In this document: positions 1 through 64,000 of the stretch, in pieces
Position numbering within the stretch: the first letter of the stretch is position 1
Layout of the letters: each line of letters opens with the position of its first letter
Assembly: GCA_963662405.2 (NCBI GenBank)
Contig: CAXXKT010000001.1
Span: 96,001-160,000 of the forward strand
From: Syntrophales bacterium
GTDB lineage: Bacteria > Desulfobacterota > Syntrophia > Syntrophales > UBA2210
DNA: 64,000 bases
Direction of reading: 5' to 3'
Notes under the pieces: model-generated
Told to the model about the DNA's origin: nothing
Databases searched by the model: none
What the model saw: the letters and a program-made list of their open reading frames with translations, nothing else
Made by a program: the position numbers and the translations under genes

Positions 1-2
1 TC

Positions 3-623
3 GCCTCCGAACTCGTCATGCTGGACGGCAAAAAGATGTCACGATCCCTGAACAACTTCTTCTCCGTGGTCGATCTCGAGAAGAAAGGATACACCGGGAA
101 AGAGATCCGATATTTTCTCCTGAGTGCCCATTACAGAAAGCCTCTGTCCTTCTCATTCGGCGCACTGGATACCGCCTGTAACACAATCAAGAAACTGGAT
201 ACCTTTATCCAGAGGCTCCTCCGGTTCTCCCCGGGGGGTGGTTACCCCGAGACGGATCAGCTCATATACGACGTCAGGAAGGGGTTTACCGAGGCAATGG
301 ATGACGATTTCAACATCTCCGGAGCACTCGCCTCCCTGTTCGAATTCGTCAGGAAAATCAACATTCCTCTGGCGGCAAACCAACTGACCACACAGCAGAG
401 GGACTTGATTCTTGCTATCATGCAGCGGATCAACTCCGTCCTTCTCGTGATGGATTTTCAGGAAAAGAGACTCAGTAGCGATGCCGCACTACTGATGAAG
501 GAACGAGCAACGGCACGGGCCGCAGGCAACTGGGAAGAATCCGACCGCCTGCGCCGGGAACTTGATGCTCGGGGAATTTGCGTTCACGATACACCGGAAG
601 GAACAACATGGACCGTCCGGTAA
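3..623 (+). CDS. cysS: Cysteinyl-tRNA synthetase, C-terminal part (5' end outside window)
   Basis: KMSRS (KMSKS-like) motif, 'IRYFLLSAHYRKPL', 'AMDDDFNISGAL', C-terminal 'W..SDRLR..L...GI...DTPEGTTW' anticodon-binding domain. Confidence 0.93.
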   Translation, partial: ASELVMLDGKKMSRSLNNFFSVVDLEKKGYTGKEIRYFLLSAHYRKPLSFSFGALDTACNTIKKLDTFIQRLLRFSPGGGYPETDQLIYDVRKGFTEAMDDDFNISGALASLFEFVRKINIPLAANQLTTQQRDLILAIMQRINSVLLVMDFQEKRLSSDAALLMKERATARAAGNWEESDRLRRELDARGICVHDTPEGTTWTVR

Positions 624-678
624 AACTATTGGCCTCCAGGGATTGTCATCCTCACGGGCAGGCCGAAAGGGAATCTTT

Positions 679-984
679 ATGAAATTTGTTTTGCTCATCG
701 CCGCGCTGATTGCGGCCTACATACTCAGCCAGTGGGGTGTCATCATGATCACGAAGAGTGTCTGCAGACGTATTATTAAAGACCTTGATTCAAAAAGGGC
801 ATACGCTGCGGATTCGGCCGTCTCTCTCCCCTATGCGCAGAAGAAAGGGCTGCTTCACATCGGTACGAGAGACTACAAACCGCAGGCTCTTCAGTATCTG
901 GTACACAAAGGAATAGTCTGTGCGACGGATGACGGCAGGTTTTACCTTGACGCCGCAAAGTCACAGGATACTATCCGATTGTAG
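679..984 (+). CDS. Small hypothetical membrane-anchored protein
   Basis: ATG at 679 after AAGGGA; N-terminal hydrophobic helix MKFVLLIAALIAAYIL. Confidence 0.65.
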   Translation: MKFVLLIAALIAAYILSQWGVIMITKSVCRRIIKDLDSKRAYAADSAVSLPYAQKKGLLHIGTRDYKPQALQYLVHKGIVCATDDGRFYLDAAKSQDTIRL

Positions 985-1040
985 TCTCCCGGGCGCGCCG
1001 TGTCTTCTACAGAAAGCGCGTCCGTGTTCGATCATGTCCC

Positions 1041-1697
1041 TCAGCGGTGCTGTTTCACTCCCACCTTTTCACATAATCCGGAAACGGGGCACCGACTGCA
1101 CAGGGGCGAGACGGGACGGCAGGTCCCCCTCCCGAATGCCACCATGAGGGTATTATACCCCGTCCAATACCGTCGGGGAAGTTTTGCCCGCAGGGCATAC
1201 TCCGTTTCGTCAGGCCTTTTCGTCGTGACATATCCCAGCCGATTCGAGATCCGGTGTACATGCGTGTCCACACAGATTCCTTCCCCCCCGTATCCCAGCG
1301 TAACGACCAGGTTGGCGGTCTTTCTCCCCACCCCCTTAAGCGTCAGCAATTCGTCAATACTGTCCGGAACGCGGGACCCGTATCGATCAACCAGTTCACG
1401 GCAGACATGGAGGATCGTCCGAGCCTTGGTGCGATAGAATCCCACCGGGTAAATAACCTCGGCTATCTGTTCCGGCGAGAGTGCCAGCATCTCCTCCGGG
1501 GTCAAGGCCAGCTCAAAGAGCCGCCGGGTGGCCACCTCGGTCACTTCATCCTTGGTTCTCAGGCTGAGGAGCGTGGATACGAGGATCTGAAAGGGAGACC
1601 CCCTCTTCTCGGCCAATTCGGAAACGACGGGGAGCTTTTCTGAAGCGAGGGCCCTCGCTATGGTTTCGATAACGGTTATTATATGGGACTCTTTCAT
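1041..1697 (-). CDS. nth: Endonuclease III (HhH-GPD DNA glycosylase)
   Basis: 'LKGVGRKTANLV' HhH, 'VDTHVHRISNRLG', C-terminal CxxxxxxCxxCxxxxxC 4Fe-4S motif. Confidence 0.93.
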   Translation of the reverse strand: MKESHIITVIETIARALASEKLPVVSELAEKRGSPFQILVSTLLSLRTKDEVTEVATRRLFELALTPEEMLALSPEQIAEVIYPVGFYRTKARTILHVCRELVDRYGSRVPDSIDELLTLKGVGRKTANLVVTLGYGGEGICVDTHVHRISNRLGYVTTKRPDETEYALRAKLPRRYWTGYNTLMVAFGRGTCRPVSPLCSRCPVSGLCEKVGVKQHR

Positions 1698-1754
1698 ACA
1701 CAACACTGACCGGCGGACGACATCCCCGTCCGGTCCTGCTACCGGTACCAAGGG

Positions 1755-2588
1755 CTATTCGTAGCCTTCTTCATCGGCAAGAATATCCAAGTGCAGCGTC
1801 GCAATATCCTCCACATCCAGGTTAGGTTCCTTCTCCGCCTTCCTGAAATCGACCGCCTTTATATATTTGTTGCAGACATTGCACACGTCGACCCGGTATT
1901 TTTCCTCGTTCTCGATCGTGAAATAGGCGAGGGTCTGCTGGTCCTCGTTCCCGCAGAAAGGACACCGTATGCGTTTAAACCGCCATTCAAATCCGCACTG
2001 ACCGCAGAAGAGAAAGCGTTGCCCCCCCTCTCCCTTGAGCTCCGATATCTTCGGTTCCCTGCCGCATATGGGACAGTACCCCTCGGCCCACTTCGATGCG
2101 GCGATGACGTCGCCGTATTTTTCAGAGAGAATCTCCAACGCCGGCCGCAGGCTTTCTTCAACAAGAAAGCCCAACAGATCGAAAACACCCTCCTCCTGCT
2201 CATCCGAGGTCTCCTCATCCTGTGGTATGGCAAAGGATTCGCGGACCATCTCACGATAGTCCAACTCACCGGTATTGACCCGGCAAATGATTTCACCGGT
2301 CTCTTCCAATGCCCTTCGCTGCGCTATCTCGAGGAGGGCGATAAAATACTCTTTCGGCTCTTGCAGTTCAAAGGTCCCCTCGGGAAAATCGACCAGGGGA
2401 AGTCCCCCTTCCAGCTTCTGCTGTATGAGCGACTCATCGACGTTGAATATATCCCGGTTAACCTTGCGACGGTATTCCTCCCGCAGGATCAGCACCTCTT
2501 CAAGGATATCGAGCAGTTCCTCGTAATGAGGATTCATATGTTTGTACCCGTCGATCATTTTCAGGGTATCTTTCAGTAGTTGTGCCAT
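1755..2588 (-). CDS. fdhE: Formate dehydrogenase accessory protein FdhE (copy 1)
   Basis: CPICG / CGQC..EW...RI.CPFCG / VDVCNVC..YIK motifs; downstream of fdnGHI. Confidence 0.9.
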   Translation of the reverse strand: MAQLLKDTLKMIDGYKHMNPHYEELLDILEEVLILREEYRRKVNRDIFNVDESLIQQKLEGGLPLVDFPEGTFELQEPKEYFIALLEIAQRRALEETGEIICRVNTGELDYREMVRESFAIPQDEETSDEQEEGVFDLLGFLVEESLRPALEILSEKYGDVIAASKWAEGYCPICGREPKISELKGEGGQRFLFCGQCGFEWRFKRIRCPFCGNEDQQTLAYFTIENEEKYRVDVCNVCNKYIKAVDFRKAEKEPNLDVEDIATLHLDILADEEGYE

Positions 2589-2671
2589 GATTCACCTCGT
2601 ATGGGTTATGAAAGCGAAGTCCCCCTATATATGCTTTTCCCGGCAATTTCAAGCATTACTTATCCGAGCAG

Positions 2672-2704
2672 AAAGGGGCCTGCTCTCGATCGAACAGACC
2701 CCTT
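2672..2704 (-). terminator. Possible stem-loop terminator between fdnI and fdhE
   Basis: AAGGGGcCTG...CAGaCCCCTT imperfect hairpin with T tract on the minus strand. Confidence 0.4.
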
Positions 2705-2745
2705 ATATGCATGAACTCTTCACGCCTCAGGCGTGAAGGCTTTTC

Positions 2746-3384
2746 TTATTTTGAGACTTCCAGTTTTCCGGATTCTTCCATCTCCTTAAGCCATTTCGGA
2801 CACTGTTTCTCCGCCCAGGAACGTGTAACCCACCCCGTCAGGATGGCGGAAACGGAACCGGGGACACCAACGGTTCCCAGATACAGATGGATAAAGAAGA
2901 AGGGGAAGATCACCAAAAACCCGAGTGCATGGAGGGGGTACATCCACCGCACCAGCTCCACGGGGAGGCCCAGCGGGAACCACATAATCAACCCGGTGAT
3001 GATCATGATCACCCCGAAGAGCGCCACCGCCCAGAAGAAGGCCTTCTGTCCGGGGTTGTATTTCCCCGTCTCGGGAGGATTATCGACGTGCCACAGGTAC
3101 CCGCCTGCCACCTTGATCCACTCCAGGTCTTCGGGAAACTTGAATATACCCGCCTCCTTCCACCATATCGCTATGGCGAAGAGGAGCGACGGGATGAACA
3201 CGAGCCCGGAGAAGTTGTGGATCAGCTTGAGGGTCTTCAGCCCCCCAACCGGAATCGCGAGAAAATTGAATGCATGAAACATCATCCCCAGACCTGAAAT
3301 CATCAGGATCAGGCAGGAAAAGGCCATGCACCAGTGCACGATTCTCTCAAACCCATCGGACGCCTTTATCATTCCTTTTTTCAT
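2746..3384 (-). CDS. fdnI: Formate dehydrogenase gamma (cytochrome b) subunit, copy 1
   Basis: 'ERIVHW', 'GKYNPGQK', 4 TM helices with heme-ligand His residues. Confidence 0.92.
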   Translation of the reverse strand: MKKGMIKASDGFERIVHWCMAFSCLILMISGLGMMFHAFNFLAIPVGGLKTLKLIHNFSGLVFIPSLLFAIAIWWKEAGIFKFPEDLEWIKVAGGYLWHVDNPPETGKYNPGQKAFFWAVALFGVIMIITGLIMWFPLGLPVELVRWMYPLHALGFLVIFPFFFIHLYLGTVGVPGSVSAILTGWVTRSWAEKQCPKWLKEMEESGKLEVSK

Positions 3385-3385
3385 C

Positions 3386-4180
3386 TTATTCGCCTCCTTC
3401 CTTGCTTACCTGATCCCCATCACCGCTGGTGTCCTTGGGCCCGTGGGTGATGTAGTGCAAGAAGGATCCTGCCAAAACACCGCCGGCTGCAAGCAGGCTG
3501 AGCGGCTTGAGCCAGTCCTTCCATGCGATAACGGAAAGGGGCACACGCGGTTTCTCGGGAAGCCTGTCATAGACGCCGGCCTTTCTCGGAAGGACATACA
3601 CCATGTGCGTCCCATCCACAAAGGTATCGCCATAGACGGAGGCGTCGCCGCCCAACTCCTTGGCCCGTGCATACGCCACCTTCAGCATCTCATTCTTGTC
3701 ACCGAAGCGCAGGGCGCCGGTGGGACAGGCCTTGACACAGGCCGGTTCCATCGCGTTGTCGATCCGGGAATAACACAGATCGCACTTGACGACCTTGTCG
3801 GTATCCGGATCGTATCGGGGCACTTCAAAGGGGCAGGCAAAGACGCATTCCTTGCAGCCGATACACTTGCTGTTGTCAAGGGCGACCGTACCGTACTTGG
3901 TATGGTAAAGGGCGCCGCTGGGGCAGACCTTGACACAGGCCGCGTCGGTGCAGTGCATACAGGCATCATGCCTGAACAGCCAGTCAACAGTGCCGTTATC
4001 GGATATCTCCTGGAACCGTATCACGTTCCACGTGTTCGGCTGGAGATCCGGCGGATTCTGATAGGAGCCGGTGTTGACGGTCTGCCTCGCCGGCAACTGG
4101 TTCCACTGCTTGCATGCCAACTGGCATCCCCGGCAACCGGTACACTTGGAAAGATCGCACAGTTTTATTTTCTCAGACAT
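3386..4180 (-). CDS. fdnH: Formate dehydrogenase beta (4x[4Fe-4S]) subunit with C-terminal TM anchor, copy 1
   Basis: CTGCRGCQLAC, CMHCTDAACVKVCP, CIGCKECVFACP, KCDLC..PACVKACP. Confidence 0.93.
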   Translation of the reverse strand: MSEKIKLCDLSKCTGCRGCQLACKQWNQLPARQTVNTGSYQNPPDLQPNTWNVIRFQEISDNGTVDWLFRHDACMHCTDAACVKVCPSGALYHTKYGTVALDNSKCIGCKECVFACPFEVPRYDPDTDKVVKCDLCYSRIDNAMEPACVKACPTGALRFGDKNEMLKVAYARAKELGGDASVYGDTFVDGTHMVYVLPRKAGVYDRLPEKPRVPLSVIAWKDWLKPLSLLAAGGVLAGSFLHYITHGPKDTSGDGDQVSKEGGE

Positions 4181-4183
4181 GGC

Positions 4184-7100
4184 TTACACCTCCTTCCTCT
4201 CGACATTTACCATGAAGGCCTTGCTCTCCGGGATCATGGTATTGGCATCCCCGATGAACGGAGTCACGATGTTGGCGGAATCACCGAAGGTAAAGACCTC
4301 CGGTTTCTTGTCACCATGGACGTATTCCCGCATCTTCGTGGTAATCCAGCCATAGTGCCACGGAATCCCGACCTCGTGAATCGTGTTGCCGTCGATAGTA
4401 AAGGGTTTCCACCGTTCCGTCACGATCGCCACGGCATCGACCGCTCCCCGCACTGACTTCACGGTAACGATTTCGCCGTTTTTGATCCCCTTATTCTTGG
4501 CGAGCTCCGTCCCCATCTCCACGAACATGGCGGGCTGCATCTCCGCGAGCCACGGGCACCAACGGGTCATAAGACCGGTCTGCCAGTGCTCGCTCACCCG
4601 ATAGGTCGAACAGATAATCGGAAACCGCGGATCACAGGTCGCCCGCGCATCCACGTTCGTCCCCGTGCCATCCTCGTCCCACCTCTTGATCGTCGGATTG
4701 ACAAATTGCGGGGACATGATGTTACTCTCGACGGGGCATTCCAAGGGCTCATAATGCTCGGGGAAGGGACCATCCGCCAGACCAGGACCGAAGATCGAAC
4801 CGACCCCGTGGGACTTCATGATGAAGGGGGGCCTTCCGGCGCCCGGTGCGGCAACACCGTCCGGCACATCGCCGGTCCACTTGGCACCGTTCCACATAAT
4901 AACGGGATGCTTGGTATCCCACGGTCTCCCCGTTTCCGGATCGACGGAGGCACCGTTGTAGATGATCCTGCGGTTGACCGGCCAGCACCACGCCCATTCG
5001 GAGTAGAGACCAATGCCGGATGTATCCTTCTTGCCCCGGCGGGCCGCCATGTTCCCCTTCTCGGTATAGGAGTTGCAGTAGAGCCAGTTCCCCGAAGAGG
5101 TGGAACCGTCATCCTGAAGGTAGGCAAAACTGGGAACCAGGGTGCCCTTCTTGTACAGCGTCCCCTTGATCTCCTTATCCTCGAGGAAGTAGCCGTTGAT
5201 CTCCTTGGCGATGTAGTGGGTGTCCAGGTGCCGGACCTTGCCGTCCACATCCTTGGGTCCGTAATCCCACGTCATCTTGGTGATCGCCTCTTTCAAGGGA
5301 CCACCCTCCTTCTCGTACAGTTCCTTGACCTTGTAGAAGAGTTCCGAGATGATCTCGCCGTCGGGAATGGCCATCCCCGGAGAATCGACCGCCTTGTAAC
5401 GCCACTGCATCCAGCGGCCGCTGTTGGTGATCGACCCCTCTTTTTCGATCGAGGCGGAGCAGGGGAGCATAAAGACCTCTGTCTTGATCTTCTTCGGGTC
5501 CATCCCGGGTCCCTTCCAGAAGGATCCGGTTTCGCTGTCGAAGATATTGACATTGACCATCCACTCCAGTTTTCCCATGGCCTCACGCGTTTTGTTGGAA
5601 CTGGCCCCGCTGCAGGCGGGGTTCTGCCCCCACGCGAAAAAGCCCGTGAACTGCTCCTTGTACATCTTGTCGAAGAGGGTCAGCCACGAATAGTTCTTGC
5701 CGTCATCCAGCTTCGGCAGATAGTTGTATGCCTCTTCCAGCGTTGCGTTCGTTCCATAGTGCGCGCGGAGGAGACTTGCCACATACTTCGGGTAATTCTT
5801 CCACCAGTTCAGACTCTTGGGTTCTACCGTCGAGGGCGTAAACTTCGCGTTATACGCGGCCAGGGTCGGCAGAGACGCCTTGGGGGTCTTCAGATACCCG
5901 GGGAGGATGTGGAAGAGGAGGCAGTGGTCGGTTGAGCCCTGGACATTGGACTCACCCCGGAGGGCATTGACACCGCCACCGGCGACTCCCATATTCCCCA
6001 GGAGGAGCTGAATGATAGACATCGTCCGGATATTCTGGACACCGACCGTATGCTGGGTCCACCCCATGGCATACATGATGGTACCCGCCTTCCCCACCGT
6101 GCCGGTCTTCGCATATTCCTTGTAGACCTCAAGCAGTTTCTCTTTGGGGGTCCCGGTGATCCGAGAGACGATCTCCAGATTGTACCGGGAATAGTGCCTC
6201 CTGAGAAGCTGATAGACGCAGTTGGGATCCTTCAGTGTCATATCCTTCTTGACGACACCGGCCAGATCCGTCTGAAAGGACCAGGAGGACTTGTCATACG
6301 TGGCGTCTTTGAGACCGGAGAAGACCCCATCGTTGTCTCCGGGGAGCTTGAAGTCGGGGTTCACCAGGAACGAGGCGTTGGTATAGTACTTGACATACTT
6401 TTCCTGGATCAGGTTGTTATCGAGGATATAATTGATCATACCACCTAGAAAGGCGATGTCACTCCCTGATCGGAGAGAGGCATAGATGTCGGCCTTCGAA
6501 GAGGTCTGTGTGAATCGGGGATCGACATTGATCAGCTTCGCGCCGTTCTCCATAGCCTTGGTAACGTACTTGAATGAGATGGGATGATTGGAAGCCGCGT
6601 TACTTCCCATGATTAACACACAATCACTGTACTGGATATCGATCCAGTGATTGGTCATTGCACCGCGTCCGAACGACTCTGCCAGAGCCGCAACAGTTGC
6701 GGAGTGTCAGATACGGGCCTGGTGTTCAATATATACCAGACCCAACCCCCTCAGGAATTTTTGATAGACGAAGCACTCTTCGTTATCCATGGCGGCACTG
6801 CCGACGGAGGCGATGCCGTTGGTCCGGTTTACCACCTGACCCTTCGCGTTTGTCGCGGTAAAACTCGCATCCCTGCTCTTTTTTATGTTGCGAGCAATCT
6901 TTTCGATCATCCATTCCCACGATTTTTCTTCCCACTTGTCGGAATAGGGCGCCCGGTAAAGAGGTTTGTCAAGACGGTTCTTATTGACGGAAAGCTGATA
7001 AATAGACCCTCCCTTGCTGCAGAGTGAACCTCTGTTTACCGGATGATCCGGATCCCCTTCCGTGTTGATGACCTTGCCGTTTCGGGCGGACACGATGATC

Positions 7101-7264
7101 CCGCATCCAACGGCACAGTAAGGGCAGATCGTGGTGGTTTCTTTCGCATATTTGATCTTCAACGGTTGCGCATGAGCCGCGACCGGCCTCAGATTGATGC
7201 CGATTCCACTCGCCATCAGCGCCGTACCGGAGATTTTCAAGAAACCTCTTCTGCTGACATCCAT
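4184..7264 (-). CDS. fdnG: Formate dehydrogenase alpha subunit (Mo/W-bisPGD, Tat-exported selenoprotein), copy 1; in-frame UGA at 6707-6709 read as Sec
   Basis: Tat SRRGFLK, CPYCAVGCG; ORFs 6707..7273 and 4184..6658 join in frame as HQARI-U-HSATVAALAESFGRGAMTNH; GAAAGGAG RBS 8 nt before ATG 7264. Confidence 0.95.
6673..6691 (-). other. Candidate bacterial SECIS hairpin, fdnG copy 1
   Basis: GCGGCUCU-GGC-AGAGUCGU stem-loop 15 nt after the UGA; identical in copy 2. Confidence 0.75.
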
Positions 7265-7313
7265 AGCATACACTCCTTTCTAAAAAGTTTCGGTACTCAA
7301 GCGTCGACTATCC

Positions 7314-7416
7314 TCTCCTCTCCAAGCAGGGGAGGCATGGCCCTCTCCCACCATACCCATCGCCCACCATTCACGGGATCTCTTCTGTAGAAACAGAAGC
7401 AGTGGATCGGAGAACA
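7314..7416 (-). ncRNA. Candidate Moco/Wco-type cis-regulatory leader RNA upstream of fdnG1
   Basis: Minus strand UUCUCCGA...GGGUAUGG..CCAUGCCUCCCCUGCUUGGAGAGGAG resembles the GCCUCCC...UUGGAAAGG 3' end of the Moco motif; upstream of a molybdo/tungsto-enzyme. Confidence 0.45.
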
Positions 7417-7578
7417 GCATTTTCACACGTATCTTGAACTATCTTATGATTGGCCGATGGAACAGTCTCCAATCACAAACCTACCCCGGAAATCAAGACT
7501 GACCACCGGTCATTTCATATAGTGTGGAATCTGCTTTGTCAAGACCTTTCTGGCAAAAGCACCAATAATTTCTATATC

Positions 7579-7598
7579 TTATGTCATGATTGACATAA
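7579..7598. promoter_or_regulatory. Palindromic operator TTATGTCA-N4-TGACATAA (ModE-like candidate) upstream of fdh1
   Basis: Perfect 8-bp arms; six related copies at 7860, 53304, 53570, 54609, 54651, 54681. Confidence 0.6.
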
Positions 7599-7786
7599 GG
7601 TCACCGAACATATTACCCCCCCCCGCTGTCAAAGCGGATTTTTGTGCAATTGTCTGGCTTGTTTGTGGGAAACTACCAGCTCCATACTACGTCAGCGACG
7701 TTCCACCACCACTGTTAAACATATATCGTTTGTGCATATTTTTCGTATACGGCATCGGCATCCTCCCCGCGTGTGTGGCGGCATCT

Positions 7787-7813
7787 GTAACACGATAAAT
7801 TATTTCGTGATAT
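7787..7813. promoter_or_regulatory. Candidate NikR operator upstream of hydrogenase operon
   Basis: GTAACAC-N13-GTGATAT; same half-site and spacing as sites at 21616 and 22091 flanking nikR. Confidence 0.6.
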
Positions 7814-7859
7814 TTCGGTGCGATACGGCATTTTCCCTTGACATTCTGTCACAAAATAC

Positions 7860-7879
7860 ATATGTCCCACTTGACATAT
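7860..7879. promoter_or_regulatory. Palindromic operator ATATGTC-N6-GACATAT (ModE-like candidate) upstream of hydrogenase
   Basis: Same motif as 7579. Confidence 0.5.
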
Positions 7880-7999
7880 CAGGTCCATGCCACCGCTCGG
7901 AATTGTCTGTTCGGCATGGGATGTGGTTTATCCGCCCCTCATTGAAGGCGGCTCAAGAGCTTCATCGGAATTACTTTTTACATATCGAAAGGGGGTAGT

Positions 8000-9175
8000 A
8001 TGGGCAGCACATCGAACTACGAGAAGACCATCAGCCGACAATACCGGGACCTGATGGACCACTGCGCGTGTCACCTTGAAGAGATGGACAAGACGTTACC
8101 CGAGCCGGCAGAGGATTTCCAAGCTCTTCTGCGGGAACGCGGCATTAGCAGAAGAAGCTTCCTCAAGTGGACATCAGCAACAACCGCAGCGTTGATGCTG
8201 TCTCCCCTCTTCCGGCCGATGGTCGCGAAGGCGGCGGAGCAGTTCAGTCGCCTCCCGGTCGTCTGGCTCCACTTCGCCGAATGTACCGGCTGCAGCGAGG
8301 CCTTGCTCCGCTCTTCGTATCCGAATGTGGACAGCATCCTCCTTGACACTATTTCTCTGGAATACCACGAGACACTGATGGCCGCGGCGGGGCATCAGGC
8401 GGAAGAAAATCTGGAAAAGGCGATACACGATTTCGCCGGTCGGTTTATCTGTGTCATCGAGGGCGCCCTTCCGACGGGGATGGACGGGAAATACCTGACC
8501 CTTGGCCCGAAAGGGAAAACGGGACTCCAGGTGGCCAGGGAGGTCACGTCAAAGGCGGCGGCCGTGATCTGTATCGGCAGTTGCTCCTCCTTCGGGAATG
8601 TACAGGCAGCCAAACCGAACCCGACCGATGCAGCCGGAATCAGCGATGCACTGGGCATCAAAACCGTCAACATCGCCGGGTGTCCTCCCAGCCCCGCGAA
8701 TTTCACGGGAACACTCCTCCATTTTCTGATGTTCGGAGCGCTCCCCCCCCTGGATTCTCTGGGACGACCCATATGGGCGTACGGCAAGCGGATCCACGAT
8801 TTCTGTGAGCGGCGCCCCCATTATGACGCCGGGGAATTCGTGGAAGAATGGGGAGATAGCGGCGCGCAAAAAGGGTGGTGCCTATATAAGGTGGGTTGCA
8901 AAGGTCCATACACCTTTTCGAATTGCAGCAAGGTCCGATTCAATGACGGCATCTCATGGCCGGTCATGGGAGGCCATGGCTGTATGGGGTGCACCGAGCC
9001 GGGCTTCTGGGATACCATGGCCCCCCTTGAAAAACCGATCGCCGACAAGACCATCGGGGGCGGCGAAAAGACGGTCGATAGGATCGGCGCCGTACTGACA
9101 GGCGTTACCGTGGCGGGCATCGCCGCTCATGCGGGCCTGAGTGCCCTCAAACACAGGGCTGAAGACACGGAATAG
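8000..9175 (+). CDS. [NiFe] hydrogenase small subunit (Tat, C-terminal TM anchor), group 1
   Basis: SRRSFLK Tat motif, 'WLHFAECTGCSE', 'GCPP', 'IHDFCERR', 'CLYKVGCKGP', 'GHGCMGC'. Confidence 0.95.
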   Translation: MGSTSNYEKTISRQYRDLMDHCACHLEEMDKTLPEPAEDFQALLRERGISRRSFLKWTSATTAALMLSPLFRPMVAKAAEQFSRLPVVWLHFAECTGCSEALLRSSYPNVDSILLDTISLEYHETLMAAAGHQAEENLEKAIHDFAGRFICVIEGALPTGMDGKYLTLGPKGKTGLQVAREVTSKAAAVICIGSCSSFGNVQAAKPNPTDAAGISDALGIKTVNIAGCPPSPANFTGTLLHFLMFGALPPLDSLGRPIWAYGKRIHDFCERRPHYDAGEFVEEWGDSGAQKGWCLYKVGCKGPYTFSNCSKVRFNDGISWPVMGGHGCMGCTEPGFWDTMAPLEKPIADKTIGGGEKTVDRIGAVLTGVTVAGIAAHAGLSALKHRAEDTE

Positions 9176-9217
9176 TCTCCGCAGAAATACGTTGATACAC
9201 TTCCCAGGAGGAACAAC

Positions 9218-10888
9218 ATGTCAAAGCGAATCGTTGTAGATCCGATCACACGGATTGAAGGACATTTACGGATAGAAGTCGAGGTTGACGACAACCTCAT
9301 CAAGGACGCGTGGGCAAGTATCACGCTGTGGCGCGGAATCGAGACCATCCTGAAGGGTCGGGATCCCCGCGATGCGGGACTCATGGTACAGCGCTTCTGT
9401 GGTGTCTGCACCTATTCTCATTACGAGGCGAGTATCATGGCCTGTGAGGATGCCTTCGGCGTCAAACCGCCTCCCATCGCGCGGATCGTGCGAAACCTGA
9501 TCAACGGCGCCCAGTTCCTGACGGACCATGTCATGCATTTTTACCATCTCCACGGCCTGGACTGGGTGGATATCGTCAGTGCCCTTTCGGCGGACCCCAG
9601 GAAGGCCGTTGAGATGGCAAAGAGTTATAATGCAAACCCCTATAACTGTTCCGAGACACACTACAAGGCCGTACAGGATCGACTGACCAAGTTCGTAAAA
9701 TCCGGACGGCTGGGCCCGTTTGCCAACGCCTACTGGGGGAATCCTTCATACAAACTGCCTCCGGAAGCAAACCTGATCATCGTCTCCCACTATCTGGATG
9801 CCCTGCAGCTCTCCAAGATCGGCGCCCAGATGATGGCCATCTTCGGCGGGAAAAACCCTCATCCCCAAACACTGGTCGTCGGCGGCATCACCTCCGTGGC
9901 GGATGCGCTCGATGTCCATCGAATCGGGGAGTATCTCTTCCGTCTGAAAGAATTCAAAAACTTTGTCGAGACGGCATACATCCCGGACGTCCTCATCGCC
10001 GCGACGTATTATAAGGATGAGGGCGCCGCCGGTATCGGCGCCGGGGTGAAAAACTACCTCGCCTACGGCGGATTCGAACTCGATGACGAGGGAAACCGGC
10101 TCCTCTTCCCCCGCGGCCTGGTGAGGGGCGGCGACATCGCCAATCCCTTTGCGCTGGATGAAAAGAAGATCACGGAAGAGGTCTACCACTCCTGGTACAA
10201 AGGCGGAGAGGGATTGCACCCCTACGAGGGCACAACCGACCCCAACTACACCGGGTTTGACGCAAACGCCCACGTGAAGGGCGATGAGAAATATTCGTGG
10301 TGCAAGACCCCGCAGTACGAAGATCAGCCCTACGAAGTGGGTCCGCTGGCGCGTTTCATCGTTGCCTATGCCCAGGGACACAAGGAGATCAAGGGACTGG
10401 TGGACGGCACGCTGAAGGCGGCCGGCCTGCCCGTGACCGTCCTCTTCTCCACGCTGGGTCGAACGGCGGCGCGCGCCCTGGAAACAAAGTACGTGGGAGA
10501 TCACATCGAGGAATGGGTCAACGAACTGGTGGGATGCATCAAGGGCGGCGACACCAGGACGTGGACACGTTGCGACGTCCCCGACACAGGCGAAGGCCGC
10601 GGCATGGTCGAGGTCCCGCGAGGCGCGCTGGGACACTGGGTCAAGATCGACAACAAGGTCATCTCCAATTATCAGGCGGTCGTCCCCTCGACCTGGAACT
10701 GCGCACCGAGGAACAAGGCCGGCAAGAGAGGCCCCTATGAGGAGTCCCTCATCGGCACGAGGCTGGCCAACGTTGATCAACCCCTGGAGATCATCAGGAC
10801 GATTCACTCCTTCGATCCCTGCATGGCCTGCGCGGTTCACATCATAGATCCGAAGACCAATGAAGTGAAGGAATTCAAGGTCGCCTAA
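9218..10888 (+). CDS. [NiFe] hydrogenase large subunit, group 1 (1b-like)
   Basis: 'DPITRIEGHLRIE', L1 RFCGVCTYSH, L2 FDPCMACAVH plus cleavable C-terminal tail; Cys (not Sec) in L2. Confidence 0.96.
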   Translation: MSKRIVVDPITRIEGHLRIEVEVDDNLIKDAWASITLWRGIETILKGRDPRDAGLMVQRFCGVCTYSHYEASIMACEDAFGVKPPPIARIVRNLINGAQFLTDHVMHFYHLHGLDWVDIVSALSADPRKAVEMAKSYNANPYNCSETHYKAVQDRLTKFVKSGRLGPFANAYWGNPSYKLPPEANLIIVSHYLDALQLSKIGAQMMAIFGGKNPHPQTLVVGGITSVADALDVHRIGEYLFRLKEFKNFVETAYIPDVLIAATYYKDEGAAGIGAGVKNYLAYGGFELDDEGNRLLFPRGLVRGGDIANPFALDEKKITEEVYHSWYKGGEGLHPYEGTTDPNYTGFDANAHVKGDEKYSWCKTPQYEDQPYEVGPLARFIVAYAQGHKEIKGLVDGTLKAAGLPVTVLFSTLGRTAARALETKYVGDHIEEWVNELVGCIKGGDTRTWTRCDVPDTGEGRGMVEVPRGALGHWVKIDNKVISNYQAVVPSTWNCAPRNKAGKRGPYEESLIGTRLANVDQPLEIIRTIHSFDPCMACAVHIIDPKTNEVKEFKVA

Positions 10889-10904
10889 CGTCGATAAGGA
10901 GATT

Positions 10905-11579
10905 ATGATGGAAGCAATAATTCCGAAAAAAGAATGGTCCGTGGCCATGAGGATCAATCACTGGGCCACGGCGTTTGCGATATGTATCCTGATCGTGACG
11001 GGTTTTTATATTGCGAAACCCTTCACCATCGGCGTGGGAGAAACGGTCAACAAGTTCTTCATGGGGGATGTCCGTTTCTGGCACATCCTCTTCGGGGTCC
11101 TGCTCTTCTTCCTCTTTCTCTGGAGGGTATACCTGGCATTCTTCTCCCGGTTCCATGCGGACTGGAAAGACTTCTTCGCGTGGGTGGAGATAAGGAATTT
11201 CATCAAGCAGATCAAGTTCTACCTGTTGGTTTCCAAGGAGCGTCCTGAGCATAATTATCTCTACGGCCCCTTGCAGGCGCTGGCATATGCGGGGCTCCTC
11301 GTTCTGGTGTTCCTGATCATTGTGACGGGACTCATCCTCCTCGGGACGGGATACCACGCGGGGTGGACCAGTGTCCTCTACGCCATGGTCAAACCCTTTG
11401 AGACCATGATGGGCGGTCTGGCCATGGTCCGGTGGATCCACCACATACTGACGTGGTGCTTTATCCTCTTTATCGTGGTCCATATTTACATGGCATTCTG
11501 GTACGACGCCGTCTTTCAGGAGGGAACCATCTCTTCCATGATCAGCGGCAAGGTATTCAGAAGGAACCACGACGAATAA
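10905..11579 (+). CDS. Hydrogenase b-type cytochrome subunit
   Basis: 'RINHW', 'RFWH', 'YGPLQ', 'RWIHH', 'HIYMA', 'ISSMISG'; 4 TM helices. Confidence 0.92.
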   Translation: MMEAIIPKKEWSVAMRINHWATAFAICILIVTGFYIAKPFTIGVGETVNKFFMGDVRFWHILFGVLLFFLFLWRVYLAFFSRFHADWKDFFAWVEIRNFIKQIKFYLLVSKERPEHNYLYGPLQALAYAGLLVLVFLIIVTGLILLGTGYHAGWTSVLYAMVKPFETMMGGLAMVRWIHHILTWCFILFIVVHIYMAFWYDAVFQEGTISSMISGKVFRRNHDE

Positions 11580-11616
11580 CAAGACAAACAGCTTCCGTTT
11601 GACAAAAACCAAGGAG

Positions 11617-11645
11617 AAAAGGGGGAGAACCATCTCCCCCTTTTT
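11617..11645 (+). terminator. Rho-independent terminator-like hairpin between structural and maturation genes
   Basis: AAAAGGGGGAGA-acca-TCTCCCCCTTTTT. Confidence 0.7.
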
Positions 11646-11657
11646 GAGGTTGGCGGT

Positions 11658-12158
11658 ATGGAGAAAAAGAACCGTATAACGATCCTGGGACTGGGAAACA
11701 TCCTCCTCGCCGATGAAGGATTCGGCGTACACTTTATCCGGTGGTTTTTGGAACGATACCACCTCCCGGTCGGTGTGGAGGCCCTCGACGGAGGGACACT
11801 CGGCTATACCCTCCTCGATCAGGTCGGCACCTGCCGACACCTGATCGTGGTGGATGTAATCAAACTGGATGACACACCCGGATCTTTGTATCGCTTCACG
11901 CGGGAGGCACTTGAACTGCATATGCCTCCCCCCACATCGGCCCATGAGGTCGTGTTTCTGGACGTGATCTGCAAGGCCGAGCTGATTGAAGAGGCGCCGG
12001 AGGACGTGATCTTCCTGTGTATCGTGCCGGAGGAGTACGGCGACACCCGCCTGGAGATGACCCCGACGATGCGGGAGAGGTTCCCCGCCATGGAGCACAT
12101 GCTGCTCAAGGAACTGTCCCTTCACGGCATCGTGCCGGAGATGATCGCCGATGCATGA
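11658..12158 (+). CDS. Hydrogenase maturation endopeptidase (HyaD/HybD family)
   Basis: 'LGLGNILLADEGFG', 'DGGT', 'SAHE'. Confidence 0.92.
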   Translation: MEKKNRITILGLGNILLADEGFGVHFIRWFLERYHLPVGVEALDGGTLGYTLLDQVGTCRHLIVVDVIKLDDTPGSLYRFTREALELHMPPPTSAHEVVFLDVICKAELIEEAPEDVIFLCIVPEEYGDTRLEMTPTMRERFPAMEHMLLKELSLHGIVPEMIADA

Positions 12159-12495
12159 ACTCTCTCTGACCCAGTCAGTTATGGATATTATCGAAGACTA
12201 CGCCCGCAGGCACCGGTTCGCGAAGGTCAACACCGTCAAGCTTTCCTTCGGGAAGTTGTCTTCCATTGAACCGAAGGCCCTCGAATTTGCCTTTGCAGTC
12301 CTGTCGAAAGAAACAAAGGCGGAGAGAGCACGCCTTGAATTCGATATCTTGCCTGTCGTCATATACTGCATGTCATGCGGAAAAGATATCGAGGTGGACT
12401 CGTATACCGCAACATGCCCGCGCTGTCAGGGGGAAGAAGTGCTCCTGACCGGGGGGACCGAAGAATTGAAACTCGTTGAATTGGACGTCGATTAA
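12151..12495 (+). CDS. hypA: Hydrogenase nickel insertion protein HypA
   Basis: MHELS start, two CxxC. Confidence 0.95.
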   Translation: MHELSLTQSVMDIIEDYARRHRFAKVNTVKLSFGKLSSIEPKALEFAFAVLSKETKAERARLEFDILPVVIYCMSCGKDIEVDSYTATCPRCQGEEVLLTGGTEELKLVELDVD

Positions 12496-12512
12496 AGAAG
12501 AGGTGGGGTCAT

Positions 12513-12743
12513 ATGTGTATCGGATTTCCCGGCAGGATCATTTCCATCGATGAGGATAATTTCGCCGTCATCGATATCAGCGGCACCAGGCGGGAGGTCT
12601 GCCTCGATCTGGTTGACGAGGACGTTGCAATCGACGATTACGTCATATCCCATGCCGGGTATGCCATCCACCGGATCGACGAAGAACTGGCGAAAGACAA
12701 GCTGGATCTCTTGAAAGAAATCATCGCCAATGAAATATATTGA
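12513..12743 (+). CDS. hypC: Hydrogenase maturation chaperone HypC
   Basis: MCIGFPG start, 'DYVISHAGYAI'. Confidence 0.95.
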   Translation: MCIGFPGRIISIDEDNFAVIDISGTRREVCLDLVDEDVAIDDYVISHAGYAIHRIDEELAKDKLDLLKEIIANEIY

Positions 12744-13818
12744 TGAATATCGCGACCCGTCGCTGGCACGGGGTCTGCTCGACGGAATCGCGAGACTGTC
12801 GGAACAGATAGGCCGCACGATCACCGTGATGGAGGTGTGCGGCAGCCATACCAACGCCATCGGTCGTTTCGGCATTCGGAACCTGATTCCGGAAACGATC
12901 AGACTTATTTCGGGTCCCGGCTGTCCCGTGTGCGTCACCGCGATCCATGATGTGGACATCGCCCTGCACCTGGCGGCACGGGAAGATGTTATCTTCTCCA
13001 CCTTCGGGGACATGCTCCGGGTCCCCGGCTCACACGGAAACAGTCTCCAGAATATGCACGCAGGGGGTGCGGATATCCGGGTGGTTACCTCTGCCGCGGA
13101 TTGCATCTCTCTCGCCCGGACCCATACCGATAGGGAAATCGTCTTTATGGGTATCGGTTTTGAGACGACGGCACCCACCATCGCCGCAACGATCCTTTCC
13201 TGCCGGGGAAAGGGGGTCTCCAATTTCTCCGTCTTTTCCGTTCACAAGATCGTCCCCCCCGTCCTGAAGGCCCTCATCACAGATCCGGCACTTAACGTCG
13301 ATGCTTTCCTGTGTCCGGGGCATGTGAGCACCATCATCGGGGCAAATGCATATGAACTGATCACCCGGGCGGGGCGAGCCGCCGTCATTACGGGCTTCGA
13401 ACCGATTGATATCCTGGAGGGAATCTTCATGCTCCTGGAACAGATAGCCCACGATAAGAAACGGGTTGCGATCCAGTACAGCCGCGGCGTCAAGCCGGAA
13501 GGAAACCCGCGGGCACGGGATGTCATGATGGCCGTGTTTCGTCCGGGAGATGCCGAATGGCGGGGGCTTGGCGCCATACCGGGGAGCGGCCTCCTCATTC
13601 GGGAAGACTACGAAACATTCGATGCGCTGAAGAAATTCGAGGTTCCCGAAATCCATTCCGTCGAGATGAAGGGGTGTTGCTGCGGCGATATACTGCGGGG
13701 GATCAAGACGCCGAATGAGTGCCCGCTCTTCAAGCGCGTCTGTACCCCGGTAAACCCCGGGGGGCCCTGTATGGTCTCCTCGGAAGGGACCTGCGCGACC
13801 TACTACAAATACCATTGA
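12730..13818 (+). CDS. hypD: Hydrogenase maturation protein HypD
   Basis: 'MEVCGSHT', 'GPGCPVCVT', 'GFETTAP', 'PGHVS', 'CMVSSEGTC'. Confidence 0.96.
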   Translation: MKYIDEYRDPSLARGLLDGIARLSEQIGRTITVMEVCGSHTNAIGRFGIRNLIPETIRLISGPGCPVCVTAIHDVDIALHLAAREDVIFSTFGDMLRVPGSHGNSLQNMHAGGADIRVVTSAADCISLARTHTDREIVFMGIGFETTAPTIAATILSCRGKGVSNFSVFSVHKIVPPVLKALITDPALNVDAFLCPGHVSTIIGANAYELITRAGRAAVITGFEPIDILEGIFMLLEQIAHDKKRVAIQYSRGVKPEGNPRARDVMMAVFRPGDAEWRGLGAIPGSGLLIREDYETFDALKKFEVPEIHSVEMKGCCCGDILRGIKTPNECPLFKRVCTPVNPGGPCMVSSEGTCATYYKYH

Positions 13819-13851
13819 GATCAATTCCGTTGTTCAGAGAAGGAGAAAAAG

Positions 13852-14517
13852 ATGAAGATTGATGTCGTCAAAAACGTACTGGACGCAAATGACCGGATCG
13901 CCATGGAGAACAAGGCGTTATTCGATGAAAAGAAGACCTACGTCATCAACCTGATGAGCTCGCCGGGGGCGGGGAAAACGACGCTTGTGGAGAAAACGAT
14001 CGATGCCCTGAAGGACAAATACGCCATCGCCGTTATCGAAGGAGATATTCAGGATACGTATGATGCCGATCGGGTAGCACAACACGGGATCCCCGTGGTG
14101 CAGATCAATACCGGAGGTGCCTGTCATATCGACGGGAACATGATTCGCGAGACATTCCCCTCCTTCGATTTCGACAAGATCGACCTTTTGATCGTGGAAA
14201 ATGTCGGGAACCTGGTCTGCCCGGCCGAATTCAAACTCGGAGAAAACATCAAGGCCATGATCCTGAGCACCCCCGAAGGGGCGGACAAACCGGCAAAATA
14301 CCCCCTCATGTTTCAGGAGTCCGCGGTCATGATCGTCAACAAGACAGACCTCATCCCCTATGTCGATTTCGATATGGAGAAGGCGAAAAAAAGCGCACTG
14401 GTCAGCAACAGGGACCTCGCCATATTCGAGGTGTCATGCAAGACATCCGCGGGGCTTGCGGACTGGTTCCAGTGGCTCGAGAATCAGATAGAAACGTATA
14501 AAAAGCAGAACCAGTGA
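13852..14517 (+). CDS. hypB: Hydrogenase nickel incorporation GTPase HypB
   Basis: 'SSPGAGKTT', 'GACH', 'ENVGNLVCPA', 'DKPAKYP', NKTD. Confidence 0.96.
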   Translation: MKIDVVKNVLDANDRIAMENKALFDEKKTYVINLMSSPGAGKTTLVEKTIDALKDKYAIAVIEGDIQDTYDADRVAQHGIPVVQINTGGACHIDGNMIRETFPSFDFDKIDLLIVENVGNLVCPAEFKLGENIKAMILSTPEGADKPAKYPLMFQESAVMIVNKTDLIPYVDFDMEKAKKSALVSNRDLAIFEVSCKTSAGLADWFQWLENQIETYKKQNQ

Positions 14518-16826
14518 TCAAGAGAGTCCGTTGTCATTTTTCCGGTGTTGTCCAGGGGGTGGGGTTTCGGCCCTTTATCTACCGGGTGGCCCGACTGCAC
14601 GCCCTGTCGGGATTCGTGCAAAATCGCCCGGACGGCGTTGCCGTGGAAATCGAGGGAACGGACCCGTCCATCAACGCCTTCCTCTCCGATGTCCAGGGCC
14701 ACCTTCCTCCGCTCGCCGAGGTGACCGACCTCTCCGTCAGCAAAGCGTCTGTCCGGGGCGATAGTGCATTTCGCATCATCGCGAGCGAGGCGGAGGGCAC
14801 GGCGGATGTCCACATCACCCCGGATGTCGCCACCTGCAGCGAGTGTCTCAGGGAACTGTTCGATCCCGCGGACCGGCGGTACCGCTACCCCTTCATCAAC
14901 TGTACGAACTGCGGGCCGCGATTGACCATCATCAGAGCCATCCCCTATGACCGGGGCAACACGTCCATGGCCTGTTTTCCCCTCTGCCCGGAATGTCTGA
15001 ACGAGTACCGGGATCCGGCGGACCGCCGATTCCACGCGGAGCCCAACGCCTGCCCGGTATGCGGCCCTCGTCTGACCCTGCTTGATGAAAAAGGCCGGCA
15101 GTTGGACGTGTCGGATCCGCTCCGGACCGCCTGCGACGGACTCCGGGACGGAGCCATCGTCGCCATCAAGGGGCTCGGGGGATTTCACCTCTGCGTGGAT
15201 GCCGGCAACGACGACGCCGTCAAGCGGCTGCGGTCACGCAAATACCGGGAAGAAAAACCCCTGGCCATTATGGTGAAGGACCGGGAACACTCATCCCGGA
15301 TTGCAGAAGTGAACGCATCCGAGTTGACCCTGCTGGAATCCTTCCAGCACCCTATCGTGCTGGTAAAAAAGAAGGAAGGTGCGCCGGTCGCGGAAGGGAT
15401 CGCCCCCGGGATGGACACGCTGGGGATCATGCTCCCCTATACCCCTCTTCAGCACCTCCTCTTCGAGCAGGGTTTTGCCGCGCTGGTTATGACCAGCGCG
15501 AACCGAACGGACGAGCCCATCTGTATCGGCAATCGCGAGGCCGTCACCCGGCTGCAGGGTATCGCCGACTTATTTCTGGTTCATAACCGGGACATCCTCG
15601 TGCGGTGCGACGATTCGATCGCCATGACCGTCGCCGCAACACCGGTCCTCCTGCGGCGTTCACGGGGGTATGTCCCGAAGCCCCTCATCCTCCGGGAGGC
15701 ATATCCCGAGATCCTGGCACTGGGACCGCACTTGAAGACCACGATCTGCATCTTGAAGGGCTCATCGGCCTTCCTGAGCCCCCATATCGGCGATCTGGAG
15801 ACACCCCAGGCACGGGACTTCCTGCATGAAAGCACGGACCTCATGTATCAGATCGCCCGGTGCCGCCCCCGGCACGTCGCCTGCGATCTCCACCCGGGAT
15901 ATTACACCACACAGGTTGCCCGTCGGATGGAAGGAGACTTTGAGCTCATCCCCGTCCAGCATCACCATGCCCACATCGTCAGCTGCATGGCGGACAACGG
16001 CATCACGGGCCGGGTCATCGGACTCTCCATGGACGGCACCGGATACGGACCGGATGGACACGTCTGGGGAGGGGAATTCCTGGTCGCTGATGAATGCGAC
16101 TTCACACGATCCGGGCATATTTCTGACTATCTTCTTCCGGGGGGAGAAAAGGCCATCCATGAACCGTGGCGTATCGCCGCGAGCCTCCTGCGGGAGGCCT
16201 TCGGAGATGACTGGCAGGGCTATGCGCATAGGCTGCATATCATCCCGGAGGAGCGGTATTACCCCCTGATCGATACGATCATGCGCACCCGCACCAACAG
16301 CCCCCTCACCTCCAGTCTGGGCAGGCTCTTCGACGGGATCGGCGTACTCCTCGGTCTGCGGGGGACCGTCTCATTCGAGGGCCAGAATGCAATGGCAATG
16401 GAGGCACTGGTGCAGGAGTCACCGACAGATTCTCTCCCCTTTGATATCGAAATCGAGGGGGAGAGCTTTCTCCTCGATTTCTCACCTGCCGTCCGCAGGA
16501 TTGTTGAACTGATTCTTACCGGGGAATCGGAGAAGGCTCTTGCGTGGGCATTCCACCGGTGTCTGTGTGAGGCCTTCCGAGAAACAACCGTCCGGATTCG
16601 CCGGGAGACAGGACTCAATCGGGCGGTCCTGAGCGGCGGCTGCTTCCAGAACCGCATCCTCGTGGAGGGGTGTAGGCGAGAGCTTCAGGACGCCGGTTTT
16701 GATGTCTTCCTCCATCAACGGGTCCCCCCCAACGACGGGGGCATCTCTTTGGGACAGGCGGTGTGTGCCGGCGCCCGGGTAAAAGCCGGGTTGCCTTGGA
16801 ACGGCACAGCGGTACAGGAAACATGA
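14514..16826 (+). CDS. hypF: Carbamoyltransferase HypF
   Basis: 'GVVQGVGFRPF' acylphosphatase, Zn fingers, 'QHHHAH', 'DGTGYG', 'PNDGGISLGQ'. Confidence 0.96.
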   Translation: MIKRVRCHFSGVVQGVGFRPFIYRVARLHALSGFVQNRPDGVAVEIEGTDPSINAFLSDVQGHLPPLAEVTDLSVSKASVRGDSAFRIIASEAEGTADVHITPDVATCSECLRELFDPADRRYRYPFINCTNCGPRLTIIRAIPYDRGNTSMACFPLCPECLNEYRDPADRRFHAEPNACPVCGPRLTLLDEKGRQLDVSDPLRTACDGLRDGAIVAIKGLGGFHLCVDAGNDDAVKRLRSRKYREEKPLAIMVKDREHSSRIAEVNASELTLLESFQHPIVLVKKKEGAPVAEGIAPGMDTLGIMLPYTPLQHLLFEQGFAALVMTSANRTDEPICIGNREAVTRLQGIADLFLVHNRDILVRCDDSIAMTVAATPVLLRRSRGYVPKPLILREAYPEILALGPHLKTTICILKGSSAFLSPHIGDLETPQARDFLHESTDLMYQIARCRPRHVACDLHPGYYTTQVARRMEGDFELIPVQHHHAHIVSCMADNGITGRVIGLSMDGTGYGPDGHVWGGEFLVADECDFTRSGHISDYLLPGGEKAIHEPWRIAASLLREAFGDDWQGYAHRLHIIPEERYYPLIDTIMRTRTNSPLTSSLGRLFDGIGVLLGLRGTVSFEGQNAMAMEALVQESPTDSLPFDIEIEGESFLLDFSPAVRRIVELILTGESEKALAWAFHRCLCEAFRETTVRIRRETGLNRAVLSGGCFQNRILVEGCRRELQDAGFDVFLHQRVPPNDGGISLGQAVCAGARVKAGLPWNGTAVQET

Positions 16827-16895
16827 CTTCAGAGGGACGGCAGGCCCTTGACTCTCTTTATGAACGCATGGTGTACAGACAGAAAGGTTAGCCAT

Positions 16896-17906
16896 ATGAA
16901 AGACGATATCATCCTTCTTGGACACGGCGGCGGCGGCTTGCTCAGCCACGAACTCGTTACCCAAAAGTTCCTGCCTCTTTTCACGAACAGCTATCTGGAA
17001 CGACTCGAGGATGGGGCCGTTTTCGATATCGGGACGGAGAAGCTGTGCTTTTCCACGGACTCCTATGTGGTCAACCCTGTTTTTTTCCCGGGTGGCGACA
17101 TCGGATCGCTGGCCGTCCACGGGACGGTCAATGACCTGTCCATGTGCGGAGGGATACCTCTTTTTTTGAGCACGGGGTTTATCCTCGAAGAGGGCTTCCC
17201 GATGGAGCAACTGGAGAAGATTATTGCATCCATGGCACAGGCGGCAGGACGAGCCCGCGTGCAGATCGTGACGGGGGATACCAAGGTCGTTCCCCGGGGG
17301 GCGGCGGACGGTCTTTTTATCAACACCACCGGCGTCGGTATCGTCCGTTATGAGGGAACGATTTCCGTCGGCAGCATCGCCCCCGGTGATGCGGTCATCG
17401 TCAACGGTGCCCTCGGGGACCACGGGGCCGCCATCCTGGCCAAACGGGAAGGGATCGGCCTGGATACCGAGCTCCTCTCCGATTCGGCCCCCCTCAACGG
17501 ACTCGTAGCGGACATCCTGAAGGTAAGCCCCAACATCCACTGTATGCGTGACGCTACCCGCGGGGGACTCGGCGCAATCATGGCCGAGATCGCCGATCAG
17601 TCAAAGCATGAAATCGTGCTCGAGGAAACCAACATCCCCGTGCAGGATGCCGTTAGAGGGGTCTGTGAGATCCTGGGCTTTGACCCGCTCTTCCTGGCGA
17701 ATGAAGGGAAGATGGTCGTGTTCTGTTCTCAAGAAGATGCTCAAGACATACTGAAAGTCATGAATTCACATCCTTACGGAAAGGATGCCGCGATAATCGG
17801 TCAGGTGACACATGAGAAGACGGGACGCCTCATCCTCAACACGCTGATCGGCGGTTCCCGGGTCATCGATCTCCCGGCAGGGGAACTGGTTCCTCGTATC
17901 TGTTGA
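16896..17906 (+). CDS. hypE: Carbamoyl dehydratase HypE
   Basis: 'HGGGG', 'FPGGDIG', 'GDTKVV', C-terminal PRIC. Confidence 0.96.
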   Translation: MKDDIILLGHGGGGLLSHELVTQKFLPLFTNSYLERLEDGAVFDIGTEKLCFSTDSYVVNPVFFPGGDIGSLAVHGTVNDLSMCGGIPLFLSTGFILEEGFPMEQLEKIIASMAQAAGRARVQIVTGDTKVVPRGAADGLFINTTGVGIVRYEGTISVGSIAPGDAVIVNGALGDHGAAILAKREGIGLDTELLSDSAPLNGLVADILKVSPNIHCMRDATRGGLGAIMAEIADQSKHEIVLEETNIPVQDAVRGVCEILGFDPLFLANEGKMVVFCSQEDAQDILKVMNSHPYGKDAAIIGQVTHEKTGRLILNTLIGGSRVIDLPAGELVPRIC

Positions 17907-17922
17907 GGGAATACCGAGCGGT

Positions 17923-18528
17923 TCAGACCTTCTGTTCGACCGATTCAAAACAGGGGATACAGAGCGTCCGGCCGGCAAACCGCCGGGTGCGCGACTCCAT
18001 GGTCACCTCGCCGCATCGTTCACAGACCAGGCTGTCCAGTATCCGTGCCCGCCTCGGTGCCGGGTAGGGAGCAGGAGAGACATCGAACAGTTCTGCGAGG
18101 GGCGCGGTCATATAGTGCCGTCTGGCCCGTTCCCGCAGACGCTCGCAGTGTTCCTTTTCTTCGGTGTTCAGGGAGCCGTCCGCCCCTTTTTTCACCAGGG
18201 AACCGATATCGTGGGGTATGTTTCCCTGCACCTCCCGGCGAAGCCGTGCCCGAAATCCCTTACCCGACCTACGATCGTAGAAGGTGAACGCCATTTTGCC
18301 GTAATCCTTGTGAATGAGGTTTCCCTTACCAAAGGTGCAGCCGGTCAGGAACTGAATCGCATCGACACCGCACATGTCGGTCTCCGTCACCGCTACCATA
18401 TTCCCCGATTCCGGTTCGCCCAACCGTTCAAGTGCGAGTTCCGCGACACGGATACCGATGGCCAGCCCCGGGCAAGTGTGACCGTGAAATGCGATGACAC
18501 GATCGATGATTTCAGGTGAAAAACGCAT
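17923..18528 (-). CDS. FmdE-family protein with C-terminal Zn finger
   Basis: 'FHGHTCPGLAIG', 'CGVDAIQFLTGCTFGKGNL', CxxC...CxxC. Confidence 0.88.
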   Translation of the reverse strand: MRFSPEIIDRVIAFHGHTCPGLAIGIRVAELALERLGEPESGNMVAVTETDMCGVDAIQFLTGCTFGKGNLIHKDYGKMAFTFYDRRSGKGFRARLRREVQGNIPHDIGSLVKKGADGSLNTEEKEHCERLRERARRHYMTAPLAELFDVSPAPYPAPRRARILDSLVCERCGEVTMESRTRRFAGRTLCIPCFESVEQKV

Positions 18529-18591
18529 GTAACCTCCAAATTAGACATTGGACAATCAAATATTTACACATGATTTCCAGCTCCTGATCTT

Positions 18592-19356
18592 TTACCTGTC
18601 TTCTTCGACTGGGATCACCAGGGGATGACCGTTGTGGTGATGAATCGCAACGGAAACGCCATAGACCGCCTCCACGGTCTCGGCTGCGATTGCTTCCGGT
18701 CGGCCGATATCGAAGATCCGTCCCTCCTTCAGAAACAGGTAGCTATCTGCAAATCGCAACGCCATGTTCAGGTTATGCATCGTCATTACCGCGGCGAGGC
18801 CGTGGTCCTGAACCGCATGCCTCAGCAGTCGAAGGATCTCAATCTGGTTTTTCAGATCGAGATTGCTCGTCGGTTCATCCAGGAGCAACAGTTTCGGTTC
18901 CTGTACCAAGGCCCGGCCGATGGCCACCTTCTGCAGCTCACCGCCGCTCATCTGATCGATATACCGCATGGACAGGCCCTGGAGGCCAAGGCTCTTGATC
19001 GCACCGTCTACGATACGAAGGTCCTCATCGGAAACCCGCCACCGGATATGAGGTCTTCGGCCCATGAGGATGGCATCGAAGGCGGTGAGCCGCCCCGCCG
19101 CCTGCTGCTGGGCCACATACCCCACCCGATGGGCAATCTGATGCGGGCTGAGGCCCAACACATCGTGGCCGTCCACCCAGACCGTTCCTTCGGCAGGCTT
19201 GAGAATGCTGTTGATGCATCGGAGCAGGGTCGTCTTTCCCACCCCGTTGGGGCCCAGGATAACCAGCAACTCTCCGGGGCTCACGGAAAATCGTACATCG
19301 TTGAGCACCTTCCGGCCGTTGTATCCGAAGCTGACGCCGTTGACCTGCAGGATCAC
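18592..19356 (-). CDS. ABC transporter ATP-binding subunit (FecE/BtuD-like)
   Basis: GTG start overlapping permease stop (GTGA); GPNGVGKT, MSGGE, LLLLDEPT. Confidence 0.92.
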   Translation of the reverse strand: MILQVNGVSFGYNGRKVLNDVRFSVSPGELLVILGPNGVGKTTLLRCINSILKPAEGTVWVDGHDVLGLSPHQIAHRVGYVAQQQAAGRLTAFDAILMGRRPHIRWRVSDEDLRIVDGAIKSLGLQGLSMRYIDQMSGGELQKVAIGRALVQEPKLLLLDEPTSNLDLKNQIEILRLLRHAVQDHGLAAVMTMHNLNMALRFADSYLFLKEGRIFDIGRPEAIAAETVEAVYGVSVAIHHHNGHPLVIPVEEDR

Positions 19357-20423
19357 CGTTGATACCCCCGTATGAGCAGATAGATAAAGGCCGGCGCCCC
19401 CATGAATGCCGTCAGGATCGACACCGGGAGGAGATGAGGCGCGAGGATCAACCGCGCAACCGTGTCGGACACAAGCAGGAGCAATCCACCAACGATGACC
19501 GTGGCCGGGAGCAAAAACCGGTGGTCTCCCCCGATGACCCGTCGGACCATGTGGGGACAAACCAGACCGACAAAACCGATGATCCCCAGGAACGCCACGA
19601 TAACCGCCGTGACCAGAGAGGCAACCAGCATTCCCAAGAGCCGCACCCGCTCCACCCGCACACCGAGTCCCTGGGCCGTCTCGTCCCCGGCATCGACGGC
19701 ATTGTAATTCCAGCTGTTGAAAAAGAAATACACCACCGCCAAAACCGTCACGCCGCTGAACAGGGCCAGTTCGGACCAACTCGCCCGGCCGACGTCGCCG
19801 AAGGTCCAGAAGACCATGGCGGCGAGTTGTGCGTCGTCGGCAAAGAACTGCAGAAACATCGTCCCGGCGGTAAAGAGGGCACCCAATGCAACACCGGTCA
19901 GAATCATGGTCTCCGGGGAAGCCCCCCGAAGCCGGGAAATGGCGATGATCACCGCCGCTGCCGCCAGGCAGAAAGTAAAGGCCGTCACCGTGGTCAGAAT
20001 CGGCCGTGATATGGTGACCGCCCCCACCTGGGTGCTGGCCATAACTCCCGTATGGAAGACCATGACCGCCAGGGCGGCGCCAAAGGCCGCGGCTTGGGAA
20101 ATCCCCAGCGTGAAAGGAGACCCGAGGGGGTTGCGTAGAATCGACTGCATCACCGCACCGGATACGGCCAGGCCGGCACCGGCGACCACGGCCGACAGGG
20201 CCTGGGGAAGCCGGATGTTCCATATGATTATGTCATACCGTCTGTCAGAACCGACGCCGATCAAGGACCGAATGACATCCTCCAACGGGATGCCGGCAGC
20301 TCCCTGGGCAATACCCACCAAGAGAGCTACCCCCAGAAGAAAAAGGCAGCCTCCGATAAATAAGCATTTGCGCTCGATGTAGCGGGTATAATGAGCAGGA
20401 ATCTCCCCCTGGGCAAAATGCAT
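19353..20423 (-). CDS. ABC transporter permease (FecCD family)
   Basis: 'IRLPQ', 'RNPLGSPFTLGIS', 'GIIGFVGLVCPH'. Confidence 0.92.
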   Translation of the reverse strand: MHFAQGEIPAHYTRYIERKCLFIGGCLFLLGVALLVGIAQGAAGIPLEDVIRSLIGVGSDRRYDIIIWNIRLPQALSAVVAGAGLAVSGAVMQSILRNPLGSPFTLGISQAAAFGAALAVMVFHTGVMASTQVGAVTISRPILTTVTAFTFCLAAAAVIIAISRLRGASPETMILTGVALGALFTAGTMFLQFFADDAQLAAMVFWTFGDVGRASWSELALFSGVTVLAVVYFFFNSWNYNAVDAGDETAQGLGVRVERVRLLGMLVASLVTAVIVAFLGIIGFVGLVCPHMVRRVIGGDHRFLLPATVIVGGLLLLVSDTVARLILAPHLLPVSILTAFMGAPAFIYLLIRGYQR

Positions 20424-20435
20424 CGCATCTCCCCG

Positions 20436-21545
20436 CTAATCGATCGGGATCGGCTGAAACGCCAAATCGTCGAAAGACCGGCTCATCTCGGCAAAAACCG
20501 GCGTTCCCACCAGGAAGGCGTAGATCTCGTCAGCGGTTTCCTGTGGGTCGATATCGGTGAACGATTCCGGGTAGAGCTGTGTTCCAATGAAATAGGCATT
20601 GGCCAGGATGGACCCGAAATTGCGGGTATACCAGTTGTATGGAAGCAGGCCGTACACCTTGCCCGCGCGAACGGCGCTCAGGGTCCGGTAGGCTGGATCG
20701 GTTCTCAGTTCAAAGAGTCCGCCCGCGGCATCCCCCATCTGCAGCGTGGAAAGATCAAGGAACAGGATATCCGGGTCCCACTGAACTATCTTTTCCTTGG
20801 CCACGTTACTCTGTCTGATTGTCTTTCCGGACGGCAGACCCGTGGCGGCCACATTTTTCGCACCGACAAAGGCAAAAGGCGGGTATCCCGGCTCGGTGGA
20901 TTGGAAACCGTGGGGACCTTTAAAGGCGATCCCCCCCACAAAACAAGTCGGTCTCTTTTCGGGGGGAACTCGATCGGTCCGGCGCTGAAGATCGCTGATC
21001 TTCCTCTCGAAAAAGGAGATGACCTCTTCGGCTCGCTCCCGGCGATTGATAACCTCGCCGATAAGCCGAAGTGAATCGTACAGGACATTTCGGTTCCCCG
21101 CCAGCTCGCCGTAGGGGATGATCACCACCGGTATCCCGGTCTTCTCCTGCAGCTCGACCGGGTCGTAACCCATCCCCGGGTACGTCTTCAGGATAACCTG
21201 GGGGAGGGGATTGAGGGACAGGATCAACTCAGGATGATCGTACCCTCGGAATTCACCAAATATGGGATACGATTTGAACTGCGGGTGTGCCAGCGCATAG
21301 GGCCGGGCATCGAAGGTCGGTCTTCGCTTTTCCATGTCGTCCACTGCGACGATCCTGTCTTCGGCCTGGAGATACGTTAACAACCTCAGGGAACCGGGCC
21401 CCGAACAGATCACCCGCTCGACCACCGCAGGGATCTGTACATCTCTCCCGGCACCGTCGGTGACGGTCCGGTCGGCCGCGCCACAATCAACGGTAAGGAT
21501 CAGCAGCAAAAACCCGGCCAGGAAACAGCGCATCAAATGTAACAT
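20436..21545 (-). CDS. Periplasmic binding protein of FecCD-type metal-chelate ABC transporter
   Basis: Signal peptide; 'TDGAGRDVQIP..VERV', 'WDPDILF', 'LSAVRAGKVY'; GAGGAGGAG RBS before ATG 21545. Confidence 0.88.
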   Translation of the reverse strand: MLHLMRCFLAGFLLLILTVDCGAADRTVTDGAGRDVQIPAVVERVICSGPGSLRLLTYLQAEDRIVAVDDMEKRRPTFDARPYALAHPQFKSYPIFGEFRGYDHPELILSLNPLPQVILKTYPGMGYDPVELQEKTGIPVVIIPYGELAGNRNVLYDSLRLIGEVINRRERAEEVISFFERKISDLQRRTDRVPPEKRPTCFVGGIAFKGPHGFQSTEPGYPPFAFVGAKNVAATGLPSGKTIRQSNVAKEKIVQWDPDILFLDLSTLQMGDAAGGLFELRTDPAYRTLSAVRAGKVYGLLPYNWYTRNFGSILANAYFIGTQLYPESFTDIDPQETADEIYAFLVGTPVFAEMSRSFDDLAFQPIPID

Positions 21546-21615
21546 TTTTAACGTCTCCTCCTCACGTGGTGGAAATTCGCTCATTTATCGCAGGACAATC
21601 AGCTCAACACACAAA

Positions 21616-21642
21616 TTGTTACATTTGTTGTAATCGTGTTAC
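21616..21642. promoter_or_regulatory. Candidate NikR operator upstream of ABC operon
   Basis: Minus strand GTAACAC-N13-GTAACAA. Confidence 0.65.
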
Positions 21643-21662
21643 TCAATGGTCAAAAAAATATA

Positions 21663-22079
21663 TTATTCGATTTCTTTTCCCGTGCTTGACATGTTCAGGG
21701 TTTCATGCCTGACACCCTTGACGGATTTCAGGGTATCCGACAATCTTTGGACATCTCCGGCCCTCCCCCGCACGGCAATGATCTCACAGCAATTATCGTG
21801 ATCCAGGTGGATGTGCTGGGTGGAAATGATGGTGTTGAGGAAATCATGCTGAATGTCGTTGATCCGGTTCAGGACCGCCCGTTGGTGATGGTCATAAATA
21901 ATCGTGACGGCTCCGACCACTTCCTGATCTCCCGCCCATTCCTCCTTGACCAGTTCCTGGCGGATCAGATCGCGCAAAGCCTCGGAACGATTGGTATATT
22001 GTCTCGTTCTGATCAGGCGGTCAAACCTCTCCAGAAGCACTTTATCCAGCGAAACACCAAATCTCACAAGGTCTGACAT
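21663..22079 (-). CDS. nikR: Nickel-responsive regulator NikR
   Basis: 'RFGVSL', 'YTNRSEALRDLIR' RHH; 'YDHH', 'QHD', 'HIHLDHDNC'; true ATG at 22079 inside the long ORF. Confidence 0.95.
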   Translation of the reverse strand: MSDLVRFGVSLDKVLLERFDRLIRTRQYTNRSEALRDLIRQELVKEEWAGDQEVVGAVTIIYDHHQRAVLNRINDIQHDFLNTIISTQHIHLDHDNCCEIIAVRGRAGDVQRLSDTLKSVKGVRHETLNMSSTGKEIE

Positions 22080-22090
22080 GAAAGATACCC

Positions 22091-22117
22091 GTAACACATT
22101 TTCAGCGGTTGTAGCAT
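22091..22117. promoter_or_regulatory. Candidate NikR autoregulatory operator
   Basis: GTAACAC-N13-GTAGCAT 11 bp upstream of nikR start. Confidence 0.65.
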
Positions 22118-22253
22118 AAGGGGACAAGGTTTTCAACCTTTTGTGAGCCACCCCGCACCGGACCTCACGGAAAGAACACGTTCTGCCGGAAAAGAAGTTG
22201 ACAACAAAAGATTCAAATGACATGTATGACCTGAAAAATAACAGGGGTATGCA

Positions 22254-23147
22254 ATGAAGATCGGAAGTCTGTTTGACGGGCGCAAGACCATCCTCTCCTT
22301 CGAAGTCTTTCCCCCCTCCCGGGACGGGGATGTGGAGGAGTTGTACCGCGCAATCGGGGAGCTCGTGGAGCTGAAACCCGACTTTATCTCCGTCACTTAC
22401 GGAGCTGGCGGGGGCAACAGGGAAAAGGTCGTTGAGATCGCCTCCACCATCCGTAAGGAGTTCGACCGAGAGGCCCTCGCACACCTGACGTGCGTCCAGG
22501 CGACCAAAGACGACATACGGGACCAGTTGAGAAGATTGCAGGAGGCAGGGATCGAGAATATCCTTGCACTGCGAGGTGATCCGCCGAAGGGTGAGGATCG
22601 CTTCGTCAGGACAGAGGGGGGCTTCGGATACGCCAACGAATTGGTGGAGTTTATCAGGAAAGAAAACGATTTTTCCATCGGCGTCGCGGGCTATCCCGAG
22701 GTACACCCGGAGGCCCCGGATATGGAACACGACCTGACCAATCTCAAGAAAAAGGTCGACGCGGGGGCGGACTTCATCATCACCCAGATGTTCTTCGATA
22801 ACGACTTTTTTTACCGTTTCCGGGACAACGCCGTAGCGGCAGGGGTGCACGCCCCGATTATCCCGGCCATCTTCCCGATCTTTAACTACCGGCAAATATC
22901 GCGGATCGCCGCGCTCTGCGGCGCGAAGATTCCATCGCGGCTGCACGACAAGCTGTCGCGCGTAAGCGAAAAAAACGAAGAGGTGGAGAAGTACGGCATT
23001 GAGCACGCCATCCGCCAGACCGAAGGCCTTCTGGAACACGGGGTGGCGGGGATACACTTCTACAGCATGAACCGAAGCAGACACGTGATACAAATAATTC
23101 GTGAACTCCCCCAGAAATCATTTGAAAATAATTCCGGATTGGAATAG
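22254..23147 (+). CDS. metF: 5,10-methylenetetrahydrofolate reductase
   Basis: 'SFEVFPP', 'SVTYGAGG', 'AHLTC', 'LALRGDPP', 'AGYPE.HP', 'ITQMFFD', 'HFYSMN'. Confidence 0.96.
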   Translation: MKIGSLFDGRKTILSFEVFPPSRDGDVEELYRAIGELVELKPDFISVTYGAGGGNREKVVEIASTIRKEFDREALAHLTCVQATKDDIRDQLRRLQEAGIENILALRGDPPKGEDRFVRTEGGFGYANELVEFIRKENDFSIGVAGYPEVHPEAPDMEHDLTNLKKKVDAGADFIITQMFFDNDFFYRFRDNAVAAGVHAPIIPAIFPIFNYRQISRIAALCGAKIPSRLHDKLSRVSEKNEEVEKYGIEHAIRQTEGLLEHGVAGIHFYSMNRSRHVIQIIRELPQKSFENNSGLE

Positions 23148-23190
23148 TGTTCGGTCTTCCCGGTGTGAAACCGATTCCGGACAGAGATAT

Positions 23191-23267
<77 letters not shown>

Positions 23268-23281
23268 TTAAAATTAAGGGG

Positions 23282-24376
23282 TTAGCTACCATTGCTAGCC
23301 TCTTTTTTTATGGTGAAATCGTGGACTGTGCCCGAAACTGTGCCCGTTTGGGTTTCCAGATAGGCCGCTTGCCTTTGTGAAGCCACAATCAAATCATCTT
23401 CGCTTACAATGTTATACCGTTCAAATATCGTTCGTGTCTTGTGCCCTGATATCATCATTGCCACCCGCTCCGGGATACCAGCCCGTACCATGTTTCTTAT
23501 GGCCGTGCGTCTGAAATCGTGAAACAATCTTGTTCCGATTTTTGCATCCTTGCAAGCGCTCTTCCAGGCCTTTCTTATATCGGTTATCTTTCCGCTCTTG
23601 TCACGGTTGGGGAAAACATAGGGCAAGATTGCTTCGCTCTTCTTCCTGTCTTCCTGTAGTTGCTTGAAAATCTCTTTCAATTCCGCGTCAAGATAGAAAA
23701 TCCGCGATTCATCGTTTTTCGTTTCCCCGGCATTCAGTCTTACAATCCCACCGTTCAAATCGACACGATCCCAAGTGAGACTGAAAATCTCTTCTTTTCT
23801 CCATCCTGATTTATAGGCGAACGTGACAAGTCCCTTTAGATATTCCGGCAATTGATCTTTCAAAGCCAGAAAGTCCCCGTGCTCAAAAAACCCTTGCCGC
23901 ACGTTGTTTTCTTTCAGCATAGGGATATATGGGACCCGGTCAACCTTGGGAGGGGTTTGCTTTGCCCCCAAGTTTAGCATACGTTTTAACGCTTTTAGTT
24001 CGTTGTTAATCGTTGCATTAGCCGCTTTATCTGCAAGGCGCTCTTCAATATATGCTTTGATCCTGGGTGTGGTTATCTGAGTAATCCGGACTCCTTCAAA
24101 GTGCTTCTTCAGGTGTTCAATGCTTATCTCTGCGCGCACAATAGACTTTCTATTGTTAATGCGATAATCGGTAAGCATTTCCTCTGCCAGCTCATCAAAT
24201 CGCACCTTGTCAAAGTACACCCCCGGAAGCTTCCCCTCTGAGATTTCACCTTCACGCTTTCTCAATAGCCTTTTCGCGTCCGCTTCTTTGTTGCTCCGGG
24301 TAGATTCACGGTAAGGCTTTCCGTTTCGATAGTACTTAATCCAGTAAACGTTTCCCCGTGTGTAAATCATTCCCAT
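23282..24376 (-). CDS. Phage-type tyrosine integrase
   Basis: N-terminal arm-binding 'YWIKYYRNGK', 'SGWRKEE', 'TKN', 'HDFRRT', 'SGHKT...FERY'. Confidence 0.95.
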   Translation of the reverse strand: MGMIYTRGNVYWIKYYRNGKPYRESTRSNKEADAKRLLRKREGEISEGKLPGVYFDKVRFDELAEEMLTDYRINNRKSIVRAEISIEHLKKHFEGVRITQITTPRIKAYIEERLADKAANATINNELKALKRMLNLGAKQTPPKVDRVPYIPMLKENNVRQGFFEHGDFLALKDQLPEYLKGLVTFAYKSGWRKEEIFSLTWDRVDLNGGIVRLNAGETKNDESRIFYLDAELKEIFKQLQEDRKKSEAILPYVFPNRDKSGKITDIRKAWKSACKDAKIGTRLFHDFRRTAIRNMVRAGIPERVAMMISGHKTRTIFERYNIVSEDDLIVASQRQAAYLETQTGTVSGTVHDFTIKKEASNGS

Positions 24377-24604
24377 GGCCTCATCTCTCCTTTCTCAAAA
24401 ACAAAACCCCCTGAAGACTTCTCACGGCCATAGGGGACCGCCCGGAGCGTCACCACTTCGGGAATTTTCAGGGGGTTTCTTGGTGTTTGCTGTTTCATGA
24501 CCCTATGGTTTGAGATATAAGTTGTATTGGTTATATAACCAGCATAAGGTATTGTCAAGATGTTTTTTATTGCATGTTCATACTATCTCGGCTATACGTT
24601 TCAC

Positions 24605-24778
24605 ATGGCTACCGACAAACCGAAAGTCATTCTTGTCATGGAAGATGATCTCATCACCCGAATTGATGATTTCCGCTATGAGAACCGCATCCCTTCACGT
24701 GCCGAAGCCATCCGGCGGCTCATTACAGAATCTCTTGAAAGGTACCAAGGGCAACCTCAAAAGAAGTCAACCGAATAA
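24605..24778 (+). CDS. Ribbon-helix-helix (CopG-like) regulator
   Basis: 'IDDFRYENRIPSRAEAIRRLI'. Confidence 0.75.
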   Translation: MATDKPKVILVMEDDLITRIDDFRYENRIPSRAEAIRRLITESLERYQGQPQKKSTE

Positions 24779-24811
24779 AGACACCGCGTAGTGAAGTAAA
24801 CAGGAAAGAAG

Positions 24812-25648
24812 GTGACGATTGTGAAAAATCATAGTCTCCATAGTTTTTGTTGTCTTCTTACGTTTGCTCTCATCTTGGCTTTTTCGCCTAGTATCGGTGC
24901 TACTGATTACCCTGAGATTCATTGCAAGCATTTCATTTACGGTTACCCAACTGGCGCACCACTGAGCAATGACCTCATTATTCGTGATATCTACGCACTG
25001 TCGTCAAATGATGTGACCAAAATGGCGGACTGGGTCTGTTATCGTCTCGATAAAGAAACCGTCACCGGAGACGTGGGAACTTCCCGGAAGTGGAAGGCTG
25101 ATCCGTGGTTGGATGGGGGGGAGACGCTGGAGCCTCTGGATTATACCGGGGCACATGCTACCCTGCATGTAGACAGGGGGCATCAGGCTCCTTTGGCAAG
25201 CTTCAAAGGGACACCGCATTGGGCTGATACGAACATGCTTTCAAATATAACCCCTCAAAAGGCAAACCTCAACCAAGGGCCCTGGAAGAAGCTTGAAGAA
25301 AAAGTGCGTGACCTCGCGCGGGCTGGCAATGTCGTTTATGTGATGACGGGGCCGCTATACGAGCGAGAGATGACACCCCTACCCGGAGCGGATGAAAGCC
25401 ACAAGGTTCCGTCCGGCTACTGGAAGATTATCGTGATACAACCAGGAGAAGATATAGATTCCATCAAGACGGCGAGTTTCATTTTTGACCAAGAGACACC
25501 GAGAAATGATCCAGTAATCGATCATCTCTCTAAGATAAATGCCATTGAGACAAAGTCAGGGCTTGAATTTCTAAGAGCCCTTCCCGACGATAAGGAAGAA
25601 GAGATTGAAGGGTTGCTAAATAAAGATTGGGCCGAATCACGTTTTTGA
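24812..25648 (+). CDS. Secreted DNA/RNA non-specific endonuclease (NucA/Serratia family)
   Basis: Signal peptide; 'DRGHQAP', 'SNITPQKANLNQGPWKKLE', 'TGPLY', 'VPSGYWKII'. Confidence 0.9.
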   Translation: MTIVKNHSLHSFCCLLTFALILAFSPSIGATDYPEIHCKHFIYGYPTGAPLSNDLIIRDIYALSSNDVTKMADWVCYRLDKETVTGDVGTSRKWKADPWLDGGETLEPLDYTGAHATLHVDRGHQAPLASFKGTPHWADTNMLSNITPQKANLNQGPWKKLEEKVRDLARAGNVVYVMTGPLYEREMTPLPGADESHKVPSGYWKIIVIQPGEDIDSIKTASFIFDQETPRNDPVIDHLSKINAIETKSGLEFLRALPDDKEEEIEGLLNKDWAESRF

Positions 25649-25804
25649 TGATCTGTTCACTACCAGTTAAACAGTCGGAAGCCCCAGGCTGAGGGGGGAA
25701 ACCCTGGAGTCCGGGGCTTCGTCAGAGGAATCGGGTCTAAGACGTATCAGGCAAACGACCCGATCAAATTTTACTCCTCTCACCCACGAAATCAAGGATT
25801 TTCT

Positions 25805-26041
25805 ATGCCCGATAAAACAGCCCATATGCTGCAGAAGACCTTGGGCGTCCTAGGCAAGCTGCAAAGCATGAAAGGTGAAGATTTCACGGAAGGAATGAAA
25901 GAGTATCTTCAGCTTGTGGATGAGTTCTATCAAGAGAACGAACATCTCATGGCTCGCCAACAATATAAAGCTGCACAAACAGATCCCGAGTACTTCTTGA
26001 GGCTCCTGGTATTAGCAGAGGCTATCCACAAGGATGAGTGA
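25805..26041 (+). CDS. Hypothetical protein
   Basis: 78-aa ORF with AAGGA upstream; no recognised motif. Confidence 0.5.
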   Translation: MPDKTAHMLQKTLGVLGKLQSMKGEDFTEGMKEYLQLVDEFYQENEHLMARQQYKAAQTDPEYFLRLLVLAEAIHKDE

Positions 26042-26263
26042 AAACGAAGATTGGTCCCTTCACCTACTACTCCTCAAAATAATTTCAGGAAAAAATTGAG
26101 TATTACTTATTGAAATCTTCAGCTTATATACTTCTTGACATAATATTTCGACGGAGCTAAACACATCGTACGTTCTTGGGTATATTAATTGTTAGCCATT
26201 CCCTTGTAAAATATGTATAAAACCAACAGCGGAAGATAGGCGAAACTGAGAGGAAACGCCACT

Positions 26264-27451
26264 ATGCCAAAGCAAGCTAATCAACTTCACAATCAAAACG
26301 AAGAGAAAGAAAAACGGGCGGCAGAGTTAGTCCTTGCCAACCAAGAGCTTGCCCATCAAAATAAATTGAAAGAAAAACGGGCAGCAGAGTTAGTCCTTGC
26401 CAATAAAGAGCTTGCCCATCAAAACGAAGAGAAAGAAAAACGAGCGGCAGAGTTAGTCCTTGCCAACGAAGAACTTTTCTACCAAAACGAAGAGAAAGAA
26501 AAACGGGCGGCAGAGTTAGTCCTTGCCAATAAAGCGCTTGCCCATCAAAACGAAGAGAAAGAAAAACGGGCGGCAGAGTTAGTCCTTGCCAACCAAGAGC
26601 TTGCCCATCAAAATAAATTGAAAGAAAAACGGGCAGCAGAGTTAGTCCTTGCCAATAAAGAGCTTGCCCATCAAAACGAAGAGAAAGAAAAACGAGCGGC
26701 AGAGTTAGTCCTTGCCAACGAAGAACTTTTCTACCAAAACGAAGAGAAAGAAAAACGGGCGGCAGAGTTAGTCCTTGCCAACCAAGAGCTTGCCCATCAA
26801 AATAAATTGAAAGAAAAACGGGCAATCGAACTCTCCAGCCTTTTGGGTGAATTAAAACACGCCAACGCACAACTGTTTGCGGCTTATGAATCCACCATTG
26901 AAGGCTGGTCACATGCGCTGGATTTGCGCGACAAAGAAACCGAAGGTCACACCCAACGCGTGACTGAAATGACATTGAAACTTGCACGCGTGGCGGGAGT
27001 TACCGAAGAAGAGTTGGTACACGTGCGGCGCGGAGCGCTTTTGCATGACATCGGCAAGATGGGAGTACCTGACCACATTCTTCTTAAGCCAGACAAACTG
27101 ACAGATGAAGAATGGGTTGTCATGCGTAAGCATCCCACTTTTGCCTATGAACTACTTTTGCCAATCGCTTATTTACGTAATGCGCTTGATATTCCTTATT
27201 GTCATCACGAAAAATGGGACGGGAGCGGTTATCCACGCAGGTTGAAAGGCGAGCAAATTCCATTTTCGGCGCGTCTCTTTGCGATAATAGATGTGTGGGA
27301 CGCTCTCCGCTCTTATCGTCCGTATCGACAAAGGTGGACAAAGGAGAAAGTAATTGAACATATCAAATCGCTTTCTGGAACGCACTTTGAGCCGAAGGTA
27401 GTGGAATTGTTTTTGAATATGGTGAATGAAGATGAAAAAAACACGGGCTAA
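26264..27451 (+). CDS. HD-GYP phosphodiesterase with N-terminal 21-aa coiled-coil repeats (gene cassette)
   Basis: 'ETEGHTQRV', 'LLHDIGKMG', 'HHEKWDGSGYP', 'DVWDAL...RPY'. Confidence 0.92.
   Translation: MPKQANQLHNQNEEKEKRAAELVLANQELAHQNKLKEKRAAELVLANKELAHQNEEKEKRAAELVLANEELFYQNEEKEKRAAELVLANKALAHQNEEKEKRAAELVLANQELAHQNKLKEKRAAELVLANKELAHQNEEKEKRAAELVLANEELFYQNEEKEKRAAELVLANQELAHQNKLKEKRAIELSSLLGELKHANAQLFAAYESTIEGWSHALDLRDKETEGHTQRVTEMTLKLARVAGVTEEELVHVRRGALLHDIGKMGVPDHILLKPDKLTDEEWVVMRKHPTFAYELLLPIAYLRNALDIPYCHHEKWDGSGYPRRLKGEQIPFSARLFAIIDVWDALRSYRPYRQRWTKEKVIEHIKSLSGTHFEPKVVELFLNMVNEDEKNTG
26297..26826 (+). repeat. 63-bp coding tandem repeat, 8 full units plus a partial
   Basis: NEEKEKRAAELVLAN(Q/K/E)EL(AH/FY)Q repeated, near-identical DNA. 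Confidence 0.95.
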
Positions 27452-27502
27452 CAAACGGATGGAGCCGACTCCTTACAGTCGCGGCTTATCCACTCGTTAC
27501 CA
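27446..27502 (+). other. attC site of HD-GYP cassette
   Basis: GGCTAAC...GGATGGAGCCG-ACT..AGT-CGCGGCTTATCC...GTTACCA hairpin; GGCTAAC is the exact complement of GTTAGCC at 26191 upstream of the gene. Confidence 0.8.
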
Positions 27503-27835
27503 ATTGTAGTCTACGATGAACAGGCCGATTCAAGTTTTGTTTGTTTCAGGAAGAAAATTTCAGCATAAATCAATTGATTCGGAATATAGTGTATTTGCCA
27601 ACTTCCGGTTAGGCTCCCTACCGCCCGTAGACGGGCACCCTGTTTCATCCCTCCGTTACCGGATTTGTTGTCTTGAGTGACTTATCCCCTCTTCCGGTGA
27701 GAGATTAGCACACCGCCCTTTCGGGTATTCAATTTTCAACGATCAAATACGTCCACCTATACAAACATACCAACCTCAAAAAAACATGCCTTGGGGAACC
27801 CCTGAGAGTACCTTGAGAGACCCCTGAGACTATAT

Positions 27836-28060
27836 TCAGTTGTCGGACTCTTGACCCCTTTGATACCTTCCCCAAAGGTACGCAATCACATCACCCTCAA
27901 AGAAATATCTCCGGCCTGATTTTTCGACATACTTCAGGCCCCCACGTATCCAGTTTGACAACTGTCTGCTACGCCCGGACCCGGTAACGGGTAAGTCTAA
28001 CCTCACGGCCAGGTCTTTTTCGCTCCAAACTTCGTTTATTGTCTTTGGCATCTCTGTCAT
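27836..28060 (-). CDS. Small putative HTH DNA-binding protein
   Basis: GGAGGTGA RBS; 'DLAVRLDL...RQLSNWIRGGLKY...GRRYF' excisionase-like pattern. Confidence 0.6.
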   Translation of the reverse strand: MTEMPKTINEVWSEKDLAVRLDLPVTGSGRSRQLSNWIRGGLKYVEKSGRRYFFEGDVIAYLWGRYQRGQESDN

Positions 28061-28262
28061 TAGTGTTCACCTCCATCATGAAAGATTGAATTGCTCTCGC
28101 TTTGTCCTGGTATCCCTTCTCAATGGCCAGGGCATATGCCTTTTGAAGATTCTCCTGTGATTCGTTCAAAAGTAACTGGACACAGGAAGCGCAGATATAA
28201 GCCCCCGCCGTTTCCTCTACTTTTTCAACATCTCTTTCAGTGTTGCAAAGACTACAAATCAT
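27969..28262 (-). CDS. Small CxxC-CxxC zinc-finger protein
   Basis: AAGGAG RBS; 'CSLC...YICASCVQLL'. Confidence 0.55.
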   Translation of the reverse strand: MICSLCNTERDVEKVEETAGAYICASCVQLLLNESQENLQKAYALAIEKGYQDKARAIQSFMMEVNTNDRDAKDNKRSLERKRPGREVRLTRYRVRA

Positions 28263-29002
28263 GGTTCTCCTTTTTTCCCCATTTTTCACCCCACCACGAT
28301 GACTTTTTCGGGATCACTACCCGAGGGGAAGAGTTTTCTGAAATCACTACGCGAGTGAAAAGTTTTAATTTGCGATTTTGCGCGCCGAGGAACCAACCCG
28401 GTTTATCTTTAAGCCCCTGTAGAGATATAAGGACCCCCTCTATTTTTGAGTTCCGGTGTTACGGGAATATAGACTTATCAATACTCTCCCCGGCTCCGGC
28501 TCCCCTCTCCCCCCCCTTATTGTGCGATTTGATGCGATTCATAATATCCTGTGGCGTTCCATATACGGTGCGCTGTGCTGCAATACGTTCCTCTTGCTTC
28601 CTGTAGCGTGTGTGTCGCTCATATACCCCTTTATCATGGTGCCCTGGGGTTCTATTGCTGGTGCGTCTTTGTGCGTCTTTCTGCGGCTATGTGTCGCGTG
28701 CATAAAAATTGACGGTGCGTGACAGAGGTAGGTCACTCTCTCTATCAAATTCACCTTCACCCCCCCTTTGACGACTGTGGGGGGTAGGGGCATTCCATCT
28801 TGTATTTTCATGTTTTTGTATCGCTGCCTTCATCCCCTCTGGTCTCTCCCCTCTATGGTGTGCCTTGTCATTGCAGGACCTTTTCCGTCACAATTGAGTA
28901 GCTTTGCGTCATCGTTTTCGGACACGATAAAAAGAGTTTCCCGCCACGATACCGCGCGCGTACTATTTTCAATGTCAGGTTTTCTTAGGTTCTCGTAATC
29001 CA

Positions 29003-29245
29003 TCAATCAATCACCCGCTTGTTTTCTTCGATGAATCTTTCAATGTCCTGGGTGTCTATGTACTGTTTCCGTCCGCCGGGGAATTGAACAACCGGGATTA
29101 GCCCTTGCCATATCCTTTCCCTCATTGCCCAGGTGGTTAGCCCAAGGCATTCCGCCGCCTGTTTTAACGGTAAGAGACGGGGGGACTGTGGATTTGAAAT
29201 CCCCTGTTCCGGTTTCTTCTCTATTATTCCGCTACGTTCCGCCAT
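29003..29245 (-). CDS. Excisionase/HTH_17-like DNA-binding protein
   Basis: 'LLPLKQAAECLGLTTWAMRERIWQGLIPVVQ..GGRK.YID..DIERFIE'. Confidence 0.8.
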   Translation of the reverse strand: MAERSGIIEKKPEQGISNPQSPRLLPLKQAAECLGLTTWAMRERIWQGLIPVVQFPGGRKQYIDTQDIERFIEENKRVID

Positions 29246-29405
29246 GCTGTGCCCCCTTTGTGCCCGTGATTTGCCCTTTAATTCTGTTCATTCGTTATTT
29301 GTCGGAGATACTTTTCCGTCTCCTTCAATCTCATCATTGAGCACTCTTCTTGCCCAATTCATGACAACCCCCGCATACCCCTCTTACTGACATAGTTATA
29401 AACTC

Positions 29406-29595
29406 TTCGTGTTTCCGAAACCCGAGCGCACAAAAATATTGAAACAGGCATTTTCTCGTTTACCGCGTTGTTATGATTAGCAAAGCAGTCTCTTTTTCGT
29501 CTTTGTTGCTTCTTCATGTTTCCGAAACCCTACCCCTCTGCAACCTGTTTCATACCTTCGTGTTTCCGAAGTGACTCGCTTCGGGTTTCCGAAGT
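29406..29595. repeat. Four iteron-like direct repeats TTCRKGTTTCCGAA
   Basis: Copies starting at 29406, 29513, 29557, 29580 at the 3' end of the Rep-like gene. Confidence 0.7.
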
Positions 29596-30061
29596 TACTT
29601 TTATTTTGTGCATGTGGCTTTTCACGTCATGTCCACGTGGGAGAGACCGCTTCTTTTCGACTTTTTTAAATTTCTCTGTTCCGTAATCTCTCCATCGTTC
29701 CGATATTGCATACATGGAATAATCATGGCCAAAGGTCCCTCCCTGGTGCTCGATCTCCACGAAGCCAACCTCAACAAGTTTCTTGATTGCCTCGTAAAAG
29801 GCTGTGGTCTTGATACCGAGCGCAGCCGCTTCAGCATAAGGAAATACGATATTATGGTTCTCATAGATTCTTTTTGAGCGTCCCCCTTGCTTGATGTTTG
29901 ACCAAGTCCTTTTTTGCAGTAACCTCAGCAAAACCCGGATAGCGGAAGCATTCAATTCCTTAAATGCCTGAGAAGCTAAGATTTCCCATTGGTCTTCCCC
30001 CGATTTAGTGGACATACCGAAGAGTTTCTCTTATAGACATAGAGTAACGAGGAGGCATGTC

Positions 30062-30364
30062 ATGGTTAATGGGAAGGATAAGCGGTATTTTGATCGGGAG
30101 TTTAAGTATGAGGCGATTCGGTTAATGGATGAAGGTAAACGTTCTGTAAGTGATCTAGCTAAGGATTTGAATGTTCATAAAAACCTGCTTCATCAGTGGA
30201 GGCGTAAATATCGGGCGGACATGGAGCAAGCTTTTCCCGGGAAAGGTCATTTGAAGGCACCTGAGGAGGAACTTCGTCGGTTGCGGCGGGAGAATGAGAG
30301 CTTAAGGGAGGAGAGGGAAATCTTAAAAAAAGCGTTGGCCATCTTCTCGAAACACCCAAAGTAA
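30062..30364 (+). CDS. IS3 OrfA (HTH + leucine zipper)
   Basis: 'FDREFKYEAI...DLAKDLNVH..LL..WR', 'EILKKALAIFS'; A7G slippery site at 30325-30332. Confidence 0.92.
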   Translation: MVNGKDKRYFDREFKYEAIRLMDEGKRSVSDLAKDLNVHKNLLHQWRRKYRADMEQAFPGKGHLKAPEEELRRLRRENESLREEREILKKALAIFSKHPK

Positions 30365-30375
30365 AGTATGAGTTC

Positions 30376-31224
30376 ATGGAAAATCACCGTTCCGAATTTT
30401 CGGTGAAGAAGATGTGCCGAGTGCTGGGGGTATCCAGGAGCGGTTATTACATATGGGGGAAACACAGCAAGAGTGACCGCCAGAGAGAGAATGAGCGGTT
30501 GCTGATGTATATTCGGGACGCTTTCATAAAGGGTCGCGGCACATATGGTAGCCCGAGGGTGACAGCGGAACTTCAGGCCCACGGGATTAAGTGTAGCAGG
30601 AAACGAGTGGCTCACCTGATGAAGAGTCATGGGATTAAGGCAAAGACGAAACGCAGGTTCAAGGCCACCAAAAAATCCAAGCATGAGTTTTTAGTGGCGG
30701 ATAATCTTTTAAATCGGAGATTTTCGACAGATGTGGCCAACAAGGTGTGGGTTTCTGATATTACCCTTATTTGGACGAGAGAGGGTTGGCTTTATCTGGC
30801 AGCGATCCTGGATGTTTTCAATCGTAAGATTATTGGATGGTCGATGGATAACAGATTGAGTCATAAGATTCTTGCAGATGCCTTGCACAAGGCGATCAGG
30901 CAGCGGCGACCCAAAGCTGGTGTTATGTTTCATTCAGATCGTGGAACTCAATATACCAGCTATGCTTTTCAGGGGCTGATGGAGAAATATGGTTTTATTC
31001 AGAGCATGAACTCTTCGGGGAATTGTTACGACAATGCTCTTATGGAATCGTTTTTCCATACCTTAAAGACGGAGCTTGTTTATTTTGAGAAGTATCAGAC
31101 AAGACAGGAAGCTCGCGGGAGCATATTCGAATATATCGAAGTTTTCTATAATTGCGTTAGAAGACATTCATCATTGAATTATTGCTCTCCCGCTGAGTTT
31201 GAACGAAAAGCGTGTGTAACTTAG
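30376..31224 (+). CDS. IS3 OrfB DDE transposase (-1 frame to OrfA)
   Basis: 'WVSDIT', 'FHSDRGTQY', 'DNALMESFF'. Confidence 0.94.
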   Translation: MENHRSEFSVKKMCRVLGVSRSGYYIWGKHSKSDRQRENERLLMYIRDAFIKGRGTYGSPRVTAELQAHGIKCSRKRVAHLMKSHGIKAKTKRRFKATKKSKHEFLVADNLLNRRFSTDVANKVWVSDITLIWTREGWLYLAAILDVFNRKIIGWSMDNRLSHKILADALHKAIRQRRPKAGVMFHSDRGTQYTSYAFQGLMEKYGFIQSMNSSGNCYDNALMESFFHTLKTELVYFEKYQTRQEARGSIFEYIEVFYNCVRRHSSLNYCSPAEFERKACVT

Positions 31225-31595
31225 TGGGGTGTCCACTTTTTCGGGGCAAGATCACATGATATGTATACGTTACGTCTAAGCTGGTATTTGTGTTGTTTCC
31301 CTCTCATTAAGCGCCTCCTGGAGCGCGTACCCTGGTTATATGATTCCGGGGAAGGTGGAGGCCAGGACTCCCCACTCTTCGGATACAATCCTATCCCCGG
31401 AAAGCGTTATTTGTTGTAGCTGTGCCATGTGTGTTCTTTTCATTAGACCCCTTTTTGTTTACCTCCCTGCCTCATTTAATCGCAGGTGGGAACATCAAAA
31501 ATAAAAAAGCCATGAATGACCCGGTTTAAGGGCCTCTCATGGCTTGCTTGCTTTGCAAGTTTTTGTTGCTTGCTTTTAGGCTGGCTTGCCTTTAT

Positions 31596-31772
31596 CTATA
31601 TATTTAAAGCCAATTTATCACTCTGGGTTTTAACAAGACGGTATTTTTTTATTTCAATATTTCCGTCCTTGATAATTAAATCCCGTGGGAACTTCCCTTT
31701 ACGATCCACAATGATTTGTTCTTGGTTAATAGATTCAATTGTTTTTATACGTGTGACGTCCCCTTCCTTCAT
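31596..31772 (-). CDS. 58-aa protein ending in a HemP-like motif (below ORF-track cutoff)
   Basis: AAGGGAG RBS; MKEGDVTRIK...KKYRLVKTQSDKLALNI. Confidence 0.45.
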   Translation of the reverse strand: MKEGDVTRIKTIESINQEQIIVDRKGKFPRDLIIKDGNIEIKKYRLVKTQSDKLALNI

Positions 31773-32517
31773 TCTGTGGTCTCCCTTTCGCTAATATTAT
31801 TTATGTGAATCATTCTTGCGACTCTTTTAATTAATGACTTTGAGCACATAACCACCTTTGGCATCATAAAGCCGTTTCTGTATAATTTCTTTTGAGGGGG
31901 TATTGGCGCCGTCAAGAAAGCTTTTCTCTTTTTTCTTGACTTAGGGGCGACAGGAGATTTACATTAGGATCACAACTTGACGATATAAATCTATCGTCGC
32001 CCCGCCTGATGGTTTCTCTGCCAGGAGAGACCGTCGGGCTTTTTTTTACCCTCATTGTTGCCTTATCTTATTACAAATTCATAAATACTGAGAAGCAGTA
32101 ATTTAGGCTAAAAACTCAAACTGGGCTAATAAGCTAATATAACTATAGATATTTTTTTAATTTGTTGATAATCTTCCAAAGAATTCAGGGGAGTTCAAAG
32201 AAGAGAATCTCCCCCGGTTTATTGCTGTTTCCGATAATATTATATATATCAAGCACGTGGAGTCTATCCCCCATAATAAGTATTCTTGCATGTCTCCGCC
32301 CCCTTCGCGTCCCTGTAGGTAGGTGGGGGAAGACCGGGCAGGGTCCCCGGTTTTTCGGTAGCGAACCTATCCCCCTAAATTGTGCCTTTTCCTGTGCCCG
32401 TGAGGTCAAATTTTGCTGAATTTTACCGCATATTCCCCAACGTGAACAACAAAATAAACACCTAATCTTTCAAATAGTTGCCTTTTCCCTTGCGTTTTCC
32501 AACTTTCTTTTTTCGAA

Positions 32518-32563
32518 CTCCGGAGCCAAAGGCCCTGGGTTCGAGTCCCAGATCGCCTACCAT
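32518..32563 (+). repeat. attR: duplicated tRNA-Arg 3' end
   Basis: Identical to 23223-23268. Confidence 0.95.
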
Positions 32564-32737
32564 AAAAGTTATAAGGGGTTATAGCTGTCCTATAACCCCT
32601 TATAACAACCATCTTTCATTTTACCCCACACCCTACCCCACACGGGAAGATGAATTTGGTCCTTTTCAGGCAATATGGGCGAAATATTTGTTGGGGTGGA
32701 TGTTGATATATACTTGAAGGAATATCGTTGTTTCTTC

Positions 32738-34175
32738 CTCCTACCATGAATTTATATAGAGTGGTGTATAATCGATTAGTCGATGTTCATGGGAAGGCGG
32801 GAGGACTCAGTGCTTCCTGGGCGTTAGAGCCCTCATTTCAGTATGTCCCAAGCCTCTGTGAACCATAATAGGTTGGTTGGATCATTGAATCCTTGTCACG
32901 CTGGAGGATTGGTCTGGAGGCTATGGTTCCTGCTTTTCCTTTCATTCGTTAGGAGGTGAAGCGATGTCAGGATTAACGGACAGCTTTAATGATTTTGTTG
33001 GAATAGATGTTTCCAAAGATAAATTCGACGCCTGCGGAATCACAAGAGATGCAGCACAGCTCTTCCAGTTTTCCGCGAGCATGGATCGTAAGGGCTTCGA
33101 TAAGTTGAGGGAACATCTTGCTTCTGTTTCCATTTCGTCCGTTTTAATCGGGATGGAATCAACAGCATCTTATCATATCAATCTTTTCTCGTACTTGATT
33201 TCAGAGGGTTACCGAGTGATCATCATTAATCCTCTGCTGATTTCCAATTACGTGAAGATGCAGCTCCGGAAAACCAAGACAGATAAGAAGGATGCCGCTG
33301 TTATTGCCATGTTTCTTCTTGCACACAGAAATACCCTGAGCCAACGATCATATTCTCCTTTGATTTCCGAGCTTCGGGATCTTTCACGTCAGCGGGAGAA
33401 TCTGGTTGATGAGATGACCGCTCTGAAGATCAACATCAAACGGCTCCTGAATATCACTTTTCCGGAATTGGAGCATATGACGTTGGTCTTTACGAAGTCT
33501 ATGCTGAAGCTTCTCCAGCAATACCCATCTGCTGTTGCTCTGAGAAGTGCGGATCCTATTCAATTGTCCCAGACGCTCATTGCAGATTCCTATGGGCACA
33601 AAAGAGAAGCATTTACCGCGGAGTTAATGAAGGCAGCTAGAGCGTCGGTCGGTACCCACAGTGCTGCGAAGGAAGTCATTCTTAAACAACAGGTGACCTT
33701 GCTCCTTCACTTTGAAGAGGACCTGCAAGAGATAACCGGCATATTAATTGAGATGAGCCGAAATCTGATGGAAGAAGACATAAACATTCTGACTTCCATA
33801 AAGGGCATTGGTAACAAAACTGCTGTTAATTTTCTCATTGAGATGGGGGGCGACATCAATCAGTATGATGATTCCGGGAAGATCATTGCCATGGCGGGCT
33901 TAGATCCGGCTGTTTACCAGTCAGGCAAACATGAAGGTAAAGGCAAGATCACGAAACGAGGGAACCGCCATTTACGGAGAGTCATCTGGATGATGGCAAC
34001 CAGGGTGATCAACTATAGCGATGTTTTCAAGACTTACTACCTCAAACGTAGAAAGGAGGGATTGCCGTATAAGATGGCAGTATTGGCCACCGCTCACAAA
34101 TTGATCCGTGTCATCTATGCCATGCTGACGCAACGGACAACTTTCTGCCCACAGATAAATTCATGATAGTTGACT
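32738..34175 (+). mobile_element. IS110-family element (copy A)
   Basis: CT core at 32738-39 and 34174-75; sub-terminal IR CATGAATTTAT (32745) / ATAAATTCATG (34155); ~220-bp left non-coding end. Confidence 0.85.
32964..34166 (+). CDS. IS110-family DEDD recombinase/transposase
   Basis: 'VGIDVSK', 'MESTASY', 'KTDKKDA', 'SIKGIG', 'AGLDP..YQSG', 'KRGNRHLR'. Confidence 0.95.
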   Translation: MSGLTDSFNDFVGIDVSKDKFDACGITRDAAQLFQFSASMDRKGFDKLREHLASVSISSVLIGMESTASYHINLFSYLISEGYRVIIINPLLISNYVKMQLRKTKTDKKDAAVIAMFLLAHRNTLSQRSYSPLISELRDLSRQRENLVDEMTALKINIKRLLNITFPELEHMTLVFTKSMLKLLQQYPSAVALRSADPIQLSQTLIADSYGHKREAFTAELMKAARASVGTHSAAKEVILKQQVTLLLHFEEDLQEITGILIEMSRNLMEEDINILTSIKGIGNKTAVNFLIEMGGDINQYDDSGKIIAMAGLDPAVYQSGKHEGKGKITKRGNRHLRRVIWMMATRVINYSDVFKTYYLKRRKEGLPYKMAVLATAHKLIRVIYAMLTQRTTFCPQINS

Positions 34176-34227
34176 GAAAGAGATGGGATCAAGAGTGAAG
34201 AAAAAGTGGAGGATTTCTTTCCGTATT

Positions 34228-34283
34228 CATTAACACAGAGTTCACCGGGGCGCTTACGCATCCGGTGAAACAACTTGTTCAGC
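34228..34283 (-). other. attC site ending array-1 cassette
   Basis: Minus strand GCTGAAC...GTTTCACCGG-ATGCGTAAGCGC-CCCGGTGAAC...GTTAATG; R'' nearly complementary to GTTCGGC at cassette start (35245-35251). Confidence 0.75.
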
Positions 34284-34613
34284 ATTCGTGCTTTTAGACT
34301 CCGGGAGTGTGCCGGTTTTTAGTCGATACTCGTAGGTCTGTTCCTTTTTGCATCGGTTTACGATGGTTGTCTCATTAACGGGTGCTCCCATTGTCCAGTA
34401 GACTATTTCGTCTTCATCGAAATACGTAATACGTTTCTTGTAAAAGTGCCCCTCGTATCCGTATGATCTGATATGCCCGACAAGCTGAATAAATAATTCT
34501 TCGTCAAGGCGGTCACGTACAATATACTCGTGTGGCCAAGTAGGCGCATAGGTCTTGGCAAACGTCCACTTCTGCTCTGTGATAAAAGCTTTGAGGTTGG
34601 TGGGAAGCTTCAT
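34254..34613 (-). CDS. Hypothetical protein (cassette gene)
   Basis: 'WTFAKTYAPTWPHEYIVRD...YWTMG'; stop lies inside the attC. Confidence 0.7.
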   Translation of the reverse strand: MKLPTNLKAFITEQKWTFAKTYAPTWPHEYIVRDRLDEELFIQLVGHIRSYGYEGHFYKKRITYFDEDEIVYWTMGAPVNETTIVNRCKKEQTYEYRLKTGTLPESKSTNAEQVVSPDA

Positions 34614-34647
34614 CGTCTCATTCCTGTTCGGTGTCCCGGATGGCCTT

Positions 34648-35226
34648 TCAATATGGGATTCGTTCGTCCAGCCCGCGAATTGTCTCAGGTGCTGCAATAA
34701 CGAGTTGTCCGCGATTCTTCTCGCTCTTGGTTCCGATATGATTGTCAGCCGGATATAGCGCCGTGTCTACAGGATGGTTGTTCCTCAGATTCCAACCGAT
34801 GCACCCTTCAATGTGTTTTCGCAATTGAGGGTCAACCTCTACTGGGGCAAAGAAGATGTTTAGAACGGACACATATTTGATGACTGAACCATGGATGGTC
34901 TCGTATGCGTCAATCTGCTTATGCGGTCCATCTGGTGATTTGTCTCTCCACAGCCCCGGCCAAATGAGTTCGCAGATGCCTTGTTGCGCCTTGTCGGGAT
35001 CGAATATACCATAGTTGAGTCCGAGGATATGGATGAGGTGTTCCCGTTGTCGTTTTGCGAGAGACACCGTCTCTCCCACGTAGTGCACCATGTGTGTACG
35101 GTCAGCATGTTGCTGAATAGTCCATAGATATACTCCGGCAACACTGGCGCATGGTGCCGTGAAAACAGAATTATGACGATCCAGAAAGCTGAATGGCCCA
35201 GTAAAGTTTAGATTAAGCGTTTCCAT
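34648..35226 (-). CDS. GIY-YIG-like nuclease (cassette gene)
   Basis: 'GVYLWT...HYVGET...RQREH'. Confidence 0.6.
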   Translation of the reverse strand: METLNLNFTGPFSFLDRHNSVFTAPCASVAGVYLWTIQQHADRTHMVHYVGETVSLAKRQREHLIHILGLNYGIFDPDKAQQGICELIWPGLWRDKSPDGPHKQIDAYETIHGSVIKYVSVLNIFFAPVEVDPQLRKHIEGCIGWNLRNNHPVDTALYPADNHIGTKSEKNRGQLVIAAPETIRGLDERIPY

Positions 35227-35248
35227 GTGTTCCGTATCCTGGTTGCCG

Positions 35249-35281
35249 AACAATGTTTATATGGATCCTGATAAAAACCTA
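35249..35281 (-). other. attI-like site, copy 1
   Basis: Minus strand TAGGTTTTTATCAGGATCCATATAAACATTGTT directly abutting cassette start; 32/33 identical to 62267-62299. Confidence 0.65.
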
Positions 35282-35383
35282 TTTTCCTTCCTGCTATACG
35301 TACCAAAGTGGTGATTGCAACTGAGGTAATTTAGGTTCATCATCTGTCTGTATTTCTTATTGATTCAGGATAAGGAGGCAGAG

Positions 35384-36532
35384 ATGACCATGAAAGACGA
35401 TACTACACGGAAGGCAGCAATGTCTTCTGCAGTTACAGAACATCCCACCGCAACGACATCCTGGCATTACCAGACTCGTTTCCGTTTTTCATTACATCGT
35501 GATGGAAGTGTTGAGACACTCGCTACGATTTTGCAGCATCTTTCCCACATGGATCTTCCGGGCACGGATCATGTTGCGGCCTATCTGCGTTACCTGACCT
35601 ATCGTAACCGGCGCCCCCGGACGTTGACAAGTCGTTTTGGTTCCATAGTTTTGTTCCTCGCCATGGTGCGTGACAGCGGGAAGACACGTATTGAAGACGT
35701 TACCAGGAGAGATATTGAGTGCTTTATCGAGCACGAGCAGGACAGGGGCAATAAGATTACGACGATACGGACAAAGCTCGTCAATGTGCAAGCCTTTCTG
35801 CGCTATCTCGTGGAGGAGGAGATTGTTTCCCCGGATGTGTTTGGCAGGAGGATACGGTTGCAGCTGCCGGAGCGGCTGCCGAGGGCTATGGATCCTGACG
35901 ATCTACAGAAGCTGTTATCCGTGATTGACGATACCCGGGACCGAGCCATGATCATGGTACTGTTGAGGACGGGGATGCGCATCGGCGAGTTGCTCAATAC
36001 GAAGGTATCAGATGTCCACATCGGGGAACGGAGGATAGAGATTTACGAAGGCGAGAAGAACCGCCTGGGGCGCGTGGTGTATCTCAGTGACGATGCGATC
36101 CGTGCGCTCCGGAGGTGGTTGCAGGAGAGGAATCCCTGGGAGGCGTACCTTTTTTCCACTCATAGAAGCATATACCAGATGTCGTACAGCACCGCCCGTC
36201 TGATCTTCCATCGATATCTTGAGAAGGCGGGGTTACGTGACCGGGGCTATACGCTCCATACGCTTCGGCACACCTTTGCAACGGAGTTTCTCAACGCTGG
36301 CATGCGCCTGGAGTGTCTCCAGGTGCTGCTGGGTCACCGGAGTATCGAGGAGACCAGGCGCTATGCCAGGCTTACCGACAAGACCCGCGAGGAAGAGTAC
36401 TTTCGGGCCATGGCCCGGATAGAAGGGAGGGATAGTGATGGACATAACCAATGTCATCGTGAACTGGCGGCGGTTTCTGAAACGGAGAAACTGTTCGCCC
36501 AATACCGTGAAGAACTATCTGAATCTCATTAA
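35384..36532 (+). CDS. XerC/D-like tyrosine recombinase 1 (not IntI)
   Basis: SAM-like N domain; RTGMR, K, HTLRH, LGH, Y intact; no IntI-specific insertion. Confidence 0.92.
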   Translation: MTMKDDTTRKAAMSSAVTEHPTATTSWHYQTRFRFSLHRDGSVETLATILQHLSHMDLPGTDHVAAYLRYLTYRNRRPRTLTSRFGSIVLFLAMVRDSGKTRIEDVTRRDIECFIEHEQDRGNKITTIRTKLVNVQAFLRYLVEEEIVSPDVFGRRIRLQLPERLPRAMDPDDLQKLLSVIDDTRDRAMIMVLLRTGMRIGELLNTKVSDVHIGERRIEIYEGEKNRLGRVVYLSDDAIRALRRWLQERNPWEAYLFSTHRSIYQMSYSTARLIFHRYLEKAGLRDRGYTLHTLRHTFATEFLNAGMRLECLQVLLGHRSIEETRRYARLTDKTREEEYFRAMARIEGRDSDGHNQCHRELAAVSETEKLFAQYREELSESH

Positions 36533-37331
36533 ACACTTTGTTGTCTGGGCGGACGTGCCCGTTGAGGAGGTGACGCATGCAACGGTATCGCGCTACATAG
36601 AGTATCTGATGCAGAAGCGGCTATCGCCCAAGACCGTCAACTGTCATCTGAACGGTATTCGTCAGTTCTATCACTATCTGCGGGAAGAGGAAGGGATCGG
36701 TATTGTCAATCCCATCAGGAACAAACATACACAGAAGATGCCCCGACCCCTTCCCCGGCATTTACGAGACGAGCAGGTGGATCGTTTCTTTAACGTTGTG
36801 AATGGACACCGTGACCGTGCCATGTTCATGCTCATGCTCCGTTGCGGTCTCAGGGTGGAAGAGGTTGCCACCCTTGCCATCGGTGCCATAGACATCAAAC
36901 GCAGGGCTATCTTGATTGAGGACGGCAAGGGTGCAAAGGACCGGGTCGTGTATATGAGTAATGATGTGATTCAGTCACTGGCAGCCTATCTGAGAGTACG
37001 GCCGGCATCCCGGGCACGGAAGATCTTTCTGGCAGAGAAAGAGCCGTGCAGGGGCCAGCCCATCTCCATCCGCGGCATTCAACGGCGCATGGAACACTAT
37101 GCCCGCAAAGCGCGGATCAAAATGTCCTGTCATCATCTCCGGCATACGATGGCTACGCAGATGCTCAATGCCGATGCTGATCTGTGTACGATTCAGGATC
37201 TTCTCGGCCACAGCAATATAAAAACCACCCAGAGGTATTGCCGTGTATCGAACATGAAGGTTCAGAGAGATTACTTCAATGCCATGGAGGTCATTATGCA
37301 CCGAAGGGCCTGCAACCCACATAACACTTGA
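36435..37331 (+). CDS. XerC/D-like tyrosine recombinase 2 (not IntI)
   Basis: RCGLR, GKGAKDR, HHLRH, LGH, TTQRY; overlaps recombinase 1 by ~98 bp. Confidence 0.92.
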   Translation: MMDITNVIVNWRRFLKRRNCSPNTVKNYLNLIKHFVVWADVPVEEVTHATVSRYIEYLMQKRLSPKTVNCHLNGIRQFYHYLREEEGIGIVNPIRNKHTQKMPRPLPRHLRDEQVDRFFNVVNGHRDRAMFMLMLRCGLRVEEVATLAIGAIDIKRRAILIEDGKGAKDRVVYMSNDVIQSLAAYLRVRPASRARKIFLAEKEPCRGQPISIRGIQRRMEHYARKARIKMSCHHLRHTMATQMLNADADLCTIQDLLGHSNIKTTQRYCRVSNMKVQRDYFNAMEVIMHRRACNPHNT

Positions 37332-37509
37332 CGGAACAGAGAATATGTGAAATGGTAAACAACAACTAACCGCATAGAATCAATAGGTAAATCAGACTAT
37401 AGTACGTATAGCTTCCTGTAGTTGAGAAAAACAAGGGTGAAGAAGAAGTAGAATATTTCTTCCTGCAATCATTAGGAAAATAGTCGCTGTTGTCACTATT
37501 TTTCAAGAC

Positions 37510-40500
37510 TTATACGGCGTTATTTTTGGACTTCAAGATAATAGTGTCTGTATAAGCTTTTTGAAAAAGGTCGCTTTCTGCCGTACCGCTTGTCAATCCC
37601 GATGCAAGATGATTGAAAATTCTTTTTTTAGACTCAATCTCATATTCAGCGATCATTTCTGCTAATAACGATTTCGATCTGTTTTCTATATCTCTGTCCA
37701 TATCAATCCCATAGGCAAATTCCACGACGTCTTTATATATACTCCAAGCTTGTGCCCAGTATTTTATATCTTCGTGGTCACGTCTTATTCTCTTTAAAAG
37801 TTCAAGAGATATAGACAGAAATGATCTCGCTAAGAAGTTAAGCTTGTCCCTTTCTGCTTTTTGAACGAACTGTATTTTTTTGAACCAAACATACCAAATA
37901 GCTGTAATTATATTTTGTTCAACTAATATGCCATCCTCTTTACTGATCATGTATGATAAAAATTGTCCAATCTCGGTCAATGCGTTTTTGTAATCCCCTT
38001 TAAACCACCAAATAGCATTTATGAATGAATTGAAGGCTTGGTGATTATTTAATATCTCCAAATAATTCTCTATGCTTCCCCCCGCCTCTGAAAGATCATC
38101 TTCGAGAACAATCAATATATCCTTATAGTTTATCGGCATTCCAACCACATTAAATGCGCATAGCTGGGCGAATTTCTCTGCGGCTTCTTTTTGAGTTATT
38201 ACCTTCTTTTCTTTTAATATCGTTATTATATCGATTGTAGATATAGTATCTTCATAATGATTCTTACCACAAACATAGAGCCTTGATATTGCATCATCTG
38301 TATAAAATATGGGTTTTAATGAGTCATAAACAGACTTTATTTTATCTAATTCACTGAAAATATTATTTTCATCTATTATATCTTTACTTGAAGGTTGTTG
38401 AATCTGTTCAACATATCTTGATAATAATTCAACTATATCTTTAGCTTTGGTTGCATAGGGGATAAAAACAAATTGTTGAGCCAACATCTGTAAGTTAGCG
38501 ATTGAGTCTTTTGCGATTGCAATTTTAGGAAATATATCAAAAATGTATTCTAATAATGCTAAGTCGAATAAAATCAACAAAGCCACATCATCAATAAGAG
38601 GCATTCGCCCTCTAAGGTTCTCTATTCTTCTTGGCACATAGGGCCCGGGGCTAATAGTCAGCTGATATTGCAGATCATCCTTTCCGGTTATCTTGGACAA
38701 CTCCCACAGGTGAATAAAGTTCGAAACGTTCAATAAAAAATGATGCCTGATTAAATAAGGAACAGGAAGCGTGCCGCTGCTTAAAAGATTTTCATTCCGC
38801 TGGTACCATTCCCTTTTTTCTTTTGTGAATCCTGTTATAGTTTCTAGTTGAGATAATAGATCTTCGTGCGATTTTTCTTTTACATGGAATGATCTTAAAA
38901 CTTTTGACTCTGGAAATCTCTCTGTATATTTCTTAAGCCGTTTTTGAAACTCTTGAACGTTCTCATCTTGAACCGTTTTTTCAGGATCAAGTGTTGCCAC
39001 AAAGAAATTTAACAAATAAAGTCCTTCTTCAGCTTCATCATTTTGGTCACACAATTGGCCATATTTTAAACATATATCAATCAACCTCTCACTCTTTGGA
39101 TTGATATACATTTCAATGTTAAACAACATCCTCAAAAAATGTACCTTCTGCTTTTGATAAGTTGCTTTCTCAAGAAGTCGGGTGACCAAGGTTTTGGCTT
39201 TTTCGATCAGACCACATCTTGCTGATATATTTATATAGATTTCAAGTGCAAACGGGTCATGTTTTTCTCCTTGTGAGATTTCTTCTAAAAGTGTTAATGA
39301 TTTTCCTGTTTCTCCAATTCCATCTAGTGCTAAAGCCTCAAATGCTTTAAACTGAGAGTTGGTTGAAAATCTGATTTGTGCCTTGCGGGATGTTGCTAAA
39401 ACGCCATGCCAGTCTTGGACTGTTACTTTAGCCTGACAAAGAATAGTGTATTCGCTGTCTAGTAAATCCCTCTCCGAAATGATATCAATCGAAATTTCAA
39501 TAATTTTTTGTGCTGCGGCGTTTTCATATGGGTTAAGGTTATTAAAAAGTTGAGCTAATAATTGATTGTGTTTGTGACCTTCTTTGTAAACATCATATAG
39601 TTTTTCAATTGCCTCAGGCTTTTTTAACGCTTCCTGATTTGCGTGCAAAATAAAATCATATACTGCGATCAATGACCTTGAATTAGGGACCGTTTGTAGT
39701 GCCTCAAGAAACTTGTCTCTTTCAGTATACTTCATGAGATCATTAGCGCATTCAGCTGCAATTGCGATAACGGTGTCATAGTTAGCGGGTTTTTCTTTGA
39801 TTAGATCGTCAAGTATTTCAATAGCTAATTTGACCACTTCCGCTTTATCGTTTTTCCAATAAGTTAAAATGATTTTATTGGCTTTATTGTTTAGTGTATT
39901 TGGTAGCTTACATAATTGCCGCTCTGCAATGGTTCGATCACTTGTATGCATTGCAACTTGAAACAAACTTTCCTGTACAATTTGAATGGATGGTCTGATG
40001 TCTGCCAATTTAACGAGGTGTTTTTTAACGATTTCTGGCTCATTAAAATACATGCCTAAAATAGAGAATATATCGATCATCGATTGAACGTCAGGGGGGT
40101 ACCCTAATTTATCAGCTAAATTCATCGCAGATATTAACTCTATCCATGCGTTCTTTAATATTTCCGGATTCATGTCAGGAGTGCCTGCGAAAGATATCGC
40201 TTTGTCATCAGGAGTTTTTCTGAATCCAAGATTGAAGTATGATCTGGCTTTTAATGATCTTAAACTTAGTTCTTGTCTATCAGTTAAATCTTGTTCTGAG
40301 AATGCTTTGTTGACTTGGTTTATACAGTCATTGTATGAGCCTGAAAGCAAATGTATAAGCGCTTTAAGGACGAAAATGTCTTGTTCGTCCTGGTTTTCTA
40401 AAATTTTAAAGGCTTCTTCATATCTTTCGTTTAAAGCCAGCAATTTTGACTTCAGCCGAAGGTAATCAAGATCATTCTTTTTTTCTATCTCTGATAAAAT

Positions 40501-41478
40501 GCCATCAATTGTTTTGTCGTCTTTCCTTTCATCCGGAATTCTCGATTCTAAATAGGCGAGATGATATTTTTGAAACTCCTTAGAAGTTAGATGGGCTTGC
40601 TTGTGTAAGTTGAGTGCTTCTTCACGTTTCCCAACAAGACTTGCCAAGTAGGCTCTTTGGTAATAGTATTCAGATTGTTCATGCTGACTTGCTTCTTCTA
40701 ATTGATCTGCTAATTTATCAAGCCTGTCTTGAGCTAGTATTGCGTTATTTAAAGATAGAATCTCGGAGACTTTTTTTAATTCATACGCAAAACTACCTTC
40801 TGGCGCATCTAACCAAGGTGTCTCAGTTTTGTTAAGGATTGTATCGAGAGCTACTTTATTGGTCCCAAAAATGCTTCCAATCTGATTAATCTTATTTATA
40901 GGATCAGAATATTTTTTCTCTACTATATCGTATATTCCTTCCAGAACCCTCTTTTTTTCTAAACGGTTGTTTAAGTATGGCAAAACGTTTAGACTTGAGT
41001 TTAAGACATTTTCGACAGGAATGTGAAATGTGTGTGTATCCTCGCCTAAATGATCGAGAGTTGGCTTTCCTGCTCGAAGCTGGTCAATTTTTTCATCCAT
41101 CCACAAATAGTAAGCTGTACACTTCCTAGGTTCTTCATCTTGGGTAAGATCCGCAAACACCAACATAACTGGGTTTTCGATTCTTATATAATAATTTAAA
41201 TTTCGAATGTCTAAAGGTTGAGAGAAATGTTTACCATCAGCACTGAGCCATTTATTTCTGCCATCCTTTATCTGTGCTGAACCCTTTATTTGAGCATTAA
41301 ACACGTTCTTATAATGCCCTTGTTCAACGATTTGCACTTGCATGTCTAAACCAGCATCAGCATCACCATCAGTCTGAGTTGGTCTCCATGACTTGGGATG
41401 ACAGCTGTTAAACGTCATAACTGCAAAATGCCCTATTTCTTGTGAAACAGATTCTTTTGGTAACTTAGTCTCTTTCAT
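37510..41478 (-). CDS. Large DUF4365-like nuclease + TPR-like + PIN-like protein (putative defence)
   Basis: 'DAGLDMQVQI...FNAQIKG' REase-type N-terminus; helical repeats; 'LIDDVALL...IFYTDD' PIN-like C-terminus; AT-rich. Confidence 0.7.
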   Translation of the reverse strand: MKETKLPKESVSQEIGHFAVMTFNSCHPKSWRPTQTDGDADAGLDMQVQIVEQGHYKNVFNAQIKGSAQIKDGRNKWLSADGKHFSQPLDIRNLNYYIRIENPVMLVFADLTQDEEPRKCTAYYLWMDEKIDQLRAGKPTLDHLGEDTHTFHIPVENVLNSSLNVLPYLNNRLEKKRVLEGIYDIVEKKYSDPINKINQIGSIFGTNKVALDTILNKTETPWLDAPEGSFAYELKKVSEILSLNNAILAQDRLDKLADQLEEASQHEQSEYYYQRAYLASLVGKREEALNLHKQAHLTSKEFQKYHLAYLESRIPDERKDDKTIDGILSEIEKKNDLDYLRLKSKLLALNERYEEAFKILENQDEQDIFVLKALIHLLSGSYNDCINQVNKAFSEQDLTDRQELSLRSLKARSYFNLGFRKTPDDKAISFAGTPDMNPEILKNAWIELISAMNLADKLGYPPDVQSMIDIFSILGMYFNEPEIVKKHLVKLADIRPSIQIVQESLFQVAMHTSDRTIAERQLCKLPNTLNNKANKIILTYWKNDKAEVVKLAIEILDDLIKEKPANYDTVIAIAAECANDLMKYTERDKFLEALQTVPNSRSLIAVYDFILHANQEALKKPEAIEKLYDVYKEGHKHNQLLAQLFNNLNPYENAAAQKIIEISIDIISERDLLDSEYTILCQAKVTVQDWHGVLATSRKAQIRFSTNSQFKAFEALALDGIGETGKSLTLLEEISQGEKHDPFALEIYINISARCGLIEKAKTLVTRLLEKATYQKQKVHFLRMLFNIEMYINPKSERLIDICLKYGQLCDQNDEAEEGLYLLNFFVATLDPEKTVQDENVQEFQKRLKKYTERFPESKVLRSFHVKEKSHEDLLSQLETITGFTKEKREWYQRNENLLSSGTLPVPYLIRHHFLLNVSNFIHLWELSKITGKDDLQYQLTISPGPYVPRRIENLRGRMPLIDDVALLILFDLALLEYIFDIFPKIAIAKDSIANLQMLAQQFVFIPYATKAKDIVELLSRYVEQIQQPSSKDIIDENNIFSELDKIKSVYDSLKPIFYTDDAISRLYVCGKNHYEDTISTIDIITILKEKKVITQKEAAEKFAQLCAFNVVGMPINYKDILIVLEDDLSEAGGSIENYLEILNNHQAFNSFINAIWWFKGDYKNALTEIGQFLSYMISKEDGILVEQNIITAIWYVWFKKIQFVQKAERDKLNFLARSFLSISLELLKRIRRDHEDIKYWAQAWSIYKDVVEFAYGIDMDRDIENRSKSLLAEMIAEYEIESKKRIFNHLASGLTSGTAESDLFQKAYTDTIILKSKNNAV

Positions 41479-42018
41479 AGAAACACCAGTTTTTGTAATG
41501 CGGGGTTTGTGTATTATTGTAGGGTCATCTTTACCGCTTAATTAGAACCTCCTAAGCTATGATGATACATTAAGAAAGATATGATAGGGTTATCGGTGAA
41601 GTAACTCCATAGAGGATGTTTGTCAAGTATTATTAATAATATTGTATATTTCAATCTGTAATCTTTGAATTCCTAATGATAGGTTCTTGAGTATTTGTGA
41701 ATGCAATAACAAAAAACACTCATCTCCATATGAGCGTCACAAGCTATTCAAAGTCCATCCTCGGCGCTTTATATTGATTTGGTGACAGGTAATATGTTAT
41801 GTGCGGACGCGCCAATGGGGAAGTGTAAATCGGTCAGACTATCTTAACAAGCTGCGAGATAGTTTCTAACCTGTATCAACCAGCGACCCCAATATATTGT
41901 ACCCATGTTTGCAGCACCCGCAAAAATCCGATATCATCGATTCTCTTGTGTAAAACAGCTGCTTACCAAAAACATAATTAGGCAATAACGTGATAATAAG
42001 TCACAATTAAGAAAACGT

Positions 42019-42954
42019 ATGTACCATCCCTTTCGTTGGCTACTCGGGCTCAGAAGAAAGGAGCCCAAACTCAAAACTATTCGCGAACTGGCAAAAACGT
42101 TGGATGCCGGTCGACTGATTGGGGATAGTGACGATATCCCCCATTTTGACGTACGGGACCTGTACACCGAAAACGCCCCATCAAAGCTGTTCGGTTATTA
42201 CAGTGCTAACGGTGTACGCTATGCCCTTGAAACCTTGGGTATTTTTAAACTTCTCGAAACTCAAGGATTTAGGGATTTCAAGGTCGAGGTCACCGGTTAC
42301 GACGCCTGGACGCAGTTGCTGCGCCTCTGGGGCCATAATGGAGGACGGTCCCTGTTGCTGACCGAGGGTCGTTTCAGGCGTAGCAGTTGGATTGTGCCCT
42401 CTGAAACACCGTTGCTGAAATCAGAATGTGGTAACCATCCCTTTGACGTTGCCTTCATCGACTGGATGACCTTGCAGAATCCGCTGGCTGAGTTCACGGC
42501 GGAACGACCGCGTTTGCCGGGGCAACAATATCCCGGTCTGGGAATTGTTCATGAGGTTATGGAAGTCTTCTATGCCGTGGCCCGCCGGTTGCATCTGGAC
42601 GCCCTGCTCGCCGTTTCTGACCGTTTTCACAACTCTGTCATTTACAGCCCTTCTTTTTTCTTTGTTGACCCTCGGCGACAGGCCGAACTGGTGGCTATCG
42701 AGCGGGCTGGCGCAGGGCATTCCCTTCAGGATATGGCCTTGGCGCTGGAGGCGGGCCTGTTGTACCGGGACCGGTCTGAGCCTTACGTCTGGCATGGGGA
42801 CTTGATGATAAATCCGCTGGAGGTCGAGATTCAGGAAGCTCACCGACGCAGCGGCTATGTGGAGAAGGTCGAGGAAATGTCCCGGGGATTTGATTTTGAG
42901 TTTGACTGGCCGGTTTTCGAAGACCGCCGCACAGCTATCAGGGAAAGTAAATAA
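42019..42954 (+). CDS. Hypothetical protein resembling the C-terminal domain of deltaproteobacterial HDAC-like proteins
   Basis: 'IDWMTLQNP..EFT.ERPRLPGQQYPGLG' motif recognised from memory. Confidence 0.55.
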   Translation: MYHPFRWLLGLRRKEPKLKTIRELAKTLDAGRLIGDSDDIPHFDVRDLYTENAPSKLFGYYSANGVRYALETLGIFKLLETQGFRDFKVEVTGYDAWTQLLRLWGHNGGRSLLLTEGRFRRSSWIVPSETPLLKSECGNHPFDVAFIDWMTLQNPLAEFTAERPRLPGQQYPGLGIVHEVMEVFYAVARRLHLDALLAVSDRFHNSVIYSPSFFFVDPRRQAELVAIERAGAGHSLQDMALALEAGLLYRDRSEPYVWHGDLMINPLEVEIQEAHRRSGYVEKVEEMSRGFDFEFDWPVFEDRRTAIRESK

Positions 42955-43296
42955 TGGGGTCAACCCTAGACTATTTACTAAGAAAGGATCTGATTCTCTT
43001 TAGGATAATGGCGACAGCGACTATTTTTAGCCAATACCGTGACTTGTTTTAAATAAGAATTATTCCCCCCGGAATGTAAGAAACAATACATCTAAAAAAT
43101 ATTATGTCAAGGAGTTTCAAGGATATTGTATATTTCAATCCGTAACAAACACTACTCACGCTCTACAAACAACCAAACAGCATTTCACATTTTGCGGCCA
43201 AGCTCTCATTGACATACGAGTCCATTTTACCTATATCGTTTCCATGAAAAGCAAGTTCTTATCAATCAATAAATAATACATAAGGATGGGAGTGGC

Positions 43297-43917
43297 ATGA
43301 AATTTAAATTTATACTAGTTCAGGTAATGTTTCTTGCTCTGTTTTCCCCCTATGCACAGAGCGCATTAGCTGCATGTCCTCCCGTTGATCCTGTCCAAGC
43401 ATCCTTCACTGGTGCAAATACACAGTCAGGGCGGATTTATCGGGACGGTAATCCCAGCACTTGCCCAGGCAAGGCATACCCAGGGATATATAATGTAGGC
43501 ACCAGTTATTATTATGAAACCTTCACCTATAATAACACAAGTAGCTCGGCAGCTTGTGTGACGGTCAATTTTGACCCAAATGCTGGAGCTACACCGAGTG
43601 GAAATAATGCACATATGAGTGCATACATTGGTTCCTACGACCCAAACAACCAGGCAGCCAACTTTGTAGGAGATGTGGGGTCAAGCATAACTCAATCATT
43701 TTCTTTCCAAGTCCCGGCTTTGTCCAGCCTAGTTTTGGTCGTTACCAATACCTCTTCGCTGCAAATGTCTGATTTTGCCTTTCAAGTCGTGGACCTTCCT
43801 TGTACTGACGAAACGCCTATCCCAACCCTCAATGAATGGGGAATCATCATTTTTGTGATGCTGATAGCCGGAACGGCGATTGTGTTCATGAGAAGAAGAA
43901 AAGACATGGCTGTATAG
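43297..43917 (+). CDS. Secreted surface protein with IPTL-CTERM sorting signal
   Basis: Signal peptide; 'PIPTLNEWG' + TM + RRRK. Confidence 0.88.
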   Translation: MKFKFILVQVMFLALFSPYAQSALAACPPVDPVQASFTGANTQSGRIYRDGNPSTCPGKAYPGIYNVGTSYYYETFTYNNTSSSAACVTVNFDPNAGATPSGNNAHMSAYIGSYDPNNQAANFVGDVGSSITQSFSFQVPALSSLVLVVTNTSSLQMSDFAFQVVDLPCTDETPIPTLNEWGIIIFVMLIAGTAIVFMRRRKDMAV

Positions 43918-44354
43918 AACGATCAACGGGGCAAATCAAATATTTCGAGACGAAATATCCAATAAATCAATCAAGCTTGTTTCCATCGAGTACAGAAAGG
44001 CACGCGCGTTTCCCTTAAGAGGAAAAAGACACGGTTCATTTCTGCACCTTTCATCCCGTATTCAATGAGTTGATGAGGAAATCCGACATGCACCTTTGCA
44101 GGTGGAATATGCAAAATTGGCCATTGGATAAGCAAAAACCCGTCGCGCCTTCTCTCATGGGATCCCATCATATATTGTTCTTTAACCTTAGATGGATGCG
44201 CGGCCAGTGTGAAGGGAACCGAGAAGATGTCTGGAGAATACCTCTCCGGGCTGAGGGAATGGACAGATTTTCAAGCGCAATACTGCAGTATCATTTCCAC
44301 CGAAATCGGTCCTGGACCGTAACGTAAGAACCGAAAGAGTGCCCTCTCATACCC

Positions 44355-44585
44355 CTACTCTCCTCCTGAGTACTGGTACCCCGGATACACTTTTTCGAAA
44401 CAGGTCGGGCAGATACTGTGGCTGAAATCCGCATGGGTCCGATCCCGGACATAGGTCTCCACCTGCTGCCAATACCCCTCATCATTACGTACCTTTTTCC
44501 AATTGCAGCAGATAGGGATCAGGCCACTGAGTGTCTTGATCTCTCCCAGCGCTTCCTCAAGGCGTTCCTTTCCCTCACCGAGACG
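44355..44585 (-). pseudogene. Remnant of signal-transduction protein C-terminal Cys domain
   Basis: 'LEEALGEIKTLSGLIPICCNWKKVRNDEGYWQQVETY...FSHSICPTC'; no start codon, upstream stop, expected Cys appears as Trp. Confidence 0.7.
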
Positions 44586-44633
44586 CTACCGATTTGGGAA
44601 AATATGTGGTACTGGAAGGGAGGAGGGTTTGCC

Positions 44634-45284
44634 ATGAGAAATACCAATCCCGCAAGAGAAAGGGGAACAGTCGGCACGAATCTCCCGCAGCGGAGCATCA
44701 TTGGGATCGGTTCCAGCCCGCGCAAGAGGGGAAACTCGGACATCTTGCTGGAACACATCCTGACCGGCGCGGCGCGGCGCGGCGTCAAAGGCGAGGCCAT
44801 CCGTCTGCGTGATTACGCGTTCGAGCCCTGTATCGGGTGCGAGAAGTGCCGGAAAGACGGTATCTGTACCGGTCTCGACGACGGGATGCAGGTCCTCTAT
44901 CCGAAGGTACTGGGATCGCAGGGGCTTGTCCTCGTTTCCCCCACCCACAACTACAACGTCACCGCCTGGATGAAGGCCTTCATCGACCGGCTGTACTGCT
45001 TTTACATCTTCGATAACAACCGTCCGCGGGGGTGGTCGAGTCGCCTGGCGGGACAGGGTCGGAAGGCGGTCATCGCCACGATCTGTGAGCAGGAGACACA
45101 GAAGGACATGGGCTTTACCCTCGAGGCGATGCGTCTCCCCCTCGAGGCCCTGGGATATGATATCATCGGGGAGCTGGGGGTACTGAAGCTGTTCGACAGG
45201 GGATCGATCAAAAATGAACTGAAGACCCTGGCCGAGGCGTCACGGCTGGGGGCACAACTTGCGGAAGCCCTCAGGCAACCCTGA
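44634..45284 (+). CDS. Iron-sulfur flavoprotein / NADPH-dependent FMN reductase family
   Basis: 'GSSPRKRGNS', 'CIGCEKC....C', 'SPTHN', 'KAFIDR'. Confidence 0.88.
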   Translation: MRNTNPARERGTVGTNLPQRSIIGIGSSPRKRGNSDILLEHILTGAARRGVKGEAIRLRDYAFEPCIGCEKCRKDGICTGLDDGMQVLYPKVLGSQGLVLVSPTHNYNVTAWMKAFIDRLYCFYIFDNNRPRGWSSRLAGQGRKAVIATICEQETQKDMGFTLEAMRLPLEALGYDIIGELGVLKLFDRGSIKNELKTLAEASRLGAQLAEALRQP

Positions 45285-46299
45285 GAACCTTCCCTCCCCT
45301 GATCTTTCCCTCTTTCAATTCACACAGCGCCCGGTTGGCCTCTTCCAAAGGAAATTCCTGGACATGGGGCGCGATGGAGATCTCGGCGGCCAGCGCCAGG
45401 AATTCACTGATATCGTTTCGGGCCACGTTGGCGACGCTCTTGATCTCCTTTTCGAGCCACAGGTGGGTCGGATAGTCGATTTTCAGAAGGTAATCCTTGT
45501 CGGCATCTTCTTTCCGGATGGCGTTGACAACGAGCCGCCCGCCGGGCCCCAGATTTTTCAGGGCCTCCACGATCGGCCTCCAGGCCGGGGTGGTATCGAT
45601 AATACTGTGGAGCCGTTCGGGGGCCTGCTCTTCGGTTCCCCCTGCCCAGACCGCCCCCAGCTCACGGGCAAAGGCCTGTTCCCGCTCACTCCGGGCGAAT
45701 ACGAATACCGATGAGTTCGGATAGAGGTGGCGCGCCATGGTGAGGACCAGGTGGGCGGAGGCCCCGAAACCGGTCAGCCCCAGGTTTTGTCCATCCTCGA
45801 TAGCGACCAGACGGAGCGACCGATACCCGATGGCCCCGGCGCACATGAGGGGGGCCGCCTCAGCATCGGTAAAGCAATCGGGAATCGGATAGGCAGACGC
45901 CTCCGGGACGGTCAGGTACTCGGCGTATCCACCGTTGGCGTCCCTCCCCGTCGCGCGGAACTGTTCGCAGACATTCTCGTTCCCGGAAAGGCAGGAGGCA
46001 CATCTTCCACAGGCGGAATGAATCCAGCCGACACCGACGCGGTCACCCCTGTGAAACCGTACTGCGCCCTTCCCCGCCCCGGCGACCCTTCCCACGACCT
46101 CGTGCCCCGGGACAACGGGGAAATATGGCGGGGGCGTTCGCCCCTCGATCTCATCGAGTTCCGTGTGACAGACGCCGCAGGTGGAGACCCGGATCAGGAT
46201 TTCCCCCTCTCCCGGGACGGGATCGGGGAGATCGACCATCTGCAGGGGGTCCTTCGTATCGCGAAAGCTGGATAGCCTGTTCAGCACCATCGCCTGCAT
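45271..46299 (-). CDS. Zinc-dependent alcohol dehydrogenase
   Basis: 'CGVCHTE', 'PGHEVVG', CxxCxxC...C, 'GFGASA'. Confidence 0.92.
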   Translation of the reverse strand: MQAMVLNRLSSFRDTKDPLQMVDLPDPVPGEGEILIRVSTCGVCHTELDEIEGRTPPPYFPVVPGHEVVGRVAGAGKGAVRFHRGDRVGVGWIHSACGRCASCLSGNENVCEQFRATGRDANGGYAEYLTVPEASAYPIPDCFTDAEAAPLMCAGAIGYRSLRLVAIEDGQNLGLTGFGASAHLVLTMARHLYPNSSVFVFARSEREQAFARELGAVWAGGTEEQAPERLHSIIDTTPAWRPIVEALKNLGPGGRLVVNAIRKEDADKDYLLKIDYPTHLWLEKEIKSVANVARNDISEFLALAAEISIAPHVQEFPLEEANRALCELKEGKIRGGKVLRVA

Positions 46300-46345
46300 T
46301 GTGCGTTTCCCTCCCCTGTTCGCATCACGAAAGTCCGGCAAGGAC

Positions 46346-48151
46346 TTATTTGTTCACGCGCCGTCCGCTCTGCGCCATGTCCATCTTGCGCAGGCGGATC
46401 GTCTTCGGCGTCACCTCGATCAGTTCGTCCTCCGCGATAAACTCGATCGACTGGTCAAGCGACAGGCGACGCGGTGGGCGCAGCGTCACCGTGGCATCCG
46501 ATGTGGCGCTCCGCATGTTCGTCAGGTGCTTTTCCTTGGTAATGTTGACGTTCAGGTCCCCGGGGCGGTTTCGCTCACCGAGGATCATCCCGCAGTAGAC
46601 CTCGGTCCCGATCTCGACGAAGAGTTCGCCGCGGTCCTCCATGGCGAGACTCGCGTAGGGAGTAACCCTCCCCGGTCGGTCGGCGACCAGCGCCCCGTTG
46701 CCCCGCTGGGGGATCGGGCCGAACCACGGTTCGTACCCCTCGAAGATCGTATTCATGACGCCGGCCCCCTTGGTATCCGTCAGGAAGTGGTTCCGGAAGC
46801 CAATCAGCCCGCGCGACGGAATGACGAATTCGAGCTTTGTGCGGCCGCTCCCCTTGTTGATCAGGTTCGTCATGCGCCCCTTCCGCCGGGAGAGCACCTC
46901 CGTTATAGTGCCTATGTACTCTTCCGGGATATCGATCAGAAGAAGTTCGGTCGGCTCAAGAACCTGTCCTTTCTCCTCCCGGGTGATTACCTGCGGCTTG
47001 GATACCATGAACTCGTACCCTTCGCGGCGCATCGTCTCGATCAGGACCGCCATCTGCAACTCGCCGCGGCCGCAGACCTCGAACATATCCTTGCGCTCGA
47101 GGTGTCGGATTTTCAGGGCAACGTTGCGCAGGGTCTCCTTTTCCAGCCGCTCCTTCAAATGGCGGGAGGTCAGATATTTGCCGTCATTCCCGGCGGTGGG
47201 ACTGTTGTTGACGTAGAAGACCATCGAGACGGTCGGCTCGTCGATATAGATACGGGGGAGTGGGACGGGATCTTCCAGGGACGAGATCGTATCACCGATG
47301 GTGAGCCGGTCGACACCGGCGACGGCAATAATGTCCCCCGCCTCTACCCGGTCGACCTGCACTTTTCTGAGACCGTCGAAGGTGTAGAGGGCGGAGAATT
47401 TCACCCCCGGGGTGACCTTTTCCTCCCCGCAGAGGGAGTAGCTTTTCTGCATCTCCAGAATTCCGTTCGCCAGGCGTCCGATGGCTACCTGGCCGACGTA
47501 GGGATCATAATCAAGGTTGGTGACCAGGAACTGCGGAGCCGCCCCGTCGTCCGCCACAGGGGCGGGGACATGGGAGAGAATCGTATCGAAGAGGAGACGC
47601 AGATCGGCGGAGTCATCTCCCTGCTTGATATGGGCGACCCCCGTCTTGGCATTGGTGTAGAGGACCGGAAACTCGATCTGCTCCTCAGTGGCATCGAGGT
47701 CGATAAAAAGATCGTACACCTCGTTGATCACCTCTTCGATTCGCGAGTCGCTCCGGTCAATTTTGTTGATGACGACGATCATCGGCAGGCGTTTGGCAAG
47801 GGCCTTCTTGACGACAAAACGGGTCTGCGGCAGGGGGCCTTCGCTGGCGTCGACGAGAAGAATCGCTCCGTCAACGAGGTTGAGCCCCCGCTCCACCTCG
47901 CCGCCGAAATCGGCGTGACCGGGGGTATCGATAATGTTGATCTTGACGTCACCGTACCAGATGGCGGTGTTCTTCGACAGGATCGTGATGCCCCGTTCCC
48001 GCTCGAGGTCCATCGAATCCATGACGCGTTCCGCCACCTCCTGGTGCTCCCTGAAGATGCCGCTCTGTCTGAGCATCCCGTCGACAAGGGTCGTCTTCCC
48101 GTGATCGACGTGGGCAATAATTGCGATATTTCTAATGTTCTGTTTCTGCAT
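46346..48151 (-). CDS. typA: Translational GTPase TypA/BipA
   Basis: '[10 protein letters not shown]', 'RGITI', '[14 protein letters not shown]', 'NKIDR', 'GRGELQ', '[10 protein letters not shown]'. Confidence 0.97.
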
Positions 48152-48328
48152 ATGGGTTGTTTCCATCTCCGTTTAAAAAAGAAAAAGCCCGGCTTGAAGA
48201 AACCGGGTCCTAAGTTCTGCGATTCTAACAGAAAGGAGAGGGGAGAGCAACTCGTTTTCACTCGAGACACGTCATTAATCAGGCGAATAAATACTTCTAT
48301 TTTGTACTCTTATAGTTATGCCCTCTGT

Positions 48329-48661
48329 ATGGAAAAGACAGATACACGGAAACTCAGCAAAGACGTCCCGCATGCCCTACGCAGGCAGATAGTTCGGCTT
48401 CGTAAGCACGGGAGATCCAATCAAGAAGGTGCCCGGATTGTTGGTACCTCGGAGCACCATACCAGCACGATTTGGCAGAAGCATGCGAGGGAAGCCACCA
48501 AGTCGCTCAAGCTTGGACAAGGAGGTCATCGTCACGGTGGTAACCGCAAGCCGGCAAATGAGCAAGGGCAAAATGATCCCACCGTGCATGATCCTCCGCA
48601 GTTCTCGTTTCCGTACATTCCTGTCCGAAAGAGATCGCATTCGCAAAAGGAACTGTTTTGA
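48329..48661 (+). pseudogene. IS630-family transposase N-terminal remnant
   Basis: 'MEKTDTRKLS....LRRQIVRLRK.G.SN.E.ARIVG' HTH, then degenerates. Confidence 0.65.
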
Positions 48662-48781
48662 CGGACTTCTTTCGGATTTTACCTGCACGCAAGAAACTGC
48701 AAATGGGGTATAAACCGATCTATCCCCGACATGCGAAGTTCTCGTTTCGAAGATGAAGGGGGGGGGGAGTAATCGAAGAGA

Positions 48782-49177
48782 CTATTTCTGCGATTTAGAT
48801 TCGGCAGGAGATTTCTTGACATCGCGAACGGCGGTTTTACCCATAAACGGCAAGAGGAGATTCTGGCTCGTTTCCTCCAGGAAGGCCTCCGTCTTCTGCT
48901 CCAGCAGGTCGAATTGTCTGAGGAGGGCGACTGCTTCAGCCGTCAGATACATGCCCTTTCCCTGGGTTCGTTCCACGAGTTTCGTCCCCATCCGTTCCTC
49001 AGAGGCCTTCACCCGCCCCCAGGCCGCTCGATAAGACATCTTCAATTTCTTTGCCGCCGCATTGAGGGAGTGTGATTCGTCTATCGCCTTGAACAGTTCG
49101 TACCGGCCCGATCCGAAAATCACCCTGCCACCCTTTTCAAACCAGATTTTATGTCTGATATCCATAGCATGCTCCAA
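48782..49177 (-). CDS. modE: ModE-type winged-helix regulator (HTH only, no TOBE domains)
   Basis: 'FGSGRYELFKAIDESHSLNAAAKKLKMSYRAAW'; next to modABC. Confidence 0.85.
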   Translation of the reverse strand: MEHAMDIRHKIWFEKGGRVIFGSGRYELFKAIDESHSLNAAAKKLKMSYRAAWGRVKASEERMGTKLVERTQGKGMYLTAEAVALLRQFDLLEQKTEAFLEETSQNLLLPFMGKTAVRDVKKSPAESKSQK

Positions 49178-49366
49178 ATCGTTCTCAAAGATATTTCATT
49201 GAGAACCAACCCTTTCAATACAAAGCAGTATAGGGAAAACCGCCACACGAGTCAATGGAATAATAACTTCATGCAATAATGGCATCAGAGTGATAGCTTA
49301 AGTGCATGGCATACCATCCTATCATGGATCGCCGCACTGCGGTGAAACCGTATCCGTGTGGTACCA

Positions 49367-51001
49367 CTATCGACCGAAGGGACAGAGGGGAAAGGTGCAC
49401 GTCGGACATTCGAGGCAGAAGGCGCCGCTGCCCATCCGCGCAAGGTCATCCCGTGATATGGTCAGACCAGCCAGGAGGCGCGGAACAAGGAGATCAAAAC
49501 TGGTCGTCTTGAAATAGAGGGCGGCGGCAGGGACACCGATCACCTGCACCTCTCCGATACGGGCAATGAGCGTCATCGCCCCCGGCAGTATGGGCGCGCC
49601 GTAGAGTATATCCGTCGCACCGGCATCTTCCAGCCCTGCGCGGGTGACATCGTCCGGGTCCACAGAGAGCCCTCCGGTCGTGACGAGGAGATCGATACCT
49701 TCCCCGATCAGCTCCCCGATCGTGTCGGCGATGCTCTTCCGGTCATCGGGGGCCACGCGCGTGTGGAAGGTTTCGGCACCCAGGCCCTCCAGCTTCCGCC
49801 GTATCAGGGGGGCAAACCCGTCCTCCACCAGTCCCTCGTACACCTCCGTTCCGGTCACCAGGATACCGACGCGGGGTCTTCTGAGGGGAAAGACGGAAAA
49901 CAGAGGATCGTCACCAAGCACCGTCAGGGCCTTGTCGAGGTTTTCCCGGGAGAGATAGAGAGGGATTGCCCGTGTCCCGCCGATCTTGTCGCCCCGGGAT
50001 ACCGGGAAACCGCTCTGCCTGCTCGCGCACATGACATCGGGGACACGGTTGAAACGCGTCAGGCGCTCTTCATCGAATACAAGGAGCCCGTCACGCTCCG
50101 CTGTAAAGGTTACCTTTCCCTCGCTCGGGGCATCCGTGAAGGCAACCCCGTCACCCGCCATTGTTCGACCCATTGCCATTGCCGCGTCGTTTTCATGGAC
50201 CCATTCGTCTCCGGGTCCGTCAGATCCTTCCACATAGACCCTCTTCTTCCCCATCGTCAGGAGGAGATCGATATCGTCCCGTTCCAGCACCTGTCTGCTC
50301 TTGAATGCGGGTCCCTTTTCACTGGCAGGGATGACACGGGTCATATCGTGGAGCAGGGAGCGCCCGACGGCATCTTCCACCGCTATGACCTCCAATGACG
50401 GTCTTTTTGCGGTGCTGGCGGGGGAGGAGACGGTAACATCCGTGTACAGCTTCCGATCACCGCATGCCCGGCAGACCTCGCCGTCTTTTGACGGATAGGC
50501 CTCACCGCACAGGGGACAGACCGCGATACCGCCCTTCGACCGTCTTTCCAGAAACTGCGGCTGGACGCGGACATTCTGGAGGCTGTACAGACCGGTTCCG
50601 GCATCCCGGATCTGCCGATACAGTTCCGTCGAGTCCTGTTCCTTTTTCGGCTTCAGCTTGAAAAACCACTCCTTGATTCCCGGCCACGCGTCAAGCTTGG
50701 AGGTATCGAGATAGACCCGTATCCCCTCCCCTTCGTATTTTTCGTAAAGCGTGAGCGCGTATCGTCCCACATTGACGATCCGAAGCCATCCGTTCCCGAC
50801 CGTACAGGGGGTCAGGAGCTGAACCGCGTCGGGGAGACAGCTCTCCGTCTCGCAGAGGGCGTCGAACAGATCACCTGCGGGGGTGTTTCTGAGGGCCATA
50901 TCAACCATCACCCCGCCGATAATCATACCGGGGGCGACGTGACCATGAAACGACTTGACCAGATGGATATACTCATCAAAGGAATAGGGACCGATATTCA
51001 T
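49367..51001 (-). CDS. FmdE domain + Zn finger + MoeA-like molybdopterin-binding fusion
   Basis: 'FHGHVAPG', 'CLPDAVQLLTPCTVGNG', CxxC..CxxC, 'TTGGLSVDPDD', 'PILPGAM', C-terminal CxxCxxC..C. Confidence 0.85.
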   Translation of the reverse strand: MNIGPYSFDEYIHLVKSFHGHVAPGMIIGGVMVDMALRNTPAGDLFDALCETESCLPDAVQLLTPCTVGNGWLRIVNVGRYALTLYEKYEGEGIRVYLDTSKLDAWPGIKEWFFKLKPKKEQDSTELYRQIRDAGTGLYSLQNVRVQPQFLERRSKGGIAVCPLCGEAYPSKDGEVCRACGDRKLYTDVTVSSPASTAKRPSLEVIAVEDAVGRSLLHDMTRVIPASEKGPAFKSRQVLERDDIDLLLTMGKKRVYVEGSDGPGDEWVHENDAAMAMGRTMAGDGVAFTDAPSEGKVTFTAERDGLLVFDEERLTRFNRVPDVMCASRQSGFPVSRGDKIGGTRAIPLYLSRENLDKALTVLGDDPLFSVFPLRRPRVGILVTGTEVYEGLVEDGFAPLIRRKLEGLGAETFHTRVAPDDRKSIADTIGELIGEGIDLLVTTGGLSVDPDDVTRAGLEDAGATDILYGAPILPGAMTLIARIGEVQVIGVPAAALYFKTTSFDLLVPRLLAGLTISRDDLARMGSGAFCLECPTCTFPLCPFGR

Positions 51002-51765
51002 TACTGTATCACCTTCAGCGAATCATATAAAATAGAAAGGTCTTCCCGGTCACGGGAATCACCACCATAACCATCCATATCTCCGGCGGCCCTCTGCTGC
51101 TCGGGAGGGCGTCCCTTCAGCATGAATTGAACCATCCATTTCCGCACGATCCTCCCCCCCACCAGGGGGAGGACATCATCCGCCAGATAGAGGGCCTCGG
51201 AGATATCGTGGGTGACATGGATGACGGGAATCGACAGGTCCCGTTTCAGCGTCCGCAGTTCCGCGCGGAGCCCCTGCCGGGTCACCGCGTCGAGTGCGGA
51301 AAAGGGTTCGTCCAGGAGGAGGAGACGGGGGTGCCGGGCCATGGCCTGACAGATGGCGCAGCGCTGACGCTCCCCCCCCGATATCTTGTCCGGCTTGCGA
51401 TCTTTCAGATGCCCGATATTGAAACGCCGGAGCAGGGAATCGATGTCACCCTTATCGGCGGCGGCGAAGGCCACATTCCCCGCAACCGTCAGATGGGGGA
51501 AAAGCGTATATTCCTGAAAGACATACCCCAGATGCCGCTCCTGCGGGGGGACATATATCTTTTTATCAGTATCTACCCAGACCTCATTATTGTAGGTGAT
51601 CCGTCCTTCGTCGGGCCGATCGAGCCCCGCCAGGATCCTGATGATGGTTGTCTTCCCCGCCCCTGACGGCCCGACCAGGGCAAGGAGGCGGCTTCTCCGG
51701 CAGGAAAAAGAGACATCGAGATCAAAATGGGGCAACTTCTTTTTTATCGAGACATTAAGCTCCAT
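51001..51765 (-). CDS. modC: Molybdate ABC transporter ATPase
   Basis: GPSGAGKT, ISGGE, LLLDEPFSALD. Confidence 0.9.
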   Translation of the reverse strand: MELNVSIKKKLPHFDLDVSFSCRRSRLLALVGPSGAGKTTIIRILAGLDRPDEGRITYNNEVWVDTDKKIYVPPQERHLGYVFQEYTLFPHLTVAGNVAFAAADKGDIDSLLRRFNIGHLKDRKPDKISGGERQRCAICQAMARHPRLLLLDEPFSALDAVTRQGLRAELRTLKRDLSIPVIHVTHDISEALYLADDVLPLVGGRIVRKWMVQFMLKGRPPEQQRAAGDMDGYGGDSRDREDLSILYDSLKVIQ

Positions 51766-52420
51766 AGATCTGCCTCCGGGTCAGGCGGTTGATGAGGAGG
51801 AGAAAGAGGTAACTGACCGGTACCAGTATGAGGCACATCATCCCGGCGTCCCGATAGCGGAGCGCCTCGACCGCCTCGTATATCGCGATGGACGCGACCT
51901 TGGTCTCGCCGGGGATACTTCCCCCGACCATGAGGATCACCCCAAACTCACCGAGGGTATGGATAAAGACGAGGATCGCCGATGCCGCAAGTCCGTTGAC
52001 GGCATTGGGGATAATCACCTTGAAAAAAGCGGTCAGGGGAGAGAGTCCCAGGACATAGGCGTTCTCCAGGAGGCGACGGTCGATCTTTTCAAAGGCCGCC
52101 TTCATGGGCTGGATAGCGAAGGGAAGACTGTAGACCAGCGATGCCACGACAATCCCGGCGAAGGTGAAGATCAGGGGTGAACCGGTGACGGCCTCCCAGA
52201 AGCGGCCGATATTCCCCTGAGGCGTCATGACCAGGAGGAGATAAAATCCGAGGACCGTCGGCGGCAGGACCATGGGGAGGGTGAGTAGCGCCTCAAAGAA
52301 CGACTTGCCGGCGAAGCGGACATAGACCAGGAGATAGGTCAGCGGCGCCGCCAGGATGACGAGCACCACGGTCGTTACCAACGCGAGTTTCAGTGAAAGC
52401 CAGAGCGGTATCAGGTCCAT
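51755..52420 (-). CDS. modB: Molybdate ABC transporter permease
   Basis: 'LPMVLPPTVLGFYLL', 'HTLGEFGV'. Confidence 0.93.
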   Translation of the reverse strand: MDLIPLWLSLKLALVTTVVLVILAAPLTYLLVYVRFAGKSFFEALLTLPMVLPPTVLGFYLLLVMTPQGNIGRFWEAVTGSPLIFTFAGIVVASLVYSLPFAIQPMKAAFEKIDRRLLENAYVLGLSPLTAFFKVIIPNAVNGLAASAILVFIHTLGEFGVILMVGGSIPGETKVASIAIYEAVEALRYRDAGMMCLILVPVSYLFLLLINRLTRRQIYGA

Positions 52421-53170
52421 CTAACGATATCCGTATTTTTCCTTGATCTTCCGGGCTTGGGGCGACTGTATGAATGTGACAAACCGTTCGGCAGCCGATC
52501 GGTTTTCCGTCCTCTTGAGGATACAGGCTGCCTGAACGATGGTCGGTGCCTCCGGGACCTCATAAAAACATCCCTTCTTCCCCTTTTCGGAGAGGGCCGA
52601 CGAATAGGCACAGAACCCTACGTCGGCGCTCTTCGTCTCGGCATATTGAAATGACTGTGCCACCGTCTGGGGAAAGACGTATTTACCTTTCAGCGTATCC
52701 CACAATCCAACCTTCTTGAGGGCAACCATCGCCGCGGTACCGTAAGGGGCGCTCTCGGTATTGGCGATGGCGATCTTCCGGACCTCCGGATCCTTCACCA
52801 CGGCCTGCCAGCCTGCCGCCCCGCACAGCGCCTGATGTGCCGTCCAGACCACCACCTGCCCCCGCGCGTAGACAAAGGGCGTATCGCACAGCCCCTTTTC
52901 ATCAAGGAGTTTCGGCCTCTTTTCATCGGCGGCGAAAAAGATATCGTACGGCGCCCCCTTGACAATCTGGCCGTATAATTTCCCCGTCGATGTATATGTC
53001 GCCTCGACAGGTATCCCCGTCTGTTCCTGGAACATCTGCGTCAGTTCTCCCGAGGGGAGAATAAAATTAGCGGCAACGGCAATCAACAGTTTTTCTCCGG
53101 CGAAAACCGGAGAAAAAGAGACAAGAACAAAGAATGCAATGGTGATAATGGTGGTGACAGAGCGGCGCAT
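52421..53170 (-). CDS. modA: Molybdate-binding periplasmic protein
   Basis: 'AVAANF', 'STGKLYGQI..GAPYDIFFAAD', 'APYG'. Confidence 0.93.
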   Translation of the reverse strand: MRRSVTTIITIAFFVLVSFSPVFAGEKLLIAVAANFILPSGELTQMFQEQTGIPVEATYTSTGKLYGQIVKGAPYDIFFAADEKRPKLLDEKGLCDTPFVYARGQVVVWTAHQALCGAAGWQAVVKDPEVRKIAIANTESAPYGTAAMVALKKVGLWDTLKGKYVFPQTVAQSFQYAETKSADVGFCAYSSALSEKGKKGCFYEVPEAPTIVQAACILKRTENRSAAERFVTFIQSPQARKIKEKYGYR

Positions 53171-53300
53171 GATGAGACTCCTTTTCTATAGCGTTTTTCC
53201 TCGAGCGATTGAAACGGTACACCCCTGATGAGTGAGCTGAAAGCATATGCCTTTTATGACACGTCTGGGCTTATAGGCAAAAGAAGTGAGGATGTCAAGG

Positions 53301-53326
53301 TTTATATGTTATTTCTAGCATATAAA
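53301..53326. promoter_or_regulatory. ModE-like palindrome upstream of modA
   Basis: TTTATATGTTA-tttc-TAGCATATAAA. Confidence 0.6.
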
Positions 53327-53569
53327 TACGAAAAAGGACACGCTAATTTTAACATATCCGGAACACCGTGCCAGATCCGATGCAACCATAAAAAGGCATA
53401 AAAGACTTGCACTCTTTCCCGACGGTTATAAACGATACCCCTGAAAAATACGCAGGCTCACGCGGGCGTACCCTGACACGCCGGAAAGCATGCTTCATTT
53501 TCTTCGCAGGACCGTGACGATTAAGGATTGACTTCTTGTTCGTATTCAGGGTATCAGGTCAAGCGGTTG

Positions 53570-53589
53570 TTATGCCAATATTGACATAG
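53570..53589. promoter_or_regulatory. ModE-like palindrome upstream of fdhE copy 2
   Basis: TTATGCCA-atat-TGACATAG. Confidence 0.5.
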
Positions 53590-53668
53590 AGGATCACTTT
53601 CATACAAACTCGCATTGGATAGAACGTATTTCACTCCAAAACGCCATGCGACATCAAGAGGTTATAAC

Positions 53669-54577
53669 ATGAGCAAAAGTGCCGAAGGGTTGTCAACGCT
53701 GGAGAAACAGATAGAGGAAATGAACGAGACAAATCCGCACAGCCGGAATATCCTCCTCGCCTTCAAGGCAATCTTGCTGGCAAGGAAACACCTCGTCGAG
53801 GACGGAGGCTGTATGAACGTGGACGTTTCACCCGTCGATACGGTTCGACTGCAGGGAGGAGTGCCTGTCTGCAGGCAGACACCGCTCCTTCACCCCGATG
53901 AACCGTGGAATGAAATCGCCTCGGCGGTGATTCCATCGATTGCGATCGGGTTCCCGGACCTTGCGGAGGAACTGCAGAAAATTGAAGCGGGTATCAAACG
54001 TGAACGTATAGAACTAACAGAATACTTTACTCCCTTTCCCGAACTCGACGAAAAACTTACCCGGAACTGGTCGGCAACCCTGGGCGTCAGACCGGAGGCC
54101 ATGCACCTGGTGCTGACGAGTATCCTTCGGCCCGTCCTGGAAATGAAGGCGAGAGCGGTCGCCGGAACGCTCGGAGATGTATCCTGGGACAAGGGATACT
54201 GCCCGATCTGCGGCGCCTTTCCCGATATCGCCGTGATCAAGGACAAAATTTCACAGCGGTGGCTCCACTGTTCCCAATGCCGTCATGAATGGCGCTTCAG
54301 TCGCGTCCTGTGTCCATACTGCGAGCATGAAGGGAAAGAAGAAGGAACACCCTATTTCTTTGTCGAAGGAAAAGAACAGGAGGCGGCATTCGCCTGCGAT
54401 CGGTGCAAGCGGTATGTGGTCACCCTGAACCGTATCAGTGATCTTGGCAGTCCTGATTTCGATGTTATATCCATGGGACTTACCCACCTCGATGTGATCA
54501 TGCAGGAAAAGGGGTATACCCCTGCAGCCTTCAATGAGTGGAACGATTTTGGGCCACCCGCCTCCCCTCTTTCATAA
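53669..54577 (+). CDS. fdhE: Formate dehydrogenase accessory protein FdhE (copy 2)
   Basis: 'GYCPICG', 'CSQCRHEW...R..CPYC', 'CDRCKRY'. Confidence 0.9.
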   Translation: MSKSAEGLSTLEKQIEEMNETNPHSRNILLAFKAILLARKHLVEDGGCMNVDVSPVDTVRLQGGVPVCRQTPLLHPDEPWNEIASAVIPSIAIGFPDLAEELQKIEAGIKRERIELTEYFTPFPELDEKLTRNWSATLGVRPEAMHLVLTSILRPVLEMKARAVAGTLGDVSWDKGYCPICGAFPDIAVIKDKISQRWLHCSQCRHEWRFSRVLCPYCEHEGKEEGTPYFFVEGKEQEAAFACDRCKRYVVTLNRISDLGSPDFDVISMGLTHLDVIMQEKGYTPAAFNEWNDFGPPASPLS

Positions 54578-54608
54578 AAAGAGCCAATCCAAATCCCTTC
54601 CAACACAT

Positions 54609-54700
54609 TTATGTTAATAGTAACATATTGACAAAACAGGGGAAAACTGCTTATGTCACCCATGACATATGGGAATAGTAATATGTTGCCGATGCCATAT
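54609..54700. promoter_or_regulatory. Three tandem ModE-like palindromes in fdh2 promoter
   Basis: TTATGTTA-N4-TAACATAT (54609), TTATGTCA-N4-TGACATAT (54651), ATATGTTG-N4-TGCCATAT (54681); TTGACA at 54628 between the first two. Confidence 0.6.
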
Positions 54701-54741
54701 AGTAATAATAGTAGTGACATAGAGTACTAAAGGAGGCTTTT

Positions 54742-57700
54742 ATGGATGTTACGAGAAGAGGTTTTCTAACTATTTCCGGCGCGGTCGGATCGGGCATCGC
54801 CTTGTCCTCTCTGGGCATCAATCTGAAACCAACGAAGGCGTATGCAAGCGAACTCAACAAGATGAACCGGCTCAGGGCAGCCAAGCAGGTCACGACGGTA
54901 TGCTGCTACTGCGCCGTGGGGTGCGGCCTCATCTGCAGTGTCGACAAGGTTACCGGCAAGATATTCAATATCGAGGGCGACGCCGATCATCCCATTAATG
55001 AAGGGTCACTGTGCGCGAAGGGGGCCGGATTCTTCGACCTGACGGAGGCCAACAAGTACCGTCTCCGGAAAGTTCTCTACCGTGCGCCGAAGAGCGACCG
55101 GTGGGAAGAAAAGGACTGGGACTGGGCCCTTGCCCGTATCGCCCGCCTGGTCAAAGACACCAGAGAAAAGGATTTCATCACCACCAACAGCAAAGGCCAG
55201 ATCGTCAACCGGACCGAATCGATCGGACATCTGGGAAGTTCCAACGTCGACAGCGAGGAGTGCTGGCTGATGAGCGTGATCTCACGCGCCATGGGGCTTG
55301 TCTATGTTGATCACCAGGCCCGGGTCTGACACAGCCCGACTGTAGCGGCTCTGGCAGAGTCGTTCGGACGCGGTTCCATGACAAACCACTGGATAGATCT
55401 CCAGCACAGCGATTGTATACTGATTATGGGCAGCAATGCGGCGGAACATCACCCCATTGCCTTCAAATGGATGCTCCGGGGAAAAGAAAAGAACGGAACG
55501 AGACTCATCCATGTCGATCCCCGCTTCACCAGGACATCGGCCCGTTGCGATTATCACGTTCCCCTGCGTTCCGGAACCGATATCGCCTTCCTGGGCGGGA
55601 TGATCAACTACATTCTCAACTCCGATAAATATTTCAAAGATTACGTCGTCAACTACACCAACGCCCCCTTTATCGTGGCGGAGGGTTTCGGCTTCAACGA
55701 CGGTCTCTTTACGGGGTACGACAAAGACAAGAAAAAATACAACAAGGAGACATGGGTGTTTGAAAAGGACTTTGCGGGAAATCCCAAGAAAGATCCTTCC
55801 CTCAATCATCCGCGCTGTGTCTTCCAGCTCCTGAAAAAACACTACACCCGCTACACCCTGGAGAAGGTCTCCAGCACCACCGGCGTTTCCAAGGAAGACC
55901 TGATGAAGGTCTACACGGACTACGGGAGCACCGGCGTGGGCACCCGCGCGGGGACGATCTGTTACGCCCTGGGCTGGACGCACCATTCGACGGGTACGCA
56001 GAATATCCGCACCATGGCCATGATTCAGCTCCTGCTCGGCAATATCGGGATCAACGGCGGCGGCGTCAACGCCCTTCGAGGCGAACCCAATGTCCAGGGA
56101 TCGACCGATCACTGTATCCTGTACGGCAATCTGCCGGGCTACCTGAAGATGCCCAAGGCGTCTCAAGACACGCTCGATAAATATCTCAAAAAGTACACCC
56201 CGGTGACAAACGATTCCCAGTCGCCGAACTACTACCGGAACTATCCGAAGTTCTACGTGAGTTTCCTCAAGTCGCTCTTCGACGACAAGGGGACACCGGA
56301 AAACGAATTCGGCTATTCCTGGATGCCCAAACTGGATGACGACGTACCGTACTCCCTCATGCACCTCTTCGACACGATGTACAAGGGCACGGTGAAGGGG
56401 CTGTTTTCCGTAGGTACCGATCCGGCCGTCAGCTCGCCCAACGCGAACAAGGTGAGAAAGGCGCTGAAAAAACTGGACTGGCTGGTAAGCGCCAACATCT
56501 TCGACAACGAGACCTGTTCCTTCTGGAAGGGCCCCGGTGTCGATCCATCGAAGATCAAAACGGAGTGTTTCCTCCTCCCCGCCTCGGCCTCCATGGAAAA
56601 GGAAGGCAGCCAGACCAACAGCGGCAGATGGGTGCAGTGGAAATACAAAGCGGCCGAAGCCCCCGGCGATGCGATTCCCGTGGGAGAAATATTCATAAAG
56701 ATCATGCAGTCCGTTCAATCTCTCTACGCCAAGGAAGGCGGCATCAATCCCGAACCGATCCTGAATTTCAAATGCGATTACCATGACCGGAGCGGCAACT
56801 TCGTTGCCCTGGGAGCGGCCAAGCAGATCAACGGTTACTTCCTTAAGGACACGGTCATCAAGGGCAAAACCTTCAAGAAGGGACAACTGGTTCCGACCTT
56901 CGGCATGCTCCAGGACGACGGTTCCACCTCCAGCGGCAACTGGCTCATGGCGGGAAGCTTCACCGCCGACGGCGAAAACAATATGACCAAACGCGGGAAG
57001 GACGATCCGACAGGTCTCGGCCTCTACCCCAACTGGACGTGGGCCTGGCCCGTCAACAGGCGCATCCTGTACAACCGCGCCTCCTGCGATATTAACGGAA
57101 AACCGTACAACCCGAAGAGAAAGCTCCTCGAGTGGACCGGTGAAAAATGGGTGGGCGACGTCCCCGACGGCGGCTGGGCGCCCATGGCCGATCGCGAGAA
57201 TGGGAAGTACCCCTTCATCATGAAACCCGACGGCGTGGGATCGCTCTTCGGTCCCGGTATGGCGGAAGGACCGTTCTCCGAGCATTACGAGCCCTATGAG
57301 ACGCCTCTGAAGAAAAATCCCCTTTCCAGCCAGTTGAACAATCCGGCGCTCCACGTGTTCACGACCGACATGGATCAGTTGGCCAACGGAGACGGGAAGT
57401 TCCCTTATGTCTGTACCACCTATTCCTGCACCGAGCACTGGTGTTCCGGTGCGCTGACGCGATGGCAGGCGTGGCTCCTGGAGATGCAGCCGGAGGCATA
57501 CGTCGAAATCGGCGAAAAGCTTGCGCAGGAAAAGGGCATCAAGAACGGCGAAAAAGTAAAGGTGTCCTCGGCCCGGGGATTTGTGAAATGCGTGGCCATG
57601 GTTACCAAGCGATTCCGCCCCTTCCTCGTTGAAGGCAAGACGGTGCATCAGGTCGGTCTGCCCTTCAATTATGGGTGGTTGTTCCCCGAAGATGGCGGGG

Positions 57701-57792
57701 ATAGCGCCAACATACTTACGCCCTCTGTCGGTGACGCGAATACCCACTGTCCCGAATACAAGGCGTTCATGGTTAACGTGACGAAGAGTTAG
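54742..57792 (+). CDS. fdnG: Formate dehydrogenase alpha subunit (Tat selenoprotein), copy 2; UGA at 55327-55329 read as Sec
   Basis: TRRGFL Tat, CCYCAVGCG; HQARV-U-HSPTVAALAESFGRGSMTNH joins 54742..55329 and 55378..57792 in frame. Confidence 0.95.
55345..55363 (+). other. Candidate SECIS hairpin, fdnG copy 2
   Basis: GCGGCUCU-GGC-AGAGUCGU, 15 nt after UGA. Confidence 0.75.
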
Positions 57793-57803
57793 GAGGGTGG
57801 ACA

Positions 57804-58607
57804 ATGAAAAAACATGAGATTGTACAACTGATCGATACGACAAAGTGTACTGCCTGCCGCGGCTGTCAGGTGGCATGCAAGCAGTGGAATGAAAACCCCG
57901 GCTTGAGGACCAAAAACTGGGGCAGTTATCAGAACCCGCCCGACCTGGAGTGGAACACCTGGACGCTGGTCCGTTTTCAGGAACATGTCGATTCAAAGGG
58001 GACACTGAAGTGGCTGTTCAGAAAGGATGGCTGCATGCACTGCACCGATGCGGCCTGCGTGAAGGTCTGCCCCAGCGGCGCCTTGTTCCATACCGAATTC
58101 GGTACAGTTGGCATGAACCCCTCATTATGCATCGGCTGCAAGGAATGCATCGCCGTCTGTCCCTTCGACGTTCCCCGGTATAATAAGGAAACGGACAAAG
58201 TGACGAAGTGTGACTTCTGTTATAACCGCCTGAAGGGGGACGAGCTTCCCGCCTGTGTCAAATCATGCCCCACCGGCGCCTTATCCGTCGGCAGGAAAGA
58301 GGATATGATTAAAAAGGCGTATCAGCGGGTCAAGGAACTCGGGGGCGATGCCAATGTCTACGGCGATAAATTCGTCGGTGGGACCCATCTCATCTACGTA
58401 CTGGGCGAAAAACCGGAGGTCTATGACAAGCTGCCGACCCGGCCCGCCGTTCCTCTTTCAGTTATTGCCTGGAAGGACTGGCTGAAGCCGCTGAGTCTGA
58501 TCGCCGGCGGCGGCGTAGTGGTGGGCGCGTTCCTCCACTATCTCATCCACGGACCCAAAGACACCGGCGGCGATAGTGATCAGGCCGGCCAGGGAGGAGG
58601 TGAATAA
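57804..58607 (+). CDS. fdnH: Formate dehydrogenase beta subunit, copy 2
   Basis: Four ferredoxin Cys motifs plus TM anchor. Confidence 0.93.
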   Translation: MKKHEIVQLIDTTKCTACRGCQVACKQWNENPGLRTKNWGSYQNPPDLEWNTWTLVRFQEHVDSKGTLKWLFRKDGCMHCTDAACVKVCPSGALFHTEFGTVGMNPSLCIGCKECIAVCPFDVPRYNKETDKVTKCDFCYNRLKGDELPACVKSCPTGALSVGRKEDMIKKAYQRVKELGGDANVYGDKFVGGTHLIYVLGEKPEVYDKLPTRPAVPLSVIAWKDWLKPLSLIAGGGVVVGAFLHYLIHGPKDTGGDSDQAGQGGGE

Positions 58608-58608
58608 G

Positions 58609-59280
58609 ATGATACCACAGAAGGGAATGATTAAAGTATCGGACGCGTTTGAGAGAATCGTTCATTGGTGCCTGGCCATCTCCTGCCTTATCCTGATGAT
58701 CTCGGGACTGGGGATGATGTTTCATGCCTTCAACTTCCTGGCGATTCCGGTGGGCGGGCTCAAGAGCCTGAAACTTATCCACAACTTTACCGGGTTGATA
58801 TTTGTACCGTCGCTCTTCTTCGCTATCCTGATCTGGTGGAAGGAAGCGGGCGTATTCGACTTTCCCGACGATCTGGAATGGATCAAATGCGCGGGCGGGT
58901 ACCTCTGGCACGTGGACAATCCACCGGAGACGGGGAAATACAACCCCGGCCAGAAGGCCTTCTTCCTTGCCGTGGCTATCTTCGGCATCATTATGATCAT
59001 CAGCGGGCTCATCATGTGGTTCTCCCTGAGTTTCCCCGCCGGGACGGTACAGATAGCGTATTTGCTCCACGCGCTGGGGTTCCTGGTGATCTTCCCCTTC
59101 TTCTTTATCCACCTCTACCTGGGAACCATCGGTGTCCCCGGTTCGTTCCCCGCCGTGGCGACCGGTTACGTGACCCGGTCCTGGTGTGAGAAACAATGCC
59201 CCAAGTGGCTCAGAGAAAAGGAAGAAGAAGGAACACTTGAGATCTACGGTGAAGAAAAGGCGGCGGCTGAACATCACTAA
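58609..59280 (+). CDS. fdnI: Formate dehydrogenase gamma (cytochrome b) subunit, copy 2
   Basis: 'ERIVHW', 'GKYNPGQK'; very similar to copy 1. Confidence 0.92.
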   Translation: MIPQKGMIKVSDAFERIVHWCLAISCLILMISGLGMMFHAFNFLAIPVGGLKSLKLIHNFTGLIFVPSLFFAILIWWKEAGVFDFPDDLEWIKCAGGYLWHVDNPPETGKYNPGQKAFFLAVAIFGIIMIISGLIMWFSLSFPAGTVQIAYLLHALGFLVIFPFFFIHLYLGTIGVPGSFPAVATGYVTRSWCEKQCPKWLREKEEEGTLEIYGEEKAAAEHH

Positions 59281-59304
59281 GCGCCCTCTTTCCATTTGAA
59301 AAGG

Positions 59305-59337
59305 AAAGGACCCGTACTTTGTACGGGTCCTTTTTTA
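59305..59337 (+). terminator. Rho-independent terminator of fdh2 operon
   Basis: AAAGGACCCGTAC-ttt-GTACGGGTCCTTTTTT. Confidence 0.88.
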
Positions 59338-59350
59338 TTGTTCATCCGGC

Positions 59351-59444
59351 TAATGAGTACGAATGAAGGCTGTCTTTGTTTGCTTCCTGTAGTCGATAAA
59401 AACCAGAGTGAAGAAATAGTAGTGGTTTCTTTCAGTACTCATTA
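59351..59444. repeat. Uninterrupted copy of the ~95-bp repeat unit (10-bp terminal IR TAATGAGTAC/GTACTCATTA)
   Basis: Homologous to reconstructed units 32698-32739+34176-34232 and 35251-35292+37418-37474. Confidence 0.75.
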
Positions 59445-59501
59445 CGGACTGCTGTGGGGCGCGCGGTCGTTTTGCGCGCCCCTACCAGCAGATAGTTAGC
59501 A
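59439..59501 (-). other. attC site (HNH cassette)
   Basis: Minus strand TGCTAAC...TGCTGGTAGGGGCGCGC-aaaacgacc-GCGCGCCCCACAGCA...G|TAATGA; R'' complements GTTAGCA at this cassette's start. Confidence 0.8.
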
Positions 59502-59508
59502 TAGCTTT

Positions 59509-60243
59509 TTATGTTTTCGCCATCGCTTTTGAAAGATTACCTGATTTTTTCCACCCATAAAAAGTTTTTTCAAAAAATTCTTTAGACGCTGTATTTTCAA
59601 TCAGGACAGGTAATATACCATTATAATTTAGGAAAAGCTTTTCATTGTATGGTAGCTGTCCAGTATGGTTTGAAATAAAAAACACCCATGTTAAACCCGC
59701 CAACACAAACATATAACATCGATGTCCATCAAATCTTGTTTCTTTAGCGAGCATCATCATTTTGCTGGTAAAATCGAAATAGGACGGGGTAAAGATTATG
59801 AGGCATCCATAGTCATAAGATGCACCTGGATTACCCTCGTATAACATAGAACGTAATTTTTCTTCATGAGGTCCTAAGCTAACGTTTGTAAATTGATGAA
59901 GATTTGATGCTCCTGCTCGCCATATAAGCGAAAGCTGAAATAGTTTAAACTTTGTATAATCAATATTTTTTATTATGATAAAATCACTCATTTTCTCCAT
60001 ACTTAGCTTATTACCACTAAAAAACACTTGAGCAGCATATGTTTCCCATTTATTCAGTCTGTCTTCGCATTCTCGGCAAAGCATCTTTTCCCTAAAGCCC
60101 TTTTGCCATTTTCTTACTTTTGGTGCACCTTCTATTTGAACGAATTGATGCTTTTCCTTGGCATAAAGAGCTTTGAAAAGAAATTCTGGGACTATATGCG
60201 AATTACATAGTTCTTTTTCTTTAAGGCACAATCTACATTTCAT
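59509..60243 (-). CDS. HNH endonuclease-like protein (cassette gene)
   Basis: 'CRLC...NSHIVP...MLCRECEDRLNKWE'. Confidence 0.7.
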   Translation of the reverse strand: MKCRLCLKEKELCNSHIVPEFLFKALYAKEKHQFVQIEGAPKVRKWQKGFREKMLCRECEDRLNKWETYAAQVFFSGNKLSMEKMSDFIIIKNIDYTKFKLFQLSLIWRAGASNLHQFTNVSLGPHEEKLRSMLYEGNPGASYDYGCLIIFTPSYFDFTSKMMMLAKETRFDGHRCYMFVLAGLTWVFFISNHTGQLPYNEKLFLNYNGILPVLIENTASKEFFEKTFYGWKKSGNLSKAMAKT

Positions 60244-60253
60244 AGTGAATTGA

Positions 60254-60315
60254 TGCTAACGGGCTGCTCAGGGGCGCGCGGCTTTTGCGCGTTTACTGCA
60301 GCAGCAATGTTATAG
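60254..60315 (-). other. attC site (lipoprotein cassette)
   Basis: Minus strand CTATAAC...GCTGCTGCAG..CGCGC-aaaagcc-GCGCG..CTGAGCAGC..GTTAGCA. Confidence 0.85.
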
Positions 60316-60333
60316 CAACGTCTTATGATTCAA

Positions 60334-60936
60334 TTATAGAGGGTCTTCATTAGATAAACGTATTTCAAAAGTGTTACCTAAATACATAATATTTAGACAG
60401 TTTCCATGGCCTAAAAATACTCTTTCCATACCTTCTTTAGCTGGTTGAAGTCGGTATTCGACCTGAGTAACCTTTGCTGCAACCGCAATTTTAACACCGA
60501 AAAATGTATCTGGATCGTTTTTTATTGCTTTGATAATTGAATAAACCTTTTGCTTGGGGCAAAGAAGTTCCAGCTTAAGCTCTGGCGAATGCCTTGAGGC
60601 CCTTATCAATAGCTGGTAGTTGATATCATCACATGTAGCCACATTCTCCAAGGTTCCGATAAACAGAATGGGTTTGCCAATTAACCATACTGCCTCTAAA
60701 TCAATCGAGTAGAGACATCGGGAATGCTTTTTAATAATGGATTCTCTCCAGCTAGTATCAGCTCCCGAATCCCTAGCAAAAGCTTGGACTGCCAAGCGTA
60801 GGGCCTCTTCTTGAGCTTTTTCTTTAGCGCCAGAATCTGCGATATCTTTCTGACGATCTGAGCATGATAGCATACACAAGCTAAGAATGGCCGCAGTTAC
60901 AATAATGAGCCTCTTAAATCGATGTATATGTGTCAT
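60334..60936 (-). CDS. Putative lipoprotein (cassette gene); true start at 60936
   Basis: Lipobox-like 'LCMLSC'; the longer ORF-track start lies inside the upstream attC. Confidence 0.7.
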   Translation of the reverse strand: MTHIHRFKRLIIVTAAILSLCMLSCSDRQKDIADSGAKEKAQEEALRLAVQAFARDSGADTSWRESIIKKHSRCLYSIDLEAVWLIGKPILFIGTLENVATCDDINYQLLIRASRHSPELKLELLCPKQKVYSIIKAIKNDPDTFFGVKIAVAAKVTQVEYRLQPAKEGMERVFLGHGNCLNIMYLGNTFEIRLSNEDPL

Positions 60937-60950
60937 GGGTTTTCCTACCT

Positions 60951-61024
60951 CTATAACGTTGTCTTCACCGGTGGCGACGAAGTGAAGTGGAATTGTCCCA
61001 TCCGAGTGCAAGGCATGGTTGGCA
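60951..61024 (-). other. attC site (DAC-domain cassette)
   Basis: Minus strand TGCCAAC...TGCCTTGCACTCGGATGG...CCACCGGTGAAGACA..GTTATAG; GTTATAG complements CTATAAC of next cassette. Confidence 0.8.
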
Positions 61025-61027
61025 TTT

Positions 61028-62248
61028 TCATCCAAATGAAAAAGACGTATTCTTGCTAAATACTTTTATCTCACCATCGGCGGAGATTTTCACAGAAAGC
61101 CCATAATCTTTCAGTGTGTTCGCTGCTGCAAGTCGCGCACCTCCGTCTGACCCTGCTTCCAGCTTAAGTATCGCTCCTGCAGAAATAAACTTTCCTGTAG
61201 CATCAAGAACCACCGCACCGTCAATACCGAGAATTTCTTGCCTCAATCTTCTATCTGTATTTTGAAAGGTAGCATTATTTATAGCCGCTAATAATACCTT
61301 GGTTTTGATAGATCGATTATTTTCGAAATGATCTGATTCATTAACCCTTTGATCATCATGAAATTTTTTAGATTTCGCCTTTTGAAGTATCCCGATGCAA
61401 GCACCAGTACGTGCAAATGAAACGTCAATGATTGACTCATAAAGGCTTTCCCTCAGATTTCTATCAAGTTTCCTGCTTTTAAACGCTAATTGTCTTAATA
61501 CTGAATTGTAAGCGAATAGCCTCCATTCCCCTCTTCTTTTAGCAAATATGAGGGTCCCAGAGTTGAAAACTAATATTTCGCCATTTCTATTTAATATAAG
61601 GGCGATCTTGTTGTTTCCCTCAGTATATTTTGCAAAGGTGGTGTAGCGGAAAGGTGAGTTGTGAGTTTCTGGTGCGAGGTTAAGTGTTTGGTATCCAATA
61701 AGATTATTTCCGATGGAAAATTCCACCAATGTATCGTACCCATTTGTCAATACCTTCGAAAAATCATTCTTTGTATATTCTTCAAAAGTTGTACCATTTG
61801 ACGAAATAACATTCATATCAATGCCAATAGATACAGCTATCCTATTACCTTCATATGTCTCTCCTGACCAACGTTCCAATTTTTCAATAAATCTGGCTAT
61901 CTCCAGAATTTTATTAGAATCGTCATCCTCAACCAAAGATTTTGCTATAACCCTACTAACAGTGTTCGATATCAGATACTTTTGAATTTGTTCATCAAGT
62001 GTTGCATAATCATTAGCTATATTAAATACATCTCTGATAATTTTTGTTTCATTAGATTCAAAAGGTTGGGCTCTATAAACAATATACCGTCCTCCTTCTT
62101 CACAAAGAATCCCAATTTTAGAGCCTCCGCTTAGGTGTGATACATCTTTCTTCTGATTTCCTGAATCTTGTTCAAAAGATATATCAATACCAGAGAAAAA
62201 TTTAACAATTTGGTTAGAGAGTATAAAGTCAACTAAATCTTTTTTCAC
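61028..62248 (-). CDS. Protein with C-terminal DisA_N/DAC (diadenylate-cyclase-like) domain (cassette gene)
   Basis: 'GACIGI', 'ILGIDGAVVLD..G....AGAIL', 'GGARLAAA', 'VKISADGEI'; GTG start with AAGGAG RBS. Confidence 0.75.
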   Translation of the reverse strand: MKKDLVDFILSNQIVKFFSGIDISFEQDSGNQKKDVSHLSGGSKIGILCEEGGRYIVYRAQPFESNETKIIRDVFNIANDYATLDEQIQKYLISNTVSRVIAKSLVEDDDSNKILEIARFIEKLERWSGETYEGNRIAVSIGIDMNVISSNGTTFEEYTKNDFSKVLTNGYDTLVEFSIGNNLIGYQTLNLAPETHNSPFRYTTFAKYTEGNNKIALILNRNGEILVFNSGTLIFAKRRGEWRLFAYNSVLRQLAFKSRKLDRNLRESLYESIIDVSFARTGACIGILQKAKSKKFHDDQRVNESDHFENNRSIKTKVLLAAINNATFQNTDRRLRQEILGIDGAVVLDATGKFISAGAILKLEAGSDGGARLAAANTLKDYGLSVKISADGEIKVFSKNTSFSFG

Positions 62249-62266
62249 ATCTGCTCCTTATATACC

Positions 62267-62299
62267 AACAATGTTTATCTGGATCCTGATAAAAACCTA
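62267..62299 (-). other. attI-like site, copy 2
   Basis: 32/33 identical to 35249-35281; abuts GTTGGTA start of first cassette. Confidence 0.65.
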
Positions 62300-62547
62300 A
62301 ACACGGCAGTTTTGCTGTATGAAGCCTCTCACGAAAAACAAAAAGCCCCACCTCTCTTTGATGAGAAACAGGGCTTTGATAATCAGACCATAATCCACTC
62401 CTTGGTTACAGCCAGTCACAAGCAGAAAAAATCAAGATCAAGATTTCATCTAGCTAACTCTATGATGATGTATTGTCAAGAGATTTTACCATGAGACCTT
62501 CAATCAGTATTCATCGATTTTCTTCTGGAATTATTTTGAGCAGTAGT

Positions 62548-63784
62548 AGATACCGTTCTTGTCAAGCGAAAGCTGGTTTATAATTTGGGTCATACTTTTT
62601 GCCGGATTTCAGGATTCCAAAGATAATGTGCACCAGCTTCCTCATTATCGCACAGACAATCACTTTCCCGTTTTTTCCTTTCTCTTTAAGGCGATTATAA
62701 AAAGCAATCATAACGGGATTACATTGGATCGATACCAGTGCCGGCATATACAGAGCTTTTCTGAGCCGCGCATGTCCGATTTTGCATAACCTGGGTTTGC
62801 CTTTAATAGATGATCCTGAAAGTGTTTCCCGTGGCGCAAGCCCGATGAACGCCACCAGTTCCCGCACATGACTGAATTTGTCCAGATCATCCAATTCTGC
62901 CAGGATGTGAGGAATGGTTGCCGTGCCGATACCTGGAATGGAAGCCAAGAGCCCTTTCTTGTTTTTCAGGTTCGGATCCCGATCAATTAGATCAGCAATC
63001 TGTTCCCTGATTTTCTCTATTTCCTTATCAAGATAGTTAATGTGTTCTCTGATCAATGGAATAACTGATTCATGAGCTGCACTTATTCGATTCTTCTCCT
63101 GACTTCGCATGTTGATCAGACTGTCAACTCGCCTGACCAACGCCCTCAGGGCTCTGATCTCCGGTGAGGGTGGACTCCAGGGATCTGGTCTCATAGCCAG
63201 ACAGAATCTGGCAATCAAGGCTGCATCAACCTTATCCGTCTTGGTGCGAATCAACTCGCTCTGGCCAAACCCTTTGATGCGAGCGGGATTGACAACACTG
63301 ACCACATGGCCGGTTTCATGGAGATAGATCGCCAATTCCTCTCCATAGTTGCCGGTCGCCTCAAGGCAGGCATGTACCTTATGAACTCCCTGTCTCTCCA
63401 GCCAGATCGTCAGTGTCTCAAAACCTTCCACCGTATTTTTGCAGGTTTTGTGTTTTGTCTTCCCCTCTACAAGAAGTGCAACGTCGAATTTCTGTTTTGC
63501 GATATCTATCCCAAGAACCGATACTGACATACTACAATACTCCCTCGTACATTAATCTAATCTCCAGTAAAATAGCTTCGTTCGAATCAACCTTGTAAGT
63601 GCAAACTCATTCCCATCTGAGAAGGTTTATGATACCGTACGAGTTATTGAACAAAGCTGTGGGAAGAGGATCTACTCTACAAATCATGCTCTCTGGCATC
63701 AGGTGAAACACAGATTCACTCTCCCCATTTTACCCCAGTGTCTCAAGATCTCTTATATCTCCTAATCCCCTTCTAGAACACAAG
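62548..63784 (-). mobile_element. IS110-family (IS621/IS1663-like) element (copy B)
   Basis: CT cores (AG on +) at 62548-49 and 63783-84; ends join to donor ACGGTATCTTGTG; ~250-bp upstream non-coding end. Confidence 0.85.
62562..63530 (-). CDS. IS110-family DEDD recombinase/transposase
   Basis: 'LGIDIAK', 'LEATGNY', 'KTDKVDA', 'SIPGIG', 'GLAP...SGSS', 'RKALYMPA'. Confidence 0.95.
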   Translation of the reverse strand: MSVSVLGIDIAKQKFDVALLVEGKTKHKTCKNTVEGFETLTIWLERQGVHKVHACLEATGNYGEELAIYLHETGHVVSVVNPARIKGFGQSELIRTKTDKVDAALIARFCLAMRPDPWSPPSPEIRALRALVRRVDSLINMRSQEKNRISAAHESVIPLIREHINYLDKEIEKIREQIADLIDRDPNLKNKKGLLASIPGIGTATIPHILAELDDLDKFSHVRELVAFIGLAPRETLSGSSIKGKPRLCKIGHARLRKALYMPALVSIQCNPVMIAFYNRLKEKGKNGKVIVCAIMRKLVHIIFGILKSGKKYDPNYKPAFA

Positions 63785-63878
63785 GTGCTATACGTAACAA
63801 AATGGTGGTTGCAACTGAGCCATCATAGGTTCATCATCTATCTGTATTTCCTGTTGATTTGGTGGGAAGGAGAGAGTG

Positions 63879-64000
63879 ATGAGCCAAAAAGCCACAGAAA
63901 CGTATTCTGTCTTATCTCCGTCATCCCTGACTGGTTTGAGAAACACCGATCATGGTGAGGGGATACAGCACACCGTTGTTTTCAAACCGGGCATTCCTGA
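63879..64000 (+). CDS. 5' end of an ORF running off the window, positionally equivalent to recombinase 1
   Basis: Preceded by a ~90-bp leader (63786-63878) homologous to 35292-35383; AAGGAG RBS; open to window end. Confidence 0.5.
   Translation, partial: MSQKATETYSVLSPSSLTGLRNTDHGEGIQHTVVFKPGIP

Follow-up and report, generated by a model that had tools for sequence, protein, structure and literature searches.

Several cassette arrays in a Syntrophales genome lie between a putative attI-type sequence and a conserved extragenic element that other mobile elements also enter

In the 64,000-nt stretch of DNA analysed here (the window), two cassette arrays are flanked by short sequences of similar appearance, raising the question of what these sequences are and how the cassettes came to lie between them. 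The initial annotation had described them as copies of one 95-99-bp unit with YAATG...CATTA ends, either a MITE-like element or an attachment unit. Its reconstruction of the copies was accurate: removing 32740-34175 (the IS110-A element) yields a 99-nt unit A (32698-32739 + 34176-34232), and removing 35293-37417 yields a 99-nt unit B (35251-35292 + 37418-37474), so that IS110-A and the recombinase block are clean insertions into the unit. The uninterrupted 94-nt unit C (59351-59444) and the 31-nt left half D (62269-62299) are also present.

The resemblance among the three full units is confined to one side. In alignments compared with shuffled sequences, the right halves of A, B and C gave scores of 23, 26 and 27 against shuffled means of 3.9-4.7, and none of 2000 shuffles scored as high, while their left halves proved unrelated, with shuffles scoring as high in 208 (A-B), 203 (A-C) and 1102 (B-C) of 2000 cases. 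The A-D comparison was equalled by 66/2000 shuffles, and only B-D showed significant left-half homology (0/2000). An HMM built from the three units, as the initial annotation had proposed, found more right-half copies in the genome, such as C2:286930 (E=2e-09). The unit thus consists of two conserved sequences that are independent of each other and meet at the 7-bp CTTCCTG: L, of about 32 nt (CAATGTTTATATGGATCCTGATAAAAACC), with cassettes on the minus strand, and R, of about 65-74 nt (CTTCCTG...ATTTCTTTC.GTAATCATTA), which accounts for all the homology shared by A, B and C. Their occurrences in the window, with the two flanks that take the place of L, are:

32698-32739, plus strand: left flank of unit A, ending in CTTCCT; not homologous to L and missed by the L HMM.
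34176-34232, plus strand: R_A, with its CTTCCT start at 32734-32739; nhmmer E=2e-12, CM R1 61.5 bits.
35245-35290, plus strand: L_B, the left half of unit B; L HMM E=1.3e-09; aligns with the sequence downstream of both intI genes.
37412-37474, plus strand: R_B, with no attC; CM 70.5 bits.
43931-44004, minus strand: a diverged R copy in inverted orientation; CM 55 bits.
59351-59382, plus strand: left flank of unit C, not L, directly after the fdh operon terminator.
59383-59444, plus strand: R_C, uninterrupted and starting CTTCCTG; nhmmer E=1.2e-15, CM 71.1 bits.
62263-62306, plus strand: L_D, the left half D of the initial annotation; L HMM E=8.8e-10; followed by a spacer at 62307-62323.

Regarding L, the HMM gave 12 matches in the genome at E<1e-3, and these attI-like copies (at least 12) are spread over three contigs, with only one intact intI; most of them stand without R. 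Read in the cassette direction, L ends in ...ATATAAACATTG/TT (the slash marks the junction), and every array begins there; at L_B this cassette junction falls at the CAATG on its left. The intact integrase, at C1:2211990-2212934 outside the window, scored 471.4 bits against TIGR02249 (cut-off 265), as a genuine integron integrase does. A second copy, also outside the window (C1:30608-31553), is broken by a TAA. L lies just downstream of the broken gene (C1:30426-30472) and downstream of the intact one (C1:2214353-2214396) with an IS3 between, in each case about 140-200 nt from the end of intI when the inserted IS3 is ignored, and immediately before the first cassette; intI and the cassettes share one orientation. 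Because its homologues lie downstream of both intI genes, beside the first cassette, we read L as a copy of an attI-type integron site, with a putative attI thus adjacent to intI at the array head. The same L plus spacer as at L_D was found in 15 of 60 relatives.

The cassettes themselves are arranged as follows:

34233-35250, minus strand: array 1, one cassette with overlapping ORFs (34254-34697 and 34648-35253); attC at ~34233-34290.
59445-62268, minus strand: array 3, three cassettes with ORFs 59509-60243, 60334-61035 and 61028-62248; attC sites at ~59445-59506, ~60250-60312 and ~60958-61030.

In both window arrays, as the initial annotation had stated, one unit's CATTA end coincides exactly with the end of the last attC, and the CAATG end of the following unit marks where the first cassette begins. 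In array 1 an attC-type inverted repeat (-14.0 kcal) runs up to the R_A junction, G/TTAATGA, and its R'' (GCTGAAC) matches the cassette start TTCGGC at 5/6 positions; its ORFs gave no Pfam or NCBIfam matches. In array 3, a repeat of -21.7 kcal lies at the R_C junction, and the R''/own cassette start pairs are TGCTAAC/TTAGCA (6/6), CTATAAC/TTATAG (6/6) and TGCCAAC/TTGGTA (5/6). Four window sites consequently have the imperfect inverted repeats and the R'' complementary to its own cassette start that define an integron attC. The junction at unit C reads G/TAATGA, the second T of the canonical G/TT being missing. Bracketing by units holds for both arrays but does not extend to the stretch from B to C (37475-59350), which contains BipA, a formate dehydrogenase operon and a molybdate-type ABC transporter, and no cassette array.

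To set these junctions against chance, we compared the duplex energy at the 3' junction of every R copy with 400 random controls, whose 5th percentile was -12.8 kcal. Five of 17 R copies had an attC-type repeat below this value, against 0.85 expected, and a sixth (C1:2679992) abuts a canonical GCCTAAC...GTTACTG site which recurs in another genome and whose -10.8 kcal is not significant by energy alone. The R_B junction (-7.7 kcal) is within the control range. All six attC-abutting R copies have a same-strand L 953-6418 nt downstream, compared with none of the 11 other R copies within 15 kb; therefore, the cassettes lie between the start of L and the end of R, and at least six such insertions between L and R have taken place in this genome. 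The L partner at C1:1947650 is a weak match (E=0.47). Beyond this genome, the order R, about 0.5 kb, then L was seen on two contigs of another species, and a contiguous L-spacer-CTTCCTG-R unit in another genus. No R was found within the CM threshold at the array beside the intact intI, and R is therefore not a general array terminator.

Our best explanation, which we hold with moderate confidence, is that L and R form a composite between whose parts an integrase inserted the cassettes, CTTCCTG being targeted independently by other elements. The IntI encoded at C1:2211990-2212934 most likely acted in trans on a site formed by the end of L and the start of R (...CATTG/TTAATGA...), where it would insert attC-bearing cassettes, leaving L at the head of each array and R at its close. 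The suggestion in the initial annotation that the junction between a CATTA end and a CAATG end is the real integration site gains support from the homology of the CAATG-side L to the intI-adjacent site and from the pairing of R with L. The homologies, copy numbers, exact junctions, pairing of R with L across the arrays and insertion structures are shown directly; the former adjacency of R and L, the part of IntI in making the junctions and the role of R itself are inferred. We searched for an uninterrupted R/L junction and found none: a 22-nt pattern gave four three-mismatch matches in 61 genomes, none with an intact L part, against two for the reversed control, and of the 80 metagenome loci retrieved with a 17-nt pattern, among the matches listed, none gave an R or L HMM match. 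Likewise, public contigs contained no circular joint of a circular form.

Taken by itself, R is a conserved non-coding element. It gave 18 nhmmer matches at E<1e-5 and 17 CM matches in this genome, with about 70% mean column identity and a nearly invariant CTTCCTG, and CM matches in 25 of 60 related genomes. The three codon positions have column entropies of 0.85, 0.90 and 0.82, and no long ORF reads into R among 37 copies examined. At loci from other genomes the nearest ORF on its right is convergent in 10 of 12, and the genes on its left are diverse core genes, for instance MFS, RdgC, SPOR and FTCD; R normally sits between a core gene and convergent accessory genes, and is conserved across the bacterial family. 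In the window, R_B and the diverged inverted copy bracket a 6.5-kb accessory segment that includes, by Pfam, a 1322-aa DUF4365 gene and others. A hairpin at 37476-37504 (loop CGCTGTTGT) follows R_B; the same hairpin follows R at loci L044 and L047, a broken form at L049, and several genera have a hairpin with a T-run after R. IS200-like Y1 ORFs adjoin two weak R copies (L024, L026); REP/REPIN-type repeats are characterised by association with a RAYT (Y1 transposase) and by inverted REP pairs that form hairpins.

These features raise the possibility, to which we give some weight while thinking it doubtful, that R is primarily a functional chromosomal element (a 3'-UTR or an RNA close to a terminator, or else a small RNA whose seed is a CUUCCU anti-Shine-Dalgarno), and that it only serves mobile elements and the integrase as a conserved safe harbour. 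Since R is found in a genome in which IntI was not found at E<=1e-30 (G042), and far from the three intI genes of another (G003), it would have a function of its own, independent of integrons. The gene order on both sides, the T-run hairpins and the near-invariance of CTTCCTG fit this reading, as does moderate support for an internal hairpin (81.6% of cells paired versus 72.6% in shuffles, with three pairs changed on both sides). Against it, no promoter was identified, RNAalifold gave no consensus structure for R, and Rfam 15 returned no gathering-score match over R, L or a dispersed 230-nt repeat found near L; in the whole window it recognised only tRNA and int-alpA, and its best E over a region with R and the 230-nt repeat was 0.75, well short of any gathering score. 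This reading concerns the purpose of R and is compatible with the integrase-made L-R arrays proposed above.

The 230-nt repeat brings in a further reading:

62324-62553, plus strand: 230-nt dispersed repeat, with 73 genome matches at E<1e-3.

It lies 18-161 nt away from L in 9 of 18 L matches. Its minus strand ends in an intrinsic terminator that points toward L_D and array 3 (the terminator scan found 2, against 0.1 expected). Besides this terminator on the cassette strand, the repeat upstream of L_D has a TTGACA hexamer that is conserved; no promoter-like sites came out of a sigma-70 scan. It is conceivable, though we think it unlikely, that the stretch from L to R (short in unit B, longer where the 230-nt repeat lies inside it) is a mobile cassette in its own right, devoid of ORFs and with an attI-like recombination site. 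Its circle, with ...CATTG/TTAATGA..., would be inserted by IntI into an attC through the favoured attI x attC reaction, so that fresh attI heads, perhaps with promoters, would arise within arrays or next to them. Read in the direction of the cassettes, the unit does start with TTAATGA after the G of an attC and end with CATTG before the TT of a cassette, which are cassette boundaries; L and R are contiguous in unit B and in the other genus mentioned above; L is followed by the 230-nt repeat in half of its matches; and chains of L...R-array-L...R occur at C1:1944-1956 kb. However, a complete L-R with cassettes to either side of it is not seen among the three window units, the hairpin next to R_B is not an attC, the left flanks of A and C are not L, and the searches for a circular joint and a closed junction were negative. 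Put more broadly, and as a tentative suggestion, the L...R platform (an attI arm, an optional promoter/leader repeat and R) may be a mobile, integrase-less seed of new arrays, with R as a dual recombination pad. If so, the platform would spread around the chromosome and between genera, the TTAATGA end of R being used by IntI and its CTTCCTG end by an undescribed two-recombinase family, and a second layer of mobility would exist above the cassette level.

The CTTCCTG end brings us to the other mobile elements in the window:

32740-34175, plus strand: IS110-A, transposase 32964-34166, inserted in the CTTCCT/CTGAAAG start of R_A; boundaries good to ~2 nt.
35294-37411, plus strand: YR2-1, 2118 bp, with two Xer-like tyrosine recombinase genes (35360-36532 and 36435-37331).
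62554-63785, minus strand: IS110-B, transposase 62562-63530, inserted at the GTAGTAG^GT end of the 230-nt repeat; boundaries approximate.
63788-64000, plus strand: left end of YR2-2, which runs to ~C1:161946, beyond the window.

YR2-1 has terminal inverted repeats CTATACGTAC and GTACGTATAG and is flanked by CTTCCTG at 35287-35293 and 37412-37418; in YR2-2 the inverted repeats are CTATACGTAAC and GTTACGTATAG and the core is GTAGGTG. Both YR2-1 ORFs, the only two that fit in its 2118 bp, contain Phage_integrase and SAM-like domains, with XerA/XerC as best NCBIfam models (166-205 bits, below cut-offs), and the window recombinases reached only 73 and 120 bits against the IntI family (cut-off 265). 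Elements of this kind measure 2.07-2.41 kb and have near-perfect terminal inverted repeats of 10-17 bp; 53 of 78 loci have both the inverted repeats and a 7-bp direct repeat matching at 6/7 positions or more, which is CTTCCTG in 14 of the 53. On sequence grounds, the recombinase block is an independent 2.1-kb mobile element whose target appears to be set by the 7-bp spacer. Its circle would carry GTACGTATAG-CTTCCTG-CTATACGTAC and integrate by crossover within that spacer. The idea that the pair serves as the arrays' integrase can be set aside, as the element is self-contained, with its own inverted repeats and 7-bp duplication, and was found in only 7/60 relatives versus 25/60 for R. The second IS110-A copy (C1:879589-881038) has the same CTTCCT^..CTGAAAG context (2/2 copies). 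Independently of the cassettes, CTTCCTG at this end of R is the specific target of IS110-A as well as of the two-recombinase element.

The composite-element idea of the initial annotation can be rephrased in these terms: circles of R-cassettes-L, with or without the 230-nt repeat, would have integrated into a resident R at CTTCCTG with the two-recombinase element acting in trans. CTTCCTG does flank both window segments (32734-39 with 35287-93, and 59383-89 with C1:162001), the element crosses over at exactly these 7 bp, and R_B still has behind it the hairpin found after R in other genera, as a resident target would. We nevertheless regard such circles as very unlikely, given that the segments do not have the CTATACGTAC arms that the recombinases presumably bind, and that the element was found in far fewer relatives (7/60) than R (25) or L (15). 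Besides, genome G005, which has two R-cassette-L loci, gave no recombinase match at E<=1e-60, and the array at C2:286926-287996 has no CTTCCTG in the ~1 kb viewed after its 230-nt repeat. The data neither establish nor contradict the movement of unit-cassettes-unit as one composite.

Finally, the idea that the 95-99-bp unit with its YAATG...CATTA ends is one MITE-like transposable element of the non-autonomous type, for which the multiple R copies and a perfect 10-bp terminal inverted repeat in unit C (its left flank carries TAATGAGTAC, repeated in inverted form as GTACTCATTA at the end of R_C) could be cited, is highly improbable, as the left halves are unrelated, the symmetry is absent from A and B, no target duplication flanks units A-C, R copies are only ~70% identical by column instead of nearly so, and R and L occur separately.

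The usual description of an integron has one integrase, one attI and one array, although chromosomal systems include arrays that have no integrase close by. The genome analysed here resembles chromosomal integrons in its genuine IntI, attC-type sites, cassettes of unannotated ORFs and L in the attI position, and differs in having at least 12 dispersed attI-like copies for one intact intI and at least six short arrays closed by R, an arrangement also found in a second species. This dispersal suggests a route by which arrays could multiply and spread without an integrase of their own. A further difference is that intI and cassettes are co-oriented here; an inverted-integrase group of integrons exists. 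Cassette insertion at non-attI genomic sites is described in bioRxiv 10.1101/2022.09.11.507474.

IS110-A and IS110-B carry both domains of the IS110 family, DEDD_Tnp_IS110 (PF01548) and Transposase_20 (PF02371), score 249 and 242 bits with NF033542 (above cut-off) and, as site-specific members do, each occupy one fixed target sequence in all copies examined. IS1111-attC elements target attC, whereas IS110-A enters R at its CTTCCT/CTGAAAG start and IS110-B enters the 230-nt repeat at its GTAGTAG/GT end. For the IS110 family, PMC11208160 and PMC11208158 describe bridge-RNA-guided recombination.

R may be a conserved 65-74-nt extragenic landing pad for three recombination systems, IntI presumably among them, and we found no earlier description of such an element in the literature searched. 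Pdif/Xer modules and REP/BIME repeats are likewise short, conserved and extragenic; they too lie on either side of accessory modules and draw in site-specific elements, and R resembles them as an insertion target. R appears to contain no dif-like 11-6-11 site.

The two-recombinase element shares several tyrosine-recombinase genes, site-specific insertion and a short spacer at the joint with Tn554, RIT elements and SEs. RIT and Tn554-type recombinases are classed as element-borne simple recombinases in PMC8138268, and SEs have ~19-bp imperfect terminal inverted repeats and a 6-bp joint sequence according to PMC10782965, as opposed to near-perfect 10-17-bp repeats and a 7-bp direct repeat on both sides here. 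With two genes only, both Xer-like, and no third or fourth core gene, the element does not have the defining gene set of Tn554 (TnpA+TnpB+TnpC), RIT (three recombinases) or SE (intA-tfp-intB-srap, as defined in PMC10782965). We found no description of it in the literature searched, and this compact element is widespread in metagenome genomes of Desulfobacterota and Nitrospirota type.

The window occupies positions 96001-160000 of contig C1. Within it, the initial annotation described three copies and a half copy of a unit of about 95-99 bp (YAATG...CATTA), which it took for a single MITE-like or attachment element. The coordinates of the three units and the position of half-unit D were borne out by our analysis, and are listed here with the neighboring features.

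Features of the window (window coordinates)
32698-32739 and 34176-34232: unit A, interrupted by the IS110-family element IS110-A (32740-34175)
34233-35250: array 1, ORF-bearing strand minus
35251-35292 and 37418-37474: unit B
35294-37411: two-recombinase element, 2118 bp, bounded by the inverted ends CTATACGTAC and GTACGTATAG and flanked on each side by CTTCCTG
37476-37504: hairpin directly 3' of the right half of unit B
59351-59444: unit C
59445-62268: array 3, ORF-bearing strand minus
62269-62299: half-unit D
62324-62553, plus strand: dispersed repeat of about 230 nt
62554-63785: IS110-family element IS110-B
63788 onward: second copy of the two-recombinase element

The proposal of one repeated unit held for the right halves and failed for the left ones. 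Pairwise alignments of the right halves of A, B and C scored 23 to 27, against shuffled means of 3.9 to 4.7, and none of 2000 shuffles scored as high. Among the left halves, scores as high were given by 208 of 2000 shuffles for A-B, 203 for A-C and 1102 for B-C, and only the B-D pair was significant (0/2000). Hence, we treated the unit as two elements joined at CTTCCTG. L denotes the left-hand part of B and D, and R the right-hand part of A, B and C. The genome scan that had been suggested did recover copies outside the window with a three-unit HMM (for example at position 286930 of contig C2, E=2e-09). Between B and C lies ordinary chromosome with no array, which carries genes for BipA, formate dehydrogenase and an ABC transporter. 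The catalytic subunit of the formate dehydrogenase is split there into two plus-strand ORFs, 54742-55329 (Fe4S4 domain) and 55378-57792 (molybdopterin domains), and a TGA that specifies selenocysteine but was taken for a stop may explain the split.

The sequence of the B and D left halves recurs just downstream of each integron integrase gene, directly ahead of the first cassette, and so L occupies the position of an attI site. In the cassette direction (minus strand in the window) it reads ...ATATAAACA(T/C)(T/C)G|TT. An HMM built from five such copies gave 12 matches in the genome at E<1e-3, and L with its spacer was found in 15 of 60 relatives. The only intact integron integrase of the genome is at C1:2211990-2212934 (471 bits, cut-off 265). 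Against the IntI model, the two recombinases inside unit B score 73 and 120 bits; they are Xer-like and not IntI. A second integron integrase, outside the window at C1:30608-31553, is broken by an in-frame TAA, with an attI-like site and a cassette array still adjoining it. The arrays beside both genes carry attC-type sites, among them one of 101 nt that occurs four times.

Both arrays of the window run from L (CATTG|TT) to an R junction, which bears out the boundaries drawn in the initial annotation. Read in the cassette direction, array 3 starts with the L copy of half-unit D (CATTG|TTGGTA), continues with three cassettes in which the attC R'' box and the cassette's own start are complementary at 5/6, 6/6 and 6/6 positions, and ends in G|TAATGAGTAC, the start of R in unit C. 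Array 1 is one two-ORF cassette, extending from L of unit B (CATTG|TTCGGC) to G|TTAATGAATAC of R in unit A.

We then asked how many of the R copies adjoin an attC-type site. A whole-fold hairpin test of the right flanks of R was dropped because random controls folded equally well, and the array sites gave no match to the canonical regex RYYYAAC...GTTRRRY. When the genome was scanned for AAC/GTT duplexes under the rule that their ends must pair, one of 17 R junctions was flagged, along with some 3200 background sites; as this end rule was too strict, we used an anchored complementarity test, comparing the 3' junctions of all 17 R copies with 400 random controls (5th percentile, -12.8 kcal). Five of the 17 fell below that percentile, with 0.85 expected. 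A sixth copy, at C1:2679992 (-10.8 kcal), was added for its canonical GCCTAAC...GTTACTG boxes; its site is present a second time in the genome, at 94% identity, and another genome holds a homologue. Exactly these six are accompanied by a same-strand L, 953-6418 nt beyond R (one of the six L partners is weak, E=0.47), and the remaining 11 lack an L within 15 kb. This order recurs in another species, where two contigs carry R, an interval of some 0.5 kb containing a single reverse ORF, and then L; another genus has a contiguous L-spacer-CTTCCTG-R unit.

R itself forms a conserved family. The right-half HMM gave 18 matches at E<1e-5, spread over all three contigs, and a covariance model, built from 17 copies aligned over 74 columns with a mean column identity of 70%, found 17 copies in the source genome and matches (E<=0.001) in 25 of 60 others, with up to 10 copies per genome. 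These comprise 23 of the 36 genomes of the same family and one genome in each of two further families. The best-conserved blocks are CTTCCTG, ATTTCTTT and GTAAT. One frame reads peptide-like (LPEVDKI..FF*) in many copies. Nevertheless, variation by codon position is 0.85, 0.90 and 0.82 bits, with no three-base periodicity, and a long ORF joined to R was found at none of the copies; R as the 3' end of a protein gene was thus rejected, and the element is non-coding. Support for an internal hairpin is moderate, with 81.6% of cells paired versus 72.6% in shuffles, changes on both sides in 3/8 pairs, and a covariation score reached by none of 500 shuffles. RNAalifold predicted no consensus structure for R and Rfam holds no matching family.

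In several genera, as after R in unit B, R is followed directly by a small hairpin (also at loci L044, L047 and L042) whose loop, CGCTGT(TGT), is kept while the stem differs between genera (ATAGT/ACTAT or GGG/CCC), which suggests a recognized structure. Of 12 loci examined in other genomes, 10 have a convergent ORF as the closest one on the right side of R, and the genes to the left of R are unrelated core genes (MFS, RdgC, SPOR-domain, formiminotransferase). R may act as an RNA or as a terminator-linked element. We rejected R as a transposon terminal inverted repeat, given that only two inverted pairs occur among the 17 copies. One is formed by R of unit B (plus) and a diverged R at 43931-44004 (minus), around a 6.5-kb accessory segment (37412-44004) encoding a 1322-aa DUF4365 protein, a 311-aa ORF and an IPTL-CTERM protein; the other lies at C1:293296 and C1:304993. 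IS200-like Y1 transposase ORFs adjoin two weak or truncated R copies (L024, 3834-4100; L026, 4628-5068), and at one of these loci the ORF interrupts R.

The recombinase module had been read as an insertion in unit B, and its inverted ends and flanking CTTCCTG repeats agree with this. We examined 78 loci, the window copy and 77 related ones from other genomes. In 53 of them we found an element of 2.07-2.41 kb with such inverted ends and a 7-bp direct repeat matching at at least 6/7 positions; some of the remaining 25 loci are truncated by contig ends.

Classes of 7-bp direct repeat at the 53 loci
CTTCCTG: 14
CTTGCCA: 10
GCTGTCA: 6
CAAATAC: 4
CACCTAC or GTAGGTG: 5
other repeats: the rest

Inverted ends with a 7-bp direct repeat mark an element whose integrating crossover falls within a 7-bp spacer. 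This compact element (2.1-2.4 kb; also at loci L063-L139) encodes two Xer-like tyrosine recombinases and has terminal inverted repeats of 10-17 bp. It is independent of R: it occurs in 7/60 relatives (E<=1e-60) versus 25/60 for R, and only 2 of its 13 other CTTCCTG insertions lie within a recognizable R. Its distribution is wide, with copies in metagenome genomes labelled as Syntrophaceae, Desulfobacterales, Nitrospira and others. We found no description of it in the literature searched; the nearest described kinds are SEs (PMC10782965) and RIT/Tn554-type elements (PMC8138268). IS110-A has the target CTTCCT^..CTGAAAG in both its copies.

In the simplest reading, IntI acting in trans would have put cassettes into a site with L as its 5' arm and the start of R as its 3' flank. 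R would be a separate conserved extragenic element, its CTTCCTG end serving separately as the target of two site-specific mobile elements. L and R could have first been united via tandem platforms, via a circular L-R mini-cassette inserted at an attC, or via a CTTCCTG-bounded circle. That R is the ancestral attI flank of every integron was rejected, as R lies far from intI in one relative (G003) and is present in another (G042) with no IntI at E<=1e-30. Concerning the empty junctions and circular intermediates that the initial annotation had envisaged, no uninterrupted R|L junction was found and the searches gave nothing usable (61 genomes and the metagenome matches listed), and no circular or excision joint at 32000-38500 was seen in contigs of four public runs, which leave parts uncovered and are blind to rare circles or excisions. 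The relatives, compared at the formate dehydrogenase locus over flanks of 1.5 kb, share 74-84% amino-acid identity, too little for a comparison of synteny or of empty sites; the 60 relatives searched include no close strain (>95% identity).

The units of the window look like short forms of a larger L...R module. Many L copies are succeeded by the 230-nt repeat (18-161 nt away in 9 of 18 L matches), then by a hairpin-bearing stretch beginning GTAGGTG, then by CTTCCTG and R. The second window copy of the two-recombinase element, with the repeat GTAGGTG, sits at this other conserved junction. The 230-nt repeat has 73 genome matches at E<1e-3 (about 72 outside this place), upstream of attI-like sites and of many ordinary genes, for example five times at C1:433076-442032. 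Its opposite (cassette) strand combines a conserved TTGACA hexamer with some 110 nt of conserved sequence and ends in a strong intrinsic terminator. A promoter scan of the repeat was negative and Rfam gave no match; the repeat may represent a multicopy leader or a family of small RNAs. It is not part of IS110-B, since copies beside the IS are as diverged as solo ones. All IS110-B copies (62554-63785 in the window; C1:1415565-1417019, C1:305115-306561, C1:164030-165271 and C2:343179-344515) are inserted at GTAGTAG^GT, the end of the 230-nt repeat. This single insertion point points to a sequence-specific target, other than that of IS110-A, and presumably to bridge-RNA guidance.

Just left of unit A, we observed a match to the int-alpA RNA (38.2 bits, 32311-32377, minus strand) and, in the region 32518-32564, an apparent tRNA gene 3' end. 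At 32518 and at 32555-32564, contigs of three public runs cease to follow the window, in the manner of an island boundary.

Follow-up and report, generated by a model that had tools for sequence, protein, structure and literature searches.

The window, a stretch of 64,000 nucleotides corresponding to C1:96001-160000 of the source genome, most probably holds two unrelated site-specific recombination systems lying side by side (we put the probability at about 0.85). One is a transposon consisting of a pair of tyrosine recombinase genes, and the other is a cassette array headed by an orphan attI site. We infer the transposition of the pair from comparative data, as neither a circle junction nor an empty site was seen in the sequencing runs, which were covered as contigs.

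The recombinase pair and its element

The following features define the element.

35294..37411, + strand: putative two-recombinase transposon, copy 1, 2118 bp, with ends and size kept in 39 related loci
35287..35293, + strand: left 7-bp core CTTCCTG (attL side), identical to 37412-37418
37412..37418, + strand: right 7-bp core CTTCCTG (attR side), with which a D2 module begins
35384..36532, + strand: recombinase 1, 382 aa from ATG, the open reading frame opening at TTG 35360; PF00589, E 2.3e-37
36435..37331, + strand: recombinase 2, a tyrosine recombinase of 298 aa; PF00589, E 1.2e-37
63788..64000, + strand: left end of putative transposon copy 2 (core type GTAGGTG), continuing past the window to a right end at C1:161939

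The two recombinase genes overlap by 98 nt. Recombinase 1, likewise a tyrosine recombinase, is extended at its N terminus by about 70 aa, and its homologues, which are 382-383 aa long, share 68-99% identity with it. The catalytic residues R, K, HxxR, H, and Y are complete in both proteins, and the insertions of the source genome's IntI are absent from both, so the matches to PF00589 and the inspection of residues confirm what an earlier note on this DNA had read from the sequence. That note would have been contradicted if either protein scored as IntI, and neither does, as the two reach 72.8 and 120.1 bits with TIGR02249 (integron integrase), for which the cut-off is 265. With the XerC and XerD equivalog models the pair scores 144-205 bits, below the cut-offs of 330-335. 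A role in dimer resolution of the XerC/XerD kind was rejected on the basis of these low scores, of the multiple copies (up to six per genome), and of the patchy distribution.

The left terminus of copy 1 opens with CTATACGTAC and the right terminus closes with the inverse, GTACGTATAG, giving terminal inverted repeats of about 11-15 bp. The two recombinase genes fill the 2118 bp and leave no space for a third gene. The source genome has two copies of the element, which have diverged from each other. The segment 35292-35365 is repeated at 63786-63859 with 85% identity and forms the leader of both copies; the recurrence of this leader at the second locus, described in the earlier note, therefore holds, with an IS110-family insertion separating it from the 33-bp site in copy 2. 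The same element, about 98% identical, is found on Logan contigs of another sample, where the match is confined to 35283-37415 and the DNA on both sides is unlike that of the window.

In other genomes, the overlapping tandem pair is kept in 65 of 77 loci, and all 65 have two genes. Both ends of the element could be located in 39 related loci; 38 of these elements are 2095-2273 bp long, and the other holds an insertion. Upstream, the similarity begins at one common point in all aligned loci, with unrelated DNA beyond it. In 35 of the 39 loci, the same heptamer stands on both sides of the element. Nine heptamer types occur among the 39, each bound to one subfamily, and in the four loci with unequal heptamers, a small number of cases, it is the right (distal) copy that corresponds to the canonical heptamer of the subfamily. 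Copies within one MAG have interiors that are 99.5-100% identical, whereas their flanks are 54-60% identical in global alignments, which is the range of other unrelated flank pairs.

The distribution of the pair is patchy: it was found in 18 of 201 genomes of the order, with 1-6 copies each, and in none of four genomes of the same genus. On PLSDB plasmids, no relative above 31% identity was found. Most of the closest homologues lie on contigs of 1-6 kb, which suggests that the element breaks short-read assemblies. The borders of the element, its conservation, and the recent copies together argue that the pair is an autonomous transposon.

These features suggest a mechanism in which the inverted repeats would be the recombinase-binding arms, each end of the element abutting the same 7-bp core. 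Both recombinases would excise the element as a circle, with a junction composed of the right arm, the 7-bp core, and the left arm. For re-insertion, this circle would undergo conservative strand exchange with a target that has the heptamer as well, which would leave the heptamer on both sides. As subfamilies differ in their heptamer, the right copy in the unequal cases would be the element's own and the left copy the deviant one. The circle intermediate and the role of each recombinase are predictions, and so is the action of IntI in trans discussed below.

The 33-bp site and the cassettes

The integron part of the region comprises the following features, all on the minus strand.

35249..35281, - strand: putative orphan, truncated attI-like site, with the crossover G|TT between 35251 and 35250, outside the transposon
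62267..62339, - strand: second putative orphan attI-like site, 33 nt followed by about 40 nt more of attI platform
34648..35226, - strand: first cassette gene, 192 aa, no family match
34254..34613, - strand: second cassette gene, 119 aa, no family match
34225..34286, - strand: attC site, 28.9 bits with model R1 over its full length (E about 1e-4 for the window, 0.006 genome-wide)
60251..60318, - strand: attC of the second array, 22.2 bits with model R1

R1 is a home-made covariance model built from seven attC sites of the array beside the source genome's true intI, and its E-values are rough. Its best match in the window is 34225-34286, on the strand of the cassettes, which agrees with the hairpin at 34228-34283 that had been described as closing a two-gene cassette; the two minus-strand open reading frames are also present. 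Weaker attC candidates occur in the second array at 59436-59504 (13.4 bits, a terminal hairpin) and at 60948-61027 (17.5 bits). A rule-based attC scan, which gave 62 mostly scattered clusters and missed the hairpins of the window, was used solely to locate the true array. We propose that the minus-strand genes and their hairpins are ordinary attC cassettes.

The cassette products offer few clues. None of the five cassette proteins has a Pfam or NCBIfam match above threshold, the product of 61028-62248 having a sub-threshold NCBIfam match (15.9 bits for a cut-off of 40). When these five proteins and the 1322-aa protein of a further minus-strand gene were compared with PHROGs, only the product of 59509-60243 matched, to families of unknown function, and PADLOC returned one weak match for the same six proteins. 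An Rfam scan of the window found only tRNA and int-alpA, none of them inside the cassette and recombinase region.

The 33-nt sites at 35249-35281 and 62267-62299 are identical at 32 of 33 bases, and their likeness goes no further than the predicted G|TT crossover (35250/35251), so the site and the copy 27 kb away are present as first described. The core pattern of the site occurs six times in the source genome, while the reversed control pattern does not occur. The genome has four further copies of the site (with at most seven substitutions), all without a recombinase pair. The window, scanned with TIGR02249, has no match above the cut-off and therefore no intI next to attI, as had been noted. 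Elsewhere, the genome has one intact intI at C1:2211990-2212934 (471 bits, cut-off 265) and one broken intI at C1:30608-31553. Downstream of the intact intI lies the same GATCC..ATAAACATTG|TT site, followed by an array of attC-bounded open reading frames.

Metagenome contigs show the same arrangement. Among 122 metagenome loci, the extended motif of the site is present in 89, and in 14 of these, coding sequence for an IntI C terminus lies on the strand of the site and ends about 160 nt before it. For 34 extended-motif loci at least 1300 nt of upstream DNA is available; intI is present in four and absent from the vicinity of the site in 30, and the recombinase pair is present in none of the 34. 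As homologous sites follow genuine intI genes both in the source genome and on metagenome contigs, the 33-bp site is, judged by its sequence relatives, an orphan and truncated attI of an IntI-type integron. The IntI that inserts and excises cassettes there would most likely be the one encoded elsewhere in the genome, acting in trans. Orphan sites would then depend on IntI, against which it counts that 30 of the 34 metagenome sites have no intI nearby.

The earlier note offered three explanations. Its headline corresponds to the first of them, in which the pair takes the place of IntI and captures cassettes at the 33-bp site. This would fit the divergent orientation of the pair relative to the cassettes, the presence of two copies of the pair near two copies of the site, and the appearance of the site itself, which, with an inverted arm on either side of GGATCC, looks like a core site. 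We nevertheless consider it very improbable, and this claim is abandoned here. The site lies outside the conserved borders of the element and is separated from the pair by an IS in copy 2. It was found upstream of homologous pairs at none of 70 loci, and neither the site nor an IntI-like gene was found in 77 related pair loci. Conversely, the pair is missing from the 34 metagenome sites and from the four additional genomic copies, and the site trails genuine intI genes. A further proposal was that the end of the element mimics attI and is loaded by an IntI in trans: IntI in trans is indeed the likely loader, but neither end of the element is formed by the attI-like site.

CALINs are clusters of attC sites without an integrase. 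The arrays of the window resemble them, since the 33-bp site, the cassette open reading frames, and the attC hairpins form an array without a neighbouring intI, with IntI encoded elsewhere in the genome. They differ from CALINs in keeping an attI-like head of their own, which is unusual, and in having a tail bounded by the D2 repeat.

The D2 repeat next to the element

The adjacency of the two systems involves the following repeats and insertion sequences.

37412..37474, + strand: D2 module, the presumed landing pad of copy 1, starting with CTTCCTG
34184..34232, + strand: D2 module, left-truncated by an IS110-family IS; nhmmer match C1:130175-130234
59383..59444, + strand: D2 module, unoccupied, at the tail end of the second array
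32734..34183: IS110-family IS cutting the left side of a D2 module, its end mapped from a second copy of the IS
62340..63785, - strand: IS110-family IS between attI and transposon copy 2, its ends taken from other genomic copies

D2 is a repeat of about 65 nt that flanks attC and attI sites, is present in 16 copies in the source genome, and always opens with the heptamer. Both genomic copies of the element are inserted into D2, and as this landing pad flanks attC and attI sites, both copies adjoin attI sites. Their adjacency to attI-like sites is not random and would depend on D2, which counts against the reading of two unrelated systems. The D2 module at 37412-37474 is followed by a short hairpin at about 37477-37503 and then by the 3' end of the minus-strand gene of the 1322-aa protein, for which DUF4365 is the only Pfam or NCBIfam match. 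We also considered that D2 could be a decayed left end of the transposon, and rejected this because an HMM of the 39 left ends has two matches in the genome, both of them real ends, and does not hit D2.

The two insertion sequences carry PF01548 (DEDD transposase) and PF02371 (Transposase_20) in 32964-34166 and 62562-63530. The IS at 62340-63785 occupies the junction between the attI platform and the D module of copy 2. Relatives of it, or their 220-bp end, hold the same position beside two other attI-like sites in the genome, and part of the 220-bp end lies beside one attI-like site on a metagenome contig. The IS1111-attC group of the IS110 family targets integron sites; unlike in that group, the IS here has a target that adjoins attI and the heptamer region and does not lie within attC.

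In other genomes, the right flanks of the element have conserved positions up to about +50, while the left flanks have none; this likeness between genomes is judged solely from column statistics, and the D2 model of the source genome reaches at best an E of 0.12 (L030) in the flanks of other genomes. It could be taken to mean that the element is longer and truly ends on the right with D2, which moves with it, the inverted repeat and the heptamer being internal. The conservation of about 50 nt past the right heptamer, with none on the left, and the constant heptamer-first orientation of D2 would agree with this. Such a longer element is, however, extremely improbable: copies that are 97-100% identical inside have right flanks that are 52-73% identical over the first 60 nt, the genome has 16 copies of D2 for two elements, and the contigs of the other sample stop matching at 37415.

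It is also conceivable, although quite unlikely, that the pair is specialised for integron arrays, homing to D2 and moving whole [attI-cassettes-D2] modules through recombination between the heptamers at their two extremities, head and tail. Both genomic copies occupy D modules that adjoin attI, D2 runs from the attC crossover to the target heptamer both here and in the metagenome contig L134, and putative modules extending from attI to D2 may be read from the position and orientation of the matches in at least six genomic places. This specialisation would account for the many orphan attI arrays, and the conservation of right flanks elsewhere to about +50 is in line with it. An attC-model match beside the element was found in two of 70 related loci (L031 and L049, from one other MAG), located 54-59 nt from the right end, the heptamer-to-attC spacing again being about 55 nt, so some connection with integron arrays does exist. 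The other 68 loci have no such match; homologous pairs thus show essentially no association with attC cassettes, an outcome that the earlier note had named as a refutation of its claim. In addition, the neighbouring open reading frames of related loci show no orientation bias, attI or intI is present at none of 77 loci, the D2 model misses the flanks of other genomes, and no module flanked by two heptamers plus transposon arms was seen.

We therefore retain the reading of two independent systems. The remaining explanation of the earlier note, that of a recombinase-pair transposon that inserts at attC crossover points and mobilises cassettes, is retained in part: the pair probably is a transposon, but the point of insertion is its own 7-bp core, about 60 nt away from attC, and not the attC G|TT, and it carries no cassette.

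Comparison with known elements and significance

In the literature on elements with paired or tandem tyrosine recombinases, we found no two-gene form described. The element thus seems to represent a two-gene type of tyrosine-recombinase transposon that is as yet undescribed, and it is set apart by description from Tn554/SE-type elements and from RITs. Like the former, it has imperfect inverted repeats that enclose a single operon for two tyrosine recombinases, located at one end of the element, together with a short core (7 bp, as against 6 bp in Tn554/SE-type elements) and a marked target specificity. In the account given in PMC10214605, Tn554/SE-type elements have one large recombinase plus an accessory TnpC/Srap, or Tfp in SEs, whereas here we find two recombinases of ordinary size (382 and 298 aa) and no large one, no TnpC/Srap or Tfp, and no cargo. 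In Tn554/SE-type elements the copy of the core near the recombinase genes comes from the target and the distal one is carried by the element; here the two copies are nearly always identical, the distal copy being the canonical one in the 4 of 39 loci where this can be seen, which are few cases. The hosts also differ, being Firmicutes and Gammaproteobacteria for Tn554/SE-type elements and uncultured Syntrophales-like bacteria here.

RITs (recombinase in trio elements) are described in PMC3414803 and PMC10214605 as three adjacent tyrosine recombinase genes with inverted repeats of 34 bp. As far as these descriptions go, they are similar to the present element in being compact, in having only adjacent or overlapping tyrosine recombinase genes between inverted repeats, and in that their mobility was deduced from their distribution. 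The present element differs from these descriptions in having two genes and not three (65 of 65 loci) and repeats of about 11-15 bp instead of 34 bp. BIM elements were considered as another case of recombinase pairs and set aside, as they are presented in the relevant paper as one recombinase with an unrelated protein.

A bolder extension of our reading, which we regard as unlikely, is that the element founds an undescribed minimal class in which the carried 7-bp core sets the target. By homing to D2, here a conserved leader that starts from attC crossovers and lies ahead of attI platforms, it would add a second layer to integron mobility and spread orphan attI arrays, the pair possibly moving [attI-cassette-D2] modules.

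As read from the sequence, an autonomous transposon stands beside an ordinary integron site, and there would be no new route of cassette capture. Recombination at attC and attI here would need no recombinase other than IntI, which removes a tempting false lead. AttI-type sites without a neighbouring intI are common: of the 34 metagenome sites for which the contig reaches far enough upstream, 30 lack the gene. What the pair does indicate is a compact two-gene transposon family, widespread among uncultured relatives of sulfate reducers and syntrophs, whose subfamily-specific heptamers suggest a core-homology rule for the choice of target.

Layout of the locus

At this locus, a two-recombinase transposon and elements of the IS110 family have invaded an orphan attI with its attC cassettes. 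The features of the locus, in window coordinates, are listed below; copy 1 is the transposon copy lying wholly inside the window, and D2 is a repeat of ~65 nt in this genome.

Features of the locus around transposon copy 1
32734-34183: IS110-family IS (transposase 32964-34166)
34184-34232: D2 repeat, truncated
34225-34286, minus strand: hairpin (attC; attC model, 28.9 bits)
34254-34613, minus strand: cassette gene
34648-35226, minus strand: cassette gene
35249-35281, read on the minus strand: 33-nt attI-type site
35294-37411: transposon copy 1, with CTTCCTG at 35287-35293 and 37412-37418
35384-36532, plus strand: recombinase 1 gene (tyrosine recombinase), overlapping the recombinase 2 gene
36435-37331, plus strand: recombinase 2 gene (tyrosine recombinase), overlapping the recombinase 1 gene
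37412-37474: D2 repeat, full
37510-41478, minus strand: gene for a 1322-aa protein

The earlier note described this locus accurately. The 33-nt site recurs at 62267-62299 (32 of 33 bases the same as at 35249-35281), and the "leader", a stretch ahead of recombinase 1, recurs at 63786-63859 (85% identity). Both recombinases exhibit the catalytic R, K, HxxR, H, and Y residues and, as stated in that note, the insertions of IntI are missing from both. Its main proposal, a platform capturing attC cassettes by means of the recombinase pair instead of IntI, is not supported, as the site lies outside the element, is found at none of 77 loci with related pairs, and occurs 3' of a genuine intI.

The 1322-aa protein, encoded in a region of 34-38% GC (vs ~57% in the host), carries DUF4365 at its N-terminus and was matched weakly by PADLOC to a model of an Argonaute-associated nuclease domain (E 2e-4). 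Its gene forms a cassette-like unit, preceded by D2 and a short hairpin. Two diverged blocks of paralogous genes (2740-6986 and 55050-59259), inverted relative to each other and 71-81% identical over ~4 kb, enclose the entire low-GC mobile region. A genomic island of ~9.3 kb (23191-32571) lies in a tRNA gene (23191-23264), the 3' 54 nt of which recur at 32518-32571 (96% identical). On this island, a tyrosine integrase of 364 aa is encoded at 23282-24376 (minus) and a transposase of the rve type (integrase core domain) at 30376-31224, and there is an int-alpA RNA match at 32311-32377 (minus).

The 33-nt site and the attC hairpins

On sequence grounds, the 33-nt site is an integron attI. The genome-wide search for intI suggested in the earlier note revealed one intact gene (C1:2211990-2212934, C1 being contig CAXXKT010000001.1; 471 bits vs a cut-off of 265) and one broken gene (C1:30608-31553). 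The intact gene is followed, in its own orientation and past an inserted IS3-family element, by ...GATCCGTATAAACATTG|TT and then by arrayed plus-strand ORFs (C1 ~2,214,400 to ~2,230,600), every one with an attC hairpin at its end. On the minus strand, the window site matches this intI-linked site exactly in GATCC, in ATAAACATTG|TT, and in one of the two intervening bases. The site core occurs six times in the genome (reversed control: none), further, more diverged copies are also present, and the recombinase pair is close to only two of the genome's attI-like sites. Conservation of the site with homologous pairs, which the earlier note had proposed to test, is not observed: the 33-mer is upstream of the pair at 0 of 70 loci, and all 77 loci lack both the site (allowing up to two mismatches) and an IntI-like gene.

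A metagenome search with a 17-base core returned at least 122 stretches. Of the 122 matches listed, 89 share an extended platform motif, and the remaining 33 seem to be chance matches, as expected at such a pattern length. IntI C-terminal coding sequence is located just upstream, on the same strand, at 14 of these 89 listed loci, seven of which show a distance of 148-164 nt between the end of IntI coding and the site. Among the listed sites with at least 1300 nt upstream (n = 34), an intI gene is present in four and the recombinase pair in none; intI was not found near the other 30 (within L096-L217, the metagenome attI-like loci). On one contig (L146/L147), two attI-like sites lie 1445 nt apart, with an intI 3'-end fragment ahead of each. 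Orphan or duplicated attI platforms seem to be common in this integron lineage. As only 33 nt of the ~170-nt platform is left at copy 1, the attI there may be a poor substrate.

With regard to the hairpins, the attC covariance model was small (seven seeds, all from the intI-linked array) and its E-values are rough. Run on the window with filters off, it gave as its top match the hairpin that the earlier note had taken for an attC, followed by 60251-60318 (minus, 22.2 bits) and 27443-27505 (plus, 21.4 bits); the hairpin terminating the array (59436-59504) scores weakly (13.4 bits). Across the genome, clusters of non-seed matches lie 3' of the broken intI, within the true array and the window, and in several further low-GC patches. 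According to this model, the hairpins are attC sites, and the cassettes are most likely handled in trans by the genome's IntI. In other genomes, matches adjoin the element at only two of 70 loci (L031 and L049), so the proposed association of pairs with attC cassettes is essentially absent. A 395-aa ORF (26264-27451), with a 63-nt unit repeated eight times in tandem (26222-26914), precedes the match at 27443-27505.

The recombinase pair and its relatives

Neither recombinase attains the cut-off of the integron-integrase model. Homologues of recombinase 1 are numerous (382-383 aa, 68-99% identity) and come mostly from short contigs. Scanning one genome per species yielded the 77 pair-related loci, mostly from Syntrophales, Smithella, and other deltaproteobacterial MAGs, and in 65 of them both genes form this overlapping tandem. 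When aligned on the start of gene 1, all loci become similar at one shared position, which is the start of the "leader"; the DNA upstream is unrelated between loci, even for copies within one MAG. The left end of the element is CTATACGTA(A/C)CAAA and the right end is its inverse. Both ends were located in 39 loci, 38 of which measure 2095-2273 bp; a ~3.5-kb insertion splits recombinase 2 in one of the 39 (L020).

In 35 of the 39 loci, the same 7 nt flank both ends. These heptamers are CTTCCTG (18 loci), GTAGGTG (8), CAAATAC, CACCTAC, and CGTGCCT (3 each), and four singletons; each tracks one subfamily, and they are not random duplications. Where the two heptamers are unequal, the canonical copy is the right one (4 of 4). 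GTAGGTG and CACCTAC are mutual reverse complements, so one subfamily has the same core oppositely oriented to its genes. The borders and core of copy 1 place the 33-nt site 5 nt outside the core.

Copies inside single MAGs have interiors that are 99.5-100% identical, and their flanks show 54-60% identity in global alignment, which is the range of the other unrelated flank pairs compared. Contigs from another sample carry the same element (~98% identity), with the match limited to 35283-37415 and different DNA on both sides. Members of the family occur patchily, in 18 of the order's 201 genomes (1-6 copies per genome), and the pair is absent from all four other same-genus genomes searched. Three copies, one of them inverted, lie within 21 kb at L029, and two at L030. 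No orientation bias was found in the ORFs neighbouring the element. At the level of sequence, the recombinase pair is a self-contained transposon, with its borders, cores, conservation, and recent copying established by alignment.

Five groups of prokaryotic tyrosine-recombinase transposons, namely ICE/IME, SE, GInt, RIT, and Tn554, are distinguished in a 2023 paper (PMC10214605). Like Tn554 and SEs as described there, the element has two recombinases per operon, imperfect inverted ends, target specificity, and a short core, whereas it has neither a large recombinase nor accessory proteins. The left/right polarity of the core may also agree, to judge from the four unequal cases of 39. Compared by described features, it resembles RIT in comprising recombinases only, but has two genes instead of three. 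The BIM module, as described in PMC3414803, comprises one recombinase and another protein. The two-gene form was not found in the full-text literature, a search with ISfinder and subscription journals outside its scope, and PLSDB holds no close relative of the element.

The D2 module and target choice

D2 gave 16 nhmmer matches in the genome. On the plus strand, it starts with CTTCCTG and ends with ...TCATTA(AC), followed by a hairpin in at least 7 of the 16 copies (by eye); an attC-model match adjoins three of them. On the cassette strand, it starts at the attC crossover (G|TTAATGA...) and ends with the heptamer. The heptamer is followed either by an attI platform, as at copy 1 and on metagenome contig L134 (order: attC, D2, attI platform, cassette, attC, D2), or by a ~60-nt extension with GTAGGTG/CACCTAC, the target core of the second subfamily. 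Copy 2 of the transposon sits inside this extension, and an IS110-family IS is inserted beside it. Both copies have hit their own heptamers within the same module, which happens to adjoin attI, and this explains the recurrence of site and leader. In CTTCCTG-type copies of other genomes, the right flank shows a conserved A at +2, a conserved T at +4, and a motif at ~+38 to +50, and the left flank only a conserved T at -2.

At 63781-63787 and C1:165345-165352, the IS110-family IS abuts the heptamer region of GTAGGTG type, with the joint at ...GG|TG; one joint is beside copy 2 and the other beside an unoccupied D module. Given these two joints, the second transposon subfamily and the IS appear to have a target in common. 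A ~220-bp repeat (62340-62560) is the transposase-distal end of this IS and is also present solo ~45 times in the genome (72-87% identity). It exhibits a TTGACA-type promoter-like stretch and, at its end, a terminator-like hairpin with a T run. These features would suit a small RNA gene, perhaps one for the guide ("bridge") RNA used by the IS family. Solo copies are directly upstream of two other attI platforms in the genome, and part of the repeat is upstream of attI in metagenome locus L183.

As the overlap sequence has to match between the partners of tyrosine recombinases, the carried heptamer would be the main target determinant. From the established behaviour of these enzymes, the two recombinases would bind the inverted arms, the element would be excised as a circle with an arm-core-arm junction, and it would be inserted by strand exchanges, in two pairs, at the borders of a 7-bp overlap. 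More speculatively, one recombinase could bind the element arms and the other the target flank, and the distal motif may be recognised by the ~70-aa N-terminal extension of recombinase 1. The remaining interest of this locus lies in the transposon family and in the D2/orphan-attI architecture.

Follow-up and report, generated by a model that had tools for sequence, protein, structure and literature searches.

Within the 64,000-nt stretch of Syntrophales DNA analyzed here (the window), positions 35287–37418 read directly as CTTCCTG, CTATACGTACC … AGTACGTATAG, CTTCCTG, bracketing two intact overlapping genes; all features described are on the forward strand. The left 7-mer, on the gene A side (attL, 35287–35293), would be a target-derived copy by the family pattern described below, and it is followed by the left terminal inverted repeat CTATACGTACC (35294–35304; family consensus CTATACGTAAC, then AAAA). 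At the other end, the right terminal inverted repeat AGTACGTATAG (37401–37411) is followed by the right 7-mer on the gene B side (attR, 37412–37418), which by the same pattern would be the element-borne spacer and here equals the target 7-mer. The arms are 11 bp long and 10/11 complementary, each is abutted by the 7-bp direct repeat CTTCCTG, and the inverted repeat continues to 17 nt at 88%. A left subterminal repeat, GTCTGTATTTCTTATTGATTC (35346–35366), is a candidate second protein-binding site and has an inverted partner, GAATCAATAGGTAAATCAGAC (37377–37397); among 36 non-redundant elements compared, the motif tTTTtCTatTGaT is kept in the right ends. In the 2.4-kb stretch around this copy (copy 1), 14 inverted pairs are 10 nt or longer, so the terminal repeat alone is not above chance, and its weight comes from the recurrence of the same ends at other loci. 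We consider it likely that positions 35294–37411 are an intact copy of a compact, IS-shaped transposable element carrying only genes A and B between 11-bp terminal inverted repeats. A preliminary description of this DNA had proposed a self-contained mobile module at 35288–37417, bounded as TTCCT-GCTATACGTAC … GTACGTATAGC-TTCCT. This arrangement is present and the module holds with the boundaries proposed, its two ends, joined via one 7-mer, giving a textbook tyrosine-recombinase core site. The 11-bp repeat of that description also stands, but its 11th base (G/C) is part of the 7-mer, and the supposed 5-bp target duplication TTCCT gives way to a 7-bp carried spacer. A promoter scan of the left end of copy 1 predicted none (4 sites versus 2.7 expected), and an Rfam search returned no match inside the copy-1 element.

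Gene A (35384–36532) encodes a 382-aa Xer-like tyrosine recombinase, with an ORF that also opens from a TTG at 35360, and gene B (36438–37331), whose first 95 nt lie within the 3' end of A, encodes a second of 297 aa that is 31% identical to A. Both belong to the tyrosine recombinase superfamily as simple, Xer-like members, matching PF00589 (Phage_integrase; E 2e-37 for A and 1e-37 for B) together with the SAM-like N-terminal families PF02899/PF13495. In protein A, a SAM-like N-terminal domain is joined to a catalytic domain in which the R-K-H-R-H-Y set is complete, and B likewise has the full catalytic set; the catalytic tyrosines are Y327 of A and Y267 of B, counted from the ATG starts. Among the A sequences compared, the R is kept in 35/36 and the other residues in 36/36; among the B sequences, the set is kept in 38/38. 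The top sequence matches among solved structures were XerC-like, XerA, and XerD, and the best curated NCBIfam models were XerC/XerA, with scores below the cut-offs for both proteins (B, 204.9 versus 335 for XerC and 201.4 versus 220 for XerA; A, 166.6 versus 220). Given these scores, and the presence of the genes in several copies, each flanked by end sites of its own, we rejected A and B as equivalogs of chromosomal XerC, XerD, or XerA. Among the NCBIfam matches to A or B at E ≤ 1e-5, none was to a Tn554-specific model.

The preliminary description had also noticed a related left end near 63787. This end is real (63786–63859, 85% identical to copy 1 over 74 nt) and opens a full second copy, which starts within the window with the left inverted repeat CTATACGTAAC (63788–63798) and gene A (start from 63876) and continues past it (63788–64000). 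The complete copy 2, at G000:C1:159788-161939, is 68% identical to copy 1, has both genes intact, and ends with GTTACGTATAG followed by GTAGGTG. Its left 7-mer, CAAGGTG (63781–63787), doubles as the final 7 nt of an adjoining IS110-family element, of which four uninterrupted copies end in CAAGGTG without GTAGGTG after it; thus, the target already had the left 7-mer of copy 2, whereas the right one was brought in by the element. The alternative order, in which the element arrived first at a native GTAGGTG and the IS110-family element later, is less likely. On the reading proposed below, copy 1 inserted into a host intergenic repeat, at its opening CTTCCTG, and copy 2 at the tip of the IS110-family element. 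No orthologous empty site exists for copy 2 because its left flank is itself the IS110-family element, and none of 40 relatives has a counterpart of the genes that flank copy 1. The same genome also holds a 47-bp solo right end of the copy-1 type (C2:407198-407244), which does not lie in a host unit.

A search for relatives returned 110, of which 78 loci were kept, and 80 loci were examined in all. A pair of TACGTA-centred inverted repeats was found in 47 of the 80 and was not found in the other 33; two of the 47 (L075 and L028) were dropped as false pairs, leaving 45 bounded elements. These share a common design, with 11-bp terminal inverted repeats (consensus CTATACGTAAC), gene A then gene B, and a 7-mer at each end. 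The genes overlap and are the only recombinase genes in 45/45, in line with the two-gene content, unlike that of RIT trios, claimed at the outset. Across the family, A has 337–410 aa and B 294–376 aa, the elements measure 2.04–2.4 kb with inverted-repeat ends of 11–15 bp, and a third conserved gene is absent. Extra ORFs in some elements are transposases of nested ISs or a TPR-like gene, and most copies are without cargo. The 45 elements come from genomes labeled Desulfobacterota, Nitrospirota, Bacteroidota, and Chloroflexota. By descriptive criteria these are insertion sequences, being smaller than 2.5 kb, with mobility genes only, terminal inverted repeats, and several copies per genome. To our knowledge, a tyrosine-recombinase pair is an enzyme class absent from IS catalogues. 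No family member was found on plasmids (1974 records; best match to A, 31% identity) or on viral contigs (best match, 36%), and among the papers searched, no description of a two-tyrosine-recombinase element of this design was found. The literature matches listed for the repeat 11-mers came from mouse genetics, including several Cre lines, and none from bacterial elements. The family is widespread and apparently undescribed, consisting of very small elements with two Xer-like recombinases and targeting via a carried 7-mer.

The elements occur in multiple copies at separate sites. In some genomes, near-identical copies number from 3 up to at least 12, the latter count being of gene A in one Nitrospiraceae genome, and near-identical same-genome copies with unrelated flanks form five sets (L034-38, five copies at ≥99.5%; L021-23, three; L032-33, two; L072-74, three; and L071/76, two). 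Homology among such copies stops at the terminal repeats. Copy 1 itself recurs at ∼98.5% identity in a sediment-metagenome run, where its left flank is different. Ends checked across multiple copies have the same boundaries and keep the flanking 7-mer, rather than showing the differing boundaries or missing duplication that would speak against the module. At L036, the right flank is another repeat.

The two 7-mers of each element follow a positional rule. All seven positions match between left and right at 27 of 42 scorable unique sites. Positions 5, 6, and 7 match at 42/42, and positions 1 through 4 at 32, 32, 31, and 36 of 42, respectively; at the 15 imperfect sites, the latter four positions match at 5, 5, 4, and 9. 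As a control, 7-mers shifted outward by 7 nt matched at no more than 5/7 positions, mostly at 0–2. In identity-defined same-genome sets, the right 7-mer is constant (5/5, 3/3, and 2/2) and the left one deviates (4/5, 1/3, and 2/2), with the reverse in no set. A 7-mer that is constant on the gene B side and variable on the gene A side indicates an element-carried crossover spacer and not a target duplication. Other subfamilies use at least 15 7-mers besides CTTCCTG, and the right spacer GTAGGTG is kept at 9 loci in several genomes with proteins A that are only ∼56–60% identical. In the target flanks, T stands at −2 in 31/42 and A at +2 in 32 of the scorable sites, with A-T-T / A-A-T symmetry, and ATTn/nAAT is the only conserved flank signal. 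The asymmetric 7-mers are directly oriented at both ends and copies lie at unrelated loci, which rules out an invertible DNA switch. It should be noted that in one metagenome copy (run X1) a 26-nt contig tip after 37415 would give a right 7-mer CTTCGCC versus a left CTTCCTG, against the rule for positions 5–7; this reading lies at a contig end.

Head-to-tail joints of the kind expected from joined ends exist in metagenomes. The pattern GTTACGTATAG-N7-CTATACGTAAC was found in five metagenome stretches, and two contigs hold the predicted repeat-7 bp-repeat joint. The first (L101) runs from flank through element and joint to an element restart, with a joint spacer equal to the right-side 7-mer, and the second (L100) runs from element through joint to the end of a different element. 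These joints could represent tandem copies instead of circles. A paralogous empty unit in G044 reads …ACTGGACAGTT TATTGTA GTGTCCAG with a single 7-mer and has a ∼50-nt left flank as at the occupied sites L073/L074. In the assembled contigs of four metagenome runs, neither circle, joint, nor empty site of the source strain was found, and the integrated form was present in the source-like runs X21/X23; contigs drop rare forms, so the absence of joints says nothing against excision.

The host repeat in which copy 1 lies is a landing site outside the element, and its right module (37412–37479) opens with CTTCCTG. Such units number ∼15 per genome, occur in relatives as well, and have no sequence in common with the element. 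The picture in the preliminary description of empty units being converted to autonomous ones is thus wrong, as the units are host repeats that serve as landing sites and not defective elements. Rfam gave only sub-threshold, terminator-driven matches to the unit, and three folds (z = −1.06, +0.28, and +1.31) gave no support for a terminator or structured RNA. An IS110 element had been said to sit at the same TTCCT/G position of the unit. The TTCCTG quoted for it (32814–32819) is internal to IS110, and the claim holds only after re-mapping. Four IS110 copies all start with CTTCCTCCTACC, CT-GAAAG follows both G000 copies, the only ones with right ends compared, and the repeat-unit profile picks up again at 34174 after IS110. 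These junctions fit an IS110 insertion at CTTC-CT-GAAAG, which would place it within the same 7-mer as copy 1.

Based on the end products, we propose that the element is probably a minimal two-recombinase transposon that moves via a circular form by strand-biased exchange completed by replication. The 7-bp spacer would ride beside the right (gene B) end, such that right end, spacer, and left end form a repeat-7 bp-repeat core site on a circle, which we infer for the source strain. The circle could then recombine with any target in which weak palindromic flanks (ATTn [7] nAAT) enclose a 7-mer resembling the spacer, where only spacer positions 5–7, beside the left end, would need to match. The first strand exchange would occur at the left-end side of the spacer and thereby test those three bases. 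Where positions 1–4 are mismatched, the second exchange would fail and replication would complete the junction, with A and B presumably dividing the labor. The integrated product would always have the target 7-mer at its left and the element's own 7-mer at its right, and the spacer would be retained by the element through successive moves. Since the two 7-mers are in direct orientation, end-to-end recombination would excise and not invert.

Retention of the spacer has to be weighed against its turnover, in which the circle takes the left, target-derived 7-mer (attL) and leaves it at the right of the next site, so that each spacer is a footprint of the previous site. Such a rule is described for SE elements, which are said to share a 6-bp footprint with Tn554 in the cited passages of Idola et al. 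2023 (PMC10214605), and the placement on insertion here is identical, with the element spacer at attR and the target 7-mer at attL. The same-genome sets could also be accommodated by a single master donor, as a left 7-mer equal to the common right one is, or may be, present in L034 (CAGGGTG), L021/22 (GTAGGTG), and a partial copy in L131 (GTGGCTG); yet every derived copy would need that one master donor, and the variant left 7-mers GGAGGTG, CTTGGTG, CAGAGTG, TCAGGTG, AGTAGTG, and CTTGCTG are never a right 7-mer in the same genomes. The persistence of a right GTAGGTG over the divergence in protein A noted above is likewise hard to square with change at 15/42 insertions, and we consider turnover unlikely. 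With respect to the SE rule that the excision spacer derives from attL, the pattern of 7-mers, with right ones constant in the same-genome sets, indirectly favors retention of the attR spacer over its replacement; no circle was found for a donor whose two 7-mers differ. A two-strand cut-and-paste reaction as in Tn916/CTnDOT, in which mismatched spacers give heteroduplexes and the asymmetry arises from repair or sampling, would work normally at the 27/42 sites with perfect 7-mers, and IntDOT is described as requiring homology only beside the first exchange site (cited passages of PMC2817482). Replication of heteroduplexes, though, should place the element 7-mer at the left about half the time; the same-genome sets have it at the left in 0 and at the right in 7 imperfect copies, and it is at the left in none of the 15 imperfect sites wherever the subfamily constant is recognizable. 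We regard the two-strand reaction as highly improbable.

The choice of target raises a further alternative to the proposed spacer-matched, strand-biased transposition, namely that the module is specific for the host unit, with the unit core as its attachment site and integration and excision only there, as the preliminary description had it. Copy 1 is indeed exactly at the CTTCCTG that opens one of the ∼15 units, and with 968 occurrences of CTTCCTG in the genome, 83 of them having both T at −2 and A at +2, chance alone would not be expected to place a copy in a unit. Two unoccupied units have the spacer of copy 2, GTAGGTG, as the native 7-mer that starts their left module, and local repeats host other subfamilies as well (G044; G041 subfamily b). 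The solo right end of the copy-1 type nonetheless lies outside units, and a profile search found the unit in the flanks of 0/4 copy-1-like CTTCCTG elements in other genomes (L009, L011, L014, and L015). The sites of five near-identical copies in G041 differ in 7-mer and flanks, the conserved flank signal is limited to ATTn/nAAT, and at least 15 other 7-mers serve elsewhere. We regard strict specificity for the unit as improbable, more so than turnover.

Among known systems, the element resembles SE elements and Tn554, whose additional genes it lacks. The cited passages of PMC10214605 describe strand-biased circularizing integrative elements (SE; SE-6283 and SE-6945) that likewise encode a pair of tyrosine recombinases between short, imperfect terminal inverted repeats and form a circular joint in which the spacer is short; this spacer comes to lie beside the far end (attR) upon insertion and target bases beside the recombinase-proximal end (attL), and movement is likewise inferred to be strand-biased and copy-like. 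According to the same passages, SE elements require four core genes (intA, tfp, intB, and srap), with one ordinary and one large recombinase, a median size of 15.7 kb, cargo, and a 6-bp spacer, and occur in Gammaproteobacteria only, in 1–2 copies. Unlike these, the present elements have only two ordinary Xer-like enzymes in ∼2.1 kb, a 7-bp spacer that is apparently retained instead of replaced at each move, and up to at least 12 copies in genomes of several phyla. With the four-gene core absent and only two genes between the ends, membership in SE was rejected on gene content and the SE descriptions. Tn554, as treated in parts of PMC10214605 and PMC3414803, is alike in that it uses a pair of tyrosine recombinases, makes no true target duplication, and takes a short sequence along as it moves between sites. 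The present elements share with Tn554 and SE the lack of a true target duplication and an element-carried spacer placed at the far end. Tn554 differs in its large TnpB, in having tnpC as a third gene, in its preference for one site, and in its resistance cargo; its tnpB encodes ∼600 aa. The lengths of A (337–410 aa) and B (294–376 aa) and the lack of a third conserved gene rule out that family. RIT elements are also small and multi-copy, with only adjacent overlapping Xer-like tyrosine recombinase genes, and their mechanism is called unknown in the cited part of PMC3414803. They have three genes (ritA, ritB, and ritC), ∼3.5 kb, and long palindromic or repeated ends of 28–51 bp in the passages cited from PMC3414803 and PMC5737581, and are ruled out by two recombinase genes in 45/45 elements and ends of 11–15 bp. 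Consistent with this, B is no more than 32% identical to recombinases of the RIT-bearing plasmid pHG1, no closer than it is to A. The bipartite module (BIM) of Cupriavidus, described in part of PMC3414803 as one tyrosine recombinase plus an SMC-domain protein, was rejected as the closest family because both genes here are recombinases.

Further parallels exist with Xer-type and CTnDOT/NBU-type systems. XerC/XerD-dif is alike in its paralogous recombinase pair and in inverted arms around a 6–8 bp centre, and for CTX phage and integron cassettes (attC × attI) the accepted route is a one-strand exchange completed by replication. Unlike XerC/XerD-dif, the multi-copy genes here bring their own sites along, with arms that are symmetric and not of the XerC/XerD type, and no host dif site is involved. 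In CTnDOT/NBU, the IntDOT reaction is alike in that homology is needed only beside the site cleaved first, with mismatches tolerated in the remainder of the overlap, according to the cited passages of PMC2817482. These systems differ in being large conjugative or mobilisable elements that use a single integrase with an arm-binding domain, together with accessory proteins.

We tentatively advance a wider reading, possible although not quite probable, in which these are cross-phylum, previously undescribed minimal two-recombinase insertion sequences whose targeting is mainly a DNA–DNA match of a heritable 7-bp spacer (three bases obligatory, at least 17 spacers on the same protein-binding arms), with one-strand exchange plus replication. 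In the window's genome, elements of the CTTCCTG and GTAGGTG types and two IS110-family elements would then share two fixed 7-mers in one host repeat as their targets. If true, this would be the simplest known strand-biased tyrosine-recombinase transposon, and the host repeat would be a landing pad common to unrelated mobile elements. Tyrosine-recombinase transposons (Tn554, SE, GInt, and RIT) are poorly understood, being few, large, host-restricted, or without defined ends. In the present family, ends are exactly defined for ∼45 elements, multi-copy sets occur naturally, and there are only two genes, which makes testable the need for two recombinases, the identity of the first-exchanged strand, and the carriage or replacement of the spacer. 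Elements with the same arms and many spacers, and with a target largely picked by the spacer, would also merit attention as a small integration tool that can be retargeted. In genome annotation, such gene pairs cannot at present be told apart from xerC/xerD. Assemblies of Syntrophales, Nitrospirota, and Desulfobacterota are fragmented by these elements, and many end matches lie at contig ends.

The two-recombinase element of the window (copy 1, 35294-37411) was delimited by direct reading of the plus strand, which runs ...TATTTTC CTTCCTG CTATACGTACC ... AGTACGTATAG CTTCCTG TAGTTGAG... and contains the TTCCT-bounded strings that the preliminary description had placed at 35288-37417. The 11-bp arms (35294-35304 and 37401-37411) are complementary at 10 of 11 positions, and the inverted repeat can be followed for 17 nt at 88%. 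The arms are abutted by a direct repeat of 7 bp (35287-35293 and 37412-37418), and a second, inner inverted pair (35346-35366 and 37377-37397) lies just inside them. Within 2.4 kb an inverted repeat of this length is unremarkable by itself, and 14 inverted pairs of at least 10 nt were listed in the 2.4-kb stretch around copy 1; we counted the end repeat as real because the same ends recur in other copies and across the family. The only ORFs between the arms are gene A (35384-36532, plus strand, 382 aa) and gene B (36438-37331, plus strand, 297 aa), which overlap by 95 nt.

Proteins A and B share 31% identity, and each carries a Phage_integrase catalytic domain (E about 1e-37) and a SAM-like core-binding domain. 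The best curated models for both were XerC, XerA, and XerD, every score falling under the cut-off, and the top sequence matches of gene B among solved structures were XerC-like, XerA, and XerD. Because the catalytic residues are conserved family-wide (in A, the box I Arg in 35 of 36 sequences and the Lys, His, Arg, His, and Tyr in 36 of 36; in B, the complete set in 38 of 38), both proteins are probably active enzymes. We would guess at a XerC/XerD-like split, with one enzyme per strand pair or with one acting at the element arms and the other at the target arms or inner motifs.

The related left end previously noticed near 63787 proved to open a second copy, which extends from window position 63788 to position 161939 of the same contig (C1:161939) with 68% DNA identity to copy 1. 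Both ORFs of copy 2 are intact, the proteins being 54% and 66% identical to those of copy 1, and its ends read CAAGGTG-CTATACGTAAC ... GTTACGTATAG-GTAGGTG. On contig C2 of the source genome, a solo right end of the copy-1 type (G000:C2:407198-407244; 47 bp, 94% identical) is followed by CTTCCTG. It sits just downstream of a 273-aa ORF and a putative IS3-type terminus recognized by eye, and appears to be what is left of a third copy, cut short by the putative IS3-type element.

A scan with the A alignment across one genome per prokaryote species gave 110 relatives, and 78 loci were kept. These are labeled Desulfobacterota-type (49; Smithella, Syntrophales, Desulfobacterales, etc.), Nitrospirota-type (21), Bacteroidota (2), Chloroflexota (2), unspecific Pseudomonadota/Proteobacteria (3), and archaeal (1, on a short contig); the nearest, at 77%, comes from a Syntrophaceae genome. 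The 78 loci and the two window copies were searched for a TACGTA-centred pair of 11-mers with at most two mismatches and 1.8-4.2 kb apart. Such a pair was found in 47 of the 80 loci and was absent from 33, many of which are short or truncated contigs. Forty-five were retained as elements; L075 was excluded since neither A nor B lies inside its end pair, and L028 for its doubtful left arm. All 45 encode A followed by an overlapping B, with no other conserved content. Among the larger ones, L030 and L035 have a nested transposase (IS630-like or IS481-like) and L071/L076 a TPR-like gene, and size without such insertions is 2043-2494 bp. The consensus left end is CTATACGTAACAAAAtgg and the consensus right end, read inward, is CTATACGTAAcAaAa.Ctg.tTTTtCTatTGaT; therefore, a conserved inner motif is present at each end as well.

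Five sets of copies that are at least 99.5% identical within a single genome have unrelated flanks: L034-38 (five copies), L021-23 (three), L032-33 (two), L072-74 (three), and L071/76 (two). In these sets homology ends at the arms plus the 7-mer, and the same arms enclose the A-B pair in the 45 elements, so the boundaries originally drawn are kept across copies. A Nitrospiraceae genome (G041) has at least 12 copies of gene A, which fall into two subfamilies, and a sediment metagenome (X1) contains copy 1 (about 98.5% identity) next to another left flank. Searches of 72,556 plasmids (best match 31%) and of a viral contig collection (best match 36%) found no family member.

The TTCCT repeat had been described as a duplication, a reading that was not borne out: the 7-mer behaves as a spacer carried by the element, constant on the right (gene-B) side and varying on the left (gene-A) side. 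Left and right 7-mers were compared at 44 unique sites, 42 of them scorable. They are identical at all seven positions in 27 of 42; positions 5, 6, and 7 each match in 42 of 42, and positions 1, 2, 3, and 4 in 32, 32, 31, and 36. At the 15 imperfect sites, positions 1-4 match in 5, 5, 4, and 9 cases, respectively. When the 7-mers were moved 7 nt outward as a control, at most 5 of 7 positions matched. In sets chosen by within-genome nucleotide identity alone, the right 7-mer is constant and the left one variable: L034-38 have CAGGGTG five times on the right and CAGGGTG, GGAGGTG, CTTGGTG, CTTGGTG, and CAGAGTG on the left; L021-23 have GTAGGTG three times on the right and GTAGGTG (twice) and AGTAGTG (once) on the left; and L032-33 have GTGGCTG on the right and CTTCCTG on the left. 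The reverse pattern occurred in none of these within-genome sets.

Copy 2, as a paralogous control, shows the same asymmetry. Its left flank is the end of an IS110-family element, right up to the last base before the arm, and in four other copies of that element the end, ...AACACAAGGTG, is followed by flanks of their own that lack GTAGGTG. We infer from these ends that CAAGGTG came from the target and that GTAGGTG was brought by copy 2. The opposite order, with copy 2 in place before the IS110-family element arrived, is less likely, as it needs that element to have picked a poorly matching target. The X1 copy diverges from the window at 37415, four bases into the right 7-mer; this divergent end is a 26-nt contig tip which, read as a right 7-mer, would break the match with the left at positions 5-7.

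These patterns can be accommodated by a mechanism in which the recombinase bound at the left arm would cut the strand running from that arm into the spacer, and the freed strand would have to pair with its partner over the adjacent two to three bases, i.e., positions 5-7. If a single strand pair were exchanged and replication copied the recombinant strand, the target 7-mer would end up on the left and the element 7-mer on the right. Imperfect sites have this arrangement wherever the subfamily constant is recognizable. A two-strand exchange followed by segregation of the heteroduplex should yield the reverse arrangement in half of the cases, which was not seen at the imperfect sites. Run in reverse, the single-strand exchange would leave the circle with the right-side spacer and return the target to its original state. 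Such retention of the spacer by the element is, in our judgment, probable; it agrees with a right 7-mer that is constant within genomes and kept across diverged elements, GTAGGTG being the right 7-mer in nine loci that have only about 56-60% identity to the window in protein A. A study of SE elements (PMC10214605) describes a different rule, in which the attL (left-side) bases enter the circle. Turnover of that kind would replace the spacer at each cycle, and we consider it unlikely for the two-recombinase family, for which entry of the right-side spacer is proposed instead.

Joining the ends head to tail gives GTTACGTATAG-N7-CTATACGTAAC, that is, inverted arms around a 7-bp centre, which is the layout of a standard tyrosine-recombinase core. 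The exact pattern (22 fixed bases) was found in five metagenome stretches. L101 comprises unique flank, a full element (A 47% and B 54% identical to those of copy 1), the joint, and the element start again, the joint spacer being the right-side 7-mer; L100 has the joint between an element and the end of another one. L097 and L098 (the same sequence) and L099 have joint-like sites with no A or B within 1-3 kb, and both arms of L097/L098 are of the right-end type (ATTAT...ATAAT); these three may be remnants that came to lie side by side, or derivatives that lack the genes. The joint is thus present in DNA, as assembled in contigs, and fits circles and tandem copies alike. Since the asymmetric 7-mers point the same way at both ends, recombination between the ends would excise the element and not invert it.

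Target flanks around the 7-mer form a weak palindrome over the 42 sites (left: -4 A, 23; -3 T, 22; -2 T, 31; right: +2 A, 32; +3 A, 21; +4 T, 23). The same arms are combined with at least 17 different spacers. Two of these, CAGGAAG and CACCTAC, are reverse complements of the two commonest, CTTCCTG and GTAGGTG, respectively (L040 and L071/L076 versus copy 1 and L021), and different subfamilies seem to use the same target 7-mers in opposite orientations. Some subfamilies are found repeatedly in local repeats. Two occupied sites in one genome (L073 and L074 in G044) have about 50 nt of left flank in common and palindromic arms (ACTGGACAGTT [7] AATTGTCCAG), and an unoccupied paralogue of this site has a single 7-mer, TATTGTA. 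The second subfamily in G041 (L124-L126, L128, and L129) has CATGTCG on both sides in five of five copies, most of which also share flanks (TTCTGTCnCTTT [7] TAACCATCG), and so lies either in a local repeat or within a different repeated element.

In the source genome, copies 1 and 2 sit in a composite host intergenic repeat unit, consisting of a left module of ~62 nt starting xxAGGTG (GTAGGTG in two unoccupied units), CTTCCTG, and a right module of ~60 nt ending TCATTAAC. A profile built from seven units found about 15 copies in this genome, among them 37412-37479, 59383-59452, and 34174-34235 in the window, and the three-part structure comes from an alignment of 11 units. Related genomes have matches too. 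The unit matched no known RNA family in an Rfam search, and its predicted fold is no better than that of shuffles. Copy 1 occupies the CTTCCTG of a unit with a right module only, and copy 2 the xxAGGTG of a full unit. An IS110 element (32734-34180; 400-aa DEDD transposase gene, 32964-34166) has a 100% identical second copy at G000:C1:879589-881035. It starts CTTCCTCCTACC in four of four copies from three genomes; the two source-genome copies end ...TTGA-CT-GAAAG, flanked as CTTC-CT[IS]CT-GAAAG, and the unit profile resumes at 34174. It was thus likely inserted at CTTC-CT-GAAAG, inside the same 7-mer, with the unit opening CTTCCTGAAAG as its target. The earlier proposal that this IS110 shares the TTCCT/G position is therefore plausibly right, but the TTCCTG at 32814-32819 lies within the IS itself. 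The second IS110-family element (62340-63787; 322-aa transposase, 62562-63530, minus strand) has six matches in the genome including the one in the window, about four of them full or near-full (92-100% identical) and the other two short fragments. The element ends in ...CAAGGTG with no base between it and the left arm of copy 2, and in three units it ends at xxAGGTG, the first 7-mer of the left module. Because copy 1, copy 2, and both IS110-family elements map to unit 7-mers, the unit is a landing site for four elements of two unrelated kinds (two IS110-family and two two-recombinase subfamilies). Integration of the recombinase pair at the unit core, as first suggested, is not required by the family: none of four CTTCCTG-type elements elsewhere has the unit in its flanks, and the solo right end likewise lies outside any unit.

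We class the family with the tyrosine-recombinase transposons, the mechanism being partly inferred. In behavior it comes closest to SE elements and Tn554 (PMC10214605), which likewise have a pair of tyrosine recombinases and carry a short spacer with them without truly duplicating the target. In form it is closest to RIT elements, made up solely of Xer-like recombinase genes (PMC3414803). Each of the three differs from the present family in defining features, namely gene number and kind, end structure, and size. BIM, described in the same paper (PMC3414803), pairs one recombinase with an unrelated protein, whereas both genes are recombinases here. Full-text literature searches, covering the RIT literature in part, returned no description of this two-recombinase design.

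The surroundings of copy 1 look like accessory, possibly defence-type, DNA because its three flanking genes (34254-34697, 34648-35253, and 37510-41478) have no counterpart in the 40 relatives searched. The two ORFs to the left had no Pfam match; immediately to the right, the product of 37510-41478 (minus strand) is 1322 aa long and has a DUF4365 domain at its N terminus. A 31-nt motif, AACAATGTTTATCTGGATCCTGATAAAAACC, occurs in five copies (35249-35280, 62267-62299, C1:245908-245950, C1:1955903-1955934, and C2:54170-54201), has matches in several related genomes, and may be a shared promoter or leader; the copy at 35249 precedes the minus-strand gene 34648-35253, just upstream of its start. 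A genomic island of ~9.3 kb (23191-32571) lies at tRNA-Arg(CCG), with a putative integrase gene (23282-24376, minus strand), a 54-nt copy of the tRNA 3' end (32518-32571, 96%), and an int-alpA RNA match (32311-32377). A tandem array with a period of 63 bp and about 8-11 units (26222-26914) falls within the ORF 26264-27451.

Follow-up and report, generated by a model that had tools for sequence, protein, structure and literature searches.

A probable integron cassette array that keeps its attI and lacks its own integrase, beside a putative two-recombinase mobile element, in a Syntrophales bacterium

Clusters of attC sites lacking an integron integrase are known as CALINs, and together with the sedentary chromosomal integron arrays they are the described systems closest to the locus analyzed here. 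With these the locus shares several attCs in the same orientation, promoterless and mostly unannotated genes, and hybrid R boxes of the kind expected from a G|TT crossover; here too there is no intI nearby, so that the array would depend on an IntI encoded elsewhere. It differs from them in keeping a recognizable attI, within a genome that has at least nine attI-type sites, and in that the genome's canonical integrons are "inverted," their attI lying beyond the 3' end of intI.

The window is a stretch of 64,000 nucleotides (nt) from a Syntrophales bacterium (GCA_963662405.2, CAXXKT010000001.1, positions 96,001 to 160,000, plus strand), and our analysis focused on its positions 59,351 to 64,000. 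We consider it likely, as a single explanation for the whole locus, that 59351-62330 comprises a genuine array of integron cassettes, which retains its attI but has lost its own integrase, and that the pair of recombinase genes beside it belongs to a self-contained mobile element of ~2.1 kb, encoding two Xer-like tyrosine recombinases and separate from the array. The array runs leftwards from attI through three cassettes, in each of which a minus-strand gene is paired with an attC, to the E65 repeat that closes its far end:

62342..62377, minus strand: terminator-like hairpin upstream of attI, within a conserved ~250-bp module; 15-pair stem and T run (terminator scan)
62267..62330, minus strand: attI (33-bp site and small hairpin), with the predicted G|TT crossover between 62269 and 62268 (alignment A3)
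61028..62248, minus strand: cassette 1 gene (open reading frame [ORF]), 406 aa
60951..61027, minus strand: attC of cassette 1, R'' TGCCAAC ... R' GTTATAG (plus strand CTATAAC...GTTGGCA); 15.7 bits with model R1, E 0.041, over 60951-61024, the weakest of the three
60334..61035 (TTG start) or 60334..60936 (ATG start), minus strand: cassette 2 gene, 233 aa from the TTG or 200 aa from the ATG at 60936
60254..60315, minus strand: attC of cassette 2, R'' CTATAAC ... R' GTTAGCA (plus strand TGCTAAC...GTTATAG); R1 28.6 bits, E 4.5e-6
59509..60243, minus strand: cassette 3 gene (ORF), 244 aa
59439..59501 (or 59502), minus strand: attC of cassette 3, R'' TGCTAAC ... R' GTAATGA (plus strand TCATTAC...GTTAGCA); R1 24.1 bits, E 1.1e-4; hairpin -18.7 kcal/mol
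59351..59445, no strand assigned: E65 repeat at the far end of the array, with terminal inverted repeats TAATGAGTAC/GTACTCATTA; the fold pairs both ends

The initial annotation placed an attC after each of the three minus-strand genes, and this could be read directly from the letters (hairpins at 60951-61027, 60254-60315, and 59439-59502). It also held that each R'' complements the start of its own cassette, and the corresponding 7-mers are indeed reverse complementary at 6 of 7, 7 of 7, and 7 of 7 positions. The two 7-mers inside one hairpin, by contrast, agree at only 0 to 2 of the 4 variable positions, and complementarity across the gene with poor matching within the hairpin is the hybrid-site signature of a G|TT crossover. 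With their gene-flanking 7-mers complementary and their stems intact, these are real integrated cassettes, as had been proposed.

We scored the sites with a covariance model (R1) built only from the 6 attCs of the two intI-adjacent arrays; because its training set comes from this genome, it may overlook attCs of others. It recognizes all three attCs on the minus strand (28.6, 24.1, and 15.7 bits); that of cassette 2 reaches 8.7 bits on the plus strand versus 28.6 on the minus strand and was also recovered in a whole-genome search. According to R1 and the folds, all three have the imperfect hairpin with R''(..AAC)-L''...L'-R'(GTT..) boxes by which attCs are defined, and the cassette boundaries fall at G|TT. 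The attCs of the array are thus of the canonical type. The ...CATTA end of E65 directly adjoins the last attC at its R' box, and BLAST relates this repeat to 37411-37474 (78% identity over 64 bp) and to 34192-34232 (85% over 41 bp).

The 33-bp site at the start of the array (62267-62299) was correctly reported as identical to 35249-35281 at 32 of 33 positions. Alignment A3 sets the array attI beside the attI regions of an intact intI, a broken intI, and 6 other copies; in it, the 33-bp site and hairpin are homologous to sequences ending ...ATAAACATTG|TT (intact intI) and ...ATAAACACCG|TT (broken intI), both of which sit downstream of intI 3' ends. Over ~31 bp, copy s7 and the attI of the intact intI hardly differ (A3, by eye), and from AAC onward each of the 7 copies compared has a different cassette-side flank. 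Judged by its alignment with both intI-linked regions, 62267-62330 occupies the integrase-proximal end of the array as an attI does, and we take the site first called attI-like to be a true attI, homologous to attI sites beside canonical intI genes of the same genome. The attI-type sites of the genome number at least 9 (7 found by BLAST and 2 beside intI), with the recombinase pair beside only 2 of them. Conservation of the terminator-like hairpin extends to the copies next to attI s3 and s7.

Across the whole genome, TIGR02249 matches exceed the cut-off (265 bits) only at C1:2211990-2212934 (471 bits), in the intact intI (C1:2211906-2212934), and at C1:30608-31120. The chromosome has two canonical intI genes, one intact and one broken, of the inverted-orientation type. 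Near the array, the same search gave no match above the cut-off and only weak ones, from the recombinase pair; without an intI within a few kilobases, the array is not a complete integron. Since it has no intI of its own, and since its attI and attCs are of the same types as those beside the intI genes, its cassettes were most likely inserted by IntI in trans, and the array most likely depends on that distant integrase. The intact IntI would insert them through a single-strand G|TT crossover on folded attCs and may still be able to exchange them. The array is ordinary integron biology in the order Syntrophales and points to no new kind of integron; with many attI-bearing arrays apparently served by a single intact inverted-orientation intI, the genome is useful for asking how arrays disperse.

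On the other side of attI lie the following:

62300..62549, no strand assigned: ~250-bp conserved module with ...GAGCAGTAGTAG at its end; the copies next to attI s3 and s7 match it at 79% identity over 215-293 bp
62550..63784, minus strand: IS110-B, IS110 family, with a 322-aa transposase at 62562..63530; inserted at GTAG|GTG
63785..63798, plus strand: left end of the element, GTG (the rest of the split left direct repeat GTAG|GTG) and left inverted repeat CTATACGTAAC
63799..64000, plus strand: element-internal leader and start of recA2
65929-65946 (window-equivalent positions, beyond the window): right inverted repeat GTTACGTATAG and direct repeat GTAGGTG

This order bears out the earlier description of ~250 bp and IS110-B followed by a ~90-bp leader homologous to that of recombinase 1 and an ORF leaving the window: the leader measures 97 bp (63786-63882) and is 80% identical to 35292-35387, and the ORF starts at 63876/63879 and runs off at 64000. 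The IS110-B transposase scores 242 bits against NF033542 (cut-off 140), and matches PF01548 (2.2e-28) and PF02371 (1.2e-24), as expected of an IS110 DEDD transposase; GTAG|GTG stands at the insertion point in 5 of 5 copies, with a conserved left flank in 4. The target is a multi-copy repeat unit made up of the last ~60 bp of the module and GTAGGTG, as unit copies across the genome indicate. The unit lies beside 3 attI sites, and its left part occurs in ~12 copies, most of them not adjoining attI. The window locus lacks the ~165 bp that separate two GTAGGTG-like sites in s7 and L022, a gap that a deletion between two such sites could have produced.

A homologous tandem recombinase pair had been predicted beyond 64000, and the sequence there encodes one: recA2 (start 63876/63879, to 65039, plus strand; RecA2, 387 aa) stands in tandem with recB2 (64963-65859, plus strand; RecB2, 298 aa), their DNA being 68% identical to the pair at 35360-37331. 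Both outcomes named in advance as contrary, an ORF unrelated to that pair and a canonical IntI, failed to appear. The forecast of the ends was half right, in that GTTACGTATAG is present 69 bp past the stop codon but the ...CATTA end is absent, with GTAGGTGCAAGATG... there instead. RecA2, RecB2, RecA1, and RecB1 all match PF00589 (E 2.6e-34 to 1.2e-37), and the catalytic R, H-x-x-R, H/W, and Y columns are invariant in alignment A4, as befits tyrosine recombinases. TIGR02249 gives them 77.8, 102.2, 72.8, and 120.1 bits, all below the cut-off of 265. All 4 lack the ~40 extra residues that the genome's IntI has in its catalytic domain; the IntI-specific insertion is described as essential for integron function in the portion of Smyshlyaev et al. 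(2021, PMC8138268) cited here. The closest sequence matches of the pair proteins are PDB 4a8e and 5hxy (both XerA) and 1a0p (XerD), and they score under the XerC, XerD, and XerA family cut-offs. On these comparisons we class them as Xer-like and not IntI.

The second copy of the element in this genome (35294-37411) has CTTCCTG in an E65 repeat as its integration site, and another attI is 5 bp away. The distance from pair to attI is 12 bp at one locus; at the other it was ~265 bp before the IS110-B insertion and is now 1.5 kb. Both copies lie in repeats flanking attI sites, on the side without cassettes and directed away from the array, where a classical intI would be, and such adjacency, found twice, is not due to chance, in agreement with the initial annotation. 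The inverted repeats stand at a fixed distance from the genes in 20 of 20 copies examined; in the window copy, the ORF list shows no further coding-strand ORF of at least 80 aa between them besides those of the 387- and 298-aa recombinases. Perfect 7-bp direct repeats flank 15 of 18 copies from other genomes; among 80 public loci, which share some loci with the 20-copy set so that the counts are not independent, both ends were found in 51, with direct repeats of at most one mismatch in 45 of the 51 (18 different 7-mers) and a size of ~2.06-2.48 kb in 50, the outlier measuring 1.4 kb. The element is patchily distributed, occurring in 17 of 201 genomes from the order and reaching 6 copies in one of them, and empty GTAGGTG target sites occur beside attI s3, beside attI s7, and in locus L033. 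Copies with unequal flanks have the lineage's usual 7-mer on the side distal to the recombinase genes. Neither cassette nor element circles appear in the contig-level read data, which are uninformative for circles.

On excision, the two element ends would meet to form a core site of the lox/dif type, with an arm on either side of a 7-bp spacer, and the element would then integrate at chromosomal sites with the same 7-mer. The window copy presumably integrated at the GTAGGTG that terminates a multi-copy repeat unit, which three attI sites of the genome have ~265 bp away, and IS110-B would have inserted afterwards into the left GTAG|GTG copy.

The element resembles RIT (recombinase in trio) elements, as these are described in the accounts cited (PMC3414803, PMC10214605), in having nothing but tandem genes for Xer-like tyrosine recombinases within its terminal inverted repeats, without cargo, and in its patchy, multi-copy distribution. 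It is set apart from that description by having two genes, not three, in 20 of 20 copies examined, its ~2.1-2.5 kb leaving no room for a third recombinase gene, by inverted repeats of 11-12 bp versus the 34 bp given for RIT, and by clear, lineage-specific 7-bp direct repeats. With SE and Tn554-related elements, so far as PMC10214605 describes them, it shares two tyrosine recombinases (both required in SE), short imperfectly inverted terminal repeats, a 6-7-bp spacer or footprint between joined ends, and target-specific insertion; the distal position of the usual 7-mer in unequal-flank copies also agrees with the rule for SE by which the carried footprint comes to lie at attR. Unlike those elements as described there, it has neither a large (~600 aa) recombinase nor a TnpC/Srap or Tfp partner, it carries no cargo, and its flanks are usually identical on both sides. 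XerC/XerD with dif and archaeal XerA are also close to it: the putative core, two short inverted arms around a 6-8-bp center, has the dif/lox layout. Unlike those proteins, the pair is multi-copy and patchily distributed, and its being bounded by its own sites suggests a mobile rather than a housekeeping role.

Literature searches returned no description of a two-recombinase element, which is apparently previously undescribed. The pair would define a widespread minimal family of mobile elements in which a pair of Xer-like recombinases goes with 11-bp arms and a 7-bp spacer specific to the lineage (at least 18 variants). If mobile as proposed, it would be among the simplest prokaryotic tyrosine-recombinase transposable units and would illustrate, in nature, how a short spacer can largely determine the choice of target.

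If the element is independent of the array, its location beside attI would mean that its targets happen to lie next to integron platforms, with no recombination function in common. attC matches (E < 1) occur in 4 of 80 public loci (528 kb searched), and 16 loci from other genomes yielded 2 marginal attC matches (L028 and L031) and no canonical IntI. In 2 of the 80 (L057 and L094), an attC lies ~60-150 bp from the element end, indicating that some recurrent link to integrons exists, which an independent element explains only indirectly. A functional tie, in which the element seeks platforms as safe havens or rearranges and disperses attI-array modules via flanking repeats, would account for the many attI-type sites (at least 9) versus 2 intI genes; the GTAGGTG unit beside 3 attI sites, the missing ~165 bp, and the attCs abutting the target unit in L057 and L094 also fit. 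We judge it unlikely, because most copies of the unit's left part lie away from attI, CTTCCTG-type elements in other genomes have unrelated flanks, and no extra solo inverted repeats bracket the arrays. That the pair recombinases act on 7-bp sites in attI-flanking units, and so move, delete, and seed whole attI-plus-cassette modules around the chromosome, is less likely still; if true, it would add a second recombination layer and explain why so many attI-type sites accompany only two intI genes.

Very unlikely is the reading implied at the outset, in which the tandem pair takes the place of IntI in a non-canonical integron and acts on the 33-bp attI and the attCs, with the leader as part of the platform: two diverged copies each adjoin an attI-bearing array and face away from it, neither array has an intI within reach, and two public loci have an attC less than ~150 bp from an element end, but the same genome has canonical intI genes with homologous attI, the attCs fit the intI-array model, the pair lacks the insertion described as essential (PMC8138268), the leader lies inside an element with its own, unrelated 11-bp inverted and 7-bp direct repeats, 5 of the 7 BLAST-found attI copies have no pair, most pair copies in other genomes have no attC nearby, and an insertion sequence and 250 bp separate pair from attI at the window locus.

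As to the cassette products, those of cassettes 2 and 3 have no Pfam, NCBIfam, or PADLOC match, and that of cassette 1 has no Pfam or PADLOC match. In an Atlas feature search with the cassette 1 protein, 9 of the 10 best family-bearing clusters have DAC or DACN domains (top score 0.96), so that it is possibly a divergent diadenylate-cyclase (DAC) domain protein, which we offer as a lead only. By eye, the N-terminus of the cassette 2 protein resembles a signal peptide or lipoprotein signal, and the cassette 3 protein has two CxxC pairs close to its N-terminus.

The array stretch begins 15 bp past the terminator of a formate dehydrogenase operon (59302-59336, from a terminator scan), and the G+C content of 59351-64000 is 38 to 46%, versus about 55 to 58% in the flanking formate dehydrogenase genes. 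The initial annotation placed three minus-strand genes here, each with an attC, and the ORFs, hairpins, and complementary 7-mers were all found.

Cassette ORFs of the array
61028..62248, minus strand, cassette ORF with a hairpin 3' of it
60334..61035, minus strand, cassette ORF with a hairpin 3' of it
59509..60243, minus strand, cassette ORF with a hairpin 3' of it

Read on the minus strand, the hairpins run TGCCAAC...GTTATAG, CTATAAC...GTTAGCA, and TGCTAAC...GTAATGA. The 7-mers flanking each gene are reverse complementary at 6 of 7, 7 of 7, and 7 of 7 positions across the three cassettes, and the two 7-mers within any one hairpin match at just 0 to 2 of the 4 variable positions, while the inner stems are still paired despite these mismatched outer 7-mers. 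The combination of hybrid 7-mers and paired inner stems points to a crossover at G/TT in the R box. A mid-site exchange in a double-stranded site would not leave this pattern of 7-mers.

Two hairpin-based attC finders proved overly strict or noisy, and a covariance model was used instead, built on six attCs solely from the two intI-adjacent arrays (the 6 of 9 candidate sequences that could be aligned over their full length; c, f, and h, whose 3' ends did not line up, were left out). With filters off and over 41 kb of the window, the array hairpins score 28.6, 24.1, and 15.7 bits (E values of 4.5e-6, 1.1e-4, and 0.041). Each match is to the minus strand (the best site reaches just 8.7 bits on the plus strand), and this orientation fits both the direction of the genes and an attI at the right-hand end. 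The same model recovers the minus-strand attC at 34228-34283 in the first array and those adjoining other attI copies (L040 and L045). The three cassette proteins have no Pfam, NCBIfam, or PADLOC matches; a language-model search relates the 406-amino-acid protein to clusters carrying diadenylate-cyclase (DAC) and DACN domains, a predicted likeness that serves as a lead only.

The 33-bp site at the start of the array is identical at 32 of 33 positions to its counterpart at the first locus, as originally noted. Searching the whole genome (three contigs, the window being C1:96001-160000) with the integron-integrase model TIGR02249 (cutoff, 265 bits) gave two matches above the cutoff, an intact intI at C1:2211990-2212934 (471 bits) and a broken intI at C1:30608-31553. 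The sequence 3' of the intact gene ends in ...ATAAACATTG/TT and that 3' of the broken gene in ...ATAAACACCG/TT, each followed by cassettes, such that in both canonical integrons the attI lies 3' of intI, the "inverted" orientation. Aligned together, the sequences beside both intI genes, the 33-bp site, and six other copies are clearly one family, whose likeness runs about 30 bp past the 33-bp site through a small hairpin. By this sequence homology, the 33-bp site is identified as a true attI, of the type that canonical IntI serves. The 3.8-Mb genome has at least nine attI-type sites (seven copies of the 33-bp site and the two beside intI), and in the seven copies compared, the cassette-side DNA diverges from AAC onward. 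The broken intI (locus C1:30425-31553) is disrupted by a stop or frameshift, and in the intact integron (C1:2211906-2214395) a ~1.1-kb IS3-like insertion, judged by eye, lies between intI and attI.

The open reading frame leaving the window proved to be, as predicted, the start of a homologous tandem pair, RecA2 (387 amino acids) and the overlapping RecB2 (298 amino acids). It is neither unrelated to the recombinases at 35360-37331 nor a canonical IntI: both products are Xer-like tyrosine recombinases homologous to that first pair. Against the IntI model, the four pair proteins score 73 to 120 bits, far under the 265-bit cutoff; they keep the catalytic residues and lack the ~40-residue insertion of the genome's own IntI. 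According to Smyshlyaev et al. (2021, PMC8138268), integrons cannot function without the IntI insertion. Among solved structures, archaeal XerA and XerD come closest to the pair, and plasmid carriage of RecB2 is not indicated by PLSDB, where the best relatives are at most 33% identical, the level of XerD. With an attI and attCs of the canonical IntI type and a pair below the IntI cutoff, the reading of the array as a new kind of integron is not supported; the array is an ordinary CALIN-like, attI-bearing array of an already known kind.

The recombinase pair belongs instead to a mobile element. In all 20 copies examined (those in this genome and 16 loci of same-order genomes), RecA is preceded by a CTATACGTAAC-like repeat, the inverse of which is found about 70 bp past RecB (200 bp in one locus); a 7-bp direct repeat stands directly outside these inverted repeats. 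A public sample of 80 loci from species-representative genomes includes 51 with both element ends on the contig, and in 45 of the 51 the direct repeats have no more than one mismatch; five of the 16 same-order loci coincide with five among the 80, and the counts are not independent. Element size is about 2.06 to 2.48 kb in 50 of these 51 loci, with one outlier of 1.4 kb. There are 18 distinct 7-mers, each typical of a lineage, the commonest being GTAGGTG, and the first copy in the window is of the CTTCCTG type. Many copies are alone on 2- to 3-kb contigs, as is seen with repeated elements. Of 201 genomes sampled from the order, 17 carry the pair, one of them in as many as six copies, and hosts in the public records are Syntrophales, Desulfobacterales, Thermodesulfovibrionales, Nitrospiraceae, Bacteroidales, Gemmatimonadota, Gammaproteobacteria, and one Bathyarchaeota bin. 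Joined element ends would form arm-7 bp-arm, arranged as in lox, FRT, or dif, suggesting that the element is excised as a circle and then integrates at sites with the same spacer.

In eight of nine cases of unequal 7-bp flanks, the 7-mer usual in the lineage is RecB-distal and the odd one is on the RecA side; in the ninth, no 7-mer is known for the lineage. This pattern is reminiscent of the footprint rule of SEs and Tn554.

Loci with unequal flanks
L061, L062, L069, L076, L083, L084, L115; L028 (public loci)

PMC10214605 recognizes five groups of prokaryotic tyrosine-recombinase transposons: ICE/IMEs, SEs, GInts, RITs, and Tn554. The element resembles RITs but lacks the RIT-defining gene content, and it likewise resembles Tn554 and SEs without their defining gene content. 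BIM elements were discarded as a comparator, since according to their paper they encode one recombinase and an unrelated protein rather than a recombinase pair. No account of such a two-recombinase element was found in full-text literature searches, whose coverage mostly excludes subscription journals; this is not proof of absence. That the element is a variant of tyrosine-recombinase mobile DNA is well supported, and it is probably undescribed.

The history of the window copy can be read against empty sites. Beside two other copies of the attI-type site in this genome (s3 and s7), the empty target keeps the original ...GAGCAGTAGTAGGTG..., and the window reads ...GAGCAGTA GTAG[IS110-B]GTG [element] GTAGGTG..., indicating that the pair integrated first, at GTAGGTG, and that IS110-B later split the left GTAGGTG copy. 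All five genome copies of IS110-B lie between GTAG and GTG, four of them with a conserved left flank. The ~250 bp followed by an IS110 copy were correctly described, and the homology of the "leader" beyond them holds (97 bp, 80% identical), but this leader is the element's own inner left end and not part of an integron platform. A GTACGTATAGC-like word follows the pair as anticipated, but the expected CATTA end is absent. In the second IS110-B copy, the final 87 bp of the transposase-upstream end are duplicated in tandem (window-equivalent 69183-69353, L001:10183-10353). In IS110-group elements, the transposase-upstream end encodes bridge RNAs.

The conserved module between attI and the GTAGGTG site (62300-62549; also at s3, s7, and L022) could be a small RNA or leader. 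It has a strong terminator-like hairpin on the minus strand (62342-62377), and ahead of this hairpin a mini-ORF of two codons with a Shine-Dalgarno-like sequence was seen by eye. A promoter read by eye towards attI (TTGACA-17-TAGCTA) was not reported by the scan and was set aside. An Rfam gathering-threshold scan of the window returned just a tRNA (23191-23264) and int-alpA (32311-32377), and E-value scans gave no credible matches in L001, the locus of this pair, or around seven public element copies; neither the module nor the target unit therefore has an Rfam name.

This target unit, the module's last ~60 bp plus GTAGGTG, has roughly a dozen genome copies, three of them with an attI about 265 bp away, and the first pair copy sits at CTTCCTG inside an E65 repeat that lies 5 bp from a different attI. 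Because its targets flank attI, the landing of the pair beside attI is unremarkable. In other genomes, the link of the pair to integrons is weak: attC-like matches at E < 1 occur near the pair at 4 of 80 public loci, two marginal matches (L028 and L031) occur among 16 loci of other genomes, and no attI-like word or nearby IntI was found at the pair loci examined in other genomes. A functional association of the pair with integrons, although improbable, is retained on account of L057 and L094, where an attC lies about 60 to 150 bp from the element end.

In four sequencing runs, viewed at contig level only, the contigs break at attC2 and attI, branching into other copies, and contain no joint skipping a cassette, IS110-B, or the recombinase pair. 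In the closest relative with an orthologous formate dehydrogenase operon (85% identical), the homologue of window-equivalent 75282 onward begins within about 100 bp of the operon terminator, indicating that about 16 kb, including the array and pair, is missing there; part of this stretch is core-like DNA.

E65, a ~65- to 95-bp repeat ending in ...CATTA, could be what originally lay beyond attI, or else a small mobile repeat.

E65 copies in the window
59351-59445
37411-37475
34184-34232

Two of the three abut the R' box of an array's last attC, and the remaining copy hosts the first recombinase-pair element. One copy is interrupted by IS110-A (32734-34183).

Other repeats and cassettes were also apparent. 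The canonical array contains several copies of a highly palindromic ~109-nt repeat, CCTGAAC ATGCGGCGG ... CCGCCGCAT GTTCAGG, which is also present at C1:20646-20754 and C1:881634 and often directly follows an attC.

Copies of the ~109-nt palindromic repeat
C1:2214432-2214533, 2222093-2222201, 2225110-2225218, and others
C1:20646-20754
C1:881634

Inverted ~18-bp repeats (AAAATAGTCGCTGT..) at 37476-37500 and 43000-43020 bracket a 1,322-amino-acid DUF4365-domain gene (37510..41478) and a 311-amino-acid gene, and possibly mark the ends of a further inserted unit. The top-scoring attC of the window (27446-27502, plus strand, 34.5 bits) is directly 3' of a plus-strand gene (26264..27451) for a coiled-repeat protein with, by eye, an apparent HD-GYP-type C terminus. 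This cassette is in the opposite orientation, inside the island at positions 23 to 44 kb of the window, which starts at the tRNA (23191-23264) and has an integrase at 23282..24376.
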